Assembly: GCA_046292385.1 (NCBI GenBank) | Contig: JBKBRF010000008.1 | Span: 64,001 to 128,000, forward strand | Origin: Armatimonadota bacterium | GTDB lineage: Bacteria > Armatimonadota > SYMT01 | Length of the DNA stretch: 64,000 bases | Reading direction: 5' to 3' | Shown here: one piece after another, positions 1 to 64,000 of the stretch | How the letters are laid out: every line of letters starts with the position of its first letter | How positions within the stretch are numbered: position 1 is the stretch's first letter | The notes under the pieces: generated by a model | What the model saw: only the letters and a program-made list of their open reading frames with translations | The model's database searches: none | Told to the model about the DNA's origin: nothing | Translations under genes and position numbers: made by a program

Positions 1-1006
1 CCCAGACCTGGGTAAAAGGAATCGGTGCACCGAGCCCGAAGCCGGCGCGCACGGTTTGGCGGGAGAGGCGCTGGACGTAGTCGACGCTGTCCGCGAACGT
101 CTGCTTCGTCACCGCGTCCGGCAGCCGCACGTAGTTGAGCCGGATATTCCGCTCCACCGCCGCGCGCACGTACCGCTCGATCGCGTCTTCCGGGGTGATC
201 CGCGCCATCTCGGCCGGGCTGATCGAGTGGACCCGCACCAGCCGCTCCTCCAGGCGGGCGGAGAGGCCGGCGTCGCCGCGCTGCTTCCCGAGCTCGATGG
301 TGCCGTAGAGCAGCCCCATGTCTTCAAAGAGGCGGGCGGTCTCCTCGATCAGCCCGCGGAAGCCGAGCACCTCGTCGCCCGCGAAGATGAAGGTGGTGGC
401 GCCGAGCTGCTTCGCCCGCCAGAGCTTCCACTGGAGCGACGGCGCGGTGAGCCCGGGCGGGTTGTAGACGCGGGCGATCGGCTCCAGTCCCGCCGCGCGG
501 ACCTCCCCCGCCGTGAGCGGGTCGATCCCCACCGGCGTGCCGCGCACGTCTTCCCAGCGTCCGAGGACGTAGATCCGGCCCCCGCCGAAGCCGGGGAAGG
601 AGACGCGGTCGCCGGCGATCGGCTGCTCCGTGGCGCCGCCCACCAGCCGGCTCACGTGGTCGCCCACCTGCTCCGCCAGCTCGGGTGGGAGCCCTTCCAC
701 CACGTACTCGCGACCGTCCGGCCGCTCCACCGCGCGCACCCGCAGCAGGCCGTCCAGCTCCAGGCCGGCCAGCGTGTCTTCCGTGAGCGCGATCCCGGTG
801 ATTCCGGCCGCCTTGAAGCGCCGGTAGGCCTCCGGCAGCGGGACCCCGGTCGCGCTGGCGAGCCCCCGCAGATCGGCGTGGTCGAGCACCAGCGAGACGG
901 CGCGGCTCCGGGCCTCGACGCCGTAGCGCTGGGTGAGGGTGGCGAGCGACGCGACGAAGCCGACGAACAGGAAGAGGAGCGGCAGCCAGTGGAAGCGGCG
1001 AAGCAT
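1..1006 (-). CDS. DUF5693-like membrane-anchored protein (partial, runs off left edge)
   Basis: Not in the ORF track because no stop is in the window. ATG at 1006 gives MLRRFHWLPLLFLFVGFVASL..., with an N-terminal TM and motifs FIFAGDEVLGF, RLVRVHSI and ERYVRAAVERNIRLNYVR that I recognise from DUF5693. Confidence 0.7.
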   Translation of the reverse strand, partial: MLRRFHWLPLLFLFVGFVASLATLTQRYGVEARSRAVSLVLDHADLRGLASATGVPLPEAYRRFKAAGITGIALTEDTLAGLELDGLLRVRAVERPDGREYVVEGLPPELAEQVGDHVSRLVGGATEQPIAGDRVSFPGFGGGRIYVLGRWEDVRGTPVGIDPLTAGEVRAAGLEPIARVYNPPGLTAPSLQWKLWRAKQLGATTFIFAGDEVLGFRGLIEETARLFEDMGLLYGTIELGKQRGDAGLSARLEERLVRVHSISPAEMARITPEDAIERYVRAAVERNIRLNYVRLPDAVTKQTFADSVDYVQRLSRQTVRAGFGLGAPIPFTQVW

Positions 1007-1121
1007 GGATGGTTGACCGGTGAGGCGGATCCGGCAGCGTCCGGAATGCGGCAACGGGCCGCGGCCTCCTCACCAGTGTAGCATCCCACGCCGGAAGTTC
1101 AGAGCCGGTCCGAGTCGGCCT

Positions 1122-1898
1122 CTACCGCCAATCGGTATTGTCGTAGCGGCGGCGGTAGCCGCCGTAGCCCTGATCGCCGCGGCTGTACTCCTCGTGACGG
1201 TGGACCACTCCCAGCAGCCGCCCCAGCACCACCCCCGTCACGAATCCGCCCACGTGCGCCGCGTATGCCACTCCGCCCGCGTTCTGCCCTCCCAGGGCGG
1301 TGGCGCCGCGGATGAACTCCAGCACGAACCAGAAGCCGAGCACGATCCACGCCGGCAGGGCCCGGGTGAACCAGATGAAGCCCAGCGGGATCAAGGCGAT
1401 GACCCGGCTGCCCGGGAAGAGCACCAGGTAGGCGCCCAGCACGCCGCCGATGGCGCCGGAAGCGCCGACCATCGGGATCGTGTCGCCGGGTCCGGTGGCG
1501 ATCTGCGCCGCCGCCGCCACGGCTCCGGCGAAGAGGTAGAAGAGGACGTACTTCACCTTTCCCATGGAGTCCTCGACGTTATTGCCGAAGATCCAGAGGA
1601 ACCACATGTTGCCGATGATGTGCATCCACCCGCCGTGCATGAACATGGAGGTGAGCAGCGTGATCGGCGCGGGATTCAGGTTTTGCACCACCTCCCCGGG
1701 CGGCAGTCCCAACTGGCGCCCGCCGTAGGCGTTGTCCGCCCCCTGCAGCAGCTCCGCCGGAATGAGGCCGAAGCGGATGACGGAGGTCTCCAGCCCGATC
1801 GAGAGCTGGTACAGAAAGACCAGCACGTTGATCAGGATCAGCGCGATCGTGACCACCGGCGTGGACCGGGTCGGGTTATCGTCATGCAGGGGGAGCAT
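1122..1898 (-). CDS. Rhomboid family intramembrane serine protease
   Basis: SMFMHGGWMHIIGNMWFL, GASGAIGGV (catalytic Ser) and AYAAHVGGF (catalytic His). Confidence 0.95.
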   Translation of the reverse strand: MLPLHDDNPTRSTPVVTIALILINVLVFLYQLSIGLETSVIRFGLIPAELLQGADNAYGGRQLGLPPGEVVQNLNPAPITLLTSMFMHGGWMHIIGNMWFLWIFGNNVEDSMGKVKYVLFYLFAGAVAAAAQIATGPGDTIPMVGASGAIGGVLGAYLVLFPGSRVIALIPLGFIWFTRALPAWIVLGFWFVLEFIRGATALGGQNAGGVAYAAHVGGFVTGVVLGRLLGVVHRHEEYSRGDQGYGGYRRRYDNTDWR

Positions 1899-1963
1899 CT
1901 TGTTCTCGAATAGCTGCTGATCCTGAGGGGCCGTCCGCCGCCCGCTCGCACACCGAGCCTATT

Positions 1964-3073
1964 CTACCCGGCACCCTCCACGGGCAACCGCGGGAGGCGC
2001 GCCGCCAGCCGCGTGAGCACCTCGTAGGGGATCGTCGCTGCCAGGTCTGCGATCTCCTGGGCGGTGATCTCCTCGTCCCCCTGCCGCCCCAGGAACACCG
2101 CTTCTTCGCCCACCTCCACCGGCGGCAGGTCGGTGACGTCGAGCAGCACCTGGTCCATGCAGACCCGCCCGCGGATCGGGACGCGCGTGCCCCGCACCAG
2201 GGCGGAGCCGCGGTTCGCCAGCGCCCACGGCAGGCCGTCCGCATAGCCGATCGGCGCCAGCGCCAGGCGCGAGGGCCTCTCGGTGGTCCAGGTGGCGCCG
2301 TAACTTACGGAGCGGCCGGCGGGGAGCTCACGCACCTGCACGATCCGGGCCTTGACGGAGGCGACCGGCCGCAGGGGGAACGGCAGCGCGCGCCGGGCCG
2401 GGGGGACGCCGTAGGTCACGAGGCCGCCGCGCACCCAATCGAGCCGCGCGGGCGGGAACCAGATGGCGGCGGCGCTGTTGGCGGCGTGCAGCACCGGTCG
2501 CGGCTTCCAGCGGCCTACTTCCTCCGCCACCGGCCGGAACCGCTCCCACTGCGCTTCGGTGACGGAGAGATCCTCGTCATCCGCGCAGGCGAAGTGGGTC
2601 AGCACGCCCCCCAGCTCCAACCCGGGGCTCTCCACCACGCGGCGGCAGAACGCGATCGCGTCCTCCGGCTCGATCCCGACGCGGGACATGCCGGTGTCGA
2701 CCTTCACGTGGACCGGCACGGGGCGGCCGTGTCGTCGCGCCGCGGCGGAGAGGGCGGCGAGCAGCTCGGGGCGGGTGACGACCGGCTCCAGGCGGTGCTC
2801 CAGCAGGAGGTCGGCCTGCTCCTCCAGGGAGAGGCCCAGCACCAGGATCCGGCCCGGATGGCCCGCGGAGCGCAGCTCGGCGCCCTCTTCCGGGAGAGCG
2901 ACCGCCACCCCGGGGCAGCCCGCCTCCAGCGCCGCGCGGGCCGTGAGGTGAAGACCGTGGCCGTAGCCATTCGCCTTGATCACGGCGAGAACCGGCCGGT
3001 CGCAGTGGCGGCTCAGCGCGCGGAGGTTGGCGCGATACGCGCCGAGGTCGACCTCCACCCACGCTGCCCGCAT
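1964..3073 (-). CDS. alr: Alanine racemase
   Basis: AVIKANGYGHG PLP-lysine motif, HVKVDTGMSRVG, VSYGATW, GYADG, GRVCMDQ. Confidence 0.97.
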   Translation of the reverse strand: MRAAWVEVDLGAYRANLRALSRHCDRPVLAVIKANGYGHGLHLTARAALEAGCPGVAVALPEEGAELRSAGHPGRILVLGLSLEEQADLLLEHRLEPVVTRPELLAALSAAARRHGRPVPVHVKVDTGMSRVGIEPEDAIAFCRRVVESPGLELGGVLTHFACADDEDLSVTEAQWERFRPVAEEVGRWKPRPVLHAANSAAAIWFPPARLDWVRGGLVTYGVPPARRALPFPLRPVASVKARIVQVRELPAGRSVSYGATWTTERPSRLALAPIGYADGLPWALANRGSALVRGTRVPIRGRVCMDQVLLDVTDLPPVEVGEEAVFLGRQGDEEITAQEIADLAATIPYEVLTRLAARLPRLPVEGAG

Positions 3074-3125
3074 GCCGCTCCGCCTCCGCCCTCGTCTTAA
3101 CCACGGATGGTGAGGCGCTCCGGCG

Positions 3126-3168
3126 GGGCCTCACCCCCAACCCCTCTCCTGCGAGGAGAGGGGAGCTC
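3126..3168. repeat. REP-like palindrome, family R2 (CCCTCACCCCC..CCCCTCTCC-loop-GGAGAGGGG)
   Basis: GGGCCTCACCCCCAACCCCTCTCCTGCGAGGAGAGGGGAGCT. Near-identical copies at ~9802-9846 (rc), 22341-22384 and 62441-62484 (rc). Confidence 0.85.
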
Positions 3169-3199
3169 TCGGTGGGATGCCGCGGCCAAACCGGGTCTC

Positions 3200-3236
3200 C
3201 CAACCTGCAACCTGCCAAGTTGCCAACCTGAAACCG
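3200..3236. repeat. Short degenerate heptamer tandem repeat (CAACCTG)n
   Basis: CCAACCTGCAACCTGCCAAGTTGCCAACCTGAAACC directly after the smc stop. Same motif at 13951-13985, 14004-14037 and 23835-23869. Confidence 0.7.
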
Positions 3237-3239
3237 GGG

Positions 3240-6200
3240 CTACGCCGGCTGCGGCGCCCGCTGCTCCGCCTCCACCTGGGCCACCAGCGGGTCCGCCAGG
3301 GAGCAGGAGAGCACCTTGCTCACGCCGCGCTCCTCCATCGTCACGCCGTAGAGCGTGTCCGCGGCTTCCATCGTGCCGCGGTTGTGCGTCACCAGGATGA
3401 ACTGCGTCCGGTGCGCGAACTCCTTCAAGATCGAGGTGAAGCGCCCGACGTTGCTCTCGTCCAGCGGCGCGTCGACCTCGTCCATCACGCAGAACGGGCT
3501 CGGCCGCACCTTCATCAGCGCGAAGATCATCGCGCCGGCCGTCAGCGCCCGCTCCCCCCCGGAGAGGAGAAGCAGGTTCTGCTGCTTCTTCCCCGGCGGC
3601 TGCACGATCACGTCGATGCCGGTCTCCAGCACGTCGGCGGGGTCGGTGAGCCGCAGCTCAGTCGTGCCGCCTCCGAACAGCTTCTTAAACATCTCGTCGA
3701 ACGCGGCGGCGATCTCGCGGAAGGCGCGCAGGAAGGTGTCGCGGCTGGCGAGGTCGATCTCCCGGATGGCGGTCTCCAGCTTACCGCGCGCTTCTTCCAG
3801 GTCGGCGCGCTGCCCCGTGAGGAAGTCGAACCGCTCCCGCGCCTCCGAGAACTGCTCCACGGCGGCGGGGTTCACCGCGCCGAGCGCCCGGATCTGCCGC
3901 CGCAGGCGCGCGATCTCCGCCTCCGGATCGGAAGAGGTGGCAAGCACCGCCTCCGCCGCTGCCTGGTCCCACGCGGCGCGGAGGCGCTCCACGGTGACCG
4001 GCTCCGGCTCCGGCGGCGCCTCTTCCCCTTCGGCGAGCGGCTGTTCTTCCGCGGCGGCGGTCTCCGGCTGCTGGAAAGCCAGGACCGACTCGACCCACTG
4101 CTCGCCCAGGTGGCGGTACTGCGTGTCGAGGGCGGCCAGCTCCACGTCGGCCCGGTGGCAGCGCTCCATCAGCTCCCGCAGCCGGGCGTTGAGGTCCTGC
4201 GTGCGGGCGCGCGCCGAAGCCGCCTCTCCCGTCAGGCGCGTCCGCGTCGCCGCCAGCGTCTCCATCTGCGCCCGGGCGGCATTCACCGCCTCCTGCGCGT
4301 CCGCCGCCTCGCCGGCCAGGGTGCTGAACGAGAGCCGCCGCTGCTCGCTCTCGGCGGTGAGGGCGCCCTGCTCCTTGAGACGCTCCGCACGCTGGCGGTC
4401 GAGGAAGCCGCCCGCCTCCACGGCGCGCCGCGAGGCGGCGATCGCCCCCTGCAGCTTCTGCTCCTGCTCCGCCAGCCGGACCCGCAGCTCGGTCGCGGCG
4501 CGCTCCGCCTCCCGGGCTTCCAACTCCAGGCGGCCGACCTCCGTCCGCGCGGCGCTCACCGACTCTTCACTATCGGTCTGGTCGGTCGCGGCCGGCGCCT
4601 TCAGCTCCTCCTCGGCGGCGGCGAGCGACCGCGCCGCCGACTCCGCCTCCCGCTCCAGGCGCGCCACTTCCGCCTTCGCGCGCTCCAGGCGCCCCTGCGC
4701 ACGGCCGACGTCCTGCCCGCGCCGGTCCGCCTCCCTGGCCTGGGCGCGGTGCTCCACGCGGGCCGCTTCCGCGCGGCTCTCCCGCTCCCGCAGGACGCTC
4801 TGCAGCCGCTTCAGCTCGGCGTCGGCGGCGCGCACCGCCTCCCGCGCGTCCGCTGCCCGCTGCTCCAGCTCCGGCAGCTTGCCGCGGAGCGTCTCCAGCT
4901 CTCGCCGGCGCGCCAGCATCGCCGCGGCGGCGCCCTCCGCTCCGAGCGCTCCGCCCCCGACCGCGCCGTGCGCCGCCCGCCAGGAGCCGTCCCGCGCCAC
5001 CCAGAGGTCGGGAGCGTCGCCCCGCTCTTCCACGGCAGCGGAGGCGAGTGCTTCCGGCTCGCAGACGCGGACGCGGCCGAGCAGCAGCCGCGCCCAGGCC
5101 AGCGCCGGCCCCTCCCCCGTCACCTGCTCTCCCAGCGATGCCGGCAGCGGCGCCGCCGGGCAGAGCGGCTCTCCCGGCAGCAGCAGCGCCGCGAGCTTCT
5201 TCCCCTTGAGCCACCTGAGCGCCGCGGCAGCAGCCTCCGGCGAGTCGGCGAGCACCGCGTCGGCGTAGACCCCCAGCGCCGCCTCGACCGCCTTCTCCAG
5301 CCCGGCGGGGACCTGCAGCCGCTCCACCAGCAGCGACCACTCCCCGGCGACCTCCCGCCGGCGCGCGGCGGCGAGGAGCTGGCGGGCCCCGGCGGCGGCC
5401 CCCTCCCCGCGCTCCCCCAGCTCCGTCAGCGCCTGGAGACGGGCGCTGTGGCTGCTCAACTCCCCGGTGGTCCGGTCCAGCGTTCCGCGCGCGGCGGTGA
5501 GCGCCTGCTCGGCAGCGCGCGCCGCGTCCCGCTCGACCTTGATCTCGCCGGTCAGCGCCTCGGCCCGCGACAGGTGCTCCGCCGCCGCCTTCTGGAAACT
5601 CTCCCGTTCGAGCCGGATCCGCTCCAGCTCCGCCTCGGCGTCTTCCAGGCTCTCGGCGGCGCGCTTGCGGTCTGCCGCCAGGCTCTCCACCCGGCCGGCG
5701 AGCGACTTCGCCCGCGCCTCCAGCTCCGACTGCCTCCGCGCGCGCGCCAGCCACGCCTGCCTCAGCAGCTCGAGCTGTTCCGCCGCCGCCTGGTGGATGC
5801 GCGTCTTCTCCCGCGCTGCCCCCTGCGCGGCGATGAGCTGCTGGCGGAGCTGGTCGACCTCCCGCTTGAGCTCCGCCTCGTCTCGCGCCGTGTTCTCGGA
5901 GCGGCGGACCTGGTCCTCGATCCGGCCGGCCAGCTCGTCCAGCTCCTTCGCCAGCGTGCGGAGGCGGCGCTGCACCTCTCCGGCGCGCTCCTCCGCCCGT
6001 GCCTTCTCCGCTTCGGCGTCGGCCACTCGCTTGAGACCGTCGGTCTCCGCGCGGCGGAGCGCCTCCGCCTCCACCTCCAGCGCCTCGAGCTGCTTTCGGG
6101 TCTCCGCCTCCGCGGCCTGGCCGGCGGCAAGCTCCTCCTCCAGCCGCTTGCGCTCTCCGTGCAGCTCCTCCACGAGCTGCGCCAGCCCGCCGCGCTCGAT

Positions 6201-6914
6201 CTGGAACCGCCGCAGTTTCGCGCCGTACCAGGCGTTCTCCACCTCCAGCAAGCGCGCGGAAAGCTCCCGGAAGCGCTTCGCCGCCGCGGCCTGACGCTGG
6301 AGCGGCCCGAGCTGCGCCTCGATCTCGGCGACGATGTCGTTCACACGGAGCAGGTTCTGCTGCGTGTGCTCCAGCTTCCGCTCCGCCTCTTTCTTGCGGA
6401 CCCGGTACTTCTTGATCCCCGCCGCCTCTTCGAAGATCTCCCGGCGATCCTCCGCGCGGACGCTCAGGATCTGGTCGATCTCTCCCTGGTTCACCAGCGA
6501 GTAGGCGTCCCGACCCACCCCGGTATCGAGGAACAGCTCGTAGATGTCGCGCAGGCGGCACGGCACCTGGTTGATCCGGAACTCGCTCTCCCCGGAGCGG
6601 TAGAGCCGGCGGGTGACGGTGATTTCGGTGAAGTCGAGCGGCAGGGCGCGGTCGGAGTTATCCAGCGTGAGGGAGACCTCGGCCATGCCGAGCGGCCGGC
6701 GCCGGTCGTTGCCGGCGAAGATGACGTCCTGCGCCGAGCTGCCGCGCAGCTCCCGGACGTTGTTCTCGCCCAGCACCCAGAGGATGGCGTCCGAGATGTT
6801 GCTCTTGCCGGAGCCGTTCGGCCCCACCACGCAGGTGATGCCGGGGTTGAAGACGATCTGCGTCTTCTGGGCGAAGGTCTTGAACCCGTGGATGTCGAGC
6901 TGCTTGAGGTACAC
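3240..6914 (-). CDS. smc: Chromosome segregation protein SMC
   Basis: GTG start gives (M)YLKQLDIHGFKTF. Walker A GPNGSGKSN, long coiled coils with hinge, LSGGE signature, Walker B CVMDEVDAPLD. Confidence 0.97.
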   Translation of the reverse strand: MYLKQLDIHGFKTFAQKTQIVFNPGITCVVGPNGSGKSNISDAILWVLGENNVRELRGSSAQDVIFAGNDRRRPLGMAEVSLTLDNSDRALPLDFTEITVTRRLYRSGESEFRINQVPCRLRDIYELFLDTGVGRDAYSLVNQGEIDQILSVRAEDRREIFEEAAGIKKYRVRKKEAERKLEHTQQNLLRVNDIVAEIEAQLGPLQRQAAAAKRFRELSARLLEVENAWYGAKLRRFQIERGGLAQLVEELHGERKRLEEELAAGQAAEAETRKQLEALEVEAEALRRAETDGLKRVADAEAEKARAEERAGEVQRRLRTLAKELDELAGRIEDQVRRSENTARDEAELKREVDQLRQQLIAAQGAAREKTRIHQAAAEQLELLRQAWLARARRQSELEARAKSLAGRVESLAADRKRAAESLEDAEAELERIRLERESFQKAAAEHLSRAEALTGEIKVERDAARAAEQALTAARGTLDRTTGELSSHSARLQALTELGERGEGAAAGARQLLAAARRREVAGEWSLLVERLQVPAGLEKAVEAALGVYADAVLADSPEAAAAALRWLKGKKLAALLLPGEPLCPAAPLPASLGEQVTGEGPALAWARLLLGRVRVCEPEALASAAVEERGDAPDLWVARDGSWRAAHGAVGGGALGAEGAAAAMLARRRELETLRGKLPELEQRAADAREAVRAADAELKRLQSVLRERESRAEAARVEHRAQAREADRRGQDVGRAQGRLERAKAEVARLEREAESAARSLAAAEEELKAPAATDQTDSEESVSAARTEVGRLELEAREAERAATELRVRLAEQEQKLQGAIAASRRAVEAGGFLDRQRAERLKEQGALTAESEQRRLSFSTLAGEAADAQEAVNAARAQMETLAATRTRLTGEAASARARTQDLNARLRELMERCHRADVELAALDTQYRHLGEQWVESVLAFQQPETAAAEEQPLAEGEEAPPEPEPVTVERLRAAWDQAAAEAVLATSSDPEAEIARLRRQIRALGAVNPAAVEQFSEARERFDFLTGQRADLEEARGKLETAIREIDLASRDTFLRAFREIAAAFDEMFKKLFGGGTTELRLTDPADVLETGIDVIVQPPGKKQQNLLLLSGGERALTAGAMIFALMKVRPSPFCVMDEVDAPLDESNVGRFTSILKEFAHRTQFILVTHNRGTMEAADTLYGVTMEERGVSKVLSCSLADPLVAQVEAEQRAPQPA

Positions 6915-7142
6915 GTGGGAAACCGGGCGAGGGGTACCGCTGGCGCGGGGTCGGTGGGTTTTCCATTCTAGCCGGTGGGAGGGCTGGGCGGAACCCATGG
7001 AGGGATTGTCGGCGGGCTCCAGGGAGTGGCTGTATGACGGGTGAGAGATTCGCGCTGGGAGTGATGCAGCGTTGGAACCGCGGGACCGCCCTCTTGCGAT
7101 AGTCGAGGGACTCCTTGTCCGGTTCGTGCACTACCATCGTGG

Positions 7143-7720
7143 GCAGCGTTGGAACCGCGGGACCGACCCCGAGCCCTAGTCGTCCGCTTCAGCCCTCCCG
7201 CGACGTGTGCCCTCCGCCGGCCCTTTCACACTCCGCTTCGCTCCGTTAGCGGGCCGCTCCGGGTGTTCAGCCTGGCATGCTCTTCCCGCGACTCCGCGCG
7301 CTACCGTGACAGAGGCCCAGTTCACGGGCTGAATCGGCCGCCGTCGAGCTACCGCCCCTGACACCCAGGGGCGGTCACAAAGGGCGTCCTCCGGCAGAGC
7401 CTACGGCTCCGCCTCCGAACGCCACTGGATAGGCCTTCGCTCGCGCTACCGAAGGAGCCTGGAGGCGCTGCCGGAGGCAGCGGCGGAAGGCTCCACCTGT
7501 GGGCACCCCTGGAGAGGGGTGGCTGCTTGAGCCCGGCGGAGTGGCCCGTGAGTCGTTGTATCGAAGAAGGCGCAGCGCCCGAACGCGGCGCGCAGGTCCT
7601 CGCCGCGCACGCCCGGACCAGCCCGTTAGCGCCGGAGGCGCGTGGGAGGGCTGAGGGAGGGCCAACCACGCGGGAGGGCCGGTCCGCCGGGTGAGGGCAC
7701 GGGGTGAAACCTCGGGAAGA
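7143..7720 (+). repeat. Large palindromic non-coding element, copy 1 (A unit ~7143-7425 plus inverted B unit ~7455-7720)
   Basis: Colinear with 16752-17422 (rc), 33637-34247 and 59896-60167. Conserved blocks CCGACCCCG.GCCCT, GCCCTCCCGCG, TTTCAC, TAGC, TCACGGGC and ACC.CCCCT..AGGGG.GGTCAC. Confidence 0.9.
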
Positions 7721-7883
7721 AGCGCTTCTCGTGAAGCGGAAGAACACCCCGGAGAAGGCCTCCCACCTCCCCCGCCGAAGTAGTCGATGGCGGCACGCAC
7801 GTTTTCGCCTAAGCAGGAGCCTGCCTGCTCGCCACAATCTAGGTCGGCACGCGCCGGGGCGTGCCGGTTGCCGGAGAGCCGCG

Positions 7884-8957
7884 ATGGCCCTGTTCCTGCA
7901 GATCCTGGGAATCCTGTTCCTCGTCCTGGTGCTGGTGGTGGTGGGAGGCTTCTTCCTGCTGCGCAGCAAGTTCCGCAAGGCGATGTCTGAACTGGTGGCG
8001 CAGGCCGAGGAGATGAAGTACGGGATCACCCCCACCCGCATCCACCTGCGCCGGCGGGACGCCGTGGCGTGGCAGAATCCGGAGGCGGCGGAATCGTACT
8101 CCAGCGCGCTCCTGGCCCTGGGATTCGAGGACGCGGGCAGCTACGACATCGAGGAGCTCGACTTCGTCCGCCTGCGCGGCTTCGCCCACCCGGGGGAGTC
8201 GGTCTACGCCGCCGTCTACGAGCACGAGAAGGCGGGCACGTGGTTCGACCTCGTCAGCTTCTACCAGGACGGCACCAGCGCCACCTACAGCAACGCGCCG
8301 CGCCTGGCGCAGGGGATGGACCAGCGGCCGGGGCATTCCAAGACGTTCGACAACGGCGCCGACCTGCAGACGCTGTTCCAGCGGATGCTGGCGGAGCGCC
8401 CCGGCGGCGCCCTCTCCCCCGCCACGACCTCCGGGTTCGCGAACGCGCTGGAGCGGGCCTACGCGGACCACATGGACTGGCGCCACGCCCGCGGCCCTTC
8501 CGAGGACGAGATCCGGTTCGTCGCCGCCGAGATGGGAGAAGAGCCCTCCGACGAGCAGCTCGCCGAGGTGCGGGAGCAGCTGGAGCTGCAGTCGCTCGCC
8601 GGTCTGGACGAGAGCCTGCGGGAGCGGTTTCTGGAGCAGTCGAGCCTCTCCGCCGCAGAGTGGGAAGCCGTGCGGGAGCGCGTGGTGATCGTCCACGACC
8701 GCCTCAAGCCGGAGATGCTCGCCGAGCGTTACACCGAATGGGTCAACATGTGCGGCGAGTACGCGGAAGAGGAGGACGAGCGGGAAGAACAGGACGACCC
8801 GGAGTACCAGAAGGCGCTCGCCGCCGCCCGCGTCTCCGAGCCCCGCGCCGCCTTCGCCGCCCTGAACGAGCAGCTCCCGGAAGAGAAGCGGTTCCGCCTC
8901 CTCGGCACCGTGACCTACCCCCTCCCCGCAGCCGTCTACGTCGCTCCGGAGGGATAG
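7884..8957 (+). CDS. Hypothetical membrane-anchored protein
   Basis: ATG after GGAGAG, N-terminal TM (FLQILGILFLVLVLVVVGGFFLL), strong GC3 codon bias, no recognised family. Confidence 0.85.
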   Translation: MALFLQILGILFLVLVLVVVGGFFLLRSKFRKAMSELVAQAEEMKYGITPTRIHLRRRDAVAWQNPEAAESYSSALLALGFEDAGSYDIEELDFVRLRGFAHPGESVYAAVYEHEKAGTWFDLVSFYQDGTSATYSNAPRLAQGMDQRPGHSKTFDNGADLQTLFQRMLAERPGGALSPATTSGFANALERAYADHMDWRHARGPSEDEIRFVAAEMGEEPSDEQLAEVREQLELQSLAGLDESLRERFLEQSSLSAAEWEAVRERVVIVHDRLKPEMLAERYTEWVNMCGEYAEEEDEREEQDDPEYQKALAAARVSEPRAAFAALNEQLPEEKRFRLLGTVTYPLPAAVYVAPEG

Positions 8958-8992
8958 GTCAGCTCTTCACTCGCTATCGCCCGTCGGCACTG

Positions 8993-9424
8993 CTACTGAA
9001 CCCCAGCCTGCCTGGCGCGCCGCGCCTCGCGCAGCCTGGCGAGGCGGCGCCGCATGATGCTGGAGTAGGCGCTCCCGACCATCCAGGCGCCGTAACCGAT
9101 CAGCCCGAGCGTGCGCCAGGGTTCTGGAGCGGCAACGATCGAGATGAGTTGGGGAACAGTGCAAGCTCCGGTGAGCACTCCTTCACCCACGAACACGATC
9201 CACGCTGGCAGGAAGCGTCTCAGCTTGGCGCGAGTCTCCGCCGGGTCCGCCCGGCTCCCGGTCCGGCAGAGGTAGATCCCCCACGCTGCGATGATCATCC
9301 ACGCCGCGCCTGGCAAGATCCACCACTCCGGCGCGTGAAGGATCGCCGCCACCTGCAGCGCTAGTCCTCCGAACACCAGGACTATCGCGAGCCCCGCCGG
9401 CGCCATCATCCGAAGAGTGCGCAC
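8993..9424 (-). CDS. Hypothetical small multi-TM membrane protein
   Basis: About four hydrophobic segments, AGGGG RBS-like sequence upstream of GTG. Codon usage is less biased than neighbours and the start is uncertain. Confidence 0.6.
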   Translation of the reverse strand: MRTLRMMAPAGLAIVLVFGGLALQVAAILHAPEWWILPGAAWMIIAAWGIYLCRTGSRADPAETRAKLRRFLPAWIVFVGEGVLTGACTVPQLISIVAAPEPWRTLGLIGYGAWMVGSAYSSIMRRRLARLREARRARQAGVQ

Positions 9425-9715
9425 GTTTGCGTCCCCTTTCGATGGATGAGACGCTGGTGATGCGAGCGAGTTGCGGGCGCTGTTAGGCTGCGCACGTTCC
9501 AGTTAGTCCAGCATTTCCGGCGGGCCGTCCTGCGCTCCGCAATCGTAGGCGAGATCGGTGTTGATAGTGCAGAGACGGAATGGGCCGGCCTCGGTCCGGG
9601 TCGGCGGCTTCCACCGCTCGAGTCCGGAACACGAAGCCGGCCCTCGCTTCCCGTGAGGGAATCGCCGGATCTGAGAAGCACCCCTGGCGGAGACGCTCCG
9701 GAATGTCGGCACTGC

Positions 9716-9846
9716 GGCGCGGCCTAACCCCCCAAACCCTCCCCCGTTCGAGGGACAAGCCTCACCAGAGAGGGAAGGGGAAGTTAGCCCGCTAATCACC
9801 AATAGCTCTCCTCTCCCCTCAGGAGAGGGGCCGGGGGTGAGGCCCT
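9716..9846. repeat. REP-like doublet, family R2
   Basis: CGGCGCGGCCTAACCCCCC...TCCCCCGTTCG.GGGACAAGCCT...TAGCTC.CCTCTCC..TCAGGAGAGGGGCCGGGGGTGAGGCCC, colinear with 62354-62484. Confidence 0.85.
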
Positions 9847-9854
9847 GTGAGGGA

Positions 9855-10976
9855 TCAGTATTTCACGACGTAGCGGTAGCCTTTGTCCTGGCGCATCAGG
9901 TCGAAGGCGTCGTTGATGTTCTCGAGGGCGATCTCTTTCGTCACCATCTCGTCGATCTTCAGGCGCCCGTCCATGTACCAGTCGACCAGCCACGGAAGCT
10001 GCGTGCGGCCCTTGCAGCCGCCGAACGCGGTGCCGGTGAGCTGGCGGCCGGCGATCAGCATGCGGGGGACCACGGAGAGCTCCTCGCCGGTCTTCGCCAC
10101 GCCGATCAGGACGCACTTGCCGCCGCCGTAGCGGACCGACTCGAATGCCTGACGCATCACGGTGGTGTTGCCGGTCGCTTCGAAGCTGTAGTCGCAGCCG
10201 CCGCCGGTCAGGTCCTTCACGGCGCTGGTGGCGTTGCCGCCGAAGTCGGCCGCGTTGACCAGGTGGGTGGCGCCGAGCTGCTTCGCCATCTCCAGGCGCT
10301 CCGGCTTGAGGTCGACGGCGATGATCTTCTCCGCCAGCGCCAGCCGCGCGCCCTGCACCACGTTCAGGCCGATCGGGCCGCAGCCGAACACCGCCACGGA
10401 GGCGCCGGGGTGGACCTTGGCGGTCCAGAGCGCCGCGCCTACGCCCGTGGTGATGGCGCAGCCGAGGAGGCAGACGCGGTCGAGCGGGGCATCCTTGCGG
10501 ATCTTCGCGAGGGCGACTTCCGGCACCACGGTGTACTGGGAGAAGGTGGAGGTGCCCATGAAGTGGTAGGCATCCCGGCCCTTCCAGTGGAAGGCGGGCT
10601 TGCCGTTCATCATCACGCCCTCGTAGTAGCCCTTGTCATCCAGGTAGCTGCAGAGGTTCGTCTCCGGGTTCTTGCACTCCGGGCAGACGCCGCACTCGGA
10701 GATGTAGAGCGGCACCACGTGGTCGCCTTCCTCCAGGGAGGTAACGCCCGCGCCGCACTTCACCACCACCCCGCCGCCCTCGTGGCCCAGGATCCGGGGC
10801 GAGAGCTGGCCGTAGTCGACGTTGTCGCCGCCGCCCATGTACCAGATCTCGGTGTGGCAGAGGCCGGTGGCGTCCAGCTTCACGAGGCATTCGCCGGGAC
10901 CGGGATCGTCCACCTCGATCTCGTCGACGATCAGGGGCTTGCCAATCTCCGTGAAAATGGCGGCCTTCGATTTCAT
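9855..10976 (-). CDS. Zn-dependent alcohol dehydrogenase, class III / S-(hydroxymethyl)thiol dehydrogenase-like
   Basis: GLCHT, ILGHEGGG, structural Zn CGVCPEC...NLC, HFMGTSTFSQYTV, FGCGPIG, GTAFGG. Confidence 0.92.
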   Translation of the reverse strand: MKSKAAIFTEIGKPLIVDEIEVDDPGPGECLVKLDATGLCHTEIWYMGGGDNVDYGQLSPRILGHEGGGVVVKCGAGVTSLEEGDHVVPLYISECGVCPECKNPETNLCSYLDDKGYYEGVMMNGKPAFHWKGRDAYHFMGTSTFSQYTVVPEVALAKIRKDAPLDRVCLLGCAITTGVGAALWTAKVHPGASVAVFGCGPIGLNVVQGARLALAEKIIAVDLKPERLEMAKQLGATHLVNAADFGGNATSAVKDLTGGGCDYSFEATGNTTVMRQAFESVRYGGGKCVLIGVAKTGEELSVVPRMLIAGRQLTGTAFGGCKGRTQLPWLVDWYMDGRLKIDEMVTKEIALENINDAFDLMRQDKGYRYVVKY

Positions 10977-11204
10977 TCGGGTCTCCTTCTCAATCCGTTC
11001 TCCCGGCGAGGGGGCGGGAAGCCTCTCCGCGCGGCTCGTCCGGGAGCCAGCCAGAGGGGAGTTCGTCAGGCCGCAGGCGTGCCCCTTCTACCCGACCGCG
11101 TGCCCGAGGATGGAATTCGCTCTCCGGTGGTGAACCTGACTCCCGGCCGGTCTCGCGGAGTGGCGAGGGTTGCCGGCGCAGCGTTCAGAGAGAGGTTCTA
11201 AGGA

Positions 11205-11903
11205 ATGAATCGCTTGATCCTTCGGGCGGCCGGCTTCGCCGCGACGGCTCTGGTGGCGGGCTCCCTCATCGGCAGCGGCCCGGCCCGCGCTGCCACCGGC
11301 TGGCAGCCGCTCTTCAACGGCAAGAACTGGGACGGGTGGTACACGTGGGTTCCCGGCCACGGCAAGAACAATGATCCGGACAAGATCTTCACCATCGAGA
11401 AAGATGGCTCGATCCACGTCACCGGCGAGAAGTTCTCGTTCATCAGCACGGACAAGGACTACGAGAACTACCGCCTGAGCGTCGACTTCAAGTGGGGCCA
11501 GAAAAAGTGGCCGCCGCGGGAGAACGCCGTCCGCGACGCGGGCATCCTCTACCACTGCGTGGGGCCGGACAAGGTCTGGAACAAGTCGCTGGAGCTGCAG
11601 ATCCAGGAAGGCGACACCGGCGACATGTGGCTCACCGGCGGCGAGGGCGGCGCGCCGTCGCTCACGGTGCTCGGCAAGACCTACACCGGCGGCCGCGTGG
11701 TGAAGTGGTCCGACCCGGAGAAGCCGCATGGCCAGTGGAACACCGTGATGGTGGTGGCGAAGGGCGACAAGATCGAGCACTGGGTGAACGGCAAGGTGAA
11801 CATGGTCGGCACCGACGCCAGCCTCACCAAGGGCCGTATCAACCTTCAGTCCGAGGGTGCGGAGCTCTGGTACCGCAACATCATGATCGAACCGATCGAG
11901 TAG
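11205..11903 (+). CDS. Secreted DUF1080 (3-keto-disaccharide hydrolase family) protein
   Basis: Signal peptide, WQPLFNGKNWDGW, ELQIQEGDTGD, EKPHGQWN, GRINLQSEG. Confidence 0.9.
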   Translation: MNRLILRAAGFAATALVAGSLIGSGPARAATGWQPLFNGKNWDGWYTWVPGHGKNNDPDKIFTIEKDGSIHVTGEKFSFISTDKDYENYRLSVDFKWGQKKWPPRENAVRDAGILYHCVGPDKVWNKSLELQIQEGDTGDMWLTGGEGGAPSLTVLGKTYTGGRVVKWSDPEKPHGQWNTVMVVAKGDKIEHWVNGKVNMVGTDASLTKGRINLQSEGAELWYRNIMIEPIE

Positions 11904-11982
11904 CTCCTCGGTCGTGCTGATTGGCTTCCGCTTTCCCGCGGGAGCGTGCTTAAGGATGCGGCAGCCTCTCTCGGGGGGCTGC

Positions 11983-12171
11983 CGTATTCCGTATCGCGTA
12001 TTGCGTGTGAGGAGCTTCTGCCGCTTTGCGGAAGCGGTCGAGCCACCGGGGAGGTGCCGGCTCCCACTCGCCCGCGGACTGCGTCTGGAACGAGGAACGG
12101 GGCTCTCCGATGGCCCGAGATGCGCCGCCGAAGAGCCCCGCTTCCACACGGAATACGCGTTACGGAATACG
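11983..12171. repeat. Inverted pair of (CGTATTS)n heptamer tracts
   Basis: CGTATTCCGTATCGCGTATTGCGT at 11983-12006 and ACGGAATACGCGTTACGGAATACG at 12148-12171, between convergent genes. Confidence 0.75.
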
Positions 12172-12173
12172 CC

Positions 12174-13028
12174 CTACGCCGCCGGCGGGAGCTTCTCCAC
12201 CGCGGCGCGGACCGCTTCCAGGCACTTGCGGATGTCCGCGATCGGGTCCATCGGGTTCTCTTCGTACTCCAGCGCCAGGACGTCGCTGAACTTCACGTCG
12301 CGAAGGGCGCGGAGCGTGCCGACCAGGTCGAGGTCACCTTCTCCCAGGATCGTGAACTTGGTGGTGTCCTTCACGTCCTTCAGGTGGCAGCCGTAGACCC
12401 GCTCGCCGAGCGTCTCGATCACCTTCACCGGGTTCTCGCTGGAACGGAGGAAGTGGCCGGTGTCGACGCAGGCGCCGATCAGCTTGTGCCGGCCGTTGAC
12501 CGCCTTCGTCACGTCTTCCAGCTTGTCGTAGCGATGGCCGGGACCGTGGTTGTGGATGGCGATCTTGATGTTGAACTCCTGGACCAGCTCTTCCAGGTTG
12601 TCGAACGACTCCGGCGCGGGGTCGGCGCTGATCGTCGGAATCCCCATCGCCTTCGCCGCCTCGAAGACCTCGCGGTTCTTCGCCTTGTCCGCTCCGAAGG
12701 CAGCGACGCCGTGTGCCATCATGCGGACGCGCGCGGCACGCAGCTTCTCCCGCAGCGCCATGATCTCCCCCGCGTTGGTGGTGAGCGGAATGTGGCCGCC
12801 GTAGGCCTCCCACGCGCGCACACCGAGGGCGTTGGTGTGCTGAAGCGCCTCGTCCAGTTTGTAGCCGCGCAGGGAGTAGCTCTGGAGGCCCATCCGGAAC
12901 GGGCCGTAGCGGCGGCGGCGCTGGTCCTGCTCCTGCGCGGAGAGCGCGGAGAGCGGGGCGGCGGCGAGGGCCGCGCCGGCGGTCCACCGCAGCATCTCGC
13001 GGCGATCCATCCTGGTATTGACTGACAT
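12174..13028 (-). CDS. Sugar phosphate isomerase/epimerase (TIM barrel) with Tat signal
   Basis: DRREML twin-arginine leader, GLQSYSLR, IAIHNHGP, CVDTGHF, HLKD, ALEYE. Confidence 0.9.
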   Translation of the reverse strand: MSVNTRMDRREMLRWTAGAALAAAPLSALSAQEQDQRRRRYGPFRMGLQSYSLRGYKLDEALQHTNALGVRAWEAYGGHIPLTTNAGEIMALREKLRAARVRMMAHGVAAFGADKAKNREVFEAAKAMGIPTISADPAPESFDNLEELVQEFNIKIAIHNHGPGHRYDKLEDVTKAVNGRHKLIGACVDTGHFLRSSENPVKVIETLGERVYGCHLKDVKDTTKFTILGEGDLDLVGTLRALRDVKFSDVLALEYEENPMDPIADIRKCLEAVRAAVEKLPPAA

Positions 13029-13124
13029 CGGGTTCCTGCCTCTCCGTCGCCGCCATCGGCGACCATCGAACGGGACTAACGGCAAAATCCCCTATAGGTC
13101 AGTCGTGCGGGATCGTTCTCCCTC

Positions 13125-13937
13125 TCACGCGCCCGCTCGCTGGGGCATGGCTCTTACGCTGCGCATGATGCGGGCCAGCCGCCGGTAGAGCGCGCCGGCG
13201 ACCCTCCGCCACGGTGGAGGGTAGAGGTGACACGATTTCGGCGGCAGCCCCCGCGCCAGCAGCGCCTCCCGGCAGCGGGCGTAGTCGTACGGCACCGCCT
13301 GGAATTGGGCCTGCTCCCGGTCGAGATCGAGGACCAGCACCTGCGCCGCGACCCGGCGCTCCCGCGACTGCCCCACGCTGCCGGGGTTCAGCAGCATCCG
13401 GACGTGCAGCGGGATGCCGGCGGCGCGGCCGCGGGCGAGGGTCCCCTCTCCCTCCGCAAAGGCCCACGCGCGGTGCGTGTGCCCCAGCACCACCATCCGG
13501 GCGCCGGGATGGAGCCGGTCCAGGAGCGCGAGCTGCTCCTCCGCCTGGTCCGGCCGGGTGACGTACTCCTGCGGGTCTTCCAGCGATCCGTGTGCCAGCA
13601 CTACGCCGCCCTCCACCTCCAGCCGCTCCGGCAGCGCGGCGAGGTAGGCGCGGGTGTCGTCCCGCAGCTGCTCTCGCGTCCAGTTCAGGCTGTCGCGGGC
13701 GAGGGTGATGCAGCGGTCGGTGGTGAGGCGCCCCAGCGCGATCAGGTCGTGGTTGCCCGCCACGCACGCGGCGCCGAGCTCCGCCACCCGCTCGACGCAC
13801 TCGTTCGGGTGCGGACCGTAGCCGACCAGGTCCCCCGTGCAGAGGAAGCGGTCGACCCCCTCCCGCCGCAGCGCTTCGACCGCGGCCTCCAGGGCGGGCA
13901 GGTTGGCGTGGATATCGGAGAGGATGCCGTAGCGCAT
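13125..13937 (-). CDS. Metallophosphoesterase (calcineurin-like)
   Basis: SDIHAN, GDLVGYG, GNHD, AHGS, GHTH, NPGSVGQ. Confidence 0.93.
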   Translation of the reverse strand: MRYGILSDIHANLPALEAAVEALRREGVDRFLCTGDLVGYGPHPNECVERVAELGAACVAGNHDLIALGRLTTDRCITLARDSLNWTREQLRDDTRAYLAALPERLEVEGGVVLAHGSLEDPQEYVTRPDQAEEQLALLDRLHPGARMVVLGHTHRAWAFAEGEGTLARGRAAGIPLHVRMLLNPGSVGQSRERRVAAQVLVLDLDREQAQFQAVPYDYARCREALLARGLPPKSCHLYPPPWRRVAGALYRRLARIMRSVRAMPQRAGA

Positions 13938-14044
13938 AGCGGTGAGCTCTGTTTCAGGTTTGCAGGTTAACAGGTTGCAGGTTGGAACCAGCTTTCGCAT
14001 CCCGGAACCTGGAACTTGAAAAACTGCAACCTGCTAACAGCGAG

Positions 14045-15229
14045 TTAATGACCGGCCTGCGCGAGCAGCGGACCGCCGGGACGGCGGAGGGCGCGGGAGA
14101 GGCGCCGCCAGACTACGCCGCGGAGGAACGGCATCGGGTCGTCGATTGCCACGGCCGACTTCGCCTCGCAGGAGAGCGCCCAGGGCACCCACTGGTGGAC
14201 GGGAACGCCCCACCCGCGGGAGGCCATCGCGTCGTACCACAGGTAGCACCAGCGAGCGTCCGGCTTGCGGAGCGCCACCTCCGGGCGCGGCAGGCCAGCC
14301 AGGTCTGCGTAGACCACCGCCGGCAGGTTCACCCCGGCCACGGCGCCCAGGTGGTGCCACAGGTTGAAGCGGGGGTTCACCTCCAGCAGGTACAGGCTGC
14401 CGTCCGGGGCGCGCTTGAAGTCGAGCTTCGCCACGCCGCGGAAGCCCATCCGCCGCGCCAGCTCCCGCCCCAGCTCCGCCACGTCGGCGGCGCGGGTGAG
14501 GGAAAGCGCGGTGCTGTAGCCGCACTCCACCGGGTAGGTGCGGACCTTCTTCCCGGTAAACTCCGCCGCCACGAACCCCTCCGCGTCGACGTACGCGTGG
14601 TAGCTCTCGATGGCGGTCTCCGGACCGTCGATCCACTCCTGGACCAGCACCTCCAGCTCCGCTTCGGCCAGCCGAGCCCACAGCTCCCGGAGCGCCGCCG
14701 GGCTCTCCACGCGCAGCGCCTTGTTCGCGCCGGCGATCGGCATCCACGACTCGGTCTTCCGCGTGAGCGGCTTTACCACCAGCGGGTAGCGGAGCCCCTC
14801 CGCCGCGTCCGGGCCGGTCTGGTGCGGGGCGGCCCGGCGGGTCCGGGGCACCGGCAGCTCCAACCGCTCCGCCAGCACCTGGAACCGGGCCTTGTCGACC
14901 AGGTCCTCCGTCAGCTCCCGGTCCGGCACCACGAAGCGGAACGCGCCCGCGAGCCGGTCCCGGTAGCGGGAGGTCAGCAGCAGGCTCCGGTCTTCCTGGT
15001 AGAAGAGCACCGGCGGCGCCGGCTGCTTCGCGGCGAACTCCAGCAGGCGCGAGACGAGCGCCTCCGGCTCTTTCCACGGGTCGAGCCAGCCGATCCGCGC
15101 CTCGGTGAAGCGCGAGTAGCAGGTCGGGTCCCCCTCCTCCACCACCACGGCGCACCGGATCCCCGCCAGCCCGAGGGCGCGGACCAGGTCGATGTCTCCC
15201 ATCACACAGGCCAGCGGTCTGGCAGTCAT
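14045..15229 (-). CDS. ATP-grasp carboxylate-amine ligase (D-aspartate ligase-like)
   Basis: DKARFQ, YPLVVKP, LVQEWIDG, KLDFKR, LLEVNPRFNLW, GVNLP. ATGA overlap with the upstream GNAT stop. Confidence 0.85.
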   Translation of the reverse strand: MTARPLACVMGDIDLVRALGLAGIRCAVVVEEGDPTCYSRFTEARIGWLDPWKEPEALVSRLLEFAAKQPAPPVLFYQEDRSLLLTSRYRDRLAGAFRFVVPDRELTEDLVDKARFQVLAERLELPVPRTRRAAPHQTGPDAAEGLRYPLVVKPLTRKTESWMPIAGANKALRVESPAALRELWARLAEAELEVLVQEWIDGPETAIESYHAYVDAEGFVAAEFTGKKVRTYPVECGYSTALSLTRAADVAELGRELARRMGFRGVAKLDFKRAPDGSLYLLEVNPRFNLWHHLGAVAGVNLPAVVYADLAGLPRPEVALRKPDARWCYLWYDAMASRGWGVPVHQWVPWALSCEAKSAVAIDDPMPFLRGVVWRRLSRALRRPGGPLLAQAGH

Positions 15230-16425
15230 GGCATGCTCTCCCGTACGGCCGGGGCGCGGTGCCCGCGGAGTCGCTCCGCCACGCCGAGCGGCAGCAGCGC
15301 GGCCGGCTTGCTCTTTCGCGTGACCCAGAGCTGCAGCGCGGCGCGCGCGAAGGCGTAGCTCTTCAGCCGCCAGCGCGGCGCCACGAGCAGCACAAACGCC
15401 AGCATCCCGCTGAGCGTGGGCGGGTAGAGCGCCAGGTAGCGGATGGCGCGCGTGAACATCGTCCGCTCCGCCTTGTACACCTCGTCGCCGCTCATGAAGT
15501 CGTATTCCCGCCGGCCGCTCTCCCACGCGCGCTGGATGGAGAGGCAGTCGAGCACGCCCCCGGGCGAGAACTTGCGGTAGTCCTCGTCGTAGGCGCCCTG
15601 GTAGAGCCAGATCCGCTCCGGCGTGAGGAAGTTGATCTCGAAGGCGACCGGCTGGCCGTCCATCCGGGCGATCCAGAGCTCCATCTCCTCGCCGCCGCCG
15701 AGCGCCAGGAGCGCCCGACGCAGCAGCTCCTGCCCCTCGCCCGGCTGGAACCGCGCCACGCCTTCGCGTCCCTTCCACGAGCGCGCCTCGATCGCCGCCA
15801 CCTCCTCCACGCGCGCCGCCGCCTCCGCGCCGACGTAGCGCTCCACCGTGCCGCCCTCCTTCAGCCACTTGCGGCCGGCCTTCTGCATCCGCTTCAACCA
15901 GCCGGGGCCGCGGGCGCAGAGCGCGGTCCAGTCGGCGTCCATGGCGGTGTACGGAGCGGTAGTCCCCTCCACCCCCGCGGAGCGGAGGCCCTTCGGCGCG
16001 GGGACGCGCGTCAGCTCCGAGTAGCCGTCGCCAAGCTGCCGGAGCACCGCGAGGTCCCATTCCCCGCGGCGGCGCTGAAGCTCGTCCAGCAGCAGCCGCT
16101 CCGCCTCGGGGCAGTCCGCCGCAAAGAGGAAGCCGAGGTAGTCCGAGCGGCCGTCGCCGATGAATCTCAGCACGCGGAAGCCGAGCTGGCGCTCCCGGCG
16201 CAGCGGCGCCACGCCGACCAGCTCCCCGCCGCGCCGGGCGGTGAGCACGTACGGCTCGCAGCCGGCGCAGAGCTGCTCCCAGCAGATCTCGGTCCAGTCG
16301 AAGCTAAGGAATGGGTTGCGGGGAGCGCTCCGAGCGTAGAGCGCTCCCCATTCTTCACGCAGCGCCCGGAGCTCGCCGGGTGTGCGGAGACATTCGATGG
16401 TCGTTCCGGAGTTGTCCAGGGACAT
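15226..16425 (-). CDS. GNAT family protein, CelD/BcsL-like
   Basis: W..LY....NPFLSFDW, LVGVAPL, SDYLGFL, YQGAYDEDYRKFSPG, YDFMSGDEVYK. Confidence 0.88.
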   Translation of the reverse strand: MSLDNSGTTIECLRTPGELRALREEWGALYARSAPRNPFLSFDWTEICWEQLCAGCEPYVLTARRGGELVGVAPLRRERQLGFRVLRFIGDGRSDYLGFLFAADCPEAERLLLDELQRRRGEWDLAVLRQLGDGYSELTRVPAPKGLRSAGVEGTTAPYTAMDADWTALCARGPGWLKRMQKAGRKWLKEGGTVERYVGAEAAARVEEVAAIEARSWKGREGVARFQPGEGQELLRRALLALGGGEEMELWIARMDGQPVAFEINFLTPERIWLYQGAYDEDYRKFSPGGVLDCLSIQRAWESGRREYDFMSGDEVYKAERTMFTRAIRYLALYPPTLSGMLAFVLLVAPRWRLKSYAFARAALQLWVTRKSKPAALLPLGVAERLRGHRAPAVRESMP

Positions 16426-16751
16426 GGCTTGCTTTTATTGGGAGGCCGGCCGCAGCCGGGCCTGTTGCTTGAGTCTCTAGCGCGGACTTTCAGGCGGCTC
16501 CATCGGGCGTCTGACGCCGGAGCCCGGGGCCCGTCGATCCTGCATCCGGCCGATACTACCCCGGCGTCTGGATCTCAAACCCTTCCCCGGGAACGGAGCG
16601 GGCGCTCTTGCCGGGAGCGGTTCCCTTGCGAGCGCCGGGAGGGCTTGCGGTTTAGGTGGGGGCGTGCCGGGTAGAAGGGAGTGGCCGGCCGGTTCGCGGC
16701 TGGGTTGCAATCCAGCGTGTGAAGGCGAGGATGACCTCATCTTGCAGGAAG

Positions 16752-17422
16752 CGGCATCTCTTCGAAGTTCCACCCCGTGCCCTCACCGGGGGGAGCGGCC
16801 CTCCCGCGTGTTTGGCCCTCCCTCAGCCCTTTCACGCTCCGGCTGCGCCTCCGCTAGCGGGCTGGTCCGGGCGTGCTCTTCGCCAGGCTGTGCTCCGCGT
16901 TCGCAGGCTGCGGTGTCTCCATCACGGCGACTCACGGGCCGCTCCCCCCGGCTCAAGCAACCACCCCTCGCCAGGGGTGGTCACAAGGGGAGCCCTCCGC
17001 CGCTGCCTTCGGCCGCGCCTCCGTGCTCCTTTGGACTGGCTGGCTGCGTCGTGACTGGCTCGGTAGTCCAGAACTCGGACGTCCAGAGGGGCAGCCGCAG
17101 GCTGGACCGGAGGACGGCACCTGTGACCACCCCTGGGCGCCAGGGGTGGTCGCTCGACGGCGGCCGGTTCAGCCCGTTAACCCGGGTTTTGGTGAGATGG
17201 GGGGCCGTGGCGCGGGAAGAGCTTCACGCGGCGCACTCCCGGAGCGGCCTGCTAGCGGAGGCGAAGCCGGAGCGTGAAAAGGCCGCGGAGGGCTCTCGCC
17301 GCGGGAGGGCTGAACCGACCGACTAGGGCGCGGGGTCGGTCCGGCGGTGCCGACGCCGCTCTGAGTTCAGAAATGCCCCGTGTCCGAGTGAGGGCACGGG
17401 GTGGAACCCCGGGGAGATGCCG
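16752..17422 (-). repeat. Large palindromic non-coding element, copy 2 (reverse orientation, extra B-type end)
   Basis: Reverse-complement homolog of 7143-7720. Bounded by a perfect 20-bp inverted repeat GTTCCACCCCGTGCCCTCAC (16767-16786 / 17388-17407). Confidence 0.9.
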
Positions 17423-17474
17423 TCACCGGGAAGTAATCCTACAGAAACGGTCAAGAGAAGAGACAAAGAACACG

Positions 17475-18692
17475 ATGCGCATCCTCCTCCTCACCAGCTA
17501 CTTCCCCCGCTCCACCGACCCGGTGCGCGGCATGTTCAACTACCAGCAGGCGCACGCGCTGGCGCGGCACTGCGAGGTGAAGGTGGTGGCGCCGGTGCAG
17601 TGGTTCCCGGTGCGACTCTGGCACGGGGCCGGGCCGGACTCCGCCCCGTACCGGGAGACCGTGGGCGAGCTGACCACGTGGCACCCGCGCTACTTCCTGC
17701 CGCCGCGGATTGGGCGGGACTTCTACTCGCTGCAGATGGCGGCGTGGGTGCTGCCGCGGTTGGCCCGCATCCGGCGGGAGTACCCGTTCGACGTCCTCCT
17801 CGCCACCTGGGCGTTCCCGGACGTGATCGTCGGCGCGCTGGCCGCGCGGTTGTGGAACGTGCCGCTGCTGGCGAAGGTCCACGGCAGCGACATCAACGTG
17901 CAGACCGACTTCCCCCTGCGGCGAAAGCAGATCCGCTGGGCGCTGGACCAGGCGCACCGGGTCCTCGCGGTGAGCGGCGCGCTGCGCGAGCGGCTGATCG
18001 GCCTCGGCGTGCCGGCGGAGCGGATCATGGTCCACCACAACGGGGTCGACCGCGAGCGCTTCCGCCCCGGTGACCGCGCGGAGGCCCGTCGTCATCTGAA
18101 GATCCCGGTCGAGGGGAAGGCGCTGGTCTACGTCGGCTACATGAATCCACCCAAGGCGGTGAACGTGCTGATCGACGCCCTGGGGGAGCTGCGCGCCTCC
18201 GGCCGGCTCGACTTCACCGCACACCTGGTCGGCTGCGGCCCGCTCAAGGAGGACCTGGAGGCGCAGGCCCGCTCCCTCGGGCTGGCGGAGTCGGTCGTCT
18301 TTCACGGTCGCCGGCCGCACGACGAGATCCCGCACTGGATGCGCGCCGCGGACGTCTTCTGCCTCCCGAGCATCCGGGAAGGCTGCCCGAACGTGGTGCT
18401 GGAAGCGCTCGCGAGCGGCTGCCCGCTCGTCTCTACGAGGGTCGGGAGCGTGCCGGATATGGTCGACCCTACCGCCGCCGTCCTCGTCCCGCCCGGCGAG
18501 TCCTCCCCCCTGGCGGAGGGGATCCGCACGGCGCTCGACCGGCAGTGGGATCCGGAGGCGCTGCGACGCAGCGTGAGCCACTACGACTGGGATACCAGCG
18601 CCCGCGCCCTCTACGAGGCGGCGTGCGAGGCGGTAGAGCTGCGGAGGGCGCCCCAGCCGGAGCGAGCGCTCGCGGCTAACTCGGAGGGGTAG
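17475..18692 (+). CDS. GT4 family glycosyltransferase (TuaC-like)
   Basis: MRILLLTSYFP, KVHGSDIN, HNGVDRERFRP, ADVFCLPSIREGCPNVVLEALASG (E-x7-E). Confidence 0.93.
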   Translation: MRILLLTSYFPRSTDPVRGMFNYQQAHALARHCEVKVVAPVQWFPVRLWHGAGPDSAPYRETVGELTTWHPRYFLPPRIGRDFYSLQMAAWVLPRLARIRREYPFDVLLATWAFPDVIVGALAARLWNVPLLAKVHGSDINVQTDFPLRRKQIRWALDQAHRVLAVSGALRERLIGLGVPAERIMVHHNGVDRERFRPGDRAEARRHLKIPVEGKALVYVGYMNPPKAVNVLIDALGELRASGRLDFTAHLVGCGPLKEDLEAQARSLGLAESVVFHGRRPHDEIPHWMRAADVFCLPSIREGCPNVVLEALASGCPLVSTRVGSVPDMVDPTAAVLVPPGESSPLAEGIRTALDRQWDPEALRRSVSHYDWDTSARALYEAACEAVELRRAPQPERALAANSEG

Positions 18693-18694
18693 AG

Positions 18695-18828
18695 CTTCCG
18701 GGCGGTTGAAACCGCGGCAACCACGGCACGAAGTCCCCCTCCGGGGACTCGGGACAGCCTGGTTCGGGCGTCCGGAGGACGCTTGGCCGCAGGCCGCACA
18801 GCGAGGTATTCTAATGCCTCGCGGCCCG
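18695..18828 (+). repeat. REP-like composite repeat, family R3
   Basis: CTTCCGG.CGGTTGAAACCGCGGCAACCACGGCACGAAGT...CGTCCGGAGGACGCT...GCGAGGTA..AATGCCTCGCGG. Homologs at 36663-36816 (rc) and 56856-56920. Confidence 0.85.
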
Positions 18829-19079
18829 GCGCGCGGCTATCCGGCCGCTTCCGCTGCGGCTACCGCCGGGCGAGCTGATCCAGCTTCTGCTCCACCACGC
18901 CGATACCGCAGAGCAGAAGCCCGGAGACCCGGCGTTCCCCCGATGAGCCCCCCTTCTCGCTCCATTGGTACTTCCCGTATGGCACCAGCCGGTCCGTATC
19001 GAACCAACCGGTATGCGTTCCTCCGCTGCTCACGGGTGAGCGCGACGGTACGAGGGCGGGAAGCGCGGCGGGTGGACCG

Positions 19080-19790
19080 ATGCTAGAGATCAGGCACAAG
19101 CGTTCCGGAAAGCTCCTCTACCGCAGTGACGACTGGAGAGTCGACGCCCGCGGGCGGGAGCTCATCGGCGCTCACCTGTCCGGATGGAGCCTGCGGGAGG
19201 CGCGACTCCGTGGCGTCGATCTCCGCGGCAGCAGCCTGGACGGTGCGGACCTGAGCGGTGCCGATCTGCGCGGTGCCCGTTTTCGCGGAGCCTCCTTTCG
19301 GGATGCCGTTGCCATCCCCGCGGGTGCGCTGGCCGCACTACTCCTGGCGTTTGCCGGGACCACTCCGTCGATCTGGCGGAACTGGTGGCTCAACCCGAGT
19401 CTCTACTTCGGGGTGATGGTGGCCGGCGCACTGGTCGTTTCACTCCGCTCGGACCGGGCGCTCTTTGAAGACGCCACCCTGGACGGCGCACAACTGGACG
19501 GTGCCCACTACGACCGAGAGACCACCTGGCCGCGCGGCTTCGATCCCCAGGCTCATGGCGCCGTGCGGGTCCAGCCCGCCGCGGCCGCGAGCCGGGGGCC
19601 GTTCTCGATCCTGAAGCGGATCGACCTTTCGCTGGTCGTCGCGGCGCTCCTCGCCTGCTCCGCGGTCGGGTTCATCGTCGTCGGCTTCGAAGACGGGAAT
19701 TGGCTGCGCCTTTCGGCAGGCATCTCCAACACGTTCATGGCGGGGTGGCTCCTCTGGTCCCGCCGTCGAGTTGCCGGGGAGGCGGAGTGA
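19080..19790 (+). CDS. Pentapeptide-repeat membrane protein
   Basis: A(D/R)LxG pentapeptide tract, GAHYDRETTWPRGFDPQAHGA cap motif, several TM segments. Confidence 0.8.
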   Translation: MLEIRHKRSGKLLYRSDDWRVDARGRELIGAHLSGWSLREARLRGVDLRGSSLDGADLSGADLRGARFRGASFRDAVAIPAGALAALLLAFAGTTPSIWRNWWLNPSLYFGVMVAGALVVSLRSDRALFEDATLDGAQLDGAHYDRETTWPRGFDPQAHGAVRVQPAAAASRGPFSILKRIDLSLVVAALLACSAVGFIVVGFEDGNWLRLSAGISNTFMAGWLLWSRRRVAGEAE

Positions 19791-19964
19791 CCGCGGCGGA
19801 AGTCGAGGAGCTCGAGGGGCGCTGTCTGGAGCGAGCGCGGGCGCAGCCTCTCATCGCCGCGACAGGCTACCTGCCGGTGCTGGATGCAGGAGGCGTTCCG
19901 CAGCGTGGTCGCGGAGACAGGCGCGTAGCCGCCGAGGTTTCGGAGCTACCGGAGCAATCAGAGC

Positions 19965-20543
19965 ATGCTAACGCGAACGCACTTGTCGCTCGTCCTCGTG
20001 GCGCTGCTCACCTTCTCCGGCAGTCTTCTCATCATCGGGGGAGTTCACGGTGGTGGATGGCTCCGGCTCTCGACCGGGGTCTGCAACGTGATCGTGGCCG
20101 GCGTGATCCTCCGGGGCCTGCTCCGGCCGGCTGGACCCGGGCCCGAACCAGTATGGCACGGGCAATCGGATCCGAGTGTGACGCCGCCGGACGGCGCCTT
20201 CGGAGTGAGCCCTCCGCAAGAGCGGCAGCGGACGTTGCGCTGGCTGCGGAGCCTTACTGACAAGGGATTCGCCGAGCTCTTCTACGAAGCGGTGAAAGAT
20301 CGTAAAACGGACGGTGGCTACGGACACTTCGTCCTGGCCGAGGCAGCGAGACGTGACCTCATAGAAGGTCCCTGGGACGTTGACTTCATCGGGCTCCATG
20401 ATCGAGAGCACTACGGCGGCGAGTGGGACGACGATGCCCCAATCTGCCAATCCGGAACCTGCCGCGAGTGTGGAGTTGACGTGCGAAGCTGGGCTAAGGA
20501 AGCAGTGTGTCCAGTCTGCGGCTCCAAGGTGTACGGAACCTAG
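19965..20543 (+). CDS. Hypothetical protein: N-terminal 2-TM hairpin plus C-terminal Zn-ribbon-like CxxC...CxxC
   Basis: ATG with GGAG upstream, CRECG...CPVCG, atypical codon usage. Confidence 0.6.
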   Translation: MLTRTHLSLVLVALLTFSGSLLIIGGVHGGGWLRLSTGVCNVIVAGVILRGLLRPAGPGPEPVWHGQSDPSVTPPDGAFGVSPPQERQRTLRWLRSLTDKGFAELFYEAVKDRKTDGGYGHFVLAEAARRDLIEGPWDVDFIGLHDREHYGGEWDDDAPICQSGTCRECGVDVRSWAKEAVCPVCGSKVYGT

Positions 20544-20557
20544 AGCCGTCGGGAACG

Positions 20558-20599
20558 CTTCGGCGGGTGCCTGCGGTGGATGAAAGGCACCCGCCGAAG
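20558..20599. terminator. Perfect 15-bp stem-loop between convergent genes (likely bidirectional terminator)
   Basis: CTTCGGCGGGTGCCT / AGGCACCCGCCGAAG with a 12-nt loop. No strong U tract. Confidence 0.6.
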
Positions 20600-20611
20600 T
20601 ATCTCCTACTC

Positions 20612-21022
20612 CTATCGCACCACCAGGACGGAGCACTCCAGGCGGTCGACGACCGACTTGGCGGTGCTGCCGAGGAAGAACTCCTCCAGCGCGCCGACGC
20701 CGCGGTGTCCGACGACCACCAGGTCGTAGCTCCCTTCCTTGGCGGCGAGGACGATCGCGTCGTCGGGCGCTTCGACGGAGACCTGCGCGTCGGCGGTGAC
20801 GCCGCTCTCGCGGGCGCGAGCCGCTCCGGATTCGGCGCAGCGGCGGCCGAGGTCCTCGTCGGCGGACATGGTGACCACGCCGTCCTCGCGGACCAGGCGG
20901 TCGGAAGCGGCGGTGAGCACGGTGAGGGAGGCGCCGCACGCCTTCGCCAGCTCGATCGCCCGGTCGAGGGCATGGGTGGCGGCTTCGGAGCCATCATAGC
21001 CGACGAGAATGCGCTGGATCAT
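20612..21022 (-). CDS. Universal stress protein (Usp family)
   Basis: MIQRILVGYDGS, DLVVVGHRG...FFLGST, CSVLVVR. Confidence 0.95.
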   Translation of the reverse strand: MIQRILVGYDGSEAATHALDRAIELAKACGASLTVLTAASDRLVREDGVVTMSADEDLGRRCAESGAARARESGVTADAQVSVEAPDDAIVLAAKEGSYDLVVVGHRGVGALEEFFLGSTAKSVVDRLECSVLVVR

Positions 21023-21912
21023 CGTTTCCGTCCTGCCGCGGGGTAGATCAGGTAGACCTGCCGGCCCGTTTCCGCGGCGAGTAGATGCCCGGTGCCGGTA
21101 GTCACGTAGAGCGTAGAAAGGGTCGGACCGCCCCAGGTGCAGTTGGTGGGACGGTCGTACGGTACCGGGTGCGTGGCGAGCACCCGGCCCGTGGGGCTGA
21201 AGACGTAGATCATCGGGCCGGGGCCGCTCTCGGCCCAGCCGGCGGTCGCCACGATGTTGCCCTCCGCGTCCAGGCACATCCCGTCGATGCCGCGGTGCGG
21301 ATAGAAGTTGTGGAGCACGCCGTGCTCTCCCAGGGAGCCGTCGTCGTGGATCGGGTAGGCGCGCAGCTCCCGCTTGCGATCGGCGCCGTACTCGCTCTGC
21401 GCCACGTAGAGCGTCCGTCCGTCCGGAGAGACCAGCAGTCCGTTCGGCCGGGTGGTGTCCCAGGTGACCCGGTGCAGGCTCCAGCCGCCGTCCGGCTGCG
21501 GGTCGGCGCGGTAGACCGACTCGTGATCCAGCTCCATGTCCTCGCGGAAGTCGCCGTAGCGAGGATCGGTGAACCAGAGGCGGCCCTGCGGATCGAAGGC
21601 GAGGTCGTTCGGGCTGTTCAGCCGCCTGCCTTCGAACCGGTCGGCGATCACCGTCTCACCGTCCGCGTCGTAGCGTACCACGCGGCGCTCGCCGCCCCCG
21701 CCCTGGCAGCCGTAGAGGCGGCCGTCGGCGTCGAAGATCAGGCCGTTCCCCTCGAAGGTGCCCTCGCGGTAGACCGTCGTCTCGCCGGTCTTCGGGGAGT
21801 AGCGCATGATGCGGCTGGCGGGGATGTCGGCGAAGAGCACCGCCTCACCATCCCACGCCGGCCCCTCCGCGAAGCCGACCGGCCCCGCCACCGTCTCGAA
21901 GACCCAGTCCAT
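21019..21912 (-). CDS. SMP-30/gluconolactonase family protein
   Basis: FAEGPAW, RLNSPND, WFTDPRYG, RPNGL, GIDGMCLD, PTNCTWGG. Confidence 0.92.
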   Translation of the reverse strand: MDWVFETVAGPVGFAEGPAWDGEAVLFADIPASRIMRYSPKTGETTVYREGTFEGNGLIFDADGRLYGCQGGGGERRVVRYDADGETVIADRFEGRRLNSPNDLAFDPQGRLWFTDPRYGDFREDMELDHESVYRADPQPDGGWSLHRVTWDTTRPNGLLVSPDGRTLYVAQSEYGADRKRELRAYPIHDDGSLGEHGVLHNFYPHRGIDGMCLDAEGNIVATAGWAESGPGPMIYVFSPTGRVLATHPVPYDRPTNCTWGGPTLSTLYVTTGTGHLLAAETGRQVYLIYPAAGRKR

Positions 21913-21936
21913 CCGTCTCGCCCTCTCTGCCCGGCG

Positions 21937-22287
21937 TCAGGCGCTGAGCTCGCTGAAGATCTGGTCGGTCTTCGCCGCGGAGATGAAGTCGTTCCGGTGC
22001 AGGCCGCGGATCTTGTGCGTCCACCAGCTCACCGTCACCCGCCCCCACTCGGTCAGGATCGCCGGATGGTGGCCTTCGTCCTCCGCGAACTCCCCTACCC
22101 GGTTCGTAAAGGCGAGTGCCTCGGCGAAGTTCTTGAACTTGAACTGTCGCTCCAGCCGCGGGATGCCGTCCTTTTCCAGCAGCTCCCACTCCGGAATCTG
22201 CGGCTTCAGCTCGGCGATCTCCGCCTCGGTCACTCTCGGGGCGTCGGCACGGCATGCAGTACACTTTTCGCTGGTCAGCTCTGCCAC
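21937..22287 (-). CDS. phhB: Pterin-4-alpha-carbinolamine dehydratase
   Basis: [53 protein letters not shown]. Confidence 0.93.
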
Positions 22288-22340
22288 GTGAATCTCTCCT
22301 CCTGTGGGGGCTAGTGGGTCGAAGGGCCGGGGTCTTCGGT

Positions 22341-22450
22341 GGGGCCTCACCCCCGGCCCCTCTCCTGAGAGGAGAGGGGAGCTACGGGTGTTTTGCCTGC
22401 CTGGCCTCCCCCTTCCACTTCAGGAAAGGGGGTTGGGGGGTTAGGCCGCG
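22341..22450. repeat. REP-like doublet, family R2
   Basis: GGGGCCTCACCCCCGGCCCCTCTCCTGAGAGGAGAGGGGAGCTA ... CCCCTTCCACTTCAGGAAAGGGGGTTGGGGGGTTAGGCCGCG. Confidence 0.85.
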
Positions 22451-22600
22451 AAAGAACGCCGACCCATCGTCCTCCCCCTGAAACCCGACCCCTGATCCCT
22501 GCCCTTCACGTGGTATATTCTGTCCTCGTTCATGGTTCCCTGTCGCGGCAGCGATGCCGCGCCTGTTTCGCCGCTGGAGATGCGGCCGGAGGTGAGCTCG

Positions 22601-22837
22601 ATGCCCGTTCCCGTGCGCCAGGCCGATATGGACGCCGTCTTCCGCGTGACCGACGAGCTGGGGATCCACCGGGAATCGGTGACGGTGCCGCTGGCACGCC
22701 AGGATCCGGGCGGGGTGAAGGACCTGGGCGGCGGGCAGCTCCGGATCACGCTGCCGGAATCCGAGGAGCCGGACGCCTGGGCGGAGGGCACGCTGCGGGG
22801 GGAGCTGGAGAAGCTCGGCTACGAGCCGCTTCCGTGA
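22601..22837 (+). CDS. Small hypothetical protein (78 aa)
   Basis: GGAGGTGA RBS before ATG, strong GC3 bias. Confidence 0.75.
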   Translation: MPVPVRQADMDAVFRVTDELGIHRESVTVPLARQDPGGVKDLGGGQLRITLPESEEPDAWAEGTLRGELEKLGYEPLP

Positions 22838-22957
22838 TCGCGGCGGTCGCCGGCGGAACCGCCCGCGCGGGGGACCGGTATTCAGTGCATGGCAGGGCGG
22901 CGCGCGACGCCGCGCGCGGGGGGCGGCCCCGGCGCCACTCCCTCTGCCGGTTCTCCT

Positions 22958-23830
22958 ATGCTCAATAACCTGCGCGAGCTCTGGAAGTTCCGCGAGCTGC
23001 TCATCATCCTGGTCCGGCGCGACCTGAAGATCCGGTACAAGAACTCGGTTCTCGGCTTCGGCTGGTCGCTGCTCAACCCGCTGGCGCAGGTGCTCACCAT
23101 CACGCTGGTGCTCAAGTTCCTGGGCGCGCAGGGGGTGACGGAGAACTACCACGCCTACGTCTTCTGCGCGCTGCTGCCGTGGCTCTTCTTCAGCACCGCC
23201 ACGATGGACGCCGGGATGTCACTGGTGGCGTTCCACGACCTGCTCCGGCGCGCCTACTTTCCGCGGGAGGCGCTGCCGCTCACCACGGTCGCGGCGAACT
23301 TCATCCACTTCCTGCTCGCGATGGGCGTCTTCCTGGTCTACGAGACGCTCAACCCGCTCTTCTGGTGGGTGGTGGATGGCAAGTTCAACTTCCCGATCCA
23401 GCCGACCGTGGTGCTGACGGTGATCCCGATGGCGGGGCTCTTCCTGCTCGTCTCCGGGATCGCGATGTTCATCTCGGTCTGGACGCTCTACTTCGAGGAC
23501 GTGCGCTACCTGGCGGACAGCGGCATGAAGATCCTCTACTGGCTGGTGCCGGTGCTCTACTTCCCGGAGCTGATCCTGCACCGGGACCCGGGCGGCCGCG
23601 GGGAGCTGATTTACACGCTCTACATGCTCAACCCGCTCTCCGCCTTCATCACCAGCTTCAAGAAGCTCACCCTGCCGCCGACGAAGTCGCCCGGCGGGGA
23701 GTGGATGACCACGCCGATGGGCGCGCAGGACTGGGGCTTCCTGGGGATCGCCATGGTGGTGTCGCTCGTCTTCTTCCTGCTGGCGCACCGCTACTTCAAC
23801 GCCCGAAAGTGGAAGCTGGCCGAACGTTAA
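22958..23830 (+). CDS. wzm: Polysaccharide ABC exporter permease (Wzm/TagG family)
   Basis: RRDLKIRYKNSVLGFGWSLLNPL, YFPRE, PVLYF, LNPLS. Confidence 0.93.
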   Translation: MLNNLRELWKFRELLIILVRRDLKIRYKNSVLGFGWSLLNPLAQVLTITLVLKFLGAQGVTENYHAYVFCALLPWLFFSTATMDAGMSLVAFHDLLRRAYFPREALPLTTVAANFIHFLLAMGVFLVYETLNPLFWWVVDGKFNFPIQPTVVLTVIPMAGLFLLVSGIAMFISVWTLYFEDVRYLADSGMKILYWLVPVLYFPELILHRDPGGRGELIYTLYMLNPLSAFITSFKKLTLPPTKSPGGEWMTTPMGAQDWGFLGIAMVVSLVFFLLAHRYFNARKWKLAER

Positions 23831-23952
23831 ACTCAGTTGCAGGTGGTCAGGTTGCAGGTTTCAGGTTGGCTGCTAACGATGGAATGAGCCAGTCCGCGGA
23901 TCGGCTGCACCTTAAACCCTAAACCCTAGGCCCTAGACCAGACCCTCTCCCC

Positions 23953-24723
23953 ATGACGATGCCGATCATCGAAGCGCGCGACCTCCAGAAGGAGTTCACC
24001 CTGGAAATGGGGCCCGGCTCCATCAAGCGGCTCATCCTCACCGGCCGCCGGGGCGAGCGGCGGCACGTCCACGCGCTGCGCGGGATCACGTTCTCGATCC
24101 AGCCGGGCGAGGCGGTGGCGCTGGTCGGCCGCAATGGCTCCGGGAAGAGCACCTTCCTGAGCCTGGTCGGCCGCATCTACCTCCCTACCTCCGGCACGCT
24201 TTCGGTGCGCGGTCGCGTGGCGCCGCTGCTGCAGCTCGGGGCGGGGTTCCACCCGGACCTGACCGGCCGGGAGAACATCGAGTGGAACGGGGTGATCCTG
24301 GGGCTCACCCGCCAGCAGGTGAGGGAGCGGACGCCGGAGATCGTTCGCTTCGCGGAGCTGGAGCGGTTCATCGACGCTCCGCTCCGCAGCTACAGCTCCG
24401 GCATGATGATGCGCCTCGGGTTCGCAATCGCGGCGCACACCGATTCGGAGATCCTGCTGGTCGACGAGGCGCTGGCGGTCGGCGACGAGCACTTCCAGGA
24501 GAAGTGCTTCGCCCGCATTCAGGAGCTGATCGCCGCGGGGCGCACCGTGCTCTTCGTCTCGCACGAGATGACCGACGTCACGCGCGTGGCGCGGAGGGCG
24601 ATCTGGCTGGACCAGGGCCTGGTGCGGATGGACGGCCCTCCGGAAGAAGTAGTGGAGGCCTACCTCGCCGACGCGCGCGCGCCGAGTGAGGTCACCGCCG
24701 GCGCCGTGACGACGGCGGAGTAG
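23953..24723 (+). CDS. wzt: Polysaccharide ABC exporter ATPase (Wzt/TagH family, no C-terminal carbohydrate-binding domain)
   Basis: GRNGSGKST, YSSGMMMRLGF, LLVDEALAVGD. Confidence 0.94.
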   Translation: MTMPIIEARDLQKEFTLEMGPGSIKRLILTGRRGERRHVHALRGITFSIQPGEAVALVGRNGSGKSTFLSLVGRIYLPTSGTLSVRGRVAPLLQLGAGFHPDLTGRENIEWNGVILGLTRQQVRERTPEIVRFAELERFIDAPLRSYSSGMMMRLGFAIAAHTDSEILLVDEALAVGDEHFQEKCFARIQELIAAGRTVLFVSHEMTDVTRVARRAIWLDQGLVRMDGPPEEVVEAYLADARAPSEVTAGAVTTAE

Positions 24724-24728
24724 CGCGC

Positions 24729-25670
24729 GTGGAGACTGCCCCTTCCCCCACTCGTCCGGACGTCTCCCTGGTGATCCCGGCTTACAACCGGGCCGACCTG
24801 CTGGAGAAGTGCCTGGCGAGCCTGTACCGCTCCGAAGGGGTGACCTGGGAGGCGACGGTGGTCGACAACGCCTCTCCCGAGGACCTCTCCGGCGTCGCGG
24901 CGCGCTTCCCGGAGCTGCGCTGGCTGCGGATGGAGCGGAACCTCGGCTACGCGGCGGCGAACAACCGGGGGCTGGAGGGCGCGCGCGGCCGGCACGTCTG
25001 CTACCTCAACTCCGACGCCGAGTTGTTCCCCGACACCCTGGCTGGCCTGGCGCGCTACCTCGATACGCATCCCGAGGCCGGCGCCGTGACGCCGTGCAAC
25101 GTCGGGCCGGACGGTCTTCCCCAGCATACCCTCTCTCCGGAACACACGCTCCAGATGGCGTGGCTGCGCGACTCCGGCTTCCACCTGCTCTTCCCGAACG
25201 CGCCGCCATTTCGCGGCTGGATGCTGCCGGACTTCGACTTCGAGCGGGAGCAGGAGGTGGCGCACGCGCAGACCACCTGTCTGTTGATCCGCGCCGAGGC
25301 CTACCAGCAGTCGGGCGGGATGGACGAGTCGCTGTTCCTCTTCTACAACGACGTCGACTTCTGCCGCCGCCTCCGCACCGCCGGCTGGAAGCTGGTCTAT
25401 CTCCCCCAGCCCCGGGTGCTGCACCACGGCAGCGCCAGCGTGGAGACCGCGCCCTGGAAGGAGCGCCAGCTCTGGCGAGACCGCTACCGGTTCTTCCGCC
25501 GCTGGTACGGCACCCGCGGCACCCTCGGCGTCCGCTTCGCCTGCCTCCACCGCAGCGTCACCCGCACCCTCGCCCAGCTCGTCCAGGGCCGCCCCGGCAA
25601 CATCGCCCCCATGTGGCGCCACGGTCTGGACCTGTACCGAGCGCTAAGCGAAGAGTATAACGGCGGCTGA
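24729..25670 (+). CDS. GT2 glycosyltransferase (WbbL-like)
   Basis: SLVIPAYN, VVDNAS, NLGYAAANN, YLNSDA, DVDFCRR. Confidence 0.92.
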   Translation: METAPSPTRPDVSLVIPAYNRADLLEKCLASLYRSEGVTWEATVVDNASPEDLSGVAARFPELRWLRMERNLGYAAANNRGLEGARGRHVCYLNSDAELFPDTLAGLARYLDTHPEAGAVTPCNVGPDGLPQHTLSPEHTLQMAWLRDSGFHLLFPNAPPFRGWMLPDFDFEREQEVAHAQTTCLLIRAEAYQQSGGMDESLFLFYNDVDFCRRLRTAGWKLVYLPQPRVLHHGSASVETAPWKERQLWRDRYRFFRRWYGTRGTLGVRFACLHRSVTRTLAQLVQGRPGNIAPMWRHGLDLYRALSEEYNGG

Positions 25671-25868
25671 GGTCGGCAGAGTGTAAGAAAAGGAGATGTG
25701 GGGATGAAAGCTGGGGATATGGCGATGGGAACCAGCGGGTGAGCAGGCCCGACCCTCTCATCGACGCGTTAGAATTCAGCCTTTAGCCTTTTGCCTTTAC
25801 TATCCCCTCATCCCCGTTCCCACATCCCCCCATCCCCTGAAAGGTTCGGGCTCTCTTCGCTCGCTGAC

Positions 25869-27002
25869 TTACCATCCTTCCGGCAGGCGGACGCCGCGGT
25901 TGCGGAGGTCGTGGGCGAGGGCGGAGAGGCGCTGGCGCAGGTTAGGGCGCTTCGGGCGCAGGCGGGGCATCAGCGTGGGGGCGGGGGGGCCGACCGCTTT
26001 CGACTTCCGCAGGAATACCTGCAGCGCCTCTGGCTCCGTGGGGATCGGGCCTCGCGCGGGGCGCAGCGCGTACCAGCCGTCCTTCCCCACCACCGGCGCC
26101 TCCGGCTGCAGGAGCAGCTCGTTCGCGAGCCAGGGGAGCCACTGGCGGCGGTCGAGGTCCATGGTCGTGCTGTGGAGCCGCGGGACGTCATCCGGCGGCC
26201 AGTGCATGGGGGTGGCGGGGCGGGCGTTTACGTAGCCCTGGCGCTCCAGGTCCCGCTCCTCGATCTCGGGAGTCACCAGCCGCCATGGCGCCCGCTCCCG
26301 CTCGCGGTGGTAGAGCAGGCTCAGGATCTTCTCGGGGGCCAGATTGGTGTCCAGGTCCTTTGCGCCGACGGTTGCCAGGAGGCGGGAGAGGTTCCGCCGG
26401 AGGGCGGGAGAGACGTTGCCGCCGGATGGCCCAAACGTGGCGCTGCCGAAGTGGACCACGTCCCAGCCGGTGAGCCAGGCCAGGCCGTAGCCGTGCTTCC
26501 AGCATTGGAGGGTGGTGTAGGCCTCGTCGTAGCCGTAGCCGCTCATCGTCTCCGGCATTCCGCCCCAGGCGCGGTAGGCGCCCGGCCGCACGCACCACGT
26601 GGCGCCGTTCACGCCGCCGTACATGAACTCCAGCTCGGAGTCTCCCTCCGCGCGGCCCGGGCTTACCACCCCCAGCAGCGGCCATTCCGCGAAGACCTTC
26701 TCCAGCCGGGAGAGATCGTCGGTGGAGCAGAACTCGATGTCGTTGTTGGCGATGATCCAGAGGTCGCCGGTCGCGGCGTTGGCCCCCGCATTGACCGCGG
26801 CGCAGTAGTTGAACACCGGCTCCCGGTACGGAACCACCCGCGCGCCGATCTGGCGGCAGTAGTCCGGCGTGCCGTCGGTGCTGCCGGAGTCGACGATGAC
26901 CCATTCGACCTCGATCCCGGGATTGCGGTCCCGGACCGATTCGACCAGCCCTCGCGTGTAGTCGAGGCCGTTCCGGACCGGCACGATGAACGAAAAGCTC
27001 AC
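25869..27002 (-). CDS. GT2 glycosyltransferase with C-terminal extension
   Basis: FSFIVPVRN, IVDSGSTDGT, FNYCAAVN, ANNDI. Confidence 0.88.
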   Translation of the reverse strand: MSFSFIVPVRNGLDYTRGLVESVRDRNPGIEVEWVIVDSGSTDGTPDYCRQIGARVVPYREPVFNYCAAVNAGANAATGDLWIIANNDIEFCSTDDLSRLEKVFAEWPLLGVVSPGRAEGDSELEFMYGGVNGATWCVRPGAYRAWGGMPETMSGYGYDEAYTTLQCWKHGYGLAWLTGWDVVHFGSATFGPSGGNVSPALRRNLSRLLATVGAKDLDTNLAPEKILSLLYHRERERAPWRLVTPEIEERDLERQGYVNARPATPMHWPPDDVPRLHSTTMDLDRRQWLPWLANELLLQPEAPVVGKDGWYALRPARGPIPTEPEALQVFLRKSKAVGPPAPTLMPRLRPKRPNLRQRLSALAHDLRNRGVRLPEGW

Positions 27003-27117
27003 GATCGAGACCCCTGCGGTGAGAGCACGAGGAAGCGGCTGGAGCGCGGCCGCATTGGCGGTGCGCTGGACATGTTAACAGGGTATACGCGCGGCGGGGC
27101 TCCCGCAACTTGAGTAT

Positions 27118-27357
27118 GCGGTGCGGAGTGAACTCCGCGGATTGGTTCCGCCGGAGGTCAACCTCCGGCGATCTAAGCGCGGCGGGGCTGGCGCCCCGGA
27201 GGGGCGCGAGCGGATAGCCGGGGGTCAGCGTAGCGCAGCCCCCGGATCCCGAGCCGCGACCACGTTCCGCCCTGGATGGGCGGGAGGAATACTCGGGAAG
27301 CGGTGCGGAGTGAGCTCCGCGGGTTGGCTTCGCCGGCAGTCAACTGCCGGCGATCTA
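27118..27357. repeat. Two direct copies of a ~58-nt double-hairpin unit flanking a REP-like palindrome
   Basis: 27118-27175 and 27300-27357. Between them lies GCCCCGGAGGGGC...CCGGGGGT..GCCCCCGG. Confidence 0.8.
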
Positions 27358-27460
27358 GCTCTCCCCGCGCCGTGGTGCAGCGCAGCGCGATCCGCGGAAC
27401 GGCTCGAACAGCTGCCTCCGCCGCTCGCTCTCTGTCGCTCCGTCCCTCTGTCTCTCCGTC

Positions 27461-29380
27461 TCAGTTACGGGTGGCCGCGTGGTGGTCCGCGCCGTCGAGG
27501 TGCGAGTCCGGCTGGGGGAAGTCGCCGGCGGGATGGATCGGCAGCTCGATGCGGAATCTCGCGCCGCCTTCGGGGGCGTTGTCCGCGCAGATCTGACCGC
27601 CGTGCGCGTCGACGATCCGCTTGCAGAGCGCCAGCCCCAGGCCGGTACCGGTCGACTTGGTGGTCACCAGCGGTTCGAAGATCGTGTCCCGGAGCTCTTC
27701 CGGAATGCCGGCGCCGGTGTCCTCCACCTCGATCACGCAGTGATCCCCGCTCTGGCTGGTGCTGACGCGCACCTGTCCTCCCTCCGGCATTGCCTGTACC
27801 GCGTTGCGGACCAGGTTCTCCAGCACCTGGAAGAGCTGGGCGCGGTCCAGCCGGACGGCCGGCAGGTGCGGATCGAGCCGCAGGCGCAGCTCCACCGGGT
27901 CTTCCGGATGCACTACGTCCGCCACCTCTTCCACCAGGTCGTTCAGGTCGCACCACTGGAGCTGCGGCTCTCCGGTGCGGGCGAACGCCAGCAGGGTCCG
28001 GATGATCTGGTCGGACCGCTTCAGCTCCCGCTGCATAATCTCGAGGCGCGCTTCCAGGCGCTCGTCCTTCTGATCGTTCAGACGCATCCGCAGCCAGTGC
28101 AGCGTGAGGCTGATCGTGTTGAGCGGGTTGCGCAGATCGTGGGCGATGGCGGAGGAGAGCAGCCCCAGGGTCGAGAGCCGCTCCGCGCGGAGCAGCTTCT
28201 CGTGCTCCCACTCCAGCTCTCGCGTGCGCTCCCGCACCCGTTCCTCCAGCGCCTGGTTTGCCGCCACCAGCTGGTCGTGCGTGGACGCGAGACGGAGCGC
28301 CATTGAGTTGAACGCCTCCACCAGCGGCTCGAACTCCCGCACCTCCGCGGGAGGCAGCCGGAGGGAGAGGTCGCCGCTGCCGAGCTTCCGCGCCGCGGCG
28401 GAGAGACGCACCACGGGACGCATGCTGAGGCGCAGCAGCAGGTAGATCGCCGCGCCGAAGGCGATTACCACGCCCAGCATCAGGATGATCTTGGGCCGGG
28501 TGTCGTCCGGCCAGAGGCTGGCCAGCTCCTGCTCCGACTGCAGGGAAACGAGCTGCCAGGGAGTCCCCGGCACCGGCACTGCGTGGCCCACCATCGGCGC
28601 GCCGTTCAGCATCAGCTCGAAGGGGCGGTTCTGGCCGACCGCCAGCGCGCGCTTCAGGGCGGCCTCCAGCTCCGGGCGGGCGACCAGCGGATGGTCCGCG
28701 GCGATCGGCGTGCCGGTCTGGTCCAGGAGCAGGTCGGCCTCCGACTCCCCGGTCTTCGCGAGCAGGCTCGCCAGGGCGGAAGCCTCGAACTCCATCGTCA
28801 CGGCGCCGAGCACCTCCGGGGTGCCGGAGGGGAGTGCGGAGGATCCGGGGCGCGCCCGCCGCGTCACGAGCGTGGCGACCCAGACCCGCGGCGGCTCGCC
28901 CTCGATGGGGCGGTAGACGTCGGAGACCTGGCGCGGCGCCTGCGGGGTCAGACCGGGGACCTGGATCTGTTTGCGCACGTTGGTGTCCGGTGCGCCGTAC
29001 TGCACGGTCCAGTCGGTCCCGATAACCTGGAGGCCCACCAGGCCCTCGTATTGCTCCTTCACCACGCGGAGATAGCCGTTCGCCTGCGCGTCCGGCACCC
29101 ACCTGCCGAGGACCGACTCCCCGATCACCTCCTGGGAGCGGTGGATCTGGTCGAGCGCGGCGCGGAGCATGCCCGCTTCGGCGCGGGCGGCGCGGAGCTG
29201 CCGGCCGATCAGCACCTGACGCCGGTGGTGGACGCGGTGGAAGTACTCCTGTGATTCCAGCGTCAGCAGCACCAGCAGGAGCCCGACCAGCGTGTACAGC
29301 AGCTTGCCCCGAAGCGAGCTCCAGTGGAGCACCGCCATCGAGTTGAGCCGCCGCCAGGTTTTCTCCGCGAAGCTCCTCAT
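27461..29380 (-). CDS. Membrane sensor histidine kinase (extracytoplasmic domain, HAMP, HisKA, HATPase)
   Basis: Two TMs, HAMP, IAHDLRNPL H-box, NLVRNAVQA, DTGAGI, GTGLGL. Start uncertain (29338-29407). No adjacent response regulator. Confidence 0.93.
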   Translation of the reverse strand: MRSFAEKTWRRLNSMAVLHWSSLRGKLLYTLVGLLLVLLTLESQEYFHRVHHRRQVLIGRQLRAARAEAGMLRAALDQIHRSQEVIGESVLGRWVPDAQANGYLRVVKEQYEGLVGLQVIGTDWTVQYGAPDTNVRKQIQVPGLTPQAPRQVSDVYRPIEGEPPRVWVATLVTRRARPGSSALPSGTPEVLGAVTMEFEASALASLLAKTGESEADLLLDQTGTPIAADHPLVARPELEAALKRALAVGQNRPFELMLNGAPMVGHAVPVPGTPWQLVSLQSEQELASLWPDDTRPKIILMLGVVIAFGAAIYLLLRLSMRPVVRLSAAARKLGSGDLSLRLPPAEVREFEPLVEAFNSMALRLASTHDQLVAANQALEERVRERTRELEWEHEKLLRAERLSTLGLLSSAIAHDLRNPLNTISLTLHWLRMRLNDQKDERLEARLEIMQRELKRSDQIIRTLLAFARTGEPQLQWCDLNDLVEEVADVVHPEDPVELRLRLDPHLPAVRLDRAQLFQVLENLVRNAVQAMPEGGQVRVSTSQSGDHCVIEVEDTGAGIPEELRDTIFEPLVTTKSTGTGLGLALCKRIVDAHGGQICADNAPEGGARFRIELPIHPAGDFPQPDSHLDGADHHAATRN

Positions 29381-29407
29381 CTCTGGAGAATCCTGTCCCG
29401 ACCTCAA

Positions 29408-30208
29408 CTAGGCGTCAGTAGACGCGCCCCAGTGGTGGTAGACGAGCCGGGCGATATGCCGGATGCCGTTCTCCGCCAGCGCCGGCTCCGCAATCCCACT
29501 CGTCAGCACCGCCAGCACCAGCGGGCCGGCGGGGCTGTAGATAATCCCGATGTCGTGGCAGATCCCGGTGATGCTCCCGGTCTTGTTGGCTACCGGCGTG
29601 TCCGGCGGCAGCAGGCGGGGGATGCGGCCGTCGAACTGCTGCCGGCGCATGATCGACAGCATCTTCTCGCACGCGCTCGCGCTCACCACCTCCCGCCGCT
29701 CGATCCGGGTCAACAGCTCCGCCATCTCCCTCGCGGTGGCCCAGTTCTCGAGGCCCCGCTCCCGCGCTTCGAAATCGAAGAACTTGCGCCCCATGCAGGT
29801 CTGTGTCAGCCCCAGGCTGCGCATCCGCTGGTTCACGCGGTCCAGGCCCAGAATGCCGAGCAGCATGTTGGAGGCGGTGTTGTCGCTGACGCAGATCATC
29901 AGGTGGGCCAGGTCCTCCAGCGTCAGCTCCATCCCGGGGTGGAGCATACTCAGGACCCCGCTTCCCGGGACCTTTTCCGCGTCGGCCAGACTTCGCCGCT
30001 CGTCCAGCCGCACCTCCCCCGCCTCGGCCTGTGCCAGCAGCTCCACCAGGATCGCCACCTTGATGATGCTCGCCGCGAAGAGCCGCTCATCCGCCCGCAG
30101 GTCCAGCGCTTCCCCCCGGCGGAGGTCTCGCGCCGAGACCGAGACGATCCCCCCGATCTCCGCCGCTACCTCCTCGATCCCACGTGCTAACCGTTCACTG
30201 GTCGTCAT
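29408..30208 (-). CDS. Class A beta-lactamase-like serine hydrolase (no signal peptide)
   Basis: SIIK (SxxK), SDN and KTG motifs. Confidence 0.9.
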   Translation of the reverse strand: MTTSERLARGIEEVAAEIGGIVSVSARDLRRGEALDLRADERLFAASIIKVAILVELLAQAEAGEVRLDERRSLADAEKVPGSGVLSMLHPGMELTLEDLAHLMICVSDNTASNMLLGILGLDRVNQRMRSLGLTQTCMGRKFFDFEARERGLENWATAREMAELLTRIERREVVSASACEKMLSIMRRQQFDGRIPRLLPPDTPVANKTGSITGICHDIGIIYSPAGPLVLAVLTSGIAEPALAENGIRHIARLVYHHWGASTDA

Positions 30209-30492
30209 GTATACCCAGCCAGGCCCTCGTTTTGTAACCAGCCGCTCGCCTCTGTGGGACCCCGTATCATGGATTACCCGGGAACGGCCCTGGCGCGTAC
30301 TAAAGAATGATGCAGACCCCGGGGAGCGACCGAGGTTCCCGTGCCGACGATTCGGTCCGCGCGAGACGGCGTACAGAGTAAATACCTTCCGGAGCGGGCA
30401 TGTGCCTCTGCCGGAGTCGGATTGACCCGAAAAAACCAAAGAGGGAGCGCGAGGCTCCCTCCAGTCCGGTCTGCTCCTGGTGGAGCGGCAGG

Positions 30493-31020
30493 CTACTGCG
30501 ACTCGTCGGGCCGCATCTGCTCCAACTGGTGTTTGTCTCGCTCCACCGACTCCGTCAGACGGTGGAGGGACTGGACGACGTTGTCCATCACCTGTCCGGC
30601 GTAGGTGTAGGAATTCTCCCGGATCTCGCGCGCGGTATCCTGGGCGCGGGAGAGGGTCGCCTCCGCCTGCTCCAGCGCGCGCTGGCGGATGGCGCTTGCC
30701 TCCACCAGCCGGTCGGCCTCTTCGCGCGCGGCGGTGACGAGCTGGTCCGACTCGGCTCGCGCCTCGTCCAGCAGCCGGCGCGCTTCCTCCTTCGCGTCTT
30801 CGATGATCCGCTGCTCTTCCCGCGTGATGCGGCGGGCGCGGCGGATCTCCTTCGGGAGGAGCGCGACGATGTGCTCGATGCGCGACTCCAGCTCCTCCAG
30901 GTCGATGAAGATCCGGTGGTTCAGGACACTGGGGCCCTGCGTGACGAACTCGCGCAGGCTCTCCAGCTCGGCTTCGAGGTCGACTTCGGTTCGCGGGAGA
31001 GCTTCGGTGGCTTCTTCCAT
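30493..31020 (-). CDS. Coiled-coil protein (DivIVA/SepIVA-like, often annotated ATPase subunit-like)
   Basis: LPKEIRRARRITREEQRIIEDAKEEARR... charged heptads. Confidence 0.75.
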   Translation of the reverse strand: MEEATEALPRTEVDLEAELESLREFVTQGPSVLNHRIFIDLEELESRIEHIVALLPKEIRRARRITREEQRIIEDAKEEARRLLDEARAESDQLVTAAREEADRLVEASAIRQRALEQAEATLSRAQDTAREIRENSYTYAGQVMDNVVQSLHRLTESVERDKHQLEQMRPDESQ

Positions 31021-31458
31021 GGAAGGTCCTGAAATGGGGATGCCGAGCGAGGAGGTAGGCTCCGGCCCGATTCCGGACGGCGCCGGCCCCGTGCCTGTTC
31101 TGCGTCGACGGCTGCGAGCCACGGGCATTCCTCCGGCACCGGCCCCCGCCTGCCCCGTCGGGCGCTGGTGCGGCGCGGCCGTGCGGCTCCGCGATCGGTT
31201 GCATCTCCACCCGGCGCCGGGCTTCGATGCGTGGAGATTAGAGGTCGGTAGACGGGGCTCCCGCCGGCTCCGTCACCGGTCCGGGTTAGTATAAGGTTGC
31301 TTGTTTGGCACCGTCAAGTTGGAGAGCCCCCGCTCCCCTCCGCCTTTGGTAGGTGCGGTCTTCCCCCGAGAGTGTGCACCCGGCGAGCCGGGGTCTGTTT
31401 TGCCCGCTGGCGGACCGGGCAGCATGAAGCCGGGGAAGTGCACCCCGGAGGAGGACCG

Positions 31459-31938
31459 ATGCAGGGAACGGATAGCGAACTGAAACAACGGATCGAGCAG
31501 CTTCTGGAGGGGACGTCGCGGGTGGACCACCGCGAGGTAGAGGTCTCGGTGCGGGACTCCGTCGTCACCCTGCGGGGTCAGGTCGACAGCGCCATCGAGA
31601 AGCGGTACGCGCGCGAAGTGGCGGAAGAGACGCCCGGGGTCCGGCGGGTGGTCGACGAGATGACGGTAAAGAACTTCGTCAAGCGCTCCAACGCGGAGCT
31701 GGCGGAGGCGGTGCGGCACGCGCTGGCGCGAGACGCTTACGCGCAGAACGGAAAGATCGAAGTCTACGCCAACCACGGCGAGATCCGGCTGGACGGCAGC
31801 GTGCCGGACTACCACACCCGAAAGGCGGCCGGCGACGTGGCGTGGTGGACGCCCGGCGTCATCAACGTCGAGAACCTGCTGTTGGTGACGGAAGAGGAGT
31901 TCGTCGACGTCTCCCCGCTCGAGGTGCCGAACGCGTAG
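31459..31938 (+). CDS. Tandem BON-domain protein
   Basis: VEVSVRDSVVTLRGQV...PGVRRVVDEM and GEIRLDGSV...TPGVINVENLL. GGAGGAGG RBS. Confidence 0.92.
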   Translation: MQGTDSELKQRIEQLLEGTSRVDHREVEVSVRDSVVTLRGQVDSAIEKRYAREVAEETPGVRRVVDEMTVKNFVKRSNAELAEAVRHALARDAYAQNGKIEVYANHGEIRLDGSVPDYHTRKAAGDVAWWTPGVINVENLLLVTEEEFVDVSPLEVPNA

Positions 31939-31942
31939 GGGG

Positions 31943-32109
31943 CGTATCTCGTATCGCGTATTCCGTATTGCGTAGCGGCGCGCCGGTCCCGCTTTACCTG
32001 ACATCGTGCCGGGCGAAGCGCTGCCAACTCCCTCTCGCCCGGCACGATCTTGCGGTCGAGCGGTAGAGGCGACTCGCTACGCAATACGCAATACGAGATA
32101 CGGAATACG
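31943..32109. repeat. ~165-bp hairpin element with (CGTATTS)n arms
   Basis: Outer arms CGTATCTCGTATCGCGTATTCCGTATTGCGTAGCG / CGCTACGCAATACGCAATACGAGATACGGAATACG. Inner perfect 14-bp stem ATCGTGCCGGGCGA / TCGCCCGGCACGAT. Confidence 0.85.
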
Positions 32110-32134
32110 ACATCGCGGGCGCGGGAGGAAAGCC

Positions 32135-32953
32135 ATGGCGGAGACGATCGCCTCGACCCAGCTTTACGTCTGGAGCCAGGTGCTGGGCCGTGAGGGAAAG
32201 CGGCTGGAGGAGCACCTGGACGCGGTGCTGGGCGAGGTCAGGGCGGCGGGATTCCCCGCGTTCGAAGGCTATCTCCAGTTCGCCGATACGCCGGAGAGCA
32301 CCGCCCGGCATCGGGAGCTGCTGTCCAAGCACGGCTTGAAGATGCCGAGCGTCTACACCGGCGGCAACCTCTACGACGCGGAGCAGGCGCCGGCGACGGT
32401 TGAGCAGATCGTCCGGCGCGCGCAGCATGCCCGGGCGCTGGGTGTGGCCGGCATAACGATGAACCCGGACGTGATCCGCGGCGGAAAGACCGACCTCCAG
32501 CTCCGCACGCAGGCGGACTGGCTCAACCGGCTGGGCGGAGAGCTGCGGAAGCTCGGGATCGGGCTCTGGATCCACAACCACGACCCCGAGATGGCGATGG
32601 ACGGCCGGGAGGTGCGCTCGAACATGGACCGCACCGATCCGGAGAAAGTCGGCTTCTGCGCGGACACCCACTGGATCTGGCGCGGCGGCGGCGACCCCTA
32701 CGAGTATCTGGAGCGGTACGGCAGGCGCCTCGGCAATCTCCATCTCCGCAACTCCCGCGGCAAGGTCTGGAGCGAGGAGCTGGGCGACGGCGACCTGGAC
32801 CACCGCCGGATCGCCGCCATCCTGAAGGAGCAGCGGTTCCGCGGCCCGCTAATCGTGGAGCTGGCGATCGAGCAGGGCACCCCTCAGACCCGTCCCCTGG
32901 TGGAGAGCCAGCGGATCAGCCGCGCTTACCTGCGGGAAGTGCTCGGCGTCTGA
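32135..32953 (+). CDS. Sugar phosphate isomerase/epimerase (IolE-like TIM barrel)
   Basis: WIHNHDPE, CADTHWIWRGG, LHLRN, GDGDLD, LIVELA. Confidence 0.88.
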   Translation: MAETIASTQLYVWSQVLGREGKRLEEHLDAVLGEVRAAGFPAFEGYLQFADTPESTARHRELLSKHGLKMPSVYTGGNLYDAEQAPATVEQIVRRAQHARALGVAGITMNPDVIRGGKTDLQLRTQADWLNRLGGELRKLGIGLWIHNHDPEMAMDGREVRSNMDRTDPEKVGFCADTHWIWRGGGDPYEYLERYGRRLGNLHLRNSRGKVWSEELGDGDLDHRRIAAILKEQRFRGPLIVELAIEQGTPQTRPLVESQRISRAYLREVLGV

Positions 32954-33422
32954 CCGGCTTTCGCACCGCAGCGCTGCCGCCGCCCGGCGACGAGGCGGGG
33001 CGAGAGGAGGAGCCCCTCCCCCCTCCCATCGCGCCCGGCTCCATATAGCCGAGCTCCCAGAGGTGCCCGTCCGGATCCTCGAAGGCGTGGACGTACATGA
33101 AGCCGTGATCCTGCGCTTCCCGGGGGATCTTCCCGCCCGCCGCTGCGGCCTTCGCGACCGTCTCGTCTACCTGCTCCCGGCTGTCGCAGGAGAGGGCGAC
33201 CAGCACCTCCGTGCAGCGGGTCGCGTCACACAGCTCTTTGGGGGTGAACGTTTTGAAGGCATCCTCGGCGAGCAGGTGGACGAAGGCGTGGTCGTCGATG
33301 ACGATGCACGCCGAATGCTCGCCCGTGAACCTGGGCTCGAAGCTGAACCCCAGGGCGGTGAAGAAGGCGATGGAGCGCTGCACGTCCTTGACCGGCAGGT
33401 TGACGAAGATCTGACGGGGCAT
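32916..33422 (-). CDS. VOC/glyoxalase family protein
   Basis: QIFVNLPVKD, FFTALGF, DHGFMY..AFEDPDGHLWE. A low-complexity tail overlaps the convergent gene. Confidence 0.9.
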   Translation of the reverse strand: MPRQIFVNLPVKDVQRSIAFFTALGFSFEPRFTGEHSACIVIDDHAFVHLLAEDAFKTFTPKELCDATRCTEVLVALSCDSREQVDETVAKAAAAGGKIPREAQDHGFMYVHAFEDPDGHLWELGYMEPGAMGGGRGSSSRPASSPGGGSAAVRKPVRRRALPAGKRG

Positions 33423-33636
33423 TCCTGGGCCTCTCCCTTTCATGGTGCGTGAGTCGGGGTCTGGAGCTGTCGAGGACGAGTGGCTCCGGCGGCTGCAACC
33501 GGCGTCTTAGTCCCCTCTGTGCTGCTCACGCCGAGATTCCTCTAAGGATGCGCAGATTCTGCCGGCGGTTATCGCGCCCGTGACCTTGCAAAAGGGGAGG
33601 GGCCGGTCTGGAGGCGTCTTTGCTTCTCTTCGAGAT

Positions 33637-34247
33637 GCAGCATCGAGCCCGCGACCCGACCCCGCGCCCTTGTGCCGGGAGGCAGCCCTCCCGCGACGCA
33701 GGCCCTCCGCGGCCTTTTCACACTCCGCTGCGCTCCGTTAGCAGGCCGCTGCGGGAGTAGGCTCCGGTAAGCCCATCCCGCGCCAGGAGGCGTAACCCGT
33801 GCCGACAGGGAAGCTCACGGGCTGCCTCCCGACCCTTCGAGCGACCACCCCTGCCACCCAGGGGTGGTCACAACTGGCGCCCTCTGGGCGCCTGCGGTCT
33901 GGGCACGCTCGGCAGCCGACGGGCTACCGCGAGCCGGTCCAGCACGACCGGGCTTCGCGCCCCCGGGCGTGGGGATCTGCGAAGGCCGGAAGCGCTGCCG
34001 GAGGCAGGGCTGGAGGGTTTCACCTGTGACCACCCCTGCGAGGGGTGGTCGCTTGAGCCGCCCGGAGCGGCCCGTGAGTCGCCGCATCGCCACTACCGCA
34101 GGCCACAAACGCGGAGCGCAGCCTACCGAAGTGCACGCCCGGAGCAGTCCGCTAGCGGAGCCGCAGGCGGAGCGTGAAAGGACTGCGGGAGGGCCAAACA
34201 CGCGGGAGGGCCGCTCCGGGTGGGGAGGGCGCGGGGTGGACCCTCGG
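33637..34247 (+). repeat. Large palindromic non-coding element, copy 3
   Basis: Colinear with copy 1. Hairpins GACCACCCCTG/CAGGGGTGGTC (33843-33869) and GACCACCCCT/AGGGGTGGTC (34028-34050). Confidence 0.9.
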
Positions 34248-34647
34248 CGCGATGCTGATCTCGACTAACCAAGCATTCTCCCGCCGCCTGGAGGTTGGGT
34301 GCGGCATCAGCCGCGTGGTGAGTCTGTCGAACGCTTTCTCGTGAATTCGACAGTCTCCCCGACGAGTTTCTCTTGCCAGAAGGAGACGCGCAGCGGGAGT
34401 GCTCGGCGCCTCTCCCGGCACTACGGTCCTGCCACGAGGAAGCGGCCTCTCGCTGCGGAACACGCGATACGCACTACGCCCCCACCCGCCCCGCGGCAGC
34501 ATCCCACGGTTCCGGGCACGGCTCACCACCAAGGACAACCCGCAGCGAACCCGTGATACAAATGGTTCGGCCTGGCGGGCCTGGCTCCGGCGAGAGGAGC
34601 CCCGCCTGCCGACACAGATTTTTCCGCCGGCGGACCGGGAGTCTCCG

Positions 34648-35610
34648 ATGATCGTACCGACAAAGACGCTGTTCGAGCACGCCTACGGCAAGTACGCCCT
34701 GGGCGCCTACAACATCAACAACCTGGAGCAGATCATGGGTCTGTTCCGGGGCAACATCGACTCGAAGGCACCCTTCATCATTCAGCTTTCGAAGGGCGCG
34801 CGGGGCTACACCGACAAGCGGATGCTCGAGGCGATGATCCGCGCGGCGGAAGAGATCTTCCCCGAGGCGGTCTTCGCGGTGCACCTGGACCACGGCGACG
34901 AGAAGACCTGCTACGAGTGCATCGAGAGCGGCTTCTACTCCTCCGTGATGATCGACGCTTCCCACGAGTCGTTCGATGAGAACATCGCCATCACCCGCCG
35001 GGTGGTCGACGCGGCCCACGCCCGCGGCATCTCCGTCGAGGCGGAGCTCGGCATGCTGGGCGGGGTGGAAGAGGACATCGCGGTCGACGAGGCCCACGCG
35101 TGCCTGACCGACCCGGACCAGGCGAAGGAGTTCGTGGAGCGCAGCGGCTGCGACTCGCTCGCGGTGGCGATCGGCACCTCCCACGGCGCCTACAAGTTCT
35201 CCGGCGGCCAGGGCATCCACTTCGACCGCGTGCAGGCGATCCAGCAGGAGCTGCCCGGCTTCCCGTTGGTGATGCACGGCTCCTCCTCCGTGCCGCAGGA
35301 TGAGGTCCAGCGGATCAACGCCGCCGGCGGCAAGCTGAAGGAAGGCGCCAAGGGCGTCGACCCGGCCCAGTACCTCCCCGCGGCGCGCCTCGGCGTCTGC
35401 AAGGTGAACATCGATACGGACGGCCGCCTGGTTTGGAGCCGCGTGCACCGCGAGTACTTCCGGGACAAGCCGGAAGACTTCGACCTCCGCGGCCCCGGCA
35501 AGCTCTTCATGGCGGAGTACGCCAAGTTCATCGCCAGCCGCAACGAGCTCCTCGGCTCGGCCGGAAACCTGGACCAGGTCCGCGAGTTCGTGAAGAGCAA
35601 GCAGGCCTAG
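34648..35610 (+). CDS. fba: Fructose-bisphosphate aldolase class II
   Basis: GAYNINN, VHLDHG, SSVMIDAS, VEAELG, AIGTSHGAYK, VMHGSS, KVNIDTD. Confidence 0.96.
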   Translation: MIVPTKTLFEHAYGKYALGAYNINNLEQIMGLFRGNIDSKAPFIIQLSKGARGYTDKRMLEAMIRAAEEIFPEAVFAVHLDHGDEKTCYECIESGFYSSVMIDASHESFDENIAITRRVVDAAHARGISVEAELGMLGGVEEDIAVDEAHACLTDPDQAKEFVERSGCDSLAVAIGTSHGAYKFSGGQGIHFDRVQAIQQELPGFPLVMHGSSSVPQDEVQRINAAGGKLKEGAKGVDPAQYLPAARLGVCKVNIDTDGRLVWSRVHREYFRDKPEDFDLRGPGKLFMAEYAKFIASRNELLGSAGNLDQVREFVKSKQA

Positions 35611-35861
35611 CTCCCGGCTGCAACGGAGAGACGGAGCGACAGAGGGACGGAGAGAGCCGGGCACACGCGCCGGCTTCTCTCCGTCCTCAGCCTTTCTCAG
35701 CGCTTCGGATGGGAGACCGCGGCGTCCGGGACTCGCTCCCCTCCAGGCGAGGACGTGCCGGAAGCACCGGCGCCAGCGAGCAAGAGCAGGAGTAGGAGCA
35801 GGAGTCTCCGTGTACGAGGGGTTCGGCTTTAGCCTTTAGCCTTCTGCCTTTTGCCTTTCAG

Positions 35862-36647
35862 ATGTGGGTCCTTCTCTACCTCGTCGCCATCATCGCGATC
35901 CTGCTCGTGGGGCAGACGATCATCCTGCGCGCCTTCGGTGAGCCGCTCAAGTGGACCTACGGCGCCACCAGCGAGCAGCCCAAGTCGCTGAAGCTTGCGC
36001 TCAAGGCGCTACTTCAGACCACCCTCATCGGCTCGATCTTCCTCTTCCCCTACCTGGTCGGCCGCACCCCCGGCAGCTTCTACGGTCCCCTCTTCCGCGC
36101 GGACCAGTTCTACCTCTTCCTCTACGGGGAGGGGATCGCGCTCCTGCTGCTCTTCCTGATCTACGGGATCGAGCTGGCCGGCGGCTGGCTGAAGTGGGAG
36201 CCGCGCTGGAGCACGCAGAAGAAGCTCAGCAAGAGCGGCTTCAGCGCGCTCAGCTCCCTCACGGTCGTGGCCGTGGAGGAGCCGTTCTTCCGCGGGATCA
36301 TCCTGCAGACACTGCTGCTGAGCCAGGTGCCGGCCCTCGTGGCGATCCCGGTGAGCGCCGTCGTCTTCTCCCTGGCGCACTTCATCCGGAAAGTCCGCAC
36401 GTACTGGCCGGCAGTCGGGCTCGCGGTGCTGGGGCTCTGGCTCGGCGTGGCCTACTACAAGACCGGCACCCTCTGGCTGCCGATGGGCCTGCACAGCGGC
36501 GGCATCCTCTCCATCGGTGTCCACCGCTGCTTCACGCGCTACGCCGGTCCGGAGTGGCTGATCGGCACGCAGACCTTCCCGATCGCGGGGACGATTGCCA
36601 TCGTGATCATGCTGATCGGCACCGCCGTCACCTACTGGATCTTCTAG
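35862..36647 (+). CDS. CPBP (CAAX/Abi) family intramembrane metalloprotease
   Basis: VEEPFFRG, FSLAH, MGLHSG, multiple TMs. Confidence 0.9.
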   Translation: MWVLLYLVAIIAILLVGQTIILRAFGEPLKWTYGATSEQPKSLKLALKALLQTTLIGSIFLFPYLVGRTPGSFYGPLFRADQFYLFLYGEGIALLLLFLIYGIELAGGWLKWEPRWSTQKKLSKSGFSALSSLTVVAVEEPFFRGIILQTLLLSQVPALVAIPVSAVVFSLAHFIRKVRTYWPAVGLAVLGLWLGVAYYKTGTLWLPMGLHSGGILSIGVHRCFTRYAGPEWLIGTQTFPIAGTIAIVIMLIGTAVTYWIF

Positions 36648-36662
36648 CGGGGGCAGGATCCG

Positions 36663-36816
36663 TCAGGCCGCGAGGCATTGAGCTACCTCGCTCGTCGTCC
36701 TCCGGCCCAGCGTCCTCCGGACGACTGGAACAGGTCCATCTGAGTGCCCGGCGGAGCTCCCCGTTCGGGGGATAAACTTCGTGCCGTGGTTGCCGCGGTT
36801 TCAACCGACCGGAAGG
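36663..36816 (-). repeat. REP-like composite repeat, family R3
   Basis: Reverse complement of 18695-18828, with identical CGGTTGAAACCGCGGCAACCACGGCACGAAGT. Confidence 0.85.
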
Positions 36817-36818
36817 GT

Positions 36819-36840
36819 TGATGTGAATCATTTCACATCA
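36819..36840. promoter_or_regulatory. Palindromic operator, CRP/FNR-type (TGTGA-N6-TCACA), also Rex-like
   Basis: TGATGTGAA-TCAT-TTCACATCA, with TG-n-TACACT (extended -10) at 36878-36886 downstream. Confidence 0.6.
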
Positions 36841-36954
36841 TTTATGCGAGCGGCTGCATCCCAGGCGGACGGCTGAATGCTACACTATCGCTGGCCCCTC
36901 CCGCTGTAGCAGCCGGTCTTTGTCTCGGCCGGCTGCGGGCACCCAGTGAACCTG

Positions 36955-39033
36955 ATGAACAAGCGTTTACGTCTCCGCCCCCGCCCCTCCGTCTCCGCGC
37001 TGCTGCTCTGCTCGCTGGCCCTGGTGCTGGCGATCCTGACCGTTCCGCCGCGTCCGGCGGAGGCGCAGCTCGCCGCCGCCCGGCGCCCCAGCCCCTACTC
37101 CGCCTGGCTGCAGGTAGAGGAGTTCACGGTGACGTACGAGTCGTCGTTCAACGGCTCGTTCAGTATCCCGTGGGACTGGCACGGCTCGGTCCACGACTAC
37201 ACGGTGAACCAGAGCGGCCGGGCGACCGGTAAGATCAAGCGCTTCGGAAACTGGAGCTGGGAAGGGAACCTCAAGTTCGAGGGCACGCACTCCCTGGACG
37301 AGCACTGGTACACTCCGGAGAAGACCCTCGGAAATACCCACGAGCGCGCAGAGGGGAAGGACTACCAGGGCTCCGGGCTGTTCTTCCGCCTGGAGATCAA
37401 CCCGGAAACGGGCCGGTATTCGGTCATCATCTTCGAGACGATGGGCATCAACGGCACCATTGAGTGGGTCGACGAGGATGGCTCCTTTACCCGGGATGAC
37501 CTCTGCTACGTCCTCTGCCCCGGCCCGCAGAATCTCCCGCTGCCCTCTGACCGGCCTCCGCTTAGCTTCTCGGAGAAGATTGCCGTCAATTCGACCACAG
37601 CGGGCATCGCGTGGCGCCTGGCGGATCCCTACTCCCCGGAGATCGACGTCCACTTCACAATTGCCCCGGTGGGCCCCAAGCCGGAGTTCCTGCTCAAGCC
37701 GGTGTCTCCTCGCTGGATGCCGGAGCCGGACGCTGCGATCAAAGCCGCCGTAGTGCCCAAGCGGAAGAACCAGGCGCCCGCGCCGGTGCGGTTCGTGCTG
37801 GAGGAGATCACCCGCGAGCCGGGGACCTGCCTGAACAGCCCGGAGACGGACACCGCTCCGGACCTGGAGTTCGATCCGCTCGGCAGCCCGACCGCCTTCG
37901 ACGAGCCGGAGCTGGTGGGCGAAGCGAGCTACGTGATGCAGACGGAAGATCCGGTGACGGCGGCGACCGCCCTGGTCCGCGCTCGCGACTATGGCGCCTG
38001 GGGCAAGCTGCGTGCGGAGGCCTACGTGGATGGCGGCTGGAAGCCGATCCCGGTGGAAGGCTCCAGGTTGGGATACCTGACGCTGCCGTACGACCGGAAC
38101 GAGAACAAGATCTCCGACCAGTGGGAGAAGAAGAATAAAGCCAAAGGCAAGCCGGCTACCTGGGACGAAGAGACCCAACCCAGGCTCGACGGGGTGCCGG
38201 GAGACGGCCTCTCCCTCTACGAGGAGTACCGCGGCCTGCGTGTGAAGGGGAAGCACACCCGCTTGAGCCCGAAGCTCAAGGAGCTGGTGGTGGAGAACCA
38301 GATCGGGGCCCAGGCCGACCCGGGCATCAAGCTTCTGGGCGCTGCCTCGAAGCTGAAGGTCTACGCAGTCAACACCGGTGAGCTGCCGGTGAGCCGCCAG
38401 GTGAACGCGAACTCGAGCCTCGCTCGTACGCGCGACCAGTACGGCCTGCGCCTCAAGGACGTGCGGCTGGCGGAGGGAACGCTCGGCGGTGCGCTGCCGC
38501 TGGAGAAGACGAACAAGCGGCCGAAGGACTGTACGGAGGTGCAGGTCGACGTCACCCAGATCCTCGCCTCTCCGCCGGGCTACAACGCGCAGGCGGAGTT
38601 GGAGAACACCATCGCGCACGAGCTGGGGCATGGGATCGGGGCGAGCCACCACGGCGAGGCCGGCGCCCCGCTCATCGACCGGTTCCTCACCGATCGCCAC
38701 CAGCCGCCGGCGCACATCGTCTACGGCAGCGACGGCAAGGTGATCCCGGACCGCCCGTTCCGGATCCAGGGGCTGCTCGGCGGCCTCGGCAGCCTCGCCA
38801 GCGGCGATGAGGGCTGCATCATGTGCTACAACAGCTACTACCAGTGGGCGGTTCAGCGCACCGCGCAGGGCGAGTACCGCTACTACGCCCAGCAGTACCG
38901 CCTGCCCGGCCGGCGCTTCTGCACCTCCGCGGCCGGGACCGGGGTGAACGACAAGAAGCACCGCCCCGCGCCCTACTTCGGCAATGCCGAGCGGGGCAAC
39001 TGCCTCGCGCAGCTCGGCCCGAAGGACCGCTAG
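36955..39033 (+). CDS. Large secreted protein with C-terminal zinc-metallopeptidase-like motif
   Basis: Signal peptide ending AEA, IAHELGHGIGASHHG and a downstream CIMCY Met-turn-like motif. Confidence 0.8.
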   Translation: MNKRLRLRPRPSVSALLLCSLALVLAILTVPPRPAEAQLAAARRPSPYSAWLQVEEFTVTYESSFNGSFSIPWDWHGSVHDYTVNQSGRATGKIKRFGNWSWEGNLKFEGTHSLDEHWYTPEKTLGNTHERAEGKDYQGSGLFFRLEINPETGRYSVIIFETMGINGTIEWVDEDGSFTRDDLCYVLCPGPQNLPLPSDRPPLSFSEKIAVNSTTAGIAWRLADPYSPEIDVHFTIAPVGPKPEFLLKPVSPRWMPEPDAAIKAAVVPKRKNQAPAPVRFVLEEITREPGTCLNSPETDTAPDLEFDPLGSPTAFDEPELVGEASYVMQTEDPVTAATALVRARDYGAWGKLRAEAYVDGGWKPIPVEGSRLGYLTLPYDRNENKISDQWEKKNKAKGKPATWDEETQPRLDGVPGDGLSLYEEYRGLRVKGKHTRLSPKLKELVVENQIGAQADPGIKLLGAASKLKVYAVNTGELPVSRQVNANSSLARTRDQYGLRLKDVRLAEGTLGGALPLEKTNKRPKDCTEVQVDVTQILASPPGYNAQAELENTIAHELGHGIGASHHGEAGAPLIDRFLTDRHQPPAHIVYGSDGKVIPDRPFRIQGLLGGLGSLASGDEGCIMCYNSYYQWAVQRTAQGEYRYYAQQYRLPGRRFCTSAAGTGVNDKKHRPAPYFGNAERGNCLAQLGPKDR

Positions 39034-39050
39034 CGGCTCCTGACCTCGTA

Positions 39051-39103
39051 AAGGCCCCGCCTCTCGTCCTGCAGTAGGAGAACTGAGAGGCGGGGTCTTT
39101 CTT
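39051..39103 (+). terminator. Intrinsic terminator-like hairpin between convergent genes
   Basis: AAGGCCCCGCCTCTC ... GAGAGGCGGGGTCTTTCTT. Confidence 0.65.
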
Positions 39104-39112
39104 GTGCTTCCC

Positions 39113-40144
39113 CTACCGCGGCACCACGGCGCGGAACCCCTCCCGCTGTCCCGCCGGGTTGATCCCGGTTCCGACGATCACGGAGCCGTCCGCCGAGACC
39201 CCCGTAGCGGAGAGCAGCGCCCACTCCCGCACCTCGGTGGCGCCTCCCTTCAACAGCAGCTTACGGAGACTGCGCATCCCGGCCCGGCGGGTCCAGACGA
39301 ACGCTTCCACCCGGTTGCGCCGACCTTCCGCCGCGCCGACTACCAGCGAGCCGTCGCCGTCGGTGCCGAATGCCCAGCTCTGGCGACCGCCGAGCGTGCC
39401 GAGGTTGCGCATGCCGCCGCGGTCGGTCCAGCGGAACGCCCTCCACGGTCCCCAGCGGCGGAACATCGCCTGTCCCACCGCTACGCGTCCGTCGGCGGAG
39501 AGATCCCACGCCCGGCTCTCGCTGGCGCCCCGCCGGTGAATGCTGCGGAGCCCGTCCTGTGCGGTCCAGAGGAATGCCTGGGCTCCGGAGTATCCGGCCG
39601 CCGCGCTGCCATCGGCGGAGAGGGCCGCCGTCCAGGCGCCTGGCCCCAGCTCCAGCGTCTCGCCACCGACCGACCACCTCACGTTCATCCCGACCACCTG
39701 GGAGCCATCGGTGGAGAGATCCATCGCCCGCGCCATGGGCAGCCGCTGCAGCCCCTCGGCCTCGCTCCAGCGGAAGGCGCCGTCCGCGAAGCCGACCACC
39801 ACGCTGCCGTCAAACGAGGCCGCCGTGGCCCGGCTGTCCGGCCCGACCGGATCGGTGAGCAGTTGATAGCCGGTCGATTCAGTCCACCGGAACGGCTGCA
39901 TGGTGGTGCTGAACTGGTCGCCCCCGAGTGGGGTGACGATCTCCACGTGTCCCACCACCACCGAGCCGTCGCCCGAGACCCCGTCCGCACCGCTGGAGTG
40001 CCCCTCCGGCAGCGCACCCAGTCCCGTAAACGTCGCCCCGGAGCCGATCTCGGCCTTGGCTGGGCCGGCGTGGAGAGAGGCAGACAGATACACGGCGGAG
40101 ACAGCCGCCACGCTGTCCCTCAAGAGTCTCCTACGAGTGCGCAT
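39113..40144 (-). CDS. Secreted HAF-repeat (extracellular beta-repeat) protein
   Basis: Repeated A.GVS.DGSVVVG / AFRWT...GM..LG units, N-terminal RRRLL export signal. Confidence 0.85.
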   Translation of the reverse strand: MRTRRRLLRDSVAAVSAVYLSASLHAGPAKAEIGSGATFTGLGALPEGHSSGADGVSGDGSVVVGHVEIVTPLGGDQFSTTMQPFRWTESTGYQLLTDPVGPDSRATAASFDGSVVVGFADGAFRWSEAEGLQRLPMARAMDLSTDGSQVVGMNVRWSVGGETLELGPGAWTAALSADGSAAAGYSGAQAFLWTAQDGLRSIHRRGASESRAWDLSADGRVAVGQAMFRRWGPWRAFRWTDRGGMRNLGTLGGRQSWAFGTDGDGSLVVGAAEGRRNRVEAFVWTRRAGMRSLRKLLLKGGATEVREWALLSATGVSADGSVIVGTGINPAGQREGFRAVVPR

Positions 40145-40242
40145 ATGGATCCCCTGTGACCTCGCGGGGAGCCGGTCTCACCCGCGAACGCATCCAGAGG
40201 AGAAAAGGCGGCTGGTCGGCAGCTTGATACATAGGGCTACTT

Positions 40243-41279
40243 TCAGAATGGTCCCAGCAGTGCGGCACGAAGGTTGAGCTGAGCCCGGGGAGGGATCCGC
40301 CAGACGTGAACTTCCCGATCGGTCTTGACGAGCAGCATGGATGAGTCGGGTGAGAAGGAGAGCTCAAGCGCCAAGGATGGGAAAGGCAATCTTGCCAGCT
40401 CTCGACCGGTGCTCACGTCGAAGACCTCAACCGCACCGTCGCTCCCCGCCGCCAGTAGCTCTCCCTCGGCTGAAAAGGCGAGCGAACTAGCACTCATGGA
40501 TCCATTCGCGATCCGTCGCAGAACCTGCCAATCGTCCGTGCGCCAGAGGGTCAGCACTCCATCCCGAGCGACCGCTGCTGCTTCGGTTCCCGTAGGACTG
40601 AAGGCGAAGGCTTCAGCGGTGAGCGTGTGCACTCGCCTTCCGGTGGTTGGGTTCAGGAGATGGATGGAGGCGCTGCCCCAGCGGCCGGTCCGCGCAGCGA
40701 GCAGGCGCGAATCGGGAGAGAACCCGATTACCGACGCTGGGAGCACGCATCGTGCAACCGGCTCCGGCCTTGCGGTCCTCCAGATCTTGATCTCCGATAG
40801 ACTCTCCCGAGCAATAGCGATCCATTTCCCATCGGCAGAGACGGTCATTGAGCTATCGAAACGACCAATCGGCCATTTCCATCGCTCAACTTCCGCTCCT
40901 GTTTCCGAGTCTCGCAGTCGCGCGAAGTCGTCCGGATCTAGGGTGAGCATCATCTCCCCATCCCCAGTAAACTCGCGAATCGAGCCCACGAATGGGAGTT
41001 CGCGTTCCAGACGCCAGTTCGTAGTGTCCCAAATCAGAGCGGACGGGATACCGGGCGGATAGCCGGCGCCCCTCATCTCAGCACCGGATGTGACAAGGTA
41101 TTTTCCATCTCGCGAGAATTGCGCGCCCGACAGCCACCATTGGAGCACTCCCGTTCGCCCGGTCCGGTGAGTCAGGACTGCGATTCGCCGGGCGGGGAGA
41201 GCACCGCGCGCAGCACCCACGTCGTGCCGAGCACGAGCGCAATGGTTAGTGTGAGGGTGACGAAGCGACGGCGGCGCAT
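40243..41279 (-). pseudogene. WD40-repeat protein, frameshifted after the signal/TM leader (or assembly error)
   Basis: ATG 41279 encodes MRRRRFVTLTLTIALVLGTTWVLRAVLSP but stops at 41172. The WD40 body (FSRDGKYLVTSG, FSPDSRLLAA, LAFSAEGELLAAG) is in another frame. Confidence 0.7.
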
Positions 41280-41288
41280 GTCCGTCCC

Positions 41289-42245
41289 CTACTCCTCCGG
41301 CGGGTCGGTGGGGCGGTTCGGCTTGTCGTCGAGGTTCTGGTAGAGCTCCGCGCGGGTGACGGTCGACTCGACTCCCTGCCGTGGAACCGGAAGCTTCGTG
41401 AGCCAGACGAGGGCGTTGAGCACCAGCTTTCGATAGCTCGGGTCGCCCCAGTTCAGGTGCCCGTGCCCGCCGGTGAAGCCGAAGCCGCGTCCGCCGTCGG
41501 GGCGCTCCACCGCCCACAGCAGCAGCTCCTCGCGCCCGCTGGCGGCGACGATGTGGTCGTACGGTCCCGCCGGGTAGACGTAGGGCCCGCGGCGGACCGC
41601 GTCGGAGGGTACGGCGGTGAGGATCGGGGTGATGCCGCGCAGCTCCGGCCGGAACCGCATGTTGAAGTACCACTCGTCCTTCACCCGGAACGGCTTCACG
41701 CCGCGGGTAATCGGGTGCTCCGGCAGCGCCTTGATCTCCGGCTCCCACATCGGGTTGACGGAGTAGAGGTGCTCGTAGTGGCCGCCGACCCATTCCTGCC
41801 ACTGCCGGCCCGCCTTCTCCGCGGGGACCTCCAGCGCATAGTGCGCGAACCCGAGGCCGGCTCCGCGGCGGGCGAGCCCCTCCAGCACCTGCAGACGGTC
41901 GCCCTGGATCGCGGGGTGGTTGCCGCCGCCGTCCATGTAGAGGAACACGGCGTCGGCGCGGTCGAAGGCGCGCGGGTCGTCCGGCCAGCCGCCGGTATGG
42001 AGCGTCGTCTCCAGGCCCGGCACGCCCCGGAGGCACTTCTGCAGCAGGAGGCAGCCCGCGCGGAACTCGTGCATCAGGGTCGGGTGGCTCGGCGCTCCGG
42101 CGACCAGCACCAGCTTCCGCGGCTGCTGGGCGGCGGAAACGCTCTGCCCGGCGGCGGTGAGCGCCGCCGCGCCGCCGACCGCTCCCAGCAGCAGCGCGCG
42201 GCGGGACTGGACCTGCTGCAGCGGCAAACGGGCCTCGGGGTTCAT
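41289..42245 (-). CDS. ThuA-like domain protein with Tat-type leader
   Basis: SRRALL leader, LVLVAGAPSH...HEF, HPITRGVKPF...DEWYF, GRGFGFTGGH. Confidence 0.88.
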   Translation of the reverse strand: MNPEARLPLQQVQSRRALLLGAVGGAAALTAAGQSVSAAQQPRKLVLVAGAPSHPTLMHEFRAGCLLLQKCLRGVPGLETTLHTGGWPDDPRAFDRADAVFLYMDGGGNHPAIQGDRLQVLEGLARRGAGLGFAHYALEVPAEKAGRQWQEWVGGHYEHLYSVNPMWEPEIKALPEHPITRGVKPFRVKDEWYFNMRFRPELRGITPILTAVPSDAVRRGPYVYPAGPYDHIVAASGREELLLWAVERPDGGRGFGFTGGHGHLNWGDPSYRKLVLNALVWLTKLPVPRQGVESTVTRAELYQNLDDKPNRPTDPPEE

Positions 42246-43441
42246 GGCTGCTCCTTCTTTCGCTTCGCGTCTTCGCTCCAGACCTTGATCCAGTGGTTCC
42301 GGAACTTCGGCGAGGTCGGGATATCGACCGTCTGCCGCGGCATATGGCAGGTCACGCAGTCGCCCGCCGGCTCTTTCGGGCAGGCGACGTGCCCCGCCGC
42401 TGCCGGGGTGTGGCAGGAGACGCACTTCTGGTTGTACTCGAGATCGGTCGTGCTGTCGGCGTTGCGGTGGGGGTCGTGACAGGTGACGCAGGAGAGCTTT
42501 CCCGCGCTCTTCCGGTAGCAGTCGCTCCGCACCATCGCCACGCTCTGCAGGCGCGCGAGCTGGCTTTCGTCCATCGGGGTCGGGGTGGCGCCCATCGCAT
42601 TGTCGGGGGTCCGGTGGCACTGGCCGCACAGCTCTTCCGTCAGCCGCTCCCGCTGGTCGGAGAGGCGCGCGATCAGAAGGTTCCGGTCCCCGCGCCGCGC
42701 CGCCTCGATGTGGGCGCGCCCGGGGCCGTGGCAGCTCTCACAGCCGACGCCGAAGATGGACCGCTCCGGATCCACTTTTCCGTCTCGGGTTGCCAGGGCC
42801 GTGACGTGGCACTGGAAGCACTGCTCCACCAGCTCCGGAGTCATGGAGCGCCCGACGGGCGTCTGGATCGGCGCGCCGATCGGCTGTCCCGGCGTGAAGT
42901 GCCACCTCCCGCCGTCGCGGTAGTAGCTGAGGCGCAGCTCCACCGGCTCGCCGTCGAACCGGCCGAGGTAGGTGACCCCGCGGTTCCCGGAGCCGAAGGC
43001 GTATTCCGCGCGGATCGACGCGCGGTGTTTCCCGCTTGTCGCTTCGAGCACGCACTCGGAGCCTTTCAGGCGCGTGGTGTAGGTGACGTCGTAGTAATTG
43101 TCTTTGAGGCCGGAGGGCCGCTGGAACCGCGGGCCGTCCACTTCCGCGCTCACGTTCGCCAGGGTGAGCGCGTGGTGCGTCTGGAGCTGGCCCGCATAGT
43201 CGGGGTGACAGGAGATGCACTCCTGGCTGCCGGCGTACTGGTCCAGCTCCTCCACGGAGACCGGCTTGAGCACCGGGATCGGGAGCGAGGGGGCGGGCGA
43301 CGGACCGGCTGCGGGCCGGCACCCGGGCAGCGCGAGCAGCGCCACCGGGGCGAGGACCAGCGCGGCAAAGCCGATCCCGACGAGGGCTCGCGGCCCTCGG
43401 GCGGGCGGGCGGGGTACACGCGGTGGGTTGGCGATTGCCAT
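42242..43441 (-). CDS. Multiheme c-type cytochrome (7 CxxCH), probable lipoprotein
   Basis: CISCH, CFQCH, CESCHGPG, CGQCH, CVTCHDPH, CVSCH, CVTCHMP. LLALPGC lipobox-like. Confidence 0.9.
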   Translation of the reverse strand: MAIANPPRVPRPPARGPRALVGIGFAALVLAPVALLALPGCRPAAGPSPAPSLPIPVLKPVSVEELDQYAGSQECISCHPDYAGQLQTHHALTLANVSAEVDGPRFQRPSGLKDNYYDVTYTTRLKGSECVLEATSGKHRASIRAEYAFGSGNRGVTYLGRFDGEPVELRLSYYRDGGRWHFTPGQPIGAPIQTPVGRSMTPELVEQCFQCHVTALATRDGKVDPERSIFGVGCESCHGPGRAHIEAARRGDRNLLIARLSDQRERLTEELCGQCHRTPDNAMGATPTPMDESQLARLQSVAMVRSDCYRKSAGKLSCVTCHDPHRNADSTTDLEYNQKCVSCHTPAAAGHVACPKEPAGDCVTCHMPRQTVDIPTSPKFRNHWIKVWSEDAKRKKEQP

Positions 43442-43722
43442 GACGCAGCGTGAAAACCTTCGCCACCATGGCGAAGGGGAGAGGGGGGTGATACCTGCTC
43501 CCCCCCCCGTTCGCCAGAAACACTTCGGCCACCCCTCCGCACCGCGAGATAAGAACCGATCCGAAAAGGACTTATTGGCTGCAGCCGGCTGCGAGCCGAC
43601 CATGCGTCGTCCGGAGTGGGGCCCCGGCCATGCTTCGAGGCCGGCCCCCCACTCCCTCCTAGCCTGCTCGCCTCTCGCTCGGCTTCGCTAGCAATCGAGC
43701 CCGTCCGGATCGGCTCTGAGGC

Positions 43723-44748
43723 TCAGTGATTGCTCTCTTCGTACCGGTTGAAGTCGACCACGTACTTCCACCAGTTCGCCAGCTTGCCGTCCGGGCCCCG
43801 GCCCGGCGCCTTCGGCAGGCGGGTGAGCCACCACTTGTGGTGGAGGCGGATATCGCCGCCGCCCCAGTCTTTGCTGGTCATCAGGCGCTTCTTGCCGGTG
43901 AGGCGGGGATAGGTCAGCCAGTCGTCCGCGGTGCTCCAGACCGGGGTGTTGTTGCCCCACTCGTAGTCCTTGGTGCTATTGGGAGCGAAGTGGACGTTCC
44001 CGCACGCCGCCTTGCCGGGCGCCACCTTGTCGTAGAGCGTGAACCGGTTCCACATGTGGGTCTCTTCCGGCTCCCAGCTGCCGTAGACGTGGCGCATGAT
44101 GCTTTCGGTGCGGTGGCCGATGTCTTCCAGCATCTCCCCCACCCCGCGCTCGTAGTTGAAGCCCATGATGACGAAGATGCGGTCCGCATCCACGCCGGTG
44201 AGCGGCGGTGAGTTGCAGAAGTAGGCGCCCTTGCCGGCCATCGTCGACTCGTAGAGGCCGGAGTAGGGCATCCCCTGGATCCAGACCTCGTCGATCTCCC
44301 GGCGGTTGACGCGGCGGGCCAGGTCGAACTCGTCGATGATGGCGTGATAGTCGATCGCGTCCGGCTGGTGCCAGCCCTGCTTCGACCGGAACGCCTTCAT
44401 GAACGACTCGTCGGTGTAGCGGAAGCCGTCCTTCTTGACCGGGTAGTTGTCGATCACCCGGTCGTCGACGATCTGGTACTGGACGAAGCCGCCGCTCGTC
44501 TCCTTCACGTCGGCGATGTAGTCGCGCGTCAGCCGGGCGGGATCGTTCCAGCCGCAGACCTCGTGGAGGCGCTTGCCGCCTTCGGCCTCGATGATCGGGT
44601 TGTAGGTGAGGACCAGCACCTTCGGGCGGATCGGGCGGTCCTTGGCGGGAGCGGTGTCGGCCGCTTGCGGCGCGACCGCGGCAAGCGCGGCGGCAACCAG
44701 CAGGGCGAGCACACTCCAGAGGGTTAGCTTCTGTTTCATGGTTTGCAT
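43723..44748 (-). CDS. Secreted conserved hypothetical protein
   Basis: Signal peptide, strong GC3 bias, motifs MGFNYERGVGEMLEDIGHRTES and CGNVHFAPNS. Confidence 0.85.
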   Translation of the reverse strand: MQTMKQKLTLWSVLALLVAAALAAVAPQAADTAPAKDRPIRPKVLVLTYNPIIEAEGGKRLHEVCGWNDPARLTRDYIADVKETSGGFVQYQIVDDRVIDNYPVKKDGFRYTDESFMKAFRSKQGWHQPDAIDYHAIIDEFDLARRVNRREIDEVWIQGMPYSGLYESTMAGKGAYFCNSPPLTGVDADRIFVIMGFNYERGVGEMLEDIGHRTESIMRHVYGSWEPEETHMWNRFTLYDKVAPGKAACGNVHFAPNSTKDYEWGNNTPVWSTADDWLTYPRLTGKKRLMTSKDWGGGDIRLHHKWWLTRLPKAPGRGPDGKLANWWKYVVDFNRYEESNH

Positions 44749-44926
44749 AGGCGGAGTCCCGTCCGCTACGCACTGGTTCGGGCCGGCGAAACGCTCCTCC
44801 TCCGGCGGCGGCGTAGGAAGGCGTTAGCTTCGGCCGCAACGGAGCGGCAATGACGGAGGGGCCGGTACGCGAAGACGGGGAGCCGCGCGGCTCCCCGTCT
44901 TCGCTGTGTCCGGATGAAGCTTGGGC

Positions 44927-46237
44927 TTACGCTTCGACGTCGCGGATCTCCGCCGTCTCCTGCAGCGTCTTCGCCACCTTCCCCATCAGGATGTTGTGGC
45001 GGATCACGTCGATCTCGCCGGTCTCGTTGGCGAGGCGGCGGACCTGCGAGAGCTTCACGCTCTGCTGCTCGGCGCGGATCTTGAGCTCCGCTTCCACTTC
45101 CTTGTTGTCGACGGTGAGGCCGCGCTCGCGGGCGAAGTCGAGCAGCACGAGGGTGTGCGTCAGGCTCTCCAGCGACTGCTGCTGCAGGCTCTCCTGCAGC
45201 GTCTGCAGGTCGGTCTCTTCCGCCTCCAGGTACTGCTCCAGGGTGAGACCGCGCCGCTCCAGCGCCTTGATCAGGTCCGCCATGCGGCTGGAGACCTGGC
45301 GCTCCAGCATCTCCGGCGGGAAATGGACCTCGGAGCGCTTCACCAGCTCTTCCACCAGGCTGTCGTTCAACTCCCGCTCGGCGGTGATGTCGGCATGCTG
45401 CTGCAGCAGCCCCCGCACCCGCTCCCGCACCGCCTCGGCCGTCTCGAAGCCGGCGCGCTTGGCGAACTCGTCGTCCAGCTCCGGCACCTCGCGGCGCCAC
45501 ACCTCGCTCACCTCGATGTGCGCCTGCGCCTGCTTGCCGCGGTACTCCTCGTCCTGGTAGTCCTCCGGGAAGCTGAAGTCGAAGTCCTTCGTCTCGTTCG
45601 GCTTCACGCCGCGGAGGCCGGCGTCGAGCGTCTCCAGGTTGGCGCCCACCTCGATCAGCGTCGGCTCGGGGAAGCTGACGTCCGGGATCGGCTGCCCGTC
45701 TACCGTCACCGCCACGGTGGTGCGGATCCGGTCGCCATCCTGGCTTGGGTCGTCTACCTGCTTGAAGGTAGCGGCGCTCTCACGGATGCGAGCCAGCTCC
45801 CGCTCCACCTCTTCATCGGTTACCTGGGTCACCACCCGGCGGGCGGTGAAGCCATCCAGGTTGCCCAGATGCACGTGCGGCTCCAGCGAGACGGTGGCGG
45901 TGAACTGGAAGCCGTTGGTCGGATCGATCTCTTCTTCGCCGAGGTCGACTTCCGGCTCCGCGTAGCGGTACGGCGCCACGCCGGTCTGGCGCAGCGCGTC
46001 GCGGTAGGCGTTGTTCAGCACCCGCTCCATCGCGAGGTCGCGCACGCGGCCCTCGTCCACGAACCGCTCGATCAGGTGCTTCGGCGCCTTGCCCGGGCGG
46101 AAGCCGGGGACGGTGGTCCGCTTGGCGAACTGCTGGTAGACGGAGTCGATCGCCTTCTGGACCTCCTCCGCGGGCACCTCGACTTTGAGCTTGACCCGGG
46201 TGTGGTCCAGAAACTCGTGCTCTACTTGAACGGCCAT
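44927..46237 (-). CDS. tig: Trigger factor
   Basis: VPGFRPGKAP ribosome-binding signature, ELDDEFAK. Confidence 0.96.
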   Translation of the reverse strand: MAVQVEHEFLDHTRVKLKVEVPAEEVQKAIDSVYQQFAKRTTVPGFRPGKAPKHLIERFVDEGRVRDLAMERVLNNAYRDALRQTGVAPYRYAEPEVDLGEEEIDPTNGFQFTATVSLEPHVHLGNLDGFTARRVVTQVTDEEVERELARIRESAATFKQVDDPSQDGDRIRTTVAVTVDGQPIPDVSFPEPTLIEVGANLETLDAGLRGVKPNETKDFDFSFPEDYQDEEYRGKQAQAHIEVSEVWRREVPELDDEFAKRAGFETAEAVRERVRGLLQQHADITAERELNDSLVEELVKRSEVHFPPEMLERQVSSRMADLIKALERRGLTLEQYLEAEETDLQTLQESLQQQSLESLTHTLVLLDFARERGLTVDNKEVEAELKIRAEQQSVKLSQVRRLANETGEIDVIRHNILMGKVAKTLQETAEIRDVEA

Positions 46238-46355
46238 TGGCTATCCCCTGAAAAGAATCCCCGCGCCGGCAAGGCTGCCGACACATAAGAACACCCCGTC
46301 AACCCATTGGGGGAGACGAGGCGTCGGGACTAGGAACGAAACCTGATTTGAGGAA

Positions 46356-46427
<72 letters not shown>

Positions 46428-46454
46428 GTGTCTGGGGCTTTAACCCGGATCCAG

Positions 46455-46536
46455 TGGGCGAGGAGGGACTCGAACCCTCACGGATTGCTCCACTAGATCC
46501 TAAGTCTAGCGCGTCTGCCAATTCCGCCACTCACCC
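46455..46536 (-). tRNA. tRNA-Leu(TAG)
   Basis: GGGTGAGTGGCGGAATTGGCAGACGCGCTAGACTTAGGATCTAG..., long variable arm, GGTTCGAGTCC. CCA not encoded. Confidence 0.97.
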
Positions 46537-46553
46537 CCGGGTGGTGCCGGCGA

Positions 46554-46626
<73 letters not shown>

Positions 46627-46671
46627 AGGTGCTTTGTGTCCTGACCGGACCCGCCGCCCCCAACGAGCCGA

Positions 46672-46700
46672 AGTATAGCACGGGGTCGGAAGGCGTGCAA
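46672..46700 (-). promoter_or_regulatory. Sigma70-type promoter for the tRNA-Lys/Leu/Gly-tig unit
   Basis: Minus strand TTGCAC-17 bp-TATACT with TG extended -10. Confidence 0.8.
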
Positions 46701-46970
46701 GAGCGAATTTACGCATAGGGAGCCGCGCTCGCGGCGGCCCGCGCGCAGCCCTCTCGAAGTAGGCATGGAGCCCGCGGCAAGGGGCTTCAGGCGCGGCGGG
46801 GAGGAAAACCGCTCTGCACGGGGCGAACTCCCCCGTTAAGATTTAGGCGTCGCGCAAGGCGCAGCGGCTGCAGATCGCCGGCCGCTTCCCACAGCCGGGC
46901 CCGGTCGGCCGCTCACCCGGCGGCGGGGGGCATCGGTTCCACGGAGTACCGGAAGGAGCACAACCAGATC

Positions 46971-48125
46971 ATGGCGGGCGTGACCCTGCGCAAGCTGACC
47001 AAGGCCTTCAAAGAAGTCGTTGCCGTGAACAGCGTGGACCTGGAGATCCGGGACAAGGAGTTCATGGTCCTCGTGGGTCCGTCCGGCTGTGGAAAGTCGA
47101 CCTGTCTCCGCATGATCGCGGGGCTGGAGGAGTCGACTTCCGGCGAGATCTACATCGGCGACCGCCTGGTGAACGACGTCTCTCCGAAGGACCGGGACAT
47201 CGCAATGGTGTTCCAGAACTACGCGCTCTACCCGCACATGACGGTGTATGAGAACCTCGCCTTCGGCCTGAAGCTCCGCCTGCTGGGTGGCTTCTTCTGG
47301 CAGATGACCCACATGGCGGAGGCGAACAAGGTCAAAGCCGATATCCGGGAGCGCGTGATGCGGGCGGCCGAGATGCTCGACCTGAAGCACCTGCTGGAGC
47401 GGAAGCCGAAGCAACTCTCCGGCGGCCAGCGGCAACGCGTGGCGCTGGGCCGCGCCATCGTACGGGAGCCCCAGGTCTTCCTGATGGACGAGCCGCTCTC
47501 CAACCTGGACGCCAAGCTGCGCGTCCAGACCCGCGCGGAGCTGATCAAGCTGCACCGCCGCCTCGGCATCACCACCGTCTACGTCACGCACGACCAGGTG
47601 GAGGCGATGACGATGGGCGACCGGATCGTGGTGATGAAGGACGGCCTGATCCAGCAGTGCGACACGCCGCTCAACCTGTACCACCACCCGGTCAACATGT
47701 TCGTGGCCGGGTTCATCGGCAGCCCGAGCATGAACTTCGTCGACGCGAAGGTGGTCCGGTCCGGAGACGGCTACCTGCTCGACGCCGGCAGCTTCCAGGT
47801 CGAGGCGCCGAAGCGCGGGGTGGAGGCGTTGAAGGGCTACGAGGGCCAGACCGTGGCGTTCGGGGTGCGCCCTCCGGACATCTTCGGGAAAGACATCCTT
47901 CCCCCTAAGCTCCAGCCGCACGCGGGCAACACGATCAAGGCTCTGTGCGAAGTCACGGAGCCGATGGGCGACCGCATGCACCTCTACCTGAGCGCTGCCC
48001 CGCACAGCCTGGTCGCCGACGTGGACGGCGAGACGCAGGTGAGTGAGGAGACCGAAGTGGAGCTGGTCCTCGACATCGAGAACACCCACGCCTTCGACAA
48101 GCAGACCGAACAGGCGTTGTATTAG
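46971..48125 (+). CDS. Carbohydrate ABC transporter ATPase (MalK/MsmX/UgpC family), orphan
   Basis: [54 protein letters not shown]. Confidence 0.95.
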
Positions 48126-48254
48126 GGGCCAGGGTTCAGGGGATAGGGTTTAGGGACTGCGGGGCGGCTTCGCCGCGGGTTCCAGTCCCTGTTTGCGAGG
48201 GCGGGGGTGGCGCTTGGGGTGCTCTCCCGCCTTCTGCTTGTACGGGTGGCATTG

Positions 48255-49592
48255 ATGACCTATTCCGAGGCAGTTGCTTATCTCGATTCGCTGGCGCAGT
48301 TCGGGTGGAAGCTCGACCTGGCGCGGATCGAGCGGCTCTGCGAGCTGGCCGGGCATCCGGAGCGGCGGTTCCCCAGCATTCTGGTCGGCGGGAGCGCCGG
48401 TAAGGGCTCTACCTGCGCGCTGCTCTCCGCCATCCTCCGGGCGGCGGGGCTGAGGGTCGGCACCGCGCCCAAGCCGCACCTGCACACGCACCGGGAGCGC
48501 GTGCAGATCGACGGCGAGCTGATCCCGGCGGAGCGCTTCGCGGAGCTGATGGCGCGGATCCGCCCGCTGGCGGAGCAGGTGACGCGGGAGGAAGGCTCCC
48601 CCACCGTCTTCGAGGTGATGACCCTCCTCTCGTTCCTCCAGTTCGCGGAGGAGCGGGTCGACGTCGCCGTGGTGGAGGTCGGCCTCGGCGGCCGGTTCGA
48701 CGCCACGAACGTCCTCACGCCGGAGGTGGCGGTGATCACGACGATCGGGCTCGACCACACGGATCGCCTCGGCGACACGGTGGAGCAGATCGCCTTCGAG
48801 AAGGCGGGGATCATCAAGCCGGCCGGGCGGGTGGTCACCGGCGCCGTCGGCGGCGCGCTGGAGGTGATCGAGACCGCGGCCCGGGAGCGCGGCGCGGAGA
48901 TCCGGCGGCTGGGTCACGAGGTGCGTCTGGAGAACGTCCGCGCGTCGGCGGCCGGTACCCAGTTCGACCTGCTCGCGCCGGAGGGTGAGCTCTGCGATCT
49001 GCTGACACAGCTTGCCGGCGAGCACCAGGCGCACAACGCGGCGCTGGCGGTCGCCGCCGCCCTCTGGCTCCGCCCCCGGTGGCCGGTACTGACGGACGGG
49101 GCGATCCGCCGCGGCCTCCGGGACGCCGCGATCCCTGGTCGCCTCCAGGTGGTGCGGGCAGAGCCGCTCGTGCTGGTCGACGGCGCCCACAGCCCCGACC
49201 GTGCCGACGCACTGGCCCGGGCGCTGCGGCAGCTCTACCTGCCGGGACGGGCCGGCCGCGTGACCCTGGTGATCGGCTGCTCGCAGGGACACGCGCCGGC
49301 GGAGGTCGTCTCCCGCCTCGCGCCCCTCGCCGACCGGATCCTCGCCACCCGCAGCCGCCATCCTGCCGCGATTTCAGCCGCAGACGTAGCGGAAGCGGTG
49401 CGGAACGCGCCCCCGGGGGCTCGAGCCCGCGTGATCGAGGCGGTGGAGCCGGTCTCCGCCGCCGTCGAGCGCGCCCTGGCGGACGCCGGGCCGGGGGACA
49501 CGATCGTCGTCACCGGCTCGCTCTTCGCCGCCGGCGAGGCATTGGAAACCCTGGGCGCTGAGCCACGGGACCGCCTCGAGTCGAAGCCTTAG
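48255..49592 (+). CDS. folC: Folylpolyglutamate synthase/dihydrofolate synthase
   Basis: GSAGKGST, VEVGLGGRFDATN, IGLDHT, EKAGIIK, DGAHS, VTGSL. Confidence 0.94.
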   Translation: MTYSEAVAYLDSLAQFGWKLDLARIERLCELAGHPERRFPSILVGGSAGKGSTCALLSAILRAAGLRVGTAPKPHLHTHRERVQIDGELIPAERFAELMARIRPLAEQVTREEGSPTVFEVMTLLSFLQFAEERVDVAVVEVGLGGRFDATNVLTPEVAVITTIGLDHTDRLGDTVEQIAFEKAGIIKPAGRVVTGAVGGALEVIETAARERGAEIRRLGHEVRLENVRASAAGTQFDLLAPEGELCDLLTQLAGEHQAHNAALAVAAALWLRPRWPVLTDGAIRRGLRDAAIPGRLQVVRAEPLVLVDGAHSPDRADALARALRQLYLPGRAGRVTLVIGCSQGHAPAEVVSRLAPLADRILATRSRHPAAISAADVAEAVRNAPPGARARVIEAVEPVSAAVERALADAGPGDTIVVTGSLFAAGEALETLGAEPRDRLESKP

Positions 49593-49647
49593 AGGCACTC
49601 CGGTTGCCTCCACTTTCCGCAGACACCAGTTGGCATGGCGTGTTTGT

Positions 49648-49783
49648 CGGAGTCACGCGCTCGCGCGGCCCTTCTATCGGAGTGAAGTGGTTCTCGCGAG
49701 ATCATGCCCGAACTCCATCTTTGAGGCTGCCGGTGAGGAGGTGATGCACTGCGATAGGGATGCCGCGCGAGCGCGTCACTCCG
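49648..49783. repeat. Intergenic inverted repeat (~135-bp hairpin)
   Basis: CGGAGTCACGCGCTCGCGCGGC (49648-49669) vs GCCGCGCGAGCGCGTCACTCCG (49762-49783), 21 of 22 complementary, continuing imperfectly inward. Confidence 0.75.
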
Positions 49784-49912
49784 CGAGCATTCGGTCCCAT
49801 TTACTTGTTTGCCCGGTGGCTCACCGGCCGCTGCATCCGCATTCAAGCAGGGAGCGACACGCGATCCTGGTAAGCTACTTCCGTGAGGGACAGAACCCTC
49901 GGAGAGACGACG

Positions 49913-50692
49913 ATGCTCGGGCCGTTTCCGGGAATGGACCCGTATCTGGAGGCGCCGGACCTCTGGCGTGGGCTGCACCTGCAGTTGATCGCCGCCGTGG
50001 TGACCGACCTGCAGCCGCAGCTCGTGCCGCGCTATGTAGCCCGCGCCGAGGAGCGGGTGCTGCTGGAGCCGTTGGCGCGAGAGATCTGGCCGGACATCAA
50101 GGTGCGGGAGCGCGGCGGAGCGGAGCGCGCTACCGCGGTGGCCGCGCGTCCGTCTCTGGAAGAGGTCGCGGTTCCGGAATACGTGGCGGTGCCGGAGCTG
50201 GGTGCGCCGTCTCGTTGGGTGGAAGTGCTCGATGTCCGAGACCGGGCGGTGGTGACCGTCATCGAGCTGCTCAGCCCCTGGAACAAGAGCGGCCTCGGCG
50301 CGGAGCAGTATCGCCGGAAGCAGGAGCAGCTTCTGTTTTCCGGTGCCAACCTGGTGGAGATCGACCTGCTGCGCCGCGGCCGGCATACGGTGGCCGTACC
50401 GGAGGCGCTGATCGCGAAGTCGGATTACCGCGTCTGCCTGCACCGGGCGGGCTCGACCGGTTTCGAAGTGGTGCGGTTCGGGGTGCGGGACCCGCTGCCG
50501 AACACCGCGATTCCACTGCGCGCCGGAGATGACGACGCGGTTCTTCACCTGGGCGCCGTGTTCGAGTCGTGCTATCGCAGCGGCGCCTATGCCTTCGACG
50601 TCGACTACTCGCGCGAACCCGAACCGGCGCTCTCCGCCGACGACGCGGAGTGGGCACGCGAGCGGATCGAGCGCTGGCGCGAGTCCGGCTAG
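49913..50692 (+). CDS. DUF4058 family protein
   Basis: PFPGMDPYLE, VVTVIELLSPWNK, NLVEIDLLRRG. Confidence 0.92.
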   Translation: MLGPFPGMDPYLEAPDLWRGLHLQLIAAVVTDLQPQLVPRYVARAEERVLLEPLAREIWPDIKVRERGGAERATAVAARPSLEEVAVPEYVAVPELGAPSRWVEVLDVRDRAVVTVIELLSPWNKSGLGAEQYRRKQEQLLFSGANLVEIDLLRRGRHTVAVPEALIAKSDYRVCLHRAGSTGFEVVRFGVRDPLPNTAIPLRAGDDDAVLHLGAVFESCYRSGAYAFDVDYSREPEPALSADDAEWARERIERWRESG

Positions 50693-50701
50693 GACAGGCG
50701 C

Positions 50702-52171
50702 CTACCAGATATCGAGCGGGTAGAGCGGGCGGCGGATCTGGTGGTACTCGAACTTGCGGACGTCGCCCGCGCAGCTTCCCGGGGTCTCCACCTCGAGCAT
50801 CCGGCTGGCGATCGGGGCGTAGGCGGCGCGGTGGGCGACGGCGCCCTTGCAGACGATGATCCTCTGGCGGGCCGGCTCGATCCCGAGGGAGCGGAGCTGC
50901 TCCAGGTTCCACATCGGGAGCTTCCGCTCGGTGAGCACCAGCGTGATCCCGCCGAGGTCGAGGACGGCGGTGCGGCCCATGTCGTCGACCAGCCCGTCGC
51001 GCATCGGGCCTCGATTGGTGAAGATTCCGTCCGAGAGGAGGCGGACGGTGCCCTCTACCGTCACCGGATCGCCGTGGGCGCGGTCGACTTTCCCTCCGAC
51101 CGAGAGCCGCACCCGCTCGCGCACGCCCGCGCGGAGGCACTCCCCTACCGCTTCGGGATCGGCGAGCATCACCACCGCGCCCGCGGCACCCTGGCGGAGC
51201 AGCTCCTGCAGCATCACGGTGCCGTCTCCGGGCGAGCCGCCGCCGACGTTATCCGCAAGATCGGCAAGCACGACGGGCCCCGGGTCGCCGGTGGAGCCGA
51301 TCGCGGCGCGGACCGCCGCCTCCGCGTCCGGAAGGTCGGCGCGGAACGCCTCTCGGCGCTCCCAGGCGGCGTCACCCAGCTCCGCGGCGACGTCGGCGGC
51401 GAGACCGCCGTCCTCTTCCGCGGCAACCACGATCCCCATCCCCATCCGGGGCACGTCCGCGTAGGCGAAGCCGGCGGCGACCGAGACGCGCAGCACCCCC
51501 GGCTCCCGCTCCGCCGCGCGGGCCAGCGCCAGCAGCTCCGCCATCGGGCCGTCGGCGGTGCGCTGCCGGACGATGTGCGGCATCAGCGGCGGCTTGGAGA
51601 GCGCCATCCGGGGGCGGAGGTCCTCCCGGAGCATCCGGACGATCAGGTGCGCCGCCTCGCGGCCGCGCGCGTGCAGGTCGACGTGCGGATAGGTCTCGTA
51701 GCCGATCAGGACGTCGCACGACGAAACCATCAGCGGGGAGAGATTGGCGTGCAGGTCGAAGGTCGCCACCAGCGGCACGCCCGGCGGCAGGCAGGAGCGG
51801 ACCTCGGCGAGGATGGAGCCGTCCGGGTCATCCTCGCTCTCCGTCACCATCGCTCCGTGCAGCGACAGGAGCACGCCGTCCACCGGCTGTGCCGCGTCGA
51901 TCTCGCTCTTCAGGCGGTCCAGGATGGTGCGGAAGCAGTCATCCGTCAGCGGGCCGGACGGCCAGGTCCAGGCGTAGTAGGTCGGCACGACCTCAAAGCC
52001 GAGCTCCTCGGAGGCGGCCAGGAAGCCGCCGACCTCGGTATCGGTTCCGGCCAGCGGCGCGAGCATCTCGCCCCGGGTATAGAGGCGCGTCCGCTCGTAG
52101 TCGGCCAGCGTGGTGAGCGGCCGGCAGAAGGTGTTCGATTCGTGGAAGAACCCGCCGATGGCGATGCGCAC
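50702..52171 (-). CDS. M81 family metallopeptidase (MlrC-like)
   Basis: RIAIGGFFHESNTF, LSLHGAM, FDLHANLS, TYPHVD, DNVGGGSPGD, RRPLYPLD. Confidence 0.93.
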   Translation of the reverse strand: MRIAIGGFFHESNTFCRPLTTLADYERTRLYTRGEMLAPLAGTDTEVGGFLAASEELGFEVVPTYYAWTWPSGPLTDDCFRTILDRLKSEIDAAQPVDGVLLSLHGAMVTESEDDPDGSILAEVRSCLPPGVPLVATFDLHANLSPLMVSSCDVLIGYETYPHVDLHARGREAAHLIVRMLREDLRPRMALSKPPLMPHIVRQRTADGPMAELLALARAAEREPGVLRVSVAAGFAYADVPRMGMGIVVAAEEDGGLAADVAAELGDAAWERREAFRADLPDAEAAVRAAIGSTGDPGPVVLADLADNVGGGSPGDGTVMLQELLRQGAAGAVVMLADPEAVGECLRAGVRERVRLSVGGKVDRAHGDPVTVEGTVRLLSDGIFTNRGPMRDGLVDDMGRTAVLDLGGITLVLTERKLPMWNLEQLRSLGIEPARQRIIVCKGAVAHRAAYAPIASRMLEVETPGSCAGDVRKFEYHQIRRPLYPLDIW

Positions 52172-52173
52172 CG

Positions 52174-53652
52174 CTACTCCTTCGGGTCTTTGTGGCGCAG
52201 CACCGCCACGGAGCGGGGATCCTGCGAGAGGTACGCGGCGAGGGCGCGGAGCGTCGGGTCCGGGAGCATCCCCTCCGTATAGTCCGGCATCGCGATGCCG
52301 TCCGGCTGCAGCGGTCCCCGTACGAAGCCCTCGAAGCGGTCCCAGTAAGTGAGACGCGCCGCCCGAGGGTGTTGGTTCGGGTCGGAGAGAAACGTGGTCA
52401 GGCCGTAGCCGGAAAGGTCGCGCGCGGTGCGGCCGCGGTAGTCGTTGTAGGCGGCGTGGCACCCTCCGCACATCGCGAACGCCTGGCGGCCCTCTGCTAC
52501 CAGCGCGGCATCGAGCGCTTTCCGGCCGCCGTCGGTCACGTGAGCGTAGAGGCTGTTCGAGGGGGTCGCGTTCGGGTGGAGCAGCGCGTAGGCGCGGACC
52601 GTAAACCCGACGACCCCCAGCACCCCGAACGCGAGCCCCGCCATCATGAGCGGGCGGCGCGAGGGACGACGGTCCGGGCCGCGGTCGAGCCACGGCACCA
52701 GCAGCAGCACCGTCGTGGCGATTCCCGGGATCACGACCGCCCCCACCCACTGGATGCTGCCGATCACCGGGATGTTCGCGAAGTCGCGGAGGAACTGGTA
52801 GAGGAAGATCAGGTTCCAGTCCGGGTGAGGGCTGTAGGTGGGATCCGCCGGGTTCGCCTTGAACTCCAGCTCCACCGGCCGCAGCACGGAGAGGAGGAAG
52901 ACGACGGCCACCACCGCCAGGCCGGCGAGCGCCTCCCGCAGTACCTGCCGGCTCACCGTGGGCCCGTCTGCGGTCGGCTTCTCCCCCACCCGGCTGCCGG
53001 GTACGGTATGGCCCGCCCGCGCGGCCAGCCAGACGTGCAATCCCAGCAGCGGCAGCAAAATCATCGGCAGCAGCACGGCGTGGAGCGCGTAGAAGCGGGT
53101 GAGGGTGAGCGCGCCGACCTCCGGCCCGCCCAGCAGGAGCCGCTGGAGGACCGGGCCGAGCCCGGGCACGCCCGCCGCAAAGCCGCCGCGCACGCGGGCC
53201 GACCAGTAGGCCTTCTGGTCCCACGGCAGCAGCTCCCCGGTGAAGACGAATCCCATCGTCACCAGGAGGACGATGACCCCGGTTACCCAGACCAGCTCTC
53301 GCGGCCGCTTGTAGGCGGCGTGGACGAAGGTGCGGATCAGGTGGAGTGCCAGCACGATCAGGAGCGCGCCGGTGGCGTAGTAGTGGATGCCGCGCACCAG
53401 GTTGCCCAGCGGCAGGCGGCGGTCGACGTACACCATCGACTCGTACGCCGCGTCCGGGTGCGGCGAGTAGTACATCGCCAGTAAAACGCCGGTGAGGCCG
53501 ACGATCACCAGGAGCAGCATGGCGACCGCGCCCAGGGTCTGTGGCCAGCCGATACCCCGGGGCAGGCGTCGCCGCAGGGGCGTCAGTGGATCCGTATCGA
53601 GGGCAGCACGCTCGTAGAGCCAGTCGCGCGCGCTGACGAGCCGCTTCCTCAC
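52174..53652 (-). CDS. qcrB: Cytochrome b of a Rieske/cytb complex, fused to subunit IV and a C-terminal monoheme cytochrome c
   Basis: RGIHYY, LHLIRTF, YKRPRELVW, LPWDQKAYW, TLTRFYALH...GLH, C-terminal CGGCH. GTGA overlap with the Rieske gene. Confidence 0.9.
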   Translation of the reverse strand: MRKRLVSARDWLYERAALDTDPLTPLRRRLPRGIGWPQTLGAVAMLLLVIVGLTGVLLAMYYSPHPDAAYESMVYVDRRLPLGNLVRGIHYYATGALLIVLALHLIRTFVHAAYKRPRELVWVTGVIVLLVTMGFVFTGELLPWDQKAYWSARVRGGFAAGVPGLGPVLQRLLLGGPEVGALTLTRFYALHAVLLPMILLPLLGLHVWLAARAGHTVPGSRVGEKPTADGPTVSRQVLREALAGLAVVAVVFLLSVLRPVELEFKANPADPTYSPHPDWNLIFLYQFLRDFANIPVIGSIQWVGAVVIPGIATTVLLLVPWLDRGPDRRPSRRPLMMAGLAFGVLGVVGFTVRAYALLHPNATPSNSLYAHVTDGGRKALDAALVAEGRQAFAMCGGCHAAYNDYRGRTARDLSGYGLTTFLSDPNQHPRAARLTYWDRFEGFVRGPLQPDGIAMPDYTEGMLPDPTLRALAAYLSQDPRSVAVLRHKDPKE

Positions 53653-54158
53653 GCTTCCCGCACCTCCAGCTCGCCCTGCGAGTTCACCCGCGCCTGCAGT
53701 GTTTTCAGCGGCTGCGAAACCGGCCCCGCGACCGGCGCGCCCTGCGCGTCGAAGACGCCTCCGTGGCAAGGGCACTGGAACTGCTTCGCTTCCTCGACCC
53801 ACTTCACCCCGCACCCGAGGTGGGTGCAGGTGGTGTCGACCGCCACGAATCCGTCGTCGCGCTGCATGGCCACCACGCGCCGCTGCCGGGTGGCGGCGTA
53901 CCAGCCCTCCGTCTGGGGATACTGGTACGTCGCGGCGACCGGGTGTTCCCGCACGCTCTCGGCACTGATCCCGGTCGGGACCCAGAGCTCCGAGTCGCCC
54001 TTCTCCTCCAGCACCGGCGCCGCGAAGAGTGCCAGCGACGGTACTCCGATCAGCGCCCCGACCACTCCCGCGGCGGCGCCCATCGCCAGCAGGTCGCGGC
54101 GGGTCGGGTCGCCTTCTGGGACTTCCTCGGGGGCCTGGCGCGATCGATCGTCTTCCAC
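53649..54158 (-). CDS. qcrA: Rieske 2Fe-2S subunit
   Basis: TRRDLL Tat leader, CTHLGC and CPCHGGVF boxes. Confidence 0.95.
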   Translation of the reverse strand: MEDDRSRQAPEEVPEGDPTRRDLLAMGAAAGVVGALIGVPSLALFAAPVLEEKGDSELWVPTGISAESVREHPVAATYQYPQTEGWYAATRQRRVVAMQRDDGFVAVDTTCTHLGCGVKWVEEAKQFQCPCHGGVFDAQGAPVAGPVSQPLKTLQARVNSQGELEVREA

Positions 54159-54489
54159 TCGCAGTTCCTCTGCAGCCGCGCGCTCACTATCCGGCGCGCG
54201 GGTATCTGCGTCTATTCAGTAGGAGGCAGTCCTCGCCCTTCCGCGGGAGGCCATTCCGAGAGCCGGGGACGCAGCCGGCGGCTGCGCGGTGCGGAACAGC
54301 AGCGGTTACCCCGCTCTGTATGGCACAAAACTCCGTTTCAGGACAGGATAGGGCCGAATATGGGTCTAAGGACCCGGGACGGCGTCCCTCCCCTCCGCGT
54401 AATCTTTATATCGGAGTGGAAAGAAGCCGCGTTCAGCACACCGCTGCGCGGCAAACGCCGCGGACACTCGCGGCGAAGAGGCAGCAGCT

Positions 54490-55374
54490 ATGCACGCACT
54501 TACCCTGGCGCGTCAGCGCATTCGCGACCGCATTCAGAATCCGTCGACCCCCGCCCAGGTCCGCCTGGCGCACGGGATGATGGAGAACGGCCGCACGCGG
54601 TACCTGCCCGTGCTCTCCAGTGCCCTCGCGCAAGACATTCTTACCCGCGGATACGATCCTCGCACGCTCGAGCGGATCTACGCCAACCGGGCCGATGGTG
54701 AGCTGGGCCCCGTCGGCAAGGTCGCCGACCGCCTGGTCCTCAACCTCCCGCTCCACGAAGCGCTCCGAGAGCGGCTCGAGGCGGCCACCGGCGAGATCGC
54801 CGCGGCCGTGGCGCTGAGCGTCCGCGCGGGCGCCGCCGATTTCCGCCTGCTCTCCGCCCCGTGCGGCCTCGCCAACGAGGTGCTCGGCGCCGCGCGCCGG
54901 CTGCAGGCCCGCCATCCGGAAGCGCTGTGCGTCTTCCGCTGCTGGGGCGTCGATTCCGACGCGGACGGCTCCCTCCTGCCGGAGGCGCGCCGCCGCGCCG
55001 CTGCCGCCGGGGTCCGCGCGACCTTCATCCACGAAGACCTCCGCCGCCTGCGGGAAGTGCGGGGGGTGGTCGCCGCGGAAGGACGCTTCCACTTCATCTC
55101 CTGCGTCGGCCTGCTCCAGCGCTTCAGCCTGACGGAGGCGCGGGCGCTCGTGAAGTTCTACGCCGAGTCGCTCGAGCCGGGCGGCACCCTGCTGATCGAC
55201 CGCTGGAACCGCACCGCGCCGACCCGCGTGGCGAAGGGCCTCGGCATCGAGCCGCCCGCCCTTTCGGAGCGGGAGCTGCGGAGCCTGCTGGAAGACGCCG
55301 GCCTGGCGCTGGAGCGGGAGCACCCCTCCGGCGAAGGCGGCTGCGTGCTGGTGGTGGCGCGTAAGCCCGCCTGA
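54490..55374 (+). CDS. Class I SAM-dependent methyltransferase-like protein
   Basis: LLSAPCGLA (motif I variant), WGVDSD, FIHEDL, ISCVGL, LEPGGTLL. Confidence 0.7.
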   Translation: MHALTLARQRIRDRIQNPSTPAQVRLAHGMMENGRTRYLPVLSSALAQDILTRGYDPRTLERIYANRADGELGPVGKVADRLVLNLPLHEALRERLEAATGEIAAAVALSVRAGAADFRLLSAPCGLANEVLGAARRLQARHPEALCVFRCWGVDSDADGSLLPEARRRAAAAGVRATFIHEDLRRLREVRGVVAAEGRFHFISCVGLLQRFSLTEARALVKFYAESLEPGGTLLIDRWNRTAPTRVAKGLGIEPPALSERELRSLLEDAGLALEREHPSGEGGCVLVVARKPA

Positions 55375-55468
55375 TCCCGATTCCGCAGCCAGTCTCTCAG
55401 CGGGCCGGTCGCCGGGGTTGGCGACCGGCCCGCACTCGTTTCCCGACTCGATCTCTGTCGGCGGGGCG

Positions 55469-55498
55469 TTGACGGATAGAACATCTGTTTGCTATAAC
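55469..55498 (+). promoter_or_regulatory. Sigma70 promoter with embedded LexA (Gram-positive-type) SOS box
   Basis: TTGACG (55469-55474), AGAACATCTGTTTG (55478-55491, GAAC-N4-GTTY) and TG-n-TATAAC (55493-55498). Confidence 0.75.
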
Positions 55499-55558
55499 CT
55501 CCTCGTAGAACCCAGCCGCTGATTGCCCGCTTTTGGGGCTCAGCACGAGGAGCCGCCG

Positions 55559-56644
55559 ATGTCGCAGTCGAGCCTCTTTCCCGACGCGTTCGCCGAGCGA
55601 TCGTCCTTCCCGTCGCAGCGAGTTTCCGCGCGCGAGGCGAGCTTCGTGCCGCTGGCGGAGCTCGCCCCTCCCGCCGCAGGAGCCGCCGCGAAGGGGATCG
55701 CGCGGCTGGCGGCGGACGCGCCGGAGCTGGACCACCGCAACGAGGTGGAGTACCGCGACCTCCCCTGCCGCAGCATCCTCAACCGCGTCCAGAGCAGCCG
55801 GGTGCCGTTCGAGCTGGGGATCAACCCGTACCGGGGCTGCGAGTTCGGCTGCGTCTACTGCTACGCCCGCTACACGCACGAGTTCATGGAGCTGGAGCAG
55901 TGGCTCGACTTCGAACGGCGCGTCTTCGTGAAGCGCGGCGCTCCGGAGGCGCTGCGGAGCGACCTCGCCCGCATGGATCTCGACGGCAAGTGGATCGCCA
56001 TCGGGACGGCGACCGATCCGTACCAGCCGGCCGAGCGGCGCTACGGCGTTACCCGCTCCCTGCTGGAGCTCTTCGCCCGCCGGCGCGGCATGCGCCTCTC
56101 GATCACCACCAAGAGCGATCTCGTCACGCGCGACCTCGACCTGCTCCAGCGGATCGCAGCCGCTAACGAGATCGAGGTGAACGTCACCGTCACGACGCCT
56201 CACCACGCCCTCTCCCGGCGGATCGAGCCGCGCGCGCCGCGTCCCGACCGGCGCCTCGGAGCGGTGAAAACGCTCTCGTCCGCCGGCATCCGCGCCGGGG
56301 TCTTCGTGATGCCGGTGATGCCCCGGATCAACGACCGCCTGGAGGATCTCGACCTCCTGATGCGGCAGGCCCGCGTAGCCGGCGCCAGCTACCTCGCCGC
56401 GCAGGTGCTCTTCCTGCGGAGCTGCTCCCGCAAGCGGTTCTTCCCGTTCATCGAAGAGGAGTTCCCGGAGCTGCTCCCCCACTACCGCCGCCTCTACGGC
56501 TCCCACCGCACTCCCGCGCTGGCGGAGTACACCCGCGGCATGACGCAGTCGCTCCAAGCGCTCAAGCGGAAGCACGGCCTGGCCGGCGGCGGCCGCTGGT
56601 GGGACAAGCCTTGGCTCTCGCCGGACCAGTTGACGCTGCTCTGA
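55559..56644 (+). CDS. Radical SAM protein, spore photoproduct lyase-like (Rv2578c/PA0069 type)
   Basis: INPYRGCEFGCVYCYAR, GTATDPYQPAE, ITTKS, RDLDLL, IEPRAP. Confidence 0.92.
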   Translation: MSQSSLFPDAFAERSSFPSQRVSAREASFVPLAELAPPAAGAAAKGIARLAADAPELDHRNEVEYRDLPCRSILNRVQSSRVPFELGINPYRGCEFGCVYCYARYTHEFMELEQWLDFERRVFVKRGAPEALRSDLARMDLDGKWIAIGTATDPYQPAERRYGVTRSLLELFARRRGMRLSITTKSDLVTRDLDLLQRIAAANEIEVNVTVTTPHHALSRRIEPRAPRPDRRLGAVKTLSSAGIRAGVFVMPVMPRINDRLEDLDLLMRQARVAGASYLAAQVLFLRSCSRKRFFPFIEEEFPELLPHYRRLYGSHRTPALAEYTRGMTQSLQALKRKHGLAGGGRWWDKPWLSPDQLTLL

Positions 56645-56669
56645 GGTGGGGTGGCGGCTTGGGGGCCGG

Positions 56670-56920
56670 GCCGCCTCGGACTGAAGTAGTCGGGGCTACC
56701 GGTGCGTTCTTCCTTTTCCCGGCTGCCCCCCCTCGACTGAAGTCGGGGCTACACGGAGCAAAGCCCGCCTTCGCGGGCTGAGTGATGCTTGATCGGCAGC
56801 CTGGCAGCTCTCGTGTCCTCCTCCCTGGCGCTACTCCGCAGAAGGCGCCGGAGTTGGGGCGTCCGGAGGACGCTTGGCCGCAGGCCTACCAGCGAGGTAT
56901 TTCCAATGCCTCGCGGTCCC
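56670..56920 (+). repeat. REP-like cluster related to family R3
   Basis: GACTGAAGT..TCGGGGCTAC twice, AGCCCGCCTTCGCGGGCT, then GGGCGTCCGGAGGACGCTTGGCCGCAGGCC...GCGAGGTATT..AATGCCTCGCGG matching 18766-18824. Confidence 0.8.
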
Positions 56921-57057
56921 GCGGGTATCGAGCTGGCGTCCCAGTACTGCGCGAAGCTTCATCGTTCTCTCAAGTCGCCGCGGGCGTCCCGCCCAAGTAC
57001 CTGGCTCGCCAACCGGAGCGGGGCAGTCAACTGCGCCCCACTCTCTCCCCGCATCTC

Positions 57058-57480
57058 TTACGGATTCGGCGGCGAGGTGCAGATCAGGATCTCCAGTGTC
57101 TCGTCACCGGTGTTCTCGATCCCGTGCTCGCACCACGGGGGCAGGTGGATGAAGGTGCCGGCGGTGACCTCCAACTTCTCCCCGGCCAGAGTCATGGTGC
57201 CCTTGCCGCGCATGATCACGTAGCACTCCTCCGTCCAGTGGCTGCCCGGCTCCAGCACCACGTGGGGCGGGACGTAGAACATCACCAGCCCCAGGTTCTT
57301 CGCGGGGGCGTTCGGGTTGACCGGGTGGACCACCCGCACGCCAAGCCCTTCACAGCCGGGGTACTTTACCGGGACGCCGTCCTGCACGCGGACGACGTTC
57401 GGCTGTACCGGCTCGTTCGGGCGCGGGATGGGGGCTTCTTCGGTGGAGGTGTAGCCTTTGAATTCCGTGATCTTTGCCAT
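57058..57480 (-). CDS. Cupin domain protein
   Basis: GSHWTEECYVIMRGKG, HLPPWCEHGIENTG. Confidence 0.9.
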   Translation of the reverse strand: MAKITEFKGYTSTEEAPIPRPNEPVQPNVVRVQDGVPVKYPGCEGLGVRVVHPVNPNAPAKNLGLVMFYVPPHVVLEPGSHWTEECYVIMRGKGTMTLAGEKLEVTAGTFIHLPPWCEHGIENTGDETLEILICTSPPNP

Positions 57481-57509
57481 TTCTGTCCTTGAAGTGTGAC
57501 GAGGAGCGA

Positions 57510-58304
57510 CTACCATTCCCGGTGATAGCCGGCGGTCCAGCCGCCGTCGACCACCAGCACGTGGCCGTTGACGTAGCTCGCCTCCGGCGCCGCCAGGAAG
57601 AGCACCGCGTGCGCGATCTCCTCCGGCGTCCCGGGGCGGCCGAGCGGGATGTGCGAGAGCAGGCTCGCCGCCTTCTCCGTGTAGGCGCCGTCGGCGCCGT
57701 AGAAGAGCGCCTCCGTGCCGCGGGTGAGGGTGGAGCCGGGGGCGACGGCGTTCACCAGGATGCCGTGGGGGCCGTACTCCAGCGCCATGGAGCGGGTCAG
57801 GTTGGCGACCCCGGCCTTGGCGGCGACGAACGCGCTCTGCAGCCGCAGCGGCACCAGGCCGGCAATCGAGCCGATGTTGACGATGCGTCCCTCGCCGGCG
57901 GAGAGCATCTGCGGGATCACCGCGCGGCTGGTGTGGTAGACGCCGGTGAGGTCGACCGAAAGGATCCGCTCCCAGTCGGAGGCGGAGTACTCGTGGAGCG
58001 GGACGCGACCGCCGCCGGTGTTGATCCCGGCGTTGTTCACCAGGATCCGCACTGGGCCGAGCTGCGCGGCGGCCTCGGCGGCGACCGCTTCCATCCGCGC
58101 GGCGTCGGTGACGTCCCCGGCGAGAAAGAGGCACTCCCCTCCCCCGTCGCGCACCTCCCGCGCCGCCTGTTCCCCCGCGTCCCGCTCCCGGTCGACGATG
58201 GCGACGCGGGCGCCGTTGTTGGCGAGCGACTGCACGATGGCGCGGCCGATGCCGTTCGCGCCGCCGGTAACGAGCGCCGCGCGCCCGTGGAGATCGACTT
58301 GCAT
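57510..58304 (-). CDS. SDR family oxidoreductase (catalytic YxxxK reads FxxxK)
   Basis: TGGANGIG, VNNAG, NIGS, SAFVAAKAG, NAVAPG, VDGGW. Confidence 0.92.
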   Translation of the reverse strand: MQVDLHGRAALVTGGANGIGRAIVQSLANNGARVAIVDRERDAGEQAAREVRDGGGECLFLAGDVTDAARMEAVAAEAAAQLGPVRILVNNAGINTGGGRVPLHEYSASDWERILSVDLTGVYHTSRAVIPQMLSAGEGRIVNIGSIAGLVPLRLQSAFVAAKAGVANLTRSMALEYGPHGILVNAVAPGSTLTRGTEALFYGADGAYTEKAASLLSHIPLGRPGTPEEIAHAVLFLAAPEASYVNGHVLVVDGGWTAGYHREW

Positions 58305-58314
58305 AGAGAGCTGC

Positions 58315-59760
58315 TTATCCGAAGAGGGCAGTGACCGGCCGGCCGCCCTCGATGAGCGGGGTGGGCCGGCCTTCCGGGTCGGGGACGTGCATGTGGGGGT
58401 CGAGGCCGAGCGCCTGGTAGAGGGTGGCCGCGAGGTCTTCCGGGCTGACCGGGTTCTCGGTGGGGAATGCCGCTTCCGCGTCGGAGGCGCCGTAGCATGT
58501 GCCGCCGCGAACGCCGGCCCCGGCAACCAGCGCCGGGAAGAGGGTGCTCCAGTGGTCGCGGCCCCAGCGGCCGTTCGCCTTCGGAGTCCGGCCCATCTCG
58601 CCCAGCATCACGACCAGCGTCTCATCGAGCAGGCCGCGGTCGTGGAGGTCTTCCAGCAGCGCGGAGGCGGCCTGGTCGGTGGTCGGCATCAGGTGCTTCG
58701 TGACGTCGTCGCTGTGCACGTGGGAATCCCAGCTATAACCGTCGCAGCAGTCGTAGTGGACCGTTACGAAGCGGACCCCCGCTTCCACCAGGCGGCGCGC
58801 CATCAGGCACGACTGCCCGAAGAGGTGCCGCCCGTAGCGGTCCCGCAGCGCGGCCGGCTCTTCCTTCAGGTTGAGGGCGCGGTAGGTGCGGTCGGAGCAG
58901 GCGAGCCCGAGGGCGCGCTGACGGAAGCGGTCGAAGCTCGCGACGGTGGTGTCGGCGTCCAGCAGCCGACGGCGGTCGTCGAGCTGCTCCAGCAGGCCGC
59001 GGCGGCGCTCCAGGCGGTCGAGCCGCACCTCGCCGCGGGACGACTGCCCCTGGAGCTGGAACGTCAGCTCCTCGTCGGTGCAGTCCCGCCAGTACGGGTT
59101 GTCCTTCAGGTCCCGCTTGGCGACCGCCGTCGTGAGCGGGTTGTAGGCCTTGCCGAGCCAGCCGGCGTGCTCACCCGGCCGGGGGTACTGCCCCGCTTCC
59201 TGCAGGATGCCCAGGGAGTTGGGGAGGACCATGTAGGCCGGCAGAGTGCGGGCGGCACCGCCGGACGCCTGCTGCGCCGCGTACTCCACCGCGGAGCCGA
59301 TGGAGGGCCAGTCCTTCGGTGTGGGGCTGAAGCCGCCGCCGATCGGCACGTGCCAGCGGTGACCGGTCTGGATATAGTGGGCGCCCCCGCTGTGATCGTT
59401 GAAGTCGTGCGTCATCGTGCGGATGACGCAGTAGCGGTGCGAGAGCTGCGCGAGCTTCGGGAGCGATTCGGAGACGAGCAGGCCGGGCGTCCGGGAGGGG
59501 ATCGGCTTGTAGGGTCCGCGGATGCTGCTGGGAGCGTCCGGCTTGAGGTCGAACGTCTCGAGCTGGCTGGGCCCGCCGAAGAGAAAGAGGAAGATCACGC
59601 TCTTCGCGCGGGCTCCCCGCGGCGGTGCTCCCCGAAGCTCTTCCGCGGCCAGCACGCGCGGCAGGCTCAAGCCAAGCAGCCCGGTCCCGGCAGCCTGGAG
59701 GAGCTGCCGGCGCGCGGTGCCGTCGCAGGCGCGTCGCGGGCGGGAGGTGATCGAGAGCAC
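58315..59760 (-). CDS. DUF1501 family protein
   Basis: RRQLLQ leader, GGPSQLETFDLKP, ARRLVEAGVRFVT, WDSH, GEMGRTP, GRDHW. Confidence 0.93.
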   Translation of the reverse strand: MLSITSRPRRACDGTARRQLLQAAGTGLLGLSLPRVLAAEELRGAPPRGARAKSVIFLFLFGGPSQLETFDLKPDAPSSIRGPYKPIPSRTPGLLVSESLPKLAQLSHRYCVIRTMTHDFNDHSGGAHYIQTGHRWHVPIGGGFSPTPKDWPSIGSAVEYAAQQASGGAARTLPAYMVLPNSLGILQEAGQYPRPGEHAGWLGKAYNPLTTAVAKRDLKDNPYWRDCTDEELTFQLQGQSSRGEVRLDRLERRRGLLEQLDDRRRLLDADTTVASFDRFRQRALGLACSDRTYRALNLKEEPAALRDRYGRHLFGQSCLMARRLVEAGVRFVTVHYDCCDGYSWDSHVHSDDVTKHLMPTTDQAASALLEDLHDRGLLDETLVVMLGEMGRTPKANGRWGRDHWSTLFPALVAGAGVRGGTCYGASDAEAAFPTENPVSPEDLAATLYQALGLDPHMHVPDPEGRPTPLIEGGRPVTALFG

Positions 59761-59895
59761 GCGGGATCTCCGGGGTGGCGGTTGCTCTTATCAGAGTTTC
59801 GGGAGGGGCTGCGGTTTCGCGGGAAACGGGCATTCAGCCGTATCCATGGGCGCTCGATCGGTCGGACGCCTCTGGTGGTGGATCTCTTCCCCTGG

Positions 59896-60167
59896 GCAGC
59901 GTCGAGTCCGTGGCTCCGACCCGCGCCCTTGTCGGCGGAGACAGCCCTCCCGCGGCGAGTGCCCTCCGCGGTCTTTTCACGCCCTTCGGGCTAGCAGACC
60001 GCTCCGGGAGTCCGCCCCGTGTGGCTCTTCCCGCGTCACTGCGCTCTACCGCGTCAATGGTAGGGTTCACGGCCTGTCTCCGCCGCCTTCGAGCGAGCCC
60101 CCTGCGCCCAGGGGGCTCACAGGTGGCGTCCTGCGGCCCAGCCTTCCGGCTGTGCCTCCGGACGCCG
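59896..60167 (+). repeat. Large non-coding element, copy 4 (A unit only)
   Basis: Colinear with 7143-7425. Hairpin GAGCCCCCTG/CAGGGGGCTC (60095-60118). No B unit follows. Confidence 0.85.
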
Positions 60168-60312
60168 AAAGTGTCAGTATCGGGGGCGGTGGACCGTCGG
60201 TGCGAGGGGGCAATCGGCCGGTGGATGGGGTCGGGGAAGAGCGTTCAGGCAGGAATGCGTGCTTGAATTGGGTAATCCGATAGCAACGTCTGTTCGTAAC
60301 GAGGCACGCTGC

Positions 60313-62202
60313 ATGACCGCTACCCTGTCCCCACCTTCCACTGCCCCCGGTGTCACGTCGCTGCGTGAGGCCGGAGACCTGAGCCGGCGGCCGAAGCCGA
60401 TGACGGCGCCGCAGGCGTTCCAGGCGACGGTGCGCCGGCACGGCGACCGGGTGGCGCTGCGGTACAAGGTCGACGGCGAGTGGCGGCCGATCACCTACCG
60501 GGAGATGGGCGAGCGGGTGCGGCGGCTGGCGCTGGGGCTGCACGCGCTCGGGGTGCGGCACGGCGCGCGGGTGGCGCTGCTCTCGGAGAACCGGCCGGAG
60601 TGGGCGGTGACCGACCAGGCGGTCCTCTCCCTCGGCGCGGTGAACGTGCCGCTCTACAGCACCTTGCCGCCGCCGCAGGTGGAGTACATCGCCGCCGACG
60701 CCGGCGCGGAGGTGCTGATCGTCTCCCACGGCAAGCAGCTCGAGAAGGTGCTGGCGGTGCGCGACCGCCTGACCGCCCTGCGCCACGTGGTGGTGATGGA
60801 CCCGCCGGAGCCGCTGCCGGAGGGCGTGCTGACCTTCGCGGAAGTGCTGGAGCGAGGGGGGGCGGTCCCCGGCGGGTCGGAGACGCTGGAGCGCCTCGCC
60901 GCCGCGGTGAAGCCGGAAGACCTGGCGAGCATCATCTACACCTCCGGCACCACCGGCGCGCCGAAGGGCGCGATGCTGACGCACGACAACTTCATCTCCA
61001 ACGCGCAGACCGTGGTCGACATGGTCGACGTGACGGAGAACGACACCTTCCTCTCGTTCCTCCCGCTCTCGCACGTCTTCGAGCGGATGGCGGGGCACTA
61101 CCTGCCGCTCCAGGTGGGGGCGACGATTGCCTACGCGGAGAGCGTCTTCACCGTGCAGAGCAATATGGTGGAGATCAACCCCACCATCATGGCGAGCGTG
61201 CCGCGCCTCTACGAGAGCATGCACTCCCGCATCCAGGACGGCATCGCCAAGCAGCCGGAGCGCAAGCGGAAGCTGGCGGAGTGGGCGGTGAAGGTCGGCT
61301 GGGAGCGGAACAGCCGCACCATCGAGGGGAAGAGCCCCGGCCTGCTCACGGCGCTCCAGTACGCGATTGCCGACCGGCTGGTGCTGAAGCCGCTGCGGGA
61401 GCGAGTGACCGGCACCTCGCTGCGGTTCTTCATCTCCGGCGGCGCGCCGCTGCCGGTGGAGACGGCGAAGTTCATCGCCTCGATTGGCTTGCGGATCCTG
61501 GAGGGCTACGGCCTCACCGAGACCTCCCCGGTGATCTGCGTCAACCTGCCGGAGAAGACGCGCATCGGCACCGTCGGGCCGCCGATCCCGGGCGTCCAGG
61601 TGCGGATCGCGGAGGATGGCGAGATCCTCTCCCGCGGGCCGCACATCATGCAGGGCTACTACAACCTGCCGGAGGAGACGGCGAACGCGATCGACGCGGA
61701 GGGCTGGTTCCATACCGGCGACATCGGCGTGCTCGACCCGGACGGCTACCTGCGGATCACCGACCGCAAGAAAGACCTGATCGTGCTGGCGAACGGCAAG
61801 AACGTAGCGCCGCAGCCGATCGAGGCGAAGGTGAAGGCAAGCCCGTACATCAACACGGTGGTGCTCTTCGGCGACCGCCAGCCGCAGGTGGTGGCGCTGA
61901 TCGTCCCCGCCTACGACCGCCTGAAGAACTGGGCGAAGGAGCGCGGCATCGAAGGCCGGGACCCGGAGGCGCTCTCCAAACACCCCGACGTGAAGAAGCT
62001 GCTCCGCAAGGAGATCGACGAGCACACGCAGGACCTTGCCGACTTCGAGAAGATCCGCCGCTTCGCCATCCTGACGGAGGACTTCACGATGGAGAAGGGG
62101 GAGCTCACTCCCACGCTCAAGATCAAGCGCAAGGTGGTGGCGGAGCACTACGCGGACGAGGTCCGCTCCCTCTACGGCGGCGCCCGCGCGGACGCCGGCT
62201 AG
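60313..62202 (+). CDS. fadD: Long-chain-fatty-acid--CoA ligase
   Basis: YTSGTTGAPKG, FLPLSHVFER, EGYGLTETSP, WFHTGDIG, DRKKDL, ELTPTLKIKR. Confidence 0.93.
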   Translation: MTATLSPPSTAPGVTSLREAGDLSRRPKPMTAPQAFQATVRRHGDRVALRYKVDGEWRPITYREMGERVRRLALGLHALGVRHGARVALLSENRPEWAVTDQAVLSLGAVNVPLYSTLPPPQVEYIAADAGAEVLIVSHGKQLEKVLAVRDRLTALRHVVVMDPPEPLPEGVLTFAEVLERGGAVPGGSETLERLAAAVKPEDLASIIYTSGTTGAPKGAMLTHDNFISNAQTVVDMVDVTENDTFLSFLPLSHVFERMAGHYLPLQVGATIAYAESVFTVQSNMVEINPTIMASVPRLYESMHSRIQDGIAKQPERKRKLAEWAVKVGWERNSRTIEGKSPGLLTALQYAIADRLVLKPLRERVTGTSLRFFISGGAPLPVETAKFIASIGLRILEGYGLTETSPVICVNLPEKTRIGTVGPPIPGVQVRIAEDGEILSRGPHIMQGYYNLPEETANAIDAEGWFHTGDIGVLDPDGYLRITDRKKDLIVLANGKNVAPQPIEAKVKASPYINTVVLFGDRQPQVVALIVPAYDRLKNWAKERGIEGRDPEALSKHPDVKKLLRKEIDEHTQDLADFEKIRRFAILTEDFTMEKGELTPTLKIKRKVVAEHYADEVRSLYGGARADAG

Positions 62203-62353
62203 CCCGGCGCCGGGGCGACACCCTCCGCTACAATAGGGGCATGAGGGCCGGGCGTACCCGCGTGGAGGTGGAGGTGGTTGCGTTGACGAGCTGGGTTTCT
62301 CGCCGCAGAGCCACTTCGCTTTCGAGCCGGTTAAAACGGGAGGTGGGCACTTC

Positions 62354-62484
62354 GGCGCGGCCTAACCCCCCGATCCTCCCCCGTTCGGGGGACAAGCCTT
62401 CCCCTGAAGTGAAAGGGGGAGCAGGCTGGCTCTACACCGATAGCTCCCCTCTCCTCTCAGGAGAGGGGCCGGGGGTGAGGCCCC
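62354..62484. repeat. REP-like doublet, family R2
   Basis: Colinear with 9716-9846. Confidence 0.85.
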
Positions 62485-62554
62485 GTGAGCAGCAGCTGCC
62501 CCCGCTTCGCCACCCGGTAGTACCTGTCCGCAAACGCAGCCAGGGGAGGTCCGC

Positions 62555-63787
62555 GTGAGAGCCGCCGCCGCGCTCCTCCTACTCCTGTTGCCCGCCGCGG
62601 TGGCGGCCGCGCGCCTGCCGGTAATCTCCGGGACGGTCAACCTGCGCGACGTTCGGGTAATCCAGGCCGGCTCGCTGGCCGACCGCGCCCGGGGACCGGC
62701 GGCCCTGCCGCAGCGGATCTCCGCGGAGCTGCGCGAGGTCACGGTGCGAGAGGCAGCGGAGACGCTCGGCTCCCTGATCGGGGTGGGGGTGGACGTGCCG
62801 GCGCCGCCGACCGCTCGCGAAGACGGGCTTCCCGTGCTCGACTACGAGCGCCGCGCCACCCTTTCCTGGAAGGACGCTCCCCTGGCGCAGGCGCTGCGGG
62901 AGTTCTGCGCCGCCTACGGCTGCAGCCTGGCGCGTGACTACCGCGGCAGCTACAACGTCTTGCCGGAGCCGCTCCCCTCCGGGCCGGAGCTGAAGCTGGA
63001 GGGCTTCGTCCTCTCCGTGCGGCGGATCCAGTTCGGCGACTATCGCTCGACCGGGGAGGCGCCGGACGACAACCAGACTCGCCGGGCGCTGCACCTGGAG
63101 TTCGGGCTGCGGGCGGTTGACGCGGAGATGGCCTCGCTCTACGGGCTCAATCACGTGCGGGTGGTCGACCAGAGCGGTCGGGACCGGCTCGACCCGTCCG
63201 ACCCGGCACTGAACCCCACCCCCGCGGGCCGCACCGAGATCGGTCCCTTTCCGGACGAGCGGATTCAGCGTGTGGTGCTGGAGTGGCCCTACCCCACCCC
63301 GCACCGCCTCCGCAAGATTGAGGGAGACCTGGTGCTCTACCAGGCGGTGCGGCGGCGGAAGGTGGTCGTTCCCATTCCCGCTGCGAACGAGCGCCCGGAG
63401 ACGATCCGCACCCAGGAGCTGCAGTTCGGCTACTCGCAGGTGTCCCACGGTCCGGAGAGCTTCCAGGCGCTGGTGCAGGTGGTGCACCCTCCCACGGCGG
63501 AGCTGCTGCTCTCCGGCTCGGCCCCGCCGGTGACGCTGGAGCTGGAGGACGGCACGACGGCGACGGCCCGGACGCTGATCAATAGCTGGGGCTTCAGCGA
63601 GGGCGTGCTGACCGGCTACGTGACGGTGAACGCCGGCCGGCTGCCGTCCCGCCCGGTGCGGATGGTCTGGGACGTGGCGTTCCGCTCCCAGGTCACGCGG
63701 AAAGTCCGCTTCCAGTGGGAGAGCTACCCGGCGATCCTGGGTCCGGCCCCCGCCCCGGCCGCCAAGCGCGCGGAGGCCGGCTTGTGA
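62555..63787 (+). CDS. Secreted hypothetical protein with STN-like N-terminal region
   Basis: GGGGAGG RBS, signal peptide, ISAELREVTVREAAETL...RATLSWKDAPLAQAL. Confidence 0.8.
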   Translation: MRAAAALLLLLLPAAVAAARLPVISGTVNLRDVRVIQAGSLADRARGPAALPQRISAELREVTVREAAETLGSLIGVGVDVPAPPTAREDGLPVLDYERRATLSWKDAPLAQALREFCAAYGCSLARDYRGSYNVLPEPLPSGPELKLEGFVLSVRRIQFGDYRSTGEAPDDNQTRRALHLEFGLRAVDAEMASLYGLNHVRVVDQSGRDRLDPSDPALNPTPAGRTEIGPFPDERIQRVVLEWPYPTPHRLRKIEGDLVLYQAVRRRKVVVPIPAANERPETIRTQELQFGYSQVSHGPESFQALVQVVHPPTAELLLSGSAPPVTLELEDGTTATARTLINSWGFSEGVLTGYVTVNAGRLPSRPVRMVWDVAFRSQVTRKVRFQWESYPAILGPAPAPAAKRAEAGL

Positions 63788-64000
63788 GGATCCCGCTGCT
63801 CTGCGCGTGTGGGCTGAGCGCACTTCTCGCGGTGGGAGCGCAGGCGGCGCCGGTGGTGACGCTCCGGTCGGAGAACGCCACGCTGCACCAGGTCTTCCGG
63901 GCGCTGCGGGAGCAGACCGGTCTCACCTTCCGCGGCCAGGACGGCGAGGGGAACCCGGGCTACCGGGAGCAGCCCGGAGCCCGGCGCGCGCGGGTCGACT
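63784..64000 (+). CDS. Secreted hypothetical protein (partial), probable paralog of the upstream gene
   Basis: GTGA overlap. MRIPLLCACGLSALLAVGAQAAPVVTLRSENATLHQVFRALREQTGLTF... is open to the window end. Confidence 0.7.
   Translation, partial: MRIPLLCACGLSALLAVGAQAAPVVTLRSENATLHQVFRALREQTGLTFRGQDGEGNPGYREQPGARRARVD

Follow-up and report, generated by a model that had tools for sequence, protein, structure and literature searches.

Four loci of a folded repeat

The window, which is the whole 64-kb stretch of Armatimonadota DNA that was analysed, carries four loci (E1 to E4) of a repeat whose unit is ~260–285 nt long and includes no gene (Table 1). A covariance model for the family makes exactly seven matches in the window, six of them in three inverted doublets and the seventh a unit on its own. 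These loci had been proposed from inspection of the DNA alone, and nhmmer and the covariance model recover all four at about the positions claimed. In E1, the 5ʹ ends of the A and B folding strands face each other across a gap of 13 nt. At E2, the additional B-tail fragment accounts for the element end at 17422 that was given in the original prediction. In the composite element E3, a left end of ~105 nt is followed by the A unit, a 52-nt spacer, the B unit and a right-end tail that reaches 34320, and 12 composite copies were aligned that are 80–89% identical to E3 over ~800 nt.

Table 1. Repeat units and associated features in the 64-kb window. For units, the strand is the folding (G-rich) strand.
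Feature	Coordinates	Strand	Model core	Basis or remark
E1 type A unit	7132..7430	-	7165-7424	nhmmer, typing, covariance model 231 bits
E1 type B unit	7444..7736	+	7453-7706	nhmmer, typing, covariance model 184.6 bits
E2 type B unit	16740..17039	-	16771-17030	covariance model 209.8 bits
E2 type A unit	17069..17365	+	17077-17337	covariance model 232.1 bits
E2 extra fragment outside A unit, 50 nt of B-type 3ʹ tail	17384..17433	+		inverted copy of 16741-16786
TCTGT, conserved left-flank motif of young 'shell' subfamily	33516..33520	+
E3 composite element, 800 nt	33521..34320	+		alignment of 12 copies
E3 type A unit	33627..33921	-
E3 type B unit	33974..34268	+
E4 single type A unit	59884..60179	-	59917-60167	covariance model 202.2 bits

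It had also been claimed that the window lacks a transposase. This holds for the surroundings of the copies: the 16 open reading frames (ORFs) scanned, out of ~40 crude gene calls, include those flanking the four loci, are ordinary genes and reveal no adjoining transposase.

Abundance and placement of the family

Searches of the host genome and its relatives revealed further copies, in numbers well beyond chance in the host. The covariance model finds 145 matches in the host genome (~145 units, or ~0.56% of its sequence), and an nhmmer search yields 147 matches in 117 loci, which comprise 87 single units, 28 convergent doublets and two fragment pairs. Locus lengths are accordingly bimodal, at ~250–300 nt and ~600–650 nt. 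Placement is intergenic, with any overlap with a crude gene call limited to 60 nt for 114 of 128 units. The downstream gene points the same way as the folding strand for 63 units and the opposite way for 65, and eight copies reside between prophage genes on one contig (C40). Orientation is weakly linked to GC skew (45:25, p 0.018), with the C-rich strand on the skew-positive strand. No two copies are identical and each differs from its closest counterpart by a median of 15.5%, so recent activity has left few traces.

The units do not appear to be coding, in agreement with the first description of the repeat, because no reading frame is conserved across copies. Core lengths fall almost equally into the three classes modulo 3 (42, 42 and 40 units), and gap runs are dominated by single nucleotides (802 runs of length 1 modulo 3, 173 of length 2 modulo 3 and 143 multiples of 3). 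The C-rich strand does have frames free of stops, but these arise from composition alone.

The repeat is restricted to one bacterial family. Among 151 genomes sampled from the phylum, copies were found in three of the seven genomes of this family (145, 15, 8, 0, 0, 0 and 0 copies) and in none of the 144 genomes from elsewhere in Armatimonadota. Units from the host genome and its relatives group by genome rather than by locus.

A conserved single-strand fold

Folding is confined to the G-rich strand of each unit. The model core has 259 positions and 59 predicted pairs in 11 helices, which form a 5ʹ hairpin, a closing helix, a CCCC/GGGG hairpin, a 15-bp covarying long-range helix and several inner helices. 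Compensatory changes affecting both sides are observed for 26 of the 59 pairs, and pairing is retained in 93.3% of the pair cells of 124 units. A strand asymmetry is also evident, with 682 G-U versus 109 A-C pairs on the G-rich strand. Comparison of 56 independent nearest-neighbour pairs revealed 119 compensatory double changes where ~30 doubles were expected, and the rate of change per site is 0.098 at paired and 0.175 at unpaired positions. Relatives in two other genera retain the fold as well (91.6% paired, 27 of 59 pairs covarying), which none of 500 shuffles matched. The fold is therefore probably maintained by selection. Its conservation through hundreds of compensatory changes means that some protein must read it or that it acts as RNA, and raises the question of what the reader might be.

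No match to the family exists among catalogued RNAs or mobile elements. With Rfam 15, the whole window searched at the gathering threshold returned only three tRNAs, and E1 and E3 searched at E values up to 10 returned nothing credible, known guide-scaffold families included. The description of an unmatched, structured and gene-less unit far larger than a REP sequence is thus upheld, with the structure residing in a single strand.

One reading of such a fold is that the units are multicopy genes for a structured non-coding RNA with a cellular role, which were dispersed long ago and are each selected in place. This would agree with the retention of 93% of pair cells despite 22–25% divergence within each type, with compensatory changes even between nearest copies, with the slower change of paired sites, with conservation of the fold in three genera and with the absence of near-identical copies. 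One 253-nt B-like contig in an RNA library adds a weak hint, since DNA can occur in such libraries. However, RNA genes would not be expected to number ~145 here and 0–15 in relatives, to be indifferent to the orientation of neighbouring genes (63 versus 65), to lie within a prophage, to cluster by genome instead of locus or to include a young subfamily with ends like those of transposons (see below). Moreover, E1 and E3 were examined for promoter-like and terminator-like sites and have neither. We consider this reading unlikely.

Two unit types joined in heterotypic doublets

The 124 typed units comprise 69 of type A and 55 of type B, with mean distances of 0.25 among A units, 0.22 among B units and 0.36 from one type to the other. 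Every intact doublet joins one A and one B unit (26 of 26, for which random pairing gives a probability of 1e-8), and the two folding strands meet head-to-head at their 5ʹ ends. These distances and pairings bear out the observation that A units resemble other A units more than their own B partner. Indeed, the arms of one doublet (0.365) are no closer than randomly drawn A and B units (0.362). Another genome of the family, G005, holds four doublets that are likewise all heterotypic and head-to-head; their two types do not correspond to those of the host genome. Why only heterotypic pairs occur is a question that these observations raise.

Divergence of the two halves is correlated across doublets (Mantel r 0.72, p ~2e-4), which indicates that doublets are copied as doublets. 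The original prediction that the doublet is what propagates is correct to this extent, but the doublet is neither the sole nor the main form, because singles account for 70 of the 124 typed units, 42 of them A and 28 of them B. Together with at least five B-only elements that share both ends with A+B composites (see below), these singles identify the ~285-nt module as the basic unit.

Elements with inverted homologous outer ends could also be miniature inverted-repeat transposable elements (MITEs), in which case the doublets would be internal-deletion derivatives of a DDE insertion sequence and A and B its long terminal inverted repeats. A metagenome contig (L155) seems to offer a parent, as its gene for a 474-aa IS4/Tn5-like transposase is bracketed by two inverted units. 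That gene, however, has its own inner inverted repeat, which begins with GCTAATC, as does the repeat of a 42%-identical homologue in L163. The inner repeat is located at the exact centre of the L155 unit palindrome, and the gene is thus a nested insertion. Furthermore, none of 31 other loci encoding homologues has a credible unit (the best matches score 12.5 bits, E 0.014, and 14.3 bits, E 0.027), and a search with the L155 transposase as query found no homologue in genome G000. Target duplications are missing at 33 A singlets, 24 B singlets, 20 doublets and 19 elements of the young subfamily. The longest word shared by the two flanks averages 6.39 nt for A singlets, 6.46 nt for B singlets and 6.15 nt for doublets, no different from the 6.32, 6.46 and 6.24 nt of mismatched-pair controls. 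A MITE origin is consequently most improbable. The specific candidate of a DDE-type MITE with an IS4-like parent is largely refuted by the lack of a target duplication and of a parent element and by the nested insertion in L155.

Ends of a young subfamily

A young 'shell' subfamily, to which E3 belongs, has ends that appear transposon-like from their sequence. Both ends are present in 19 elements, of which ten are ~800 nt, five are ~400 nt and four are 500–900 nt in length. The left and right ends are asymmetric, sharp and common to all 19, and enclose either B alone or A and B together, with at least five B-only elements (~400 nt) and the ~800-nt A+B composites having both ends in common. Immediately upstream, TCTGT occupies positions -5 to -1 and is conserved, depending on the position, in 19–25 of 30 pattern matches in this subfamily only. 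Eight of the 19 elements, in a by-eye count from their flanks, lie in or beside short CTGTGT-type tandem arrays that supply TCTGT. There is no co-variation between the left motif and the right one, and the 19 elements have no flanking direct repeats. Subterminal hairpins can fold at both ends but are unlike each other and thermodynamically unexceptional (z -1.35 left, -1.13 right). No empty site was seen among those looked for, and so the element ends are inferred from homology alone. Older subfamilies, which include most copies and also E1, E2 and E4, lack the shell ends. In the host assembly of 91 contigs, no left and right ends occur more than ~900 nt apart as an autonomous copy would require, although a copy bearing TnpA could have escaped assembly.

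Asymmetric ends, a short conserved left-flank motif and the lack of target duplication are features that could place the elements among palindrome-associated transposable elements (PATEs) derived from IS200/IS605, with the module playing the part of an omega-RNA-like scaffold that guides a TnpB- or IscB-type nuclease in trans. The shell B module reads toward the right end, and hence any read-through transcript would have its end in the flank, as in the TnpB omega RNA layout described in PMC10055086. Contrary to this mechanism, the A module of composites reads out through the left end. The shell ends are missing from most copies, and Rfam, including its known guide scaffolds, provides no match. 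Searches of the host genome for TnpB with two Pfam models (PF07282 and PF01385) were negative while both controls matched; the search for the IscB-type RRXRR domain (PF14239) also found nothing, which is a weak negative given that its control matched in no genome. A guide-scaffold role of this kind is very unlikely.

Candidate enzymes

The host genome encodes five Y1 (HUH) enzymes, three of them RAYT-like and two IS200-like. Units flank none of the five genes, the closest lying at a distance of 5.1 kb, none of the genes has a left-end or right-end match nearby, and no Y1 gene adjoins a unit in genomes G000, G005 or G006. The Y1 gene on contig C51 carries its own, different 39-nt inverted repeats. 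No reverse transcriptase gene was found.

The three RAYT-like genes could belong to a giant REPIN-like system in which one of them serves the repeat and the module takes the role of the REP sequence. Inverted doublets that spread as units, a fold specific to a single strand and persistence within one bacterial family would all be expected of such a system, and two IS200-like Y1 genes are present in addition. On the other hand, the unit is about ten times the size of a REP and has many helices, singlets outnumber the units in doublets, and the arms are 36% diverged, which precludes the long hairpin that defines a REPIN. The analogy with REPINs and RAYTs that had been drawn at the outset therefore fails where tested, both in the absence of a unit-flanked Y1 gene and in arms no closer than random A–B pairs. 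We regard this arrangement as distinctly unlikely.

A possible mode of propagation

The reading that we favour, and to which we assign an even chance, is that the family is a lineage-specific mobile repeat without genes that moves by an HUH-type single-strand route while its fold is under selection. The mechanism is put forward as a proposal. Copies would move as single strands, handled in trans by one of the five Y1 enzymes in the manner of IS200/IS605-type peel-and-paste transposition, and would insert 3ʹ of TCTGT. Loss of the fold might put an end to copying, or the module might double as an RNA; either would maintain the fold. Long palindromes are unstable in bacteria. A homotypic pair would form a near-perfect palindrome of >500 bp, and heterotypic pairs alone might thus survive.

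Certain observations are at odds with this proposal. Such transposases need only small hairpins at their ends, which leaves a 59-pair fold in three genera unexplained. Also counted against it are the lack of an autonomous copy, of a unit-flanked Y1 gene, of an empty site and of identical copies, the different inverted repeats of the C51 Y1 gene, the dissimilar and unexceptional end hairpins, and the older subfamilies without shell ends. The IS608 model would predict the strand opposite to that observed in the GC-skew orientation.

Alternatively, an undescribed single-strand system might have the module as its scaffold, which would then be either the RNA or ssDNA partner of an unrecognized transposon-associated effector or a self-propagating, structured RNA or DNA replicator with an obligate heterodimer of complementary types such as A and B. 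Under this reading, heterotypic head-to-head pairs in two genera with non-corresponding types (26 of 26 and 4 of 4) would reflect function and not only palindrome avoidance, and the pair of types in G005 may have arisen independently of A and B in the host. We judge its probability to be decidedly low.

Relation to known systems

REPINs, which are mobilized by RAYTs, are intergenic, gene-less inverted doublets that replicate as a unit (Bertels and Rainey 2011, PMC3116915; PMC3337134). They also share with the present repeat a large number of singlets beside doublets, long-term persistence in a lineage and the logic of a single-strand hairpin. However, a REP is an imperfect palindrome of ~20–40 nt whereas the unit here has ~285 nt and 59 pairs, occurs as two diverged arm types and has no unit-flanked cognate Y1 gene. 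Fixed relative orientation of two unit types is likewise characteristic of the present doublets and of BIMEs. In Escherichia coli, BIMEs are composed of palindromic units of two kinds, Y and Z, whose orientation alternates. They differ from the present repeat in scale, elaborateness of fold and phylum, and in the lack of known binding proteins for the latter.

PATEs, which are IS200/IS605 relatives with omega RNAs, have asymmetric ends and subterminal hairpins and lack genes (Meers et al. 2023 preprint, PMC10055086). The repeat resembles them in the absence of protein genes and of target duplication, and its young subfamily also in the left-end motif and in a structured, RNA-like cargo directed toward the right end. 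Distinct from PATEs, the repeat can carry an inverted pair as cargo, has dissimilar left and right hairpins, and in most copies has no such ends, and neither a TnpA with matching ends nor a TnpB or IscB was found. MITEs of DDE insertion sequences are similarly short, gene-less and numerous, with inverted outer ends, but the present repeat has neither target duplications nor a parent element. Its size and wealth of covariation recall HEARO, GOLLD and ROOL, which are orphan large structured bacterial RNAs in Rfam; unlike these, it has no Rfam 15 match, is far higher in copy number and is scattered without gene context.

If the mobile-repeat proposal is true, then a little-studied phylum hosts a REPIN- or PATE-like selfish repeat whose folded module is far larger and more intricate than any described. 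Repeats of this family could mislead searches in this lineage by producing false 'novel ncRNA' calls, and could also be used as landmarks for strain typing.

Abundance and unit types in the source genome

The reading that we favour, with about even confidence, is that these loci belong to a family of gene-less mobile repeats built on a selected single-strand fold, whose movement is most likely driven in trans by an HUH-type enzyme. Repeat finding within the window (G000:C8:64001-128000) recovered all four loci of the original prediction, and a covariance model of the unit (R1) matches exactly seven units there: the A and B halves of doublets E1, E2 and E3, and the single A unit E4. In the whole source assembly (7.04 Mb, 91 contigs, 69% G+C), BLAST searches with the four loci yielded 120 merged loci that occupy 0.56% of the genome and show a bimodal length distribution (about 250-300 nt and about 600-650 nt). 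A profile made from the seven half-units produced 147 matches, comprising 87 single loci, 28 doublets in '+-' arrangement and two fragment pairs. These results bear out and widen the original observation.

Among 128 near-full units, 124 could be assigned to type A (69 units; 42 single and 27 in doublets) or type B (55 units; 28 single and 27 in doublets). Units of one type lie at a mean distance of 0.25 (A) or 0.22 (B) from each other, against 0.36 between the types, in agreement with the earlier claim that A units resemble other A units more than their own B partners. Every intact doublet (26 of 26) joins an A to a B unit, for which the chance under random pairing is about 1e-8, and the two units, when read on the folding strand, are directed outward from the centre. 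The hybrid unit L040 indicates that the two types recombine at least occasionally.

Divergence among the A halves of doublets tracks that among their B halves (Mantel r 0.72, p about 2e-4). Furthermore, two other whole doublets are about 79% identical to E1 and have its central spacer in common, and the subfamily of E3 includes 12 aligned copies of ~800 nt that are 80-89% identical. Doublets are thus copied as doublets, as the original prediction proposed, although singlets are the majority form and the doublet is therefore not the sole propagating unit. The arms of a given doublet are not closer to each other than are random A-B pairs.

A conserved fold on the G-rich strand

Alignment folding favours the reverse complement of the A orientation initially proposed (-76 versus -47 kcal/mol). 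A 46-sequence alignment gave 59 consensus pairs, 26 of them with compensatory changes. These pairs include a long-range helix of 15 bp, most of whose positions alternate among G-C, C-G, A-U and U-A. A pair is formed in 93.3% of pair cells across 124 units, and G-U cells greatly exceed A-C cells (682 versus 109), which identifies the G-rich strand as the constrained strand.

Substitutions were also counted between 56 independent nearest-neighbour pairs of units with a mean divergence of 14%. Double changes are compensatory in 119 instances and non-compensatory in 34, where about 30 doubles are expected under independence. Single changes divide into 150 that keep a pair and 158 that break one. 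The change rate per site is 0.098 for paired and 0.175 for unpaired positions. The folding energy of single sequences is not exceptional (z of -1.67 for the G-rich and -1.23 for the C-rich strand), and thermodynamics alone is not significant.

Rfam 15 offered no match, and a protein-coding unit was rejected because no reading frame is conserved across copies, as had been noted from the broken frames in the window. One RNA-library contig among the short Logan contigs, which offer no usable expression evidence, resembles a B unit, and this speaks neither for nor against any reading. We rank both a host RNA family and a guide-RNA scaffold below the mobile-repeat reading.

Distribution among relatives

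Model R1 identifies 145 units in the source genome, 15 and 8 in two relatives from the same bacterial family (G005 and G006, respectively); the remaining four genomes of that family have none. A sample of 151 genomes from the phylum likewise yielded units in these three genomes only. The fold is kept in 21 units of the relatives, where 91.6% of cells are paired and 27 of the 59 pairs have changed on both sides, values obtained from an alignment fitted to the model and hence favouring the structure; none of 500 shuffles scored as high, and slid controls reached 44-51%. In a unit tree rooted only by midpoint, units group according to genome, A and B form sister clades, and G005 carries two clades of its own. 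All four G005 doublets are heterotypic and head-to-head.

The 29 proteins encoded beside the relatives' units are ordinary and varied, and a common gene theme was rejected on this basis. At one G005 locus (L079), two units lie between cas1 and cas6e, and two more lie past a gene-free stretch adjoining cas2 that may be a CRISPR array.

A plasmid collection contained no match to the repeat. None of 68 among the matches listed from a pattern scan of genome contigs is a unit, these being single chance matches, and a strict pattern scan of metagenome contigs returned no matches. A literature search limited to Armatimonadota repeats and non-coding RNA found no published description of the family.

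Genomic neighbourhood

Gene positions were taken from a crude, GC3-based call that covers 74% of the genome. By this measure, overlap with a called gene is at most 60 nt for 114 of 128 units. All seven units of the window lie upstream of a gene that shares the sense of their folding strand, an arrangement that might suggest a 5ʹ leader or riboswitch. However, the folding strand genome-wide has the same sense as the neighbouring gene for 63 units and the opposite sense for 65. The uniform orientation in the window is therefore a coincidence, and the leader or riboswitch explanation was rejected. A role as carrier of an intrinsic terminator or promoter was also rejected, as no such site occurs within E1 or E3.

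The window copies have ordinary neighbours (SMC, GNAT acetyltransferase, glycosyltransferase, glyoxalase, aldolase, DUF1501 and an AMP-binding enzyme). Eight units, all oriented alike, occupy spacers between the genes of a prophage on contig C40, in which terminase, portal, major capsid and tail genes were recognized by eye. Unit orientation shows a weak association with GC skew (45:25, p 0.018 uncorrected), to which we give no weight as evidence of replication-strand bias.

Element ends and insertion sites

Defined ends are found in a young subfamily that includes E3. Its left end starts ACTACTCACCG, directly preceded by TCTGT, and its right end finishes with GGCATCAGCCGCGCTGTG; the cargo is either B alone or a reverse-complemented A, a spacer and B. 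Both ends are present in 19 elements, with lengths of about 400 nt in five, about 800 nt in ten and 500-900 nt in four. By a count made by eye from the flanks, eight of the 19 are contained in or adjoin short tandem arrays of the CTGTGT type. The left and right ends do not form an inverted repeat, their CTGT-like motifs do not co-vary, and a flanking direct repeat is absent. Older subfamilies, including E1, E2 and E4, lack these ends and stop about 45 nt past the core.

The flanks of 33 A singlets, 24 B singlets and 20 doublets show no detectable target duplication, although old duplications could since have decayed. Among short public Logan contigs covering window positions 16000-35900, no empty site was seen, and no joint skips E2 or E3, a result that neither supports nor contradicts any reading. 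The missing target duplications speak against a DDE MITE, as does the outcome for an apparent parent element. When metagenome contigs were scanned with a relaxed pattern, the single record obtained (L155) had two inverted units bracketing an IS4/Tn5-like transposase gene. This gene lies between its own inner inverted repeat beginning GCTAATC, as in the L163 homologue, and the palindrome formed by the two units has this inner repeat at its centre. The transposase was accordingly rejected as the parent element and regarded as a nested insertion. No credible unit was found at 31 loci with transposase homologues in other genomes, and the L155 query found no homologue in the source genome. We thus rank a DDE MITE below a mobile repeat moved in trans.

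The IS4/Tn5-like family itself (L155, L163, L165 and L184) was detected in 25 of the 401 phylum genomes sampled, and its ends start GCTAA. In at least two unrelated genomes it occupies the exact midpoint of GC-rich palindromic repeats, which suggests that it targets palindrome centres.

Candidate partner genes

Five Y1 HUH genes were identified in the source genome, of which two are IS200-like and three are RAYT-like. None of them lies near a unit, and the same is true of the Y1 genes in G005 and G006. The Y1 gene on C51 is IS200-like, encodes 141 aa with HUH and Tyr motifs, and is flanked by 39-nt inverted repeats with the hairpin GCGAGGGGTTGAAAACCCCTCGC, distinct from the units. This is a classic RAYT/REP-like layout. 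A giant REPIN was ranked below the mobile-repeat reading.

Neither TnpB nor reverse transcriptase genes were found in the source genome. RRXRR (IscB-type) and IS91-type Y2 genes were also not found, both weak negatives because the control was silent everywhere. Two IS110-type genes are present and have no link to units.

Additional repeats and features

Locations of individual features. Positions refer to the window or to contigs (C) of the source assembly (G000) unless another source is named.
Feature	Location	Description
Extra B-tail fragment	E2, beyond its A unit	50 nt; from window repeat finding
Hybrid unit L040	G000:C10:64738-65051	5ʹ and 3ʹ parts A-like, middle B-like
C40 prophage	G000:C40:17000-36000	
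L079	G005:C3:825000-842000	Type I-E CRISPR-Cas locus with four units
C51 Y1 gene	G000:C51:25800-26400; L001:1424-1995	
IS4/Tn5-like element	L155:742-2246	
Palindromic repeat	window 31938-32110	~165 nt; arms of short tandem CGTATT-type units; dozens of genome copies at 70-85% identity
Separate repeat family	window 35746-35858	~115 nt; roughly 35 genome copies
Hairpin repeat	window 3124-3174, 9797-9845, 22341-22410, 62415-62485	50-70 nt (GGGCCTCACCCCC...CCCCTCTCC...GGAGAGGGG); both orientations
Repeat family unrelated to units	window 18695-18831, 36661-36815, 56853-56901	40-110 nt; copies up to 98% complementary
tRNA genes	window 46356-46626, minus strand	Three, clustered
ATACTGTTGGCGAAATCAGC element, examples	C68:1-400, C51:49180-49485, C32:80600-80912, C22:111560-111983	

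A high-copy element of the source genome has terminal inverted repeats that begin ATACTGTTGGCGAAATCAGC. Of its 66 termini, 42 run into contig ends, such that it stops 42 of the 182 contig ends, and its interior is absent from the assembly. This element is found repeatedly in hairpin loops; in several B and A units, the loop concerned is that of the CCCC/GGGG hairpin.

Follow-up and report, generated by a model that had tools for sequence, protein, structure and literature searches.

The seven half-units in the window (the whole stretch of 64,000 nucleotides analysed here, from an Armatimonadota bacterium) are copies of an intergenic repeat of ~290 nt that is present in ~140 copies in the genome. 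This dispersed family has the half-unit as its basic module, and the strand running from the inner to the outer end of a half-unit has one conserved fold. The evidence supports selection on that one folded strand. Judged from its sequence, the element resembles a structured RNA of an undescribed kind more than it does a single-stranded DNA signal.

A dispersed repeat family

An HMM built from the seven half-units (Table 1) gave 156 matches in the genome with nhmmer, 134 of them spanning at least 200 model positions, and a covariance model (R1) gave 142. The covariance model also found 15 and 8 matches in two other genera of the same taxonomic family, and zero in the remaining 148 genomes sampled from the phylum, a narrow range of 3/151. 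Nearest-neighbour identity between copies has a median of only 0.84, and the youngest copies are 94-97% identical. An Rfam search of the whole window returned nothing at the gathering score, and one of positions 7000-7900 returned nothing at E up to 10; the phage and plasmid collections searched gave zero matches.

Two subfamilies, A and B, can be told apart among the copies. By subfamily clustering, each of the 25 adjacent pairs joins an A to a B copy, head-to-head, and genome G005 holds four head-to-head pairs. Within a doublet the halves are just 61% alike and fold on opposite strands. One subset of copies lies between a fixed left end (LE) and right end (RE), while most copies are without such ends; those of composite unit 3 are common to ~25 copies in the genome. 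The full composite measures ~770-800 nt, against ~400 nt for an internal-deletion form, LE-B-RE. The ends are unlike each other and non-inverted, with subterminal hairpins. Neither terminal inverted repeats nor a consistent target duplication was found, no pair of composite ends encloses a transposase gene, and no poly-A-like tails were found at the copies. Short TCTGT-type arrays flank composite copies beyond their outer ends.

Table 1. Half-units, composite unit and mini-hairpins in the window. Hairpins are read on the inner-to-outer strand.
Feature	Positions	Strand	Description	Basis
Half-unit 1A, subfamily A	7121-7436	-	core fold P2-P10 at 7153-7378	nhmmer C8:71436-71121; covariance model C8:71153-71378
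Half-unit 1B, subfamily B	7433-7750	+	core fold 7499-7718; head-to-head with 1A	nhmmer, covariance model, subfamily clustering
Half-unit 2B, subfamily B	16723-17050	-	core fold 16759-16984	nhmmer, covariance model
Half-unit 2A, subfamily A	17050-17381	+	core fold 17123-17349; head-to-head with 2B	nhmmer, covariance model
Half-unit 3A, subfamily A, cluster 7	33616-33942	-	core fold 33646-33871	nhmmer, clustering, covariance model
Half-unit 3B, subfamily B, cluster 4	33953-34284	+	core fold 34026-34250	nhmmer, clustering, covariance model
Half-unit 4A, solo, subfamily A	59875-60197	-	core fold 59905-60120	nhmmer, covariance model
Composite unit 3	33517-34320	+	left end begins CTGTGCTGCTCACG, 3A (reverse complement), 3B, right end closes with GCCGCGTGGTG	sequence reading of left end; right-end match C8:98295-98320
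P9 of 1A	7235-7241	-	GC-GAA-GC	sequence reading
P9 of 1B	7629-7641	+	GCGCC-GGA-GGCGC	sequence reading
P9 of 2B	16841-16849	-	GGC-GCA-GCC	sequence reading
P9 of 2A	17260-17268	+	GGC-GAA-GCC	sequence reading
P9 of 3A	33727-33733	-	GC-GCA-GC	sequence reading
P9 of 3B	34160-34168	+	GCC-GCA-GGC	sequence reading
P9 of 4A	59981-59991	-	GCCC-GAA-GGGC	sequence reading
P1 tip of 1B	7468-7480	+	CTGCC-GGA-GGCAG	sequence reading
P1 tip of 3B	33996-34008	+	CTGCC-GGA-GGCAG	sequence reading
P1 tip of 1A	7398-7408	-	AGCC-GTA-GGCT	sequence reading
P1 tip of 2A	17092-17104	+	CAGCC-GCA-GGCTG	sequence reading
P1 tip of 2B	17005-17013	-	GCC-GAA-GGC	sequence reading
P1 tip of 4A	60139-60152	-	CAGCC-GGAA-GGCTG, tetraloop	sequence reading
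P1 tip of 3A	33877-33893	-	GGCGCCC-AGA-GGGCGCC, loop not GNA	sequence reading

Selection on one folded strand

Read from inner to outer end, the fold spans ~270 nt and has at least nine helices. P1 is a 5' hairpin and P2 a hairpin of 10-12 bp. The closing helix P3 (GCUC/GGGC) and the long-range helix P4, of 15 bp, jointly close off a multi-branched arm (P5-P9), which is followed by a 3' hairpin (P10). Some copies have hairpin modules inserted at helix tips. The substitution patterns support one part of what the initial annotation had proposed, namely that a single strand, always of the same polarity, is under selection for its fold. Covariation is heavy in the long-range helix, and in an alignment of 40 copies 20 of the 49 predicted pairs have compensatory changes. 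There, 97.5% of cells are paired, as against 84.9% after shuffling (reached in 0/500 shuffles) and 35-51% with the partner column slid out of register. For 18 distinct copies from the two other genera the values are 92.7% and 80.0% (0/500), in an alignment that is model-fitted and leans towards structure, with 26 of the 49 pairs changed on both sides. The strand itself is marked by an excess of G·T (224) over A·C pairs (17) in the two best helices, P4 and P2, and by C>T exceeding G>A by 66 to 10 among stem substitutions, compared with 495 and 571 outside stems. Folding energy is lower on the sense strand in 63/63 tested copies. Copies differ from their subfamily consensus by 18.2% outside stems and by 9.3% within them, and 96.0% of pairs are canonical where ~72% would be expected under neutral decay. 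Solo and paired copies are structurally intact to the same degree (94.4% vs 94.5%).

Three traits point to RNA more than to DNA: wobble pairs that are conserved, conserved loops rich in A, and the multi-way junction. A U·G pair in P3 is kept in 119/120 copies (40/40 in the alignment, 18/18 in the two other genera) and another in the GUG/CGC helix in 40/40 and 18/18, respectively, while G·U makes up ~9% of cells overall (180/1954, summed from the 40-copy table). Adenine occupies 25% of unpaired columns vs 7.5% of paired ones, and 13 of the 37 conserved unpaired columns are A. Counting against RNA, recovery of consensus pairs is 0.51 with RNA parameters and 0.54 with DNA parameters, and folding energies are likewise no better with RNA.

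GNA triloops as helix caps

A C-GNA-G mini-hairpin had been reported in every half-unit, and all seven are present, flanked by TAGC/TAAC and GTG(A/G). Their stems vary with pairing kept and strand polarity constant. These hairpins top P9. The second hairpin described near the inner end, at the tip of P1, was likewise confirmed, including the tetraloop of 4A; the 3A copy with its AGA loop was absent from the earlier list. The proposed genome-wide tabulation of loops, scored as C-GNA-G plus at least one further closing pair, places the motif at P9 in 118/120 full-length copies, beyond chance. The loops are GAA (59), GCA (45), GGA (13) and GTA (1), on stems of 2 bp (40), 3 bp (46), 4 bp (24) or 5 bp (8), and the two exceptions are a GAAA tetraloop and an irregular copy. 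At the P1 tip, C-GNA-G is found in 74/120 copies within a preset scoring interval that clips the shortened hairpin of subfamily A7. Most of the 46 misses are A7, which by eye reads GGCGCC-C-GGA-G-GGCGCC; a few have 4-nt loops (GAAA, GGAA, GTAA, GCAA, GTTA) or AAA.

The exceptional stability that the initial annotation ascribed to d(GCGNAGC), with much weaker RNA counterparts, agrees with a published account, which places such hairpins at the phage G4 origin, RSF1010 ssiA and N4 promoters (PMC13037366). The greater stability of these caps as DNA counts against an RNA reading. What found no support was the use of the triloop as a mark of DNA over RNA. It caps two helices of a large fold with invariant U·G and conserved unpaired A, and its form and position are not kept in other genera: G005 does not retain the C-G-closed triloop, and the loops of P1 are different in both G005 and G006. 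Natural RNA triloops are similar, being often purine-rich and C-G-closed (PMC9074901). Because C-G closure and position are lineage-specific, the triloop caps a helix and does not form the conserved core; nor would it be the functional core on an RNA reading, because relatives cap the same helices otherwise.

Genomic context and competing explanations

Gene positions were taken from a GC3 heuristic and not from annotation; by these, the downstream gene lies on the same strand as the copy in 64 cases and on the opposite strand in 70, and the upstream gene in 65 and 63. Solo copies between co-directional genes are sense in 20 cases and antisense in 22, and of the intergenic regions that hold the 27 doublets, 7 are divergent, 8 convergent and 12 tandem. 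Orientation is random, and read-through RNA is therefore not favoured. Neither a sigma-70-like promoter nor an intrinsic terminator was detected in units 1 and 3, by a scan ill-suited to an organism of 69% G+C, and upstream of solo copies no conservation was seen past a short A-rich leader. No linked HUH, TnpB, reverse-transcriptase or IS110 genes were found near the copies.

On balance we lean towards the fold working as RNA, a structured unit of ~270 nt that would have spread like a mobile element, mainly as divergent A/B doublets. Each module would be a structured RNA, probably protein-binding or otherwise trans-acting. The modules may have multiplied with a preference for such doublets, a younger subfamily being packaged between the fixed ends, and the GNA triloops could serve as compact caps that this lineage favours, GNRA-like, with a sheared G·A on top of a closing C-G pair. 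A rather unlikely alternative is a role as single-stranded DNA. The fold would then be a strand-specific signal, exposed during replication, transfer or transposition and recognised by a nuclease, transposase or primase (HUH/RAYT cleavage or ssi/primosome-like priming), with its d(C-GNA-G) mini-hairpins as hyperstable nucleation points that resist SSB. The near-constant triloop at P9, repeated at the P1 tip, its stability as DNA and the occurrence of such hairpins at the known sites (PMC13037366) would fit such a role. So would the composite ends and the DNA folding parameters, which recover the consensus as well as the RNA ones, and equal conservation in either gene orientation is more easily explained by a DNA-level function than by a promoterless-looking RNA. 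The RSF1010 ssiA/ssiB sites resemble head-to-head, opposite-strand doublets, which we count for this explanation. Against it, two T·G mismatches inside helices of 3-5 bp are invariant in three genera and would weaken a DNA fold without visible reason, the C-G-closed triloop is not retained in G005 and P1 loops vary between the genera, and the phage and plasmid collections hold no match. We know of no single-stranded DNA signal with a ~270-nt multi-way junction closed by long-range helices, and this too we count against it. The folding strand is, if anything, rarer on the lagging-strand template, which is the G-rich strand (30 vs 50 at 10 kb, 34 vs 46 at 50 kb), a weak under-representation. Nor did the suggestion that the triloop marks an HUH substrate find support: none of the five Y1 matches in the genome adjoins a copy, the best of them (RAYT-like) is flanked by its own, unrelated REP, Y1 genes occur in three genomes without the element, and, in contrast to IS200/IS605 ends, the halves of a doublet fold on opposite strands.

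That the family is an ordinary non-autonomous transposon (MITE), with recent copying and duplex transposase-binding sites of which the fold is a by-product, seems improbable. The fixed composite ends with their LE-B-RE derivative, the near-identity of the youngest copies and the very unequal copy number across genera (142, 15 and 8) speak for it. Those ends are missing from most copies, though, and lack inverted repeats, a consistent target duplication or an enclosed transposase gene; duplex binding sites cannot yield compensatory changes or the excess of G·T over A·C, and structure is kept far above neutral expectation after 18% divergence. In the window, 7/7 half-units face a gene reading away from them, as a riboswitch-like leader might, but the random orientation genome-wide, the mixture of intergenic types around doublets, the near-even split of solo copies between sense and antisense and the lack of terminator-like tails in units 1 and 3 make a cis-regulatory leader, or a 3' stabiliser or terminator of neighbouring genes, very unlikely. 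A reverse-transcription template, retron-like or SINE-like, would likewise be structured, multi-copy and strand-specific; with zero RVT_1 matches in a genome that is 98% complete, and neither poly-A-like tails nor target duplications, it is scarcely credible.

Comparison with known systems

The d(GCGNAGC) initiation signals of G4, RSF1010 ssiA and the N4 early promoters share with the element an identical C-GNA-G, short variable stems and strand-specific polarity. They are single small hairpins in phage and plasmid single-stranded DNA replicons, whereas here the motif caps a large fold in ~140 chromosomal copies, has no phage or plasmid counterpart and is not conserved in related genera. IS200/IS605 ends, their protein-less derivatives (PATEs), TnpB omega-RNA and IS110 bridge RNA are similar in that their two ends are unlike and have subterminal hairpins, in that they lack inverted terminal repeats, and in that a structured RNA or DNA of 150-300 nt is tied to mobility. 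Unlike these, the element occurs in a genome in which no TnpB was found and in G005, where no IS110 transposase was found; Y1 genes do not lie beside its copies, doublets fold on opposite strands and most copies are without fixed ends. REP/BIME and REPIN sequences (RAYT, Y1 HUH) are also abundant, intergenic, often in inverted pairs and read as single-strand hairpins, but REPs are simple hairpins of 20-40 nt compared with a 290-nt multi-helix fold. Doublet halves, only 61% alike, cannot pair together, and the RAYT-like gene of the genome bears its own REP.

The closest analogue is the multi-copy TwoAYGGAY doublets of Pseudomonas (Rfam RF01731). A preprint that extends their model (bioRxiv 10.64898/2026.09.22.753630) counts tens to hundreds of these elements, 68.4% as divergent doublets, with short repeats at their flanks. 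The element belongs to another phylum, where its range is 3/151 sampled genomes. It has no sequence or model match to TwoAYGGAY in the Rfam searches above and no AYGGAY loops, and its fold is larger, at ~270 nt with long-range helices. Its doublets are always A+B, and its TCTGT-type arrays lie outside the composite outer ends and not between paired elements. Both are nonetheless covarying, structured intergenic motifs in many copies, strongly enriched in divergent doublets and adjoined by arrays of 5-6-nt repeats and by larger repeats.

Triloop Mini-Hairpins in the Window and Across the Genome

The initial annotation had placed a C-GNA-G triloop mini-hairpin in all seven half-units of the window, the ~290-nt intergenic repeats 1A to 4A of subfamilies A and B, and a second hairpin near their inner ends. 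Both descriptions hold. The first hairpin, which caps helix P9 of the predicted fold, is present in 7/7 half-units, on the strand reported and between TAGC or TAAC and GTG(A/G). The inner hairpin, at the tip of helix P1, is likewise as described, the tetraloop of 4A included, and those of 2B and 3A can be added.

Features of the half-units in the window and of hairpin insertions in other copies (rc, reverse complement; P9 entries are sequence readings)
Feature	Position	Strand	Description
P9 mini-hairpin of 1A	rc of 7235-7241	-	GC-GAA-GC
P9 mini-hairpin of 1B	7629-7641	+	GCGCC-GGA-GGCGC
P9 mini-hairpin of 2A	17260-17268	+	GGC-GAA-GCC
P9 mini-hairpin of 2B	rc of 16841-16849	-	GGC-GCA-GCC
P9 mini-hairpin of 3A	rc of 33727-33733	-	GC-GCA-GC
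P9 mini-hairpin of 3B	34160-34168	+	GCC-GCA-GGC
P9 mini-hairpin of 4A	rc of 59981-59991	-	GCCC-GAA-GGGC
Inner hairpin of 4A	rc of 60139-60152	-	GGAA tetraloop
Inner hairpin of 2B	rc of 17005-17013	-	GCC-GAA-GGC; absent from the initial annotation
Inner hairpin of 3A	rc of 33877-33893	-	shortened, AGA loop; absent from the initial annotation
Unit 3, long composite form	33517-34320
Hairpin insertions	P2 loop: L095, L097, L124; after GTGAAAGG: L086, L117; also L117, L121

The loops were then tabulated, as had been proposed, over the 120 genomic copies that span at least 250 model positions. C-GNA-G with at least one further pair lies between TAGC and GTGAAA in 118 of them, and the mark of the d(GCGNAGC) class, C-GNA-G on a short G+C stem, is found at P9 in 7/7 window copies and 118/120 genomic ones. 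The loops of these 118 copies read GAA (59), GCA (45), GGA (13) and GTA (1), on stems of 2 bp (40), 3 bp (46), 4 bp (24) or 5 bp (8). Loop base N varies and polarity is constant in the genomic copies, so that the refuting outcome named in the initial annotation, a random loop base together with random polarity, was not encountered. At the inner hairpin 74/120 copies score as C-GNA-G inside a fixed scoring window; the misses come mostly from one subfamily, in which a shortened hairpin that reads C-GGA-G by eye is clipped by that window, and a few have 4-nt loops (GAAA, GGAA, GTAA, GCAA, GTTA).

A Single Folded Strand Under Selection

Column-pair statistics (120 copies), RNAalifold and an alignment-based fold prediction (40 copies) all agree on one fold. 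It is predicted to begin with a 5′ hairpin (P1) and to end with a 3′ hairpin (P10). Between them would lie a 10-12-bp hairpin (P2, GUGACCACCCC...), a closing helix GCUC/GGGC (P3), a 15-bp long-range helix around ~130 nt (P4), a 3-bp GUG/CGC helix and an arm, P5-P9, with the mini-hairpin at its tip. In the 40-copy alignment (A2), 20 of the 49 predicted pairs show compensatory double changes, and 97.5% of cells are paired vs 84.9% in shuffles, none of 500 of which reaches the observed value; pairing falls to 35-51% when the partners are slid by 1-3 columns. In some copies, the small hairpin modules GCCCG-CTTG-CGGGC, CCCCC-GAAC-GGGGG and CACCC-GTAC-GGGTG are inserted at helix tips. Hairpins resembling CCCCCGAACGGGGG also occur in the flanks of other copies. 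Readings of the conserved G-rich stretches as a K-turn, a CsrA-type GGA loop or a G-quadruplex were weighed by eye and dropped, because every G-tract pairs with a C-tract in a covarying helix and because loop N varies.

Three observations indicate that it is the inner-to-outer (sense) strand of each half-unit that folds. In P4 and P2 taken together there are 224 G·T against 17 A·C cells. From G-C consensus pairs in stems, changes of C to T (giving G·T) number 66 vs 10 of G to A (giving A·C), whereas outside stems the two are balanced at 495 to 571. Finally, folding energy is lower on the sense strand in 63/63 copies tested. Divergence from the subfamily consensus amounts to 18.2% outside stems and 9.3% within them, and 96.0% of pairs remain canonical, where neutral decay would leave ~72%. 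Solo copies are as well preserved as paired ones, with 94.4% vs 94.5% of pairs kept and 97.6% vs 97.3% identity at conserved unpaired columns. Since few copies have close siblings, conservation in place would be a simpler explanation than a hundred independent source lineages. Covariation, strand asymmetry and pair retention therefore bear out the initial proposal of selection on a single folded strand, be it RNA or DNA.

The same structure is found in two other genera of the family, represented by genomes G005 and G006. In 18 distinct copies from these genomes, aligned by fitting to the model, 92.7% of cells are paired vs 80.0% in shuffles (0/500 as high), and 26/49 pairs are changed on both sides. 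The caps differ. P9 in G005 is mostly CGAG-GGA-CGAG, in which a G-C pair above tandem G·A closes a GGA loop, and G006 retains GC-GGA-GC within a longer insert; P1 loops in both are of 3-5 nt and non-GNA. The C-G-closed GNA triloop is thus a habit of the window's lineage and lies outside the conserved core.

Distribution of the Element

The seven half-units were built into an HMM, which has 156 matches in the genome of the window, a draft of 7.04 Mb in 91 contigs with 69% G+C, and 134 of these cover at least 200 model positions. A covariance model (R1) built from A2 gives 142 matches in this genome, 15 in G005 and 8 in G006, and none in 5 other genomes of the order. Under stricter filters, with 15 candidates scored per genome, only 3/151 sampled genomes of the phylum have R1 matches. 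When one half-unit was compared by BLAST with 40 relatives, only the genome of the window was found, so that a covariance model is needed to reach the relatives. A pattern scan of metagenomes returned 10 loci, in 7 of which R1 gives 8 matches. The same kind of scan over a collection of genome contigs returned at least 68 single matches from unrelated genomes rich in G+C, and nhmmer confirmed none of these as a copy. Viral contigs, phages and plasmids had no match to the element. Rfam 15 at gathering score reports three tRNAs and no family for the element in the 64-kb window; at E up to 10, window 7000-7900 yields only five chance-level matches, all of at most 17 bits. A thin search of the full-text literature on multi-copy structured repeats and triloops brought up no description of it. 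The element is an undescribed, narrowly distributed and highly multiplied structured element.

Other features of the window were recorded in passing. Three tRNA genes at 46356-46626 (-) lie directly upstream of a gene at 44927-46237 (-), whose identity as trigger factor was confirmed by comparison with a protein atlas. A second repeat family, a palindromic unit of ~50 nt (GGGCCTCACCCCC..CCCCTCTCC-loop-GGAGAGGGG), occurs in both orientations at 3124-3174, 9797-9845, 22342-22396 and 62435-62485, the copies being 83-92% alike. An inverted repeat of 40 nt, 98% complementary, lies at 18695-18734 and 36776-36815; both copies fall in very high summed metagenome contig depth, and it is probably another abundant repeat.

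Doublets and Composite Copies

Clustering separates the copies into two superfamilies, A (clusters 7, 11, 6, 5 and 10) and B (4, 2 and 3). Members of one cluster share 78-81% identity, and paired halves ~61%. The 120 copies include 25 adjacent pairs, every one a head-to-head doublet of an A and a B with its two folds on opposite strands (25/25); head-to-head pairs recur four times in G005.

Fixed ends that are unlike each other enclose about 25 copies; the left one starts CTGTACTACTCACCG and the right one finishes GCCGCGCTGTG. The long composite form (left end, A, B, right end) measures ~770-800 nt and the short one (left end, B, right end) ~400 nt, with no ORF between the ends. The composites, 94-97% identical, are the youngest members of the family, whose median nearest-neighbour identity is 0.84. 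Just outside their ends TCTGT occurs at 0.41 (22 left flanks) and 0.65 (26 right flanks) per 80 nt vs 0.017 expected, a figure for composite copies only and one to which just 4/22 left and 11/26 right flanks contribute. Terminal inverted repeats, a mark of MITEs, are absent, the two ends being unlike. No consistent target-site duplication, the other such mark, was found; 18/24 A-type solo copies share a 6-8-mer between their flanks, at inconsistent positions. Contigs from four DNA runs over window 16001-36000 break at the repeats, and an empty site was not recovered from them. One joint, which links 33563 to 33986 across 21 intervening letters, corresponds to the deletion form (left end joined to B) of other genomic copies and is therefore probably cross-mapping.

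Smaller features were noted as well. Arrays of TCTGT, CAGGTTG/AACCTGC and CGTATT lie just outside composite ends elsewhere in the genome, and the window has short-motif arrays, TTAGCC/TTTGCC-like and CGTATT-like, at 25762-25798, 35815-35865 and 31943-31998 / 32054-32109. Half-unit 3′ tails are partly duplicated in places: a 23-nt direct repeat follows 1A (7067-7089 and 7144-7166), and a B-type 3′-end fragment follows 2A (about 17387-17440), with a comparable duplication on contig C3 (164964-165366). A 26-kb stretch of contig C40 (13600-40000) has eight half-units, full or partial, all on one strand and in successive intergenic regions; no constant neighbouring gene was seen there.

Gene Context and Mobile-Element Enzymes

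By our own GC3-based gene calls, copy and downstream gene share a strand in 64 cases and lie on opposite strands in 70; for the upstream gene the figures are 65 and 63. Solo copies between co-directional genes are sense in 20 cases and antisense in 22, and by our own tally the intergenic regions that hold the 27 doublets are divergent in 7 cases, convergent in 8 and tandem in 12. With orientation random genome-wide, the divergent-gene setting of the four window units is coincidental, and a role of the element as leader or terminator is unlikely. Scans of units 1 and 3 for sigma-70 promoters and terminators, poorly suited to this organism, found nothing.

The suggestion that the copies are substrates of an HUH nuclease found no support. 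Five matches to the Y1 transposase domain (PF01797), two of them strong (on contigs C51 and C22), exist in the genome and none adjoins a copy; the best of these genes has a different REP of its own, Y1 genes are likewise present in genomes that lack the element, and the halves of a doublet lie on opposite strands. The gene in question (C51, 25920-26261, L001) is RAYT-like, with a 145-aa frame; inverted copies of its REP, GCGAGGGGTT..AACCCCTCGC, stand on either side of it, and it is unrelated to the element. Compared with local GC skew, the 80 solo copies divide 30:50 (10 kb), 31:49 (25 kb) and 34:46 (50 kb) into same and opposite sign, a weak bias, measured on a draft assembly, that runs opposite to the lagging-strand-template expectation. 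TnpB (PF07282) has 0 matches in the genome, and no reverse transcriptase was found in it. IS110 (PF01548) has 2, with unrelated flanks, and none in G005. An insertion sequence of this family makes up the whole 1413-bp contig C91 (L126), with a 406-aa frame and ~240 nt of non-coding sequence upstream; a short contig of its own is as expected of a multi-copy IS.

It is conceivable, if rather improbable, that in a protein-less mobile module the active part would be the fold itself. A ~270-nt RNA or ssDNA would then act as guide, as ribozyme- or DNAzyme-like catalyst or as priming signal for its own copying, and the module would spread as obligate divergent A/B heterodoublets, its ~140 copies kept intact by selection, without reverse transcriptase, TnpB or an adjacent transposase.

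RNA or Single-Stranded DNA

Which molecule folds was judged from sequence features, and on balance these lean somewhat towards RNA. Two U·G pairs inside short helices are invariant in 40/40 copies of the genome and in 18/18 of G005 and G006 (one of them in 119/120), and G·U makes up ~9% of all paired cells of A2 by our own sum. Adenine accounts for 13/37 conserved unpaired positions and for 25% of unpaired vs 7.5% of paired columns. These features favour RNA, as do the multi-way junction closed by long-range helices and the hairpin insertions at helix tips. Triloops of natural RNAs, too, are often rich in purines and C-G-closed (PMC9074901), which counts for RNA as well.

The initial annotation took the folded strand to be ssDNA rather than RNA. 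Its folded single strand under selection stood; its choice of DNA is not supported, the invariant U·G pairs, the A-rich unpaired positions and the multi-way junction pointing rather to RNA, and we regard it as unlikely. The cap is indeed the classic hyperstable d(GCGNAGC), in agreement with PMC13037366, which also gives the RNA form as much weaker. DNA would further suit the lack of a visible promoter (in the ill-suited sigma-70 scan) and the free orientation of copies relative to genes. The consensus fold is recovered equally by DNA and RNA energy parameters, which do not discriminate the folding molecule. Signals of the d(GCGNAGC) type come from single-stranded phage or plasmid replicons or origins and serve a primase or RNA polymerase, whereas the ~140 copies here are chromosomal and intergenic and match no phage, plasmid or viral sequence. 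The C-GNA-G triloop alone is insufficient as a DNA signature.

Comparison with Known Systems

Should the folding strand be RNA, the element would be an undescribed class of large structured RNA whose population biology is unusual: a single genome has ~140 copies, paired as two diverged subtypes, with purifying selection on every one. Alongside TwoAYGGAY of Pseudomonas it would also provide an independent second example of structured RNA genes acting like mobile elements, and would make the spread and role of such elements approachable in another phylum. Should it be ssDNA, a bacterial chromosome would for the first time have been seen to carry a large multi-helix DNA fold under selection. Under either reading, the covariation-supported R1 offers a search tool and a basis for the design of probing experiments.

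In IS200/IS605 and REP-RAYT systems the required hairpins lie on one (top) strand, whereas the doublet folds on both; unlike omega-RNAs and bridge RNAs, the element has neither TnpB/IscB nor an IS110 recombinase encoded beside it. In behaviour it comes closest to TwoAYGGAY, a structured motif of unknown function that occurs in tens to hundreds of copies, forms doublets of which 68.4% are divergent and is accompanied by short repeat arrays (bioRxiv 10.64898/2026.09.22.753630). The element resembles it in being multi-copy (142), with all 25 adjacent pairs divergent and four such pairs in G005. It differs in the lack of an RF01731 match in the Rfam search of the window, in GNA rather than AYGGAY loops, in its larger fold, in its obligate A/B pairs and in its phylum, and it stands outside the TwoAYGGAY family.
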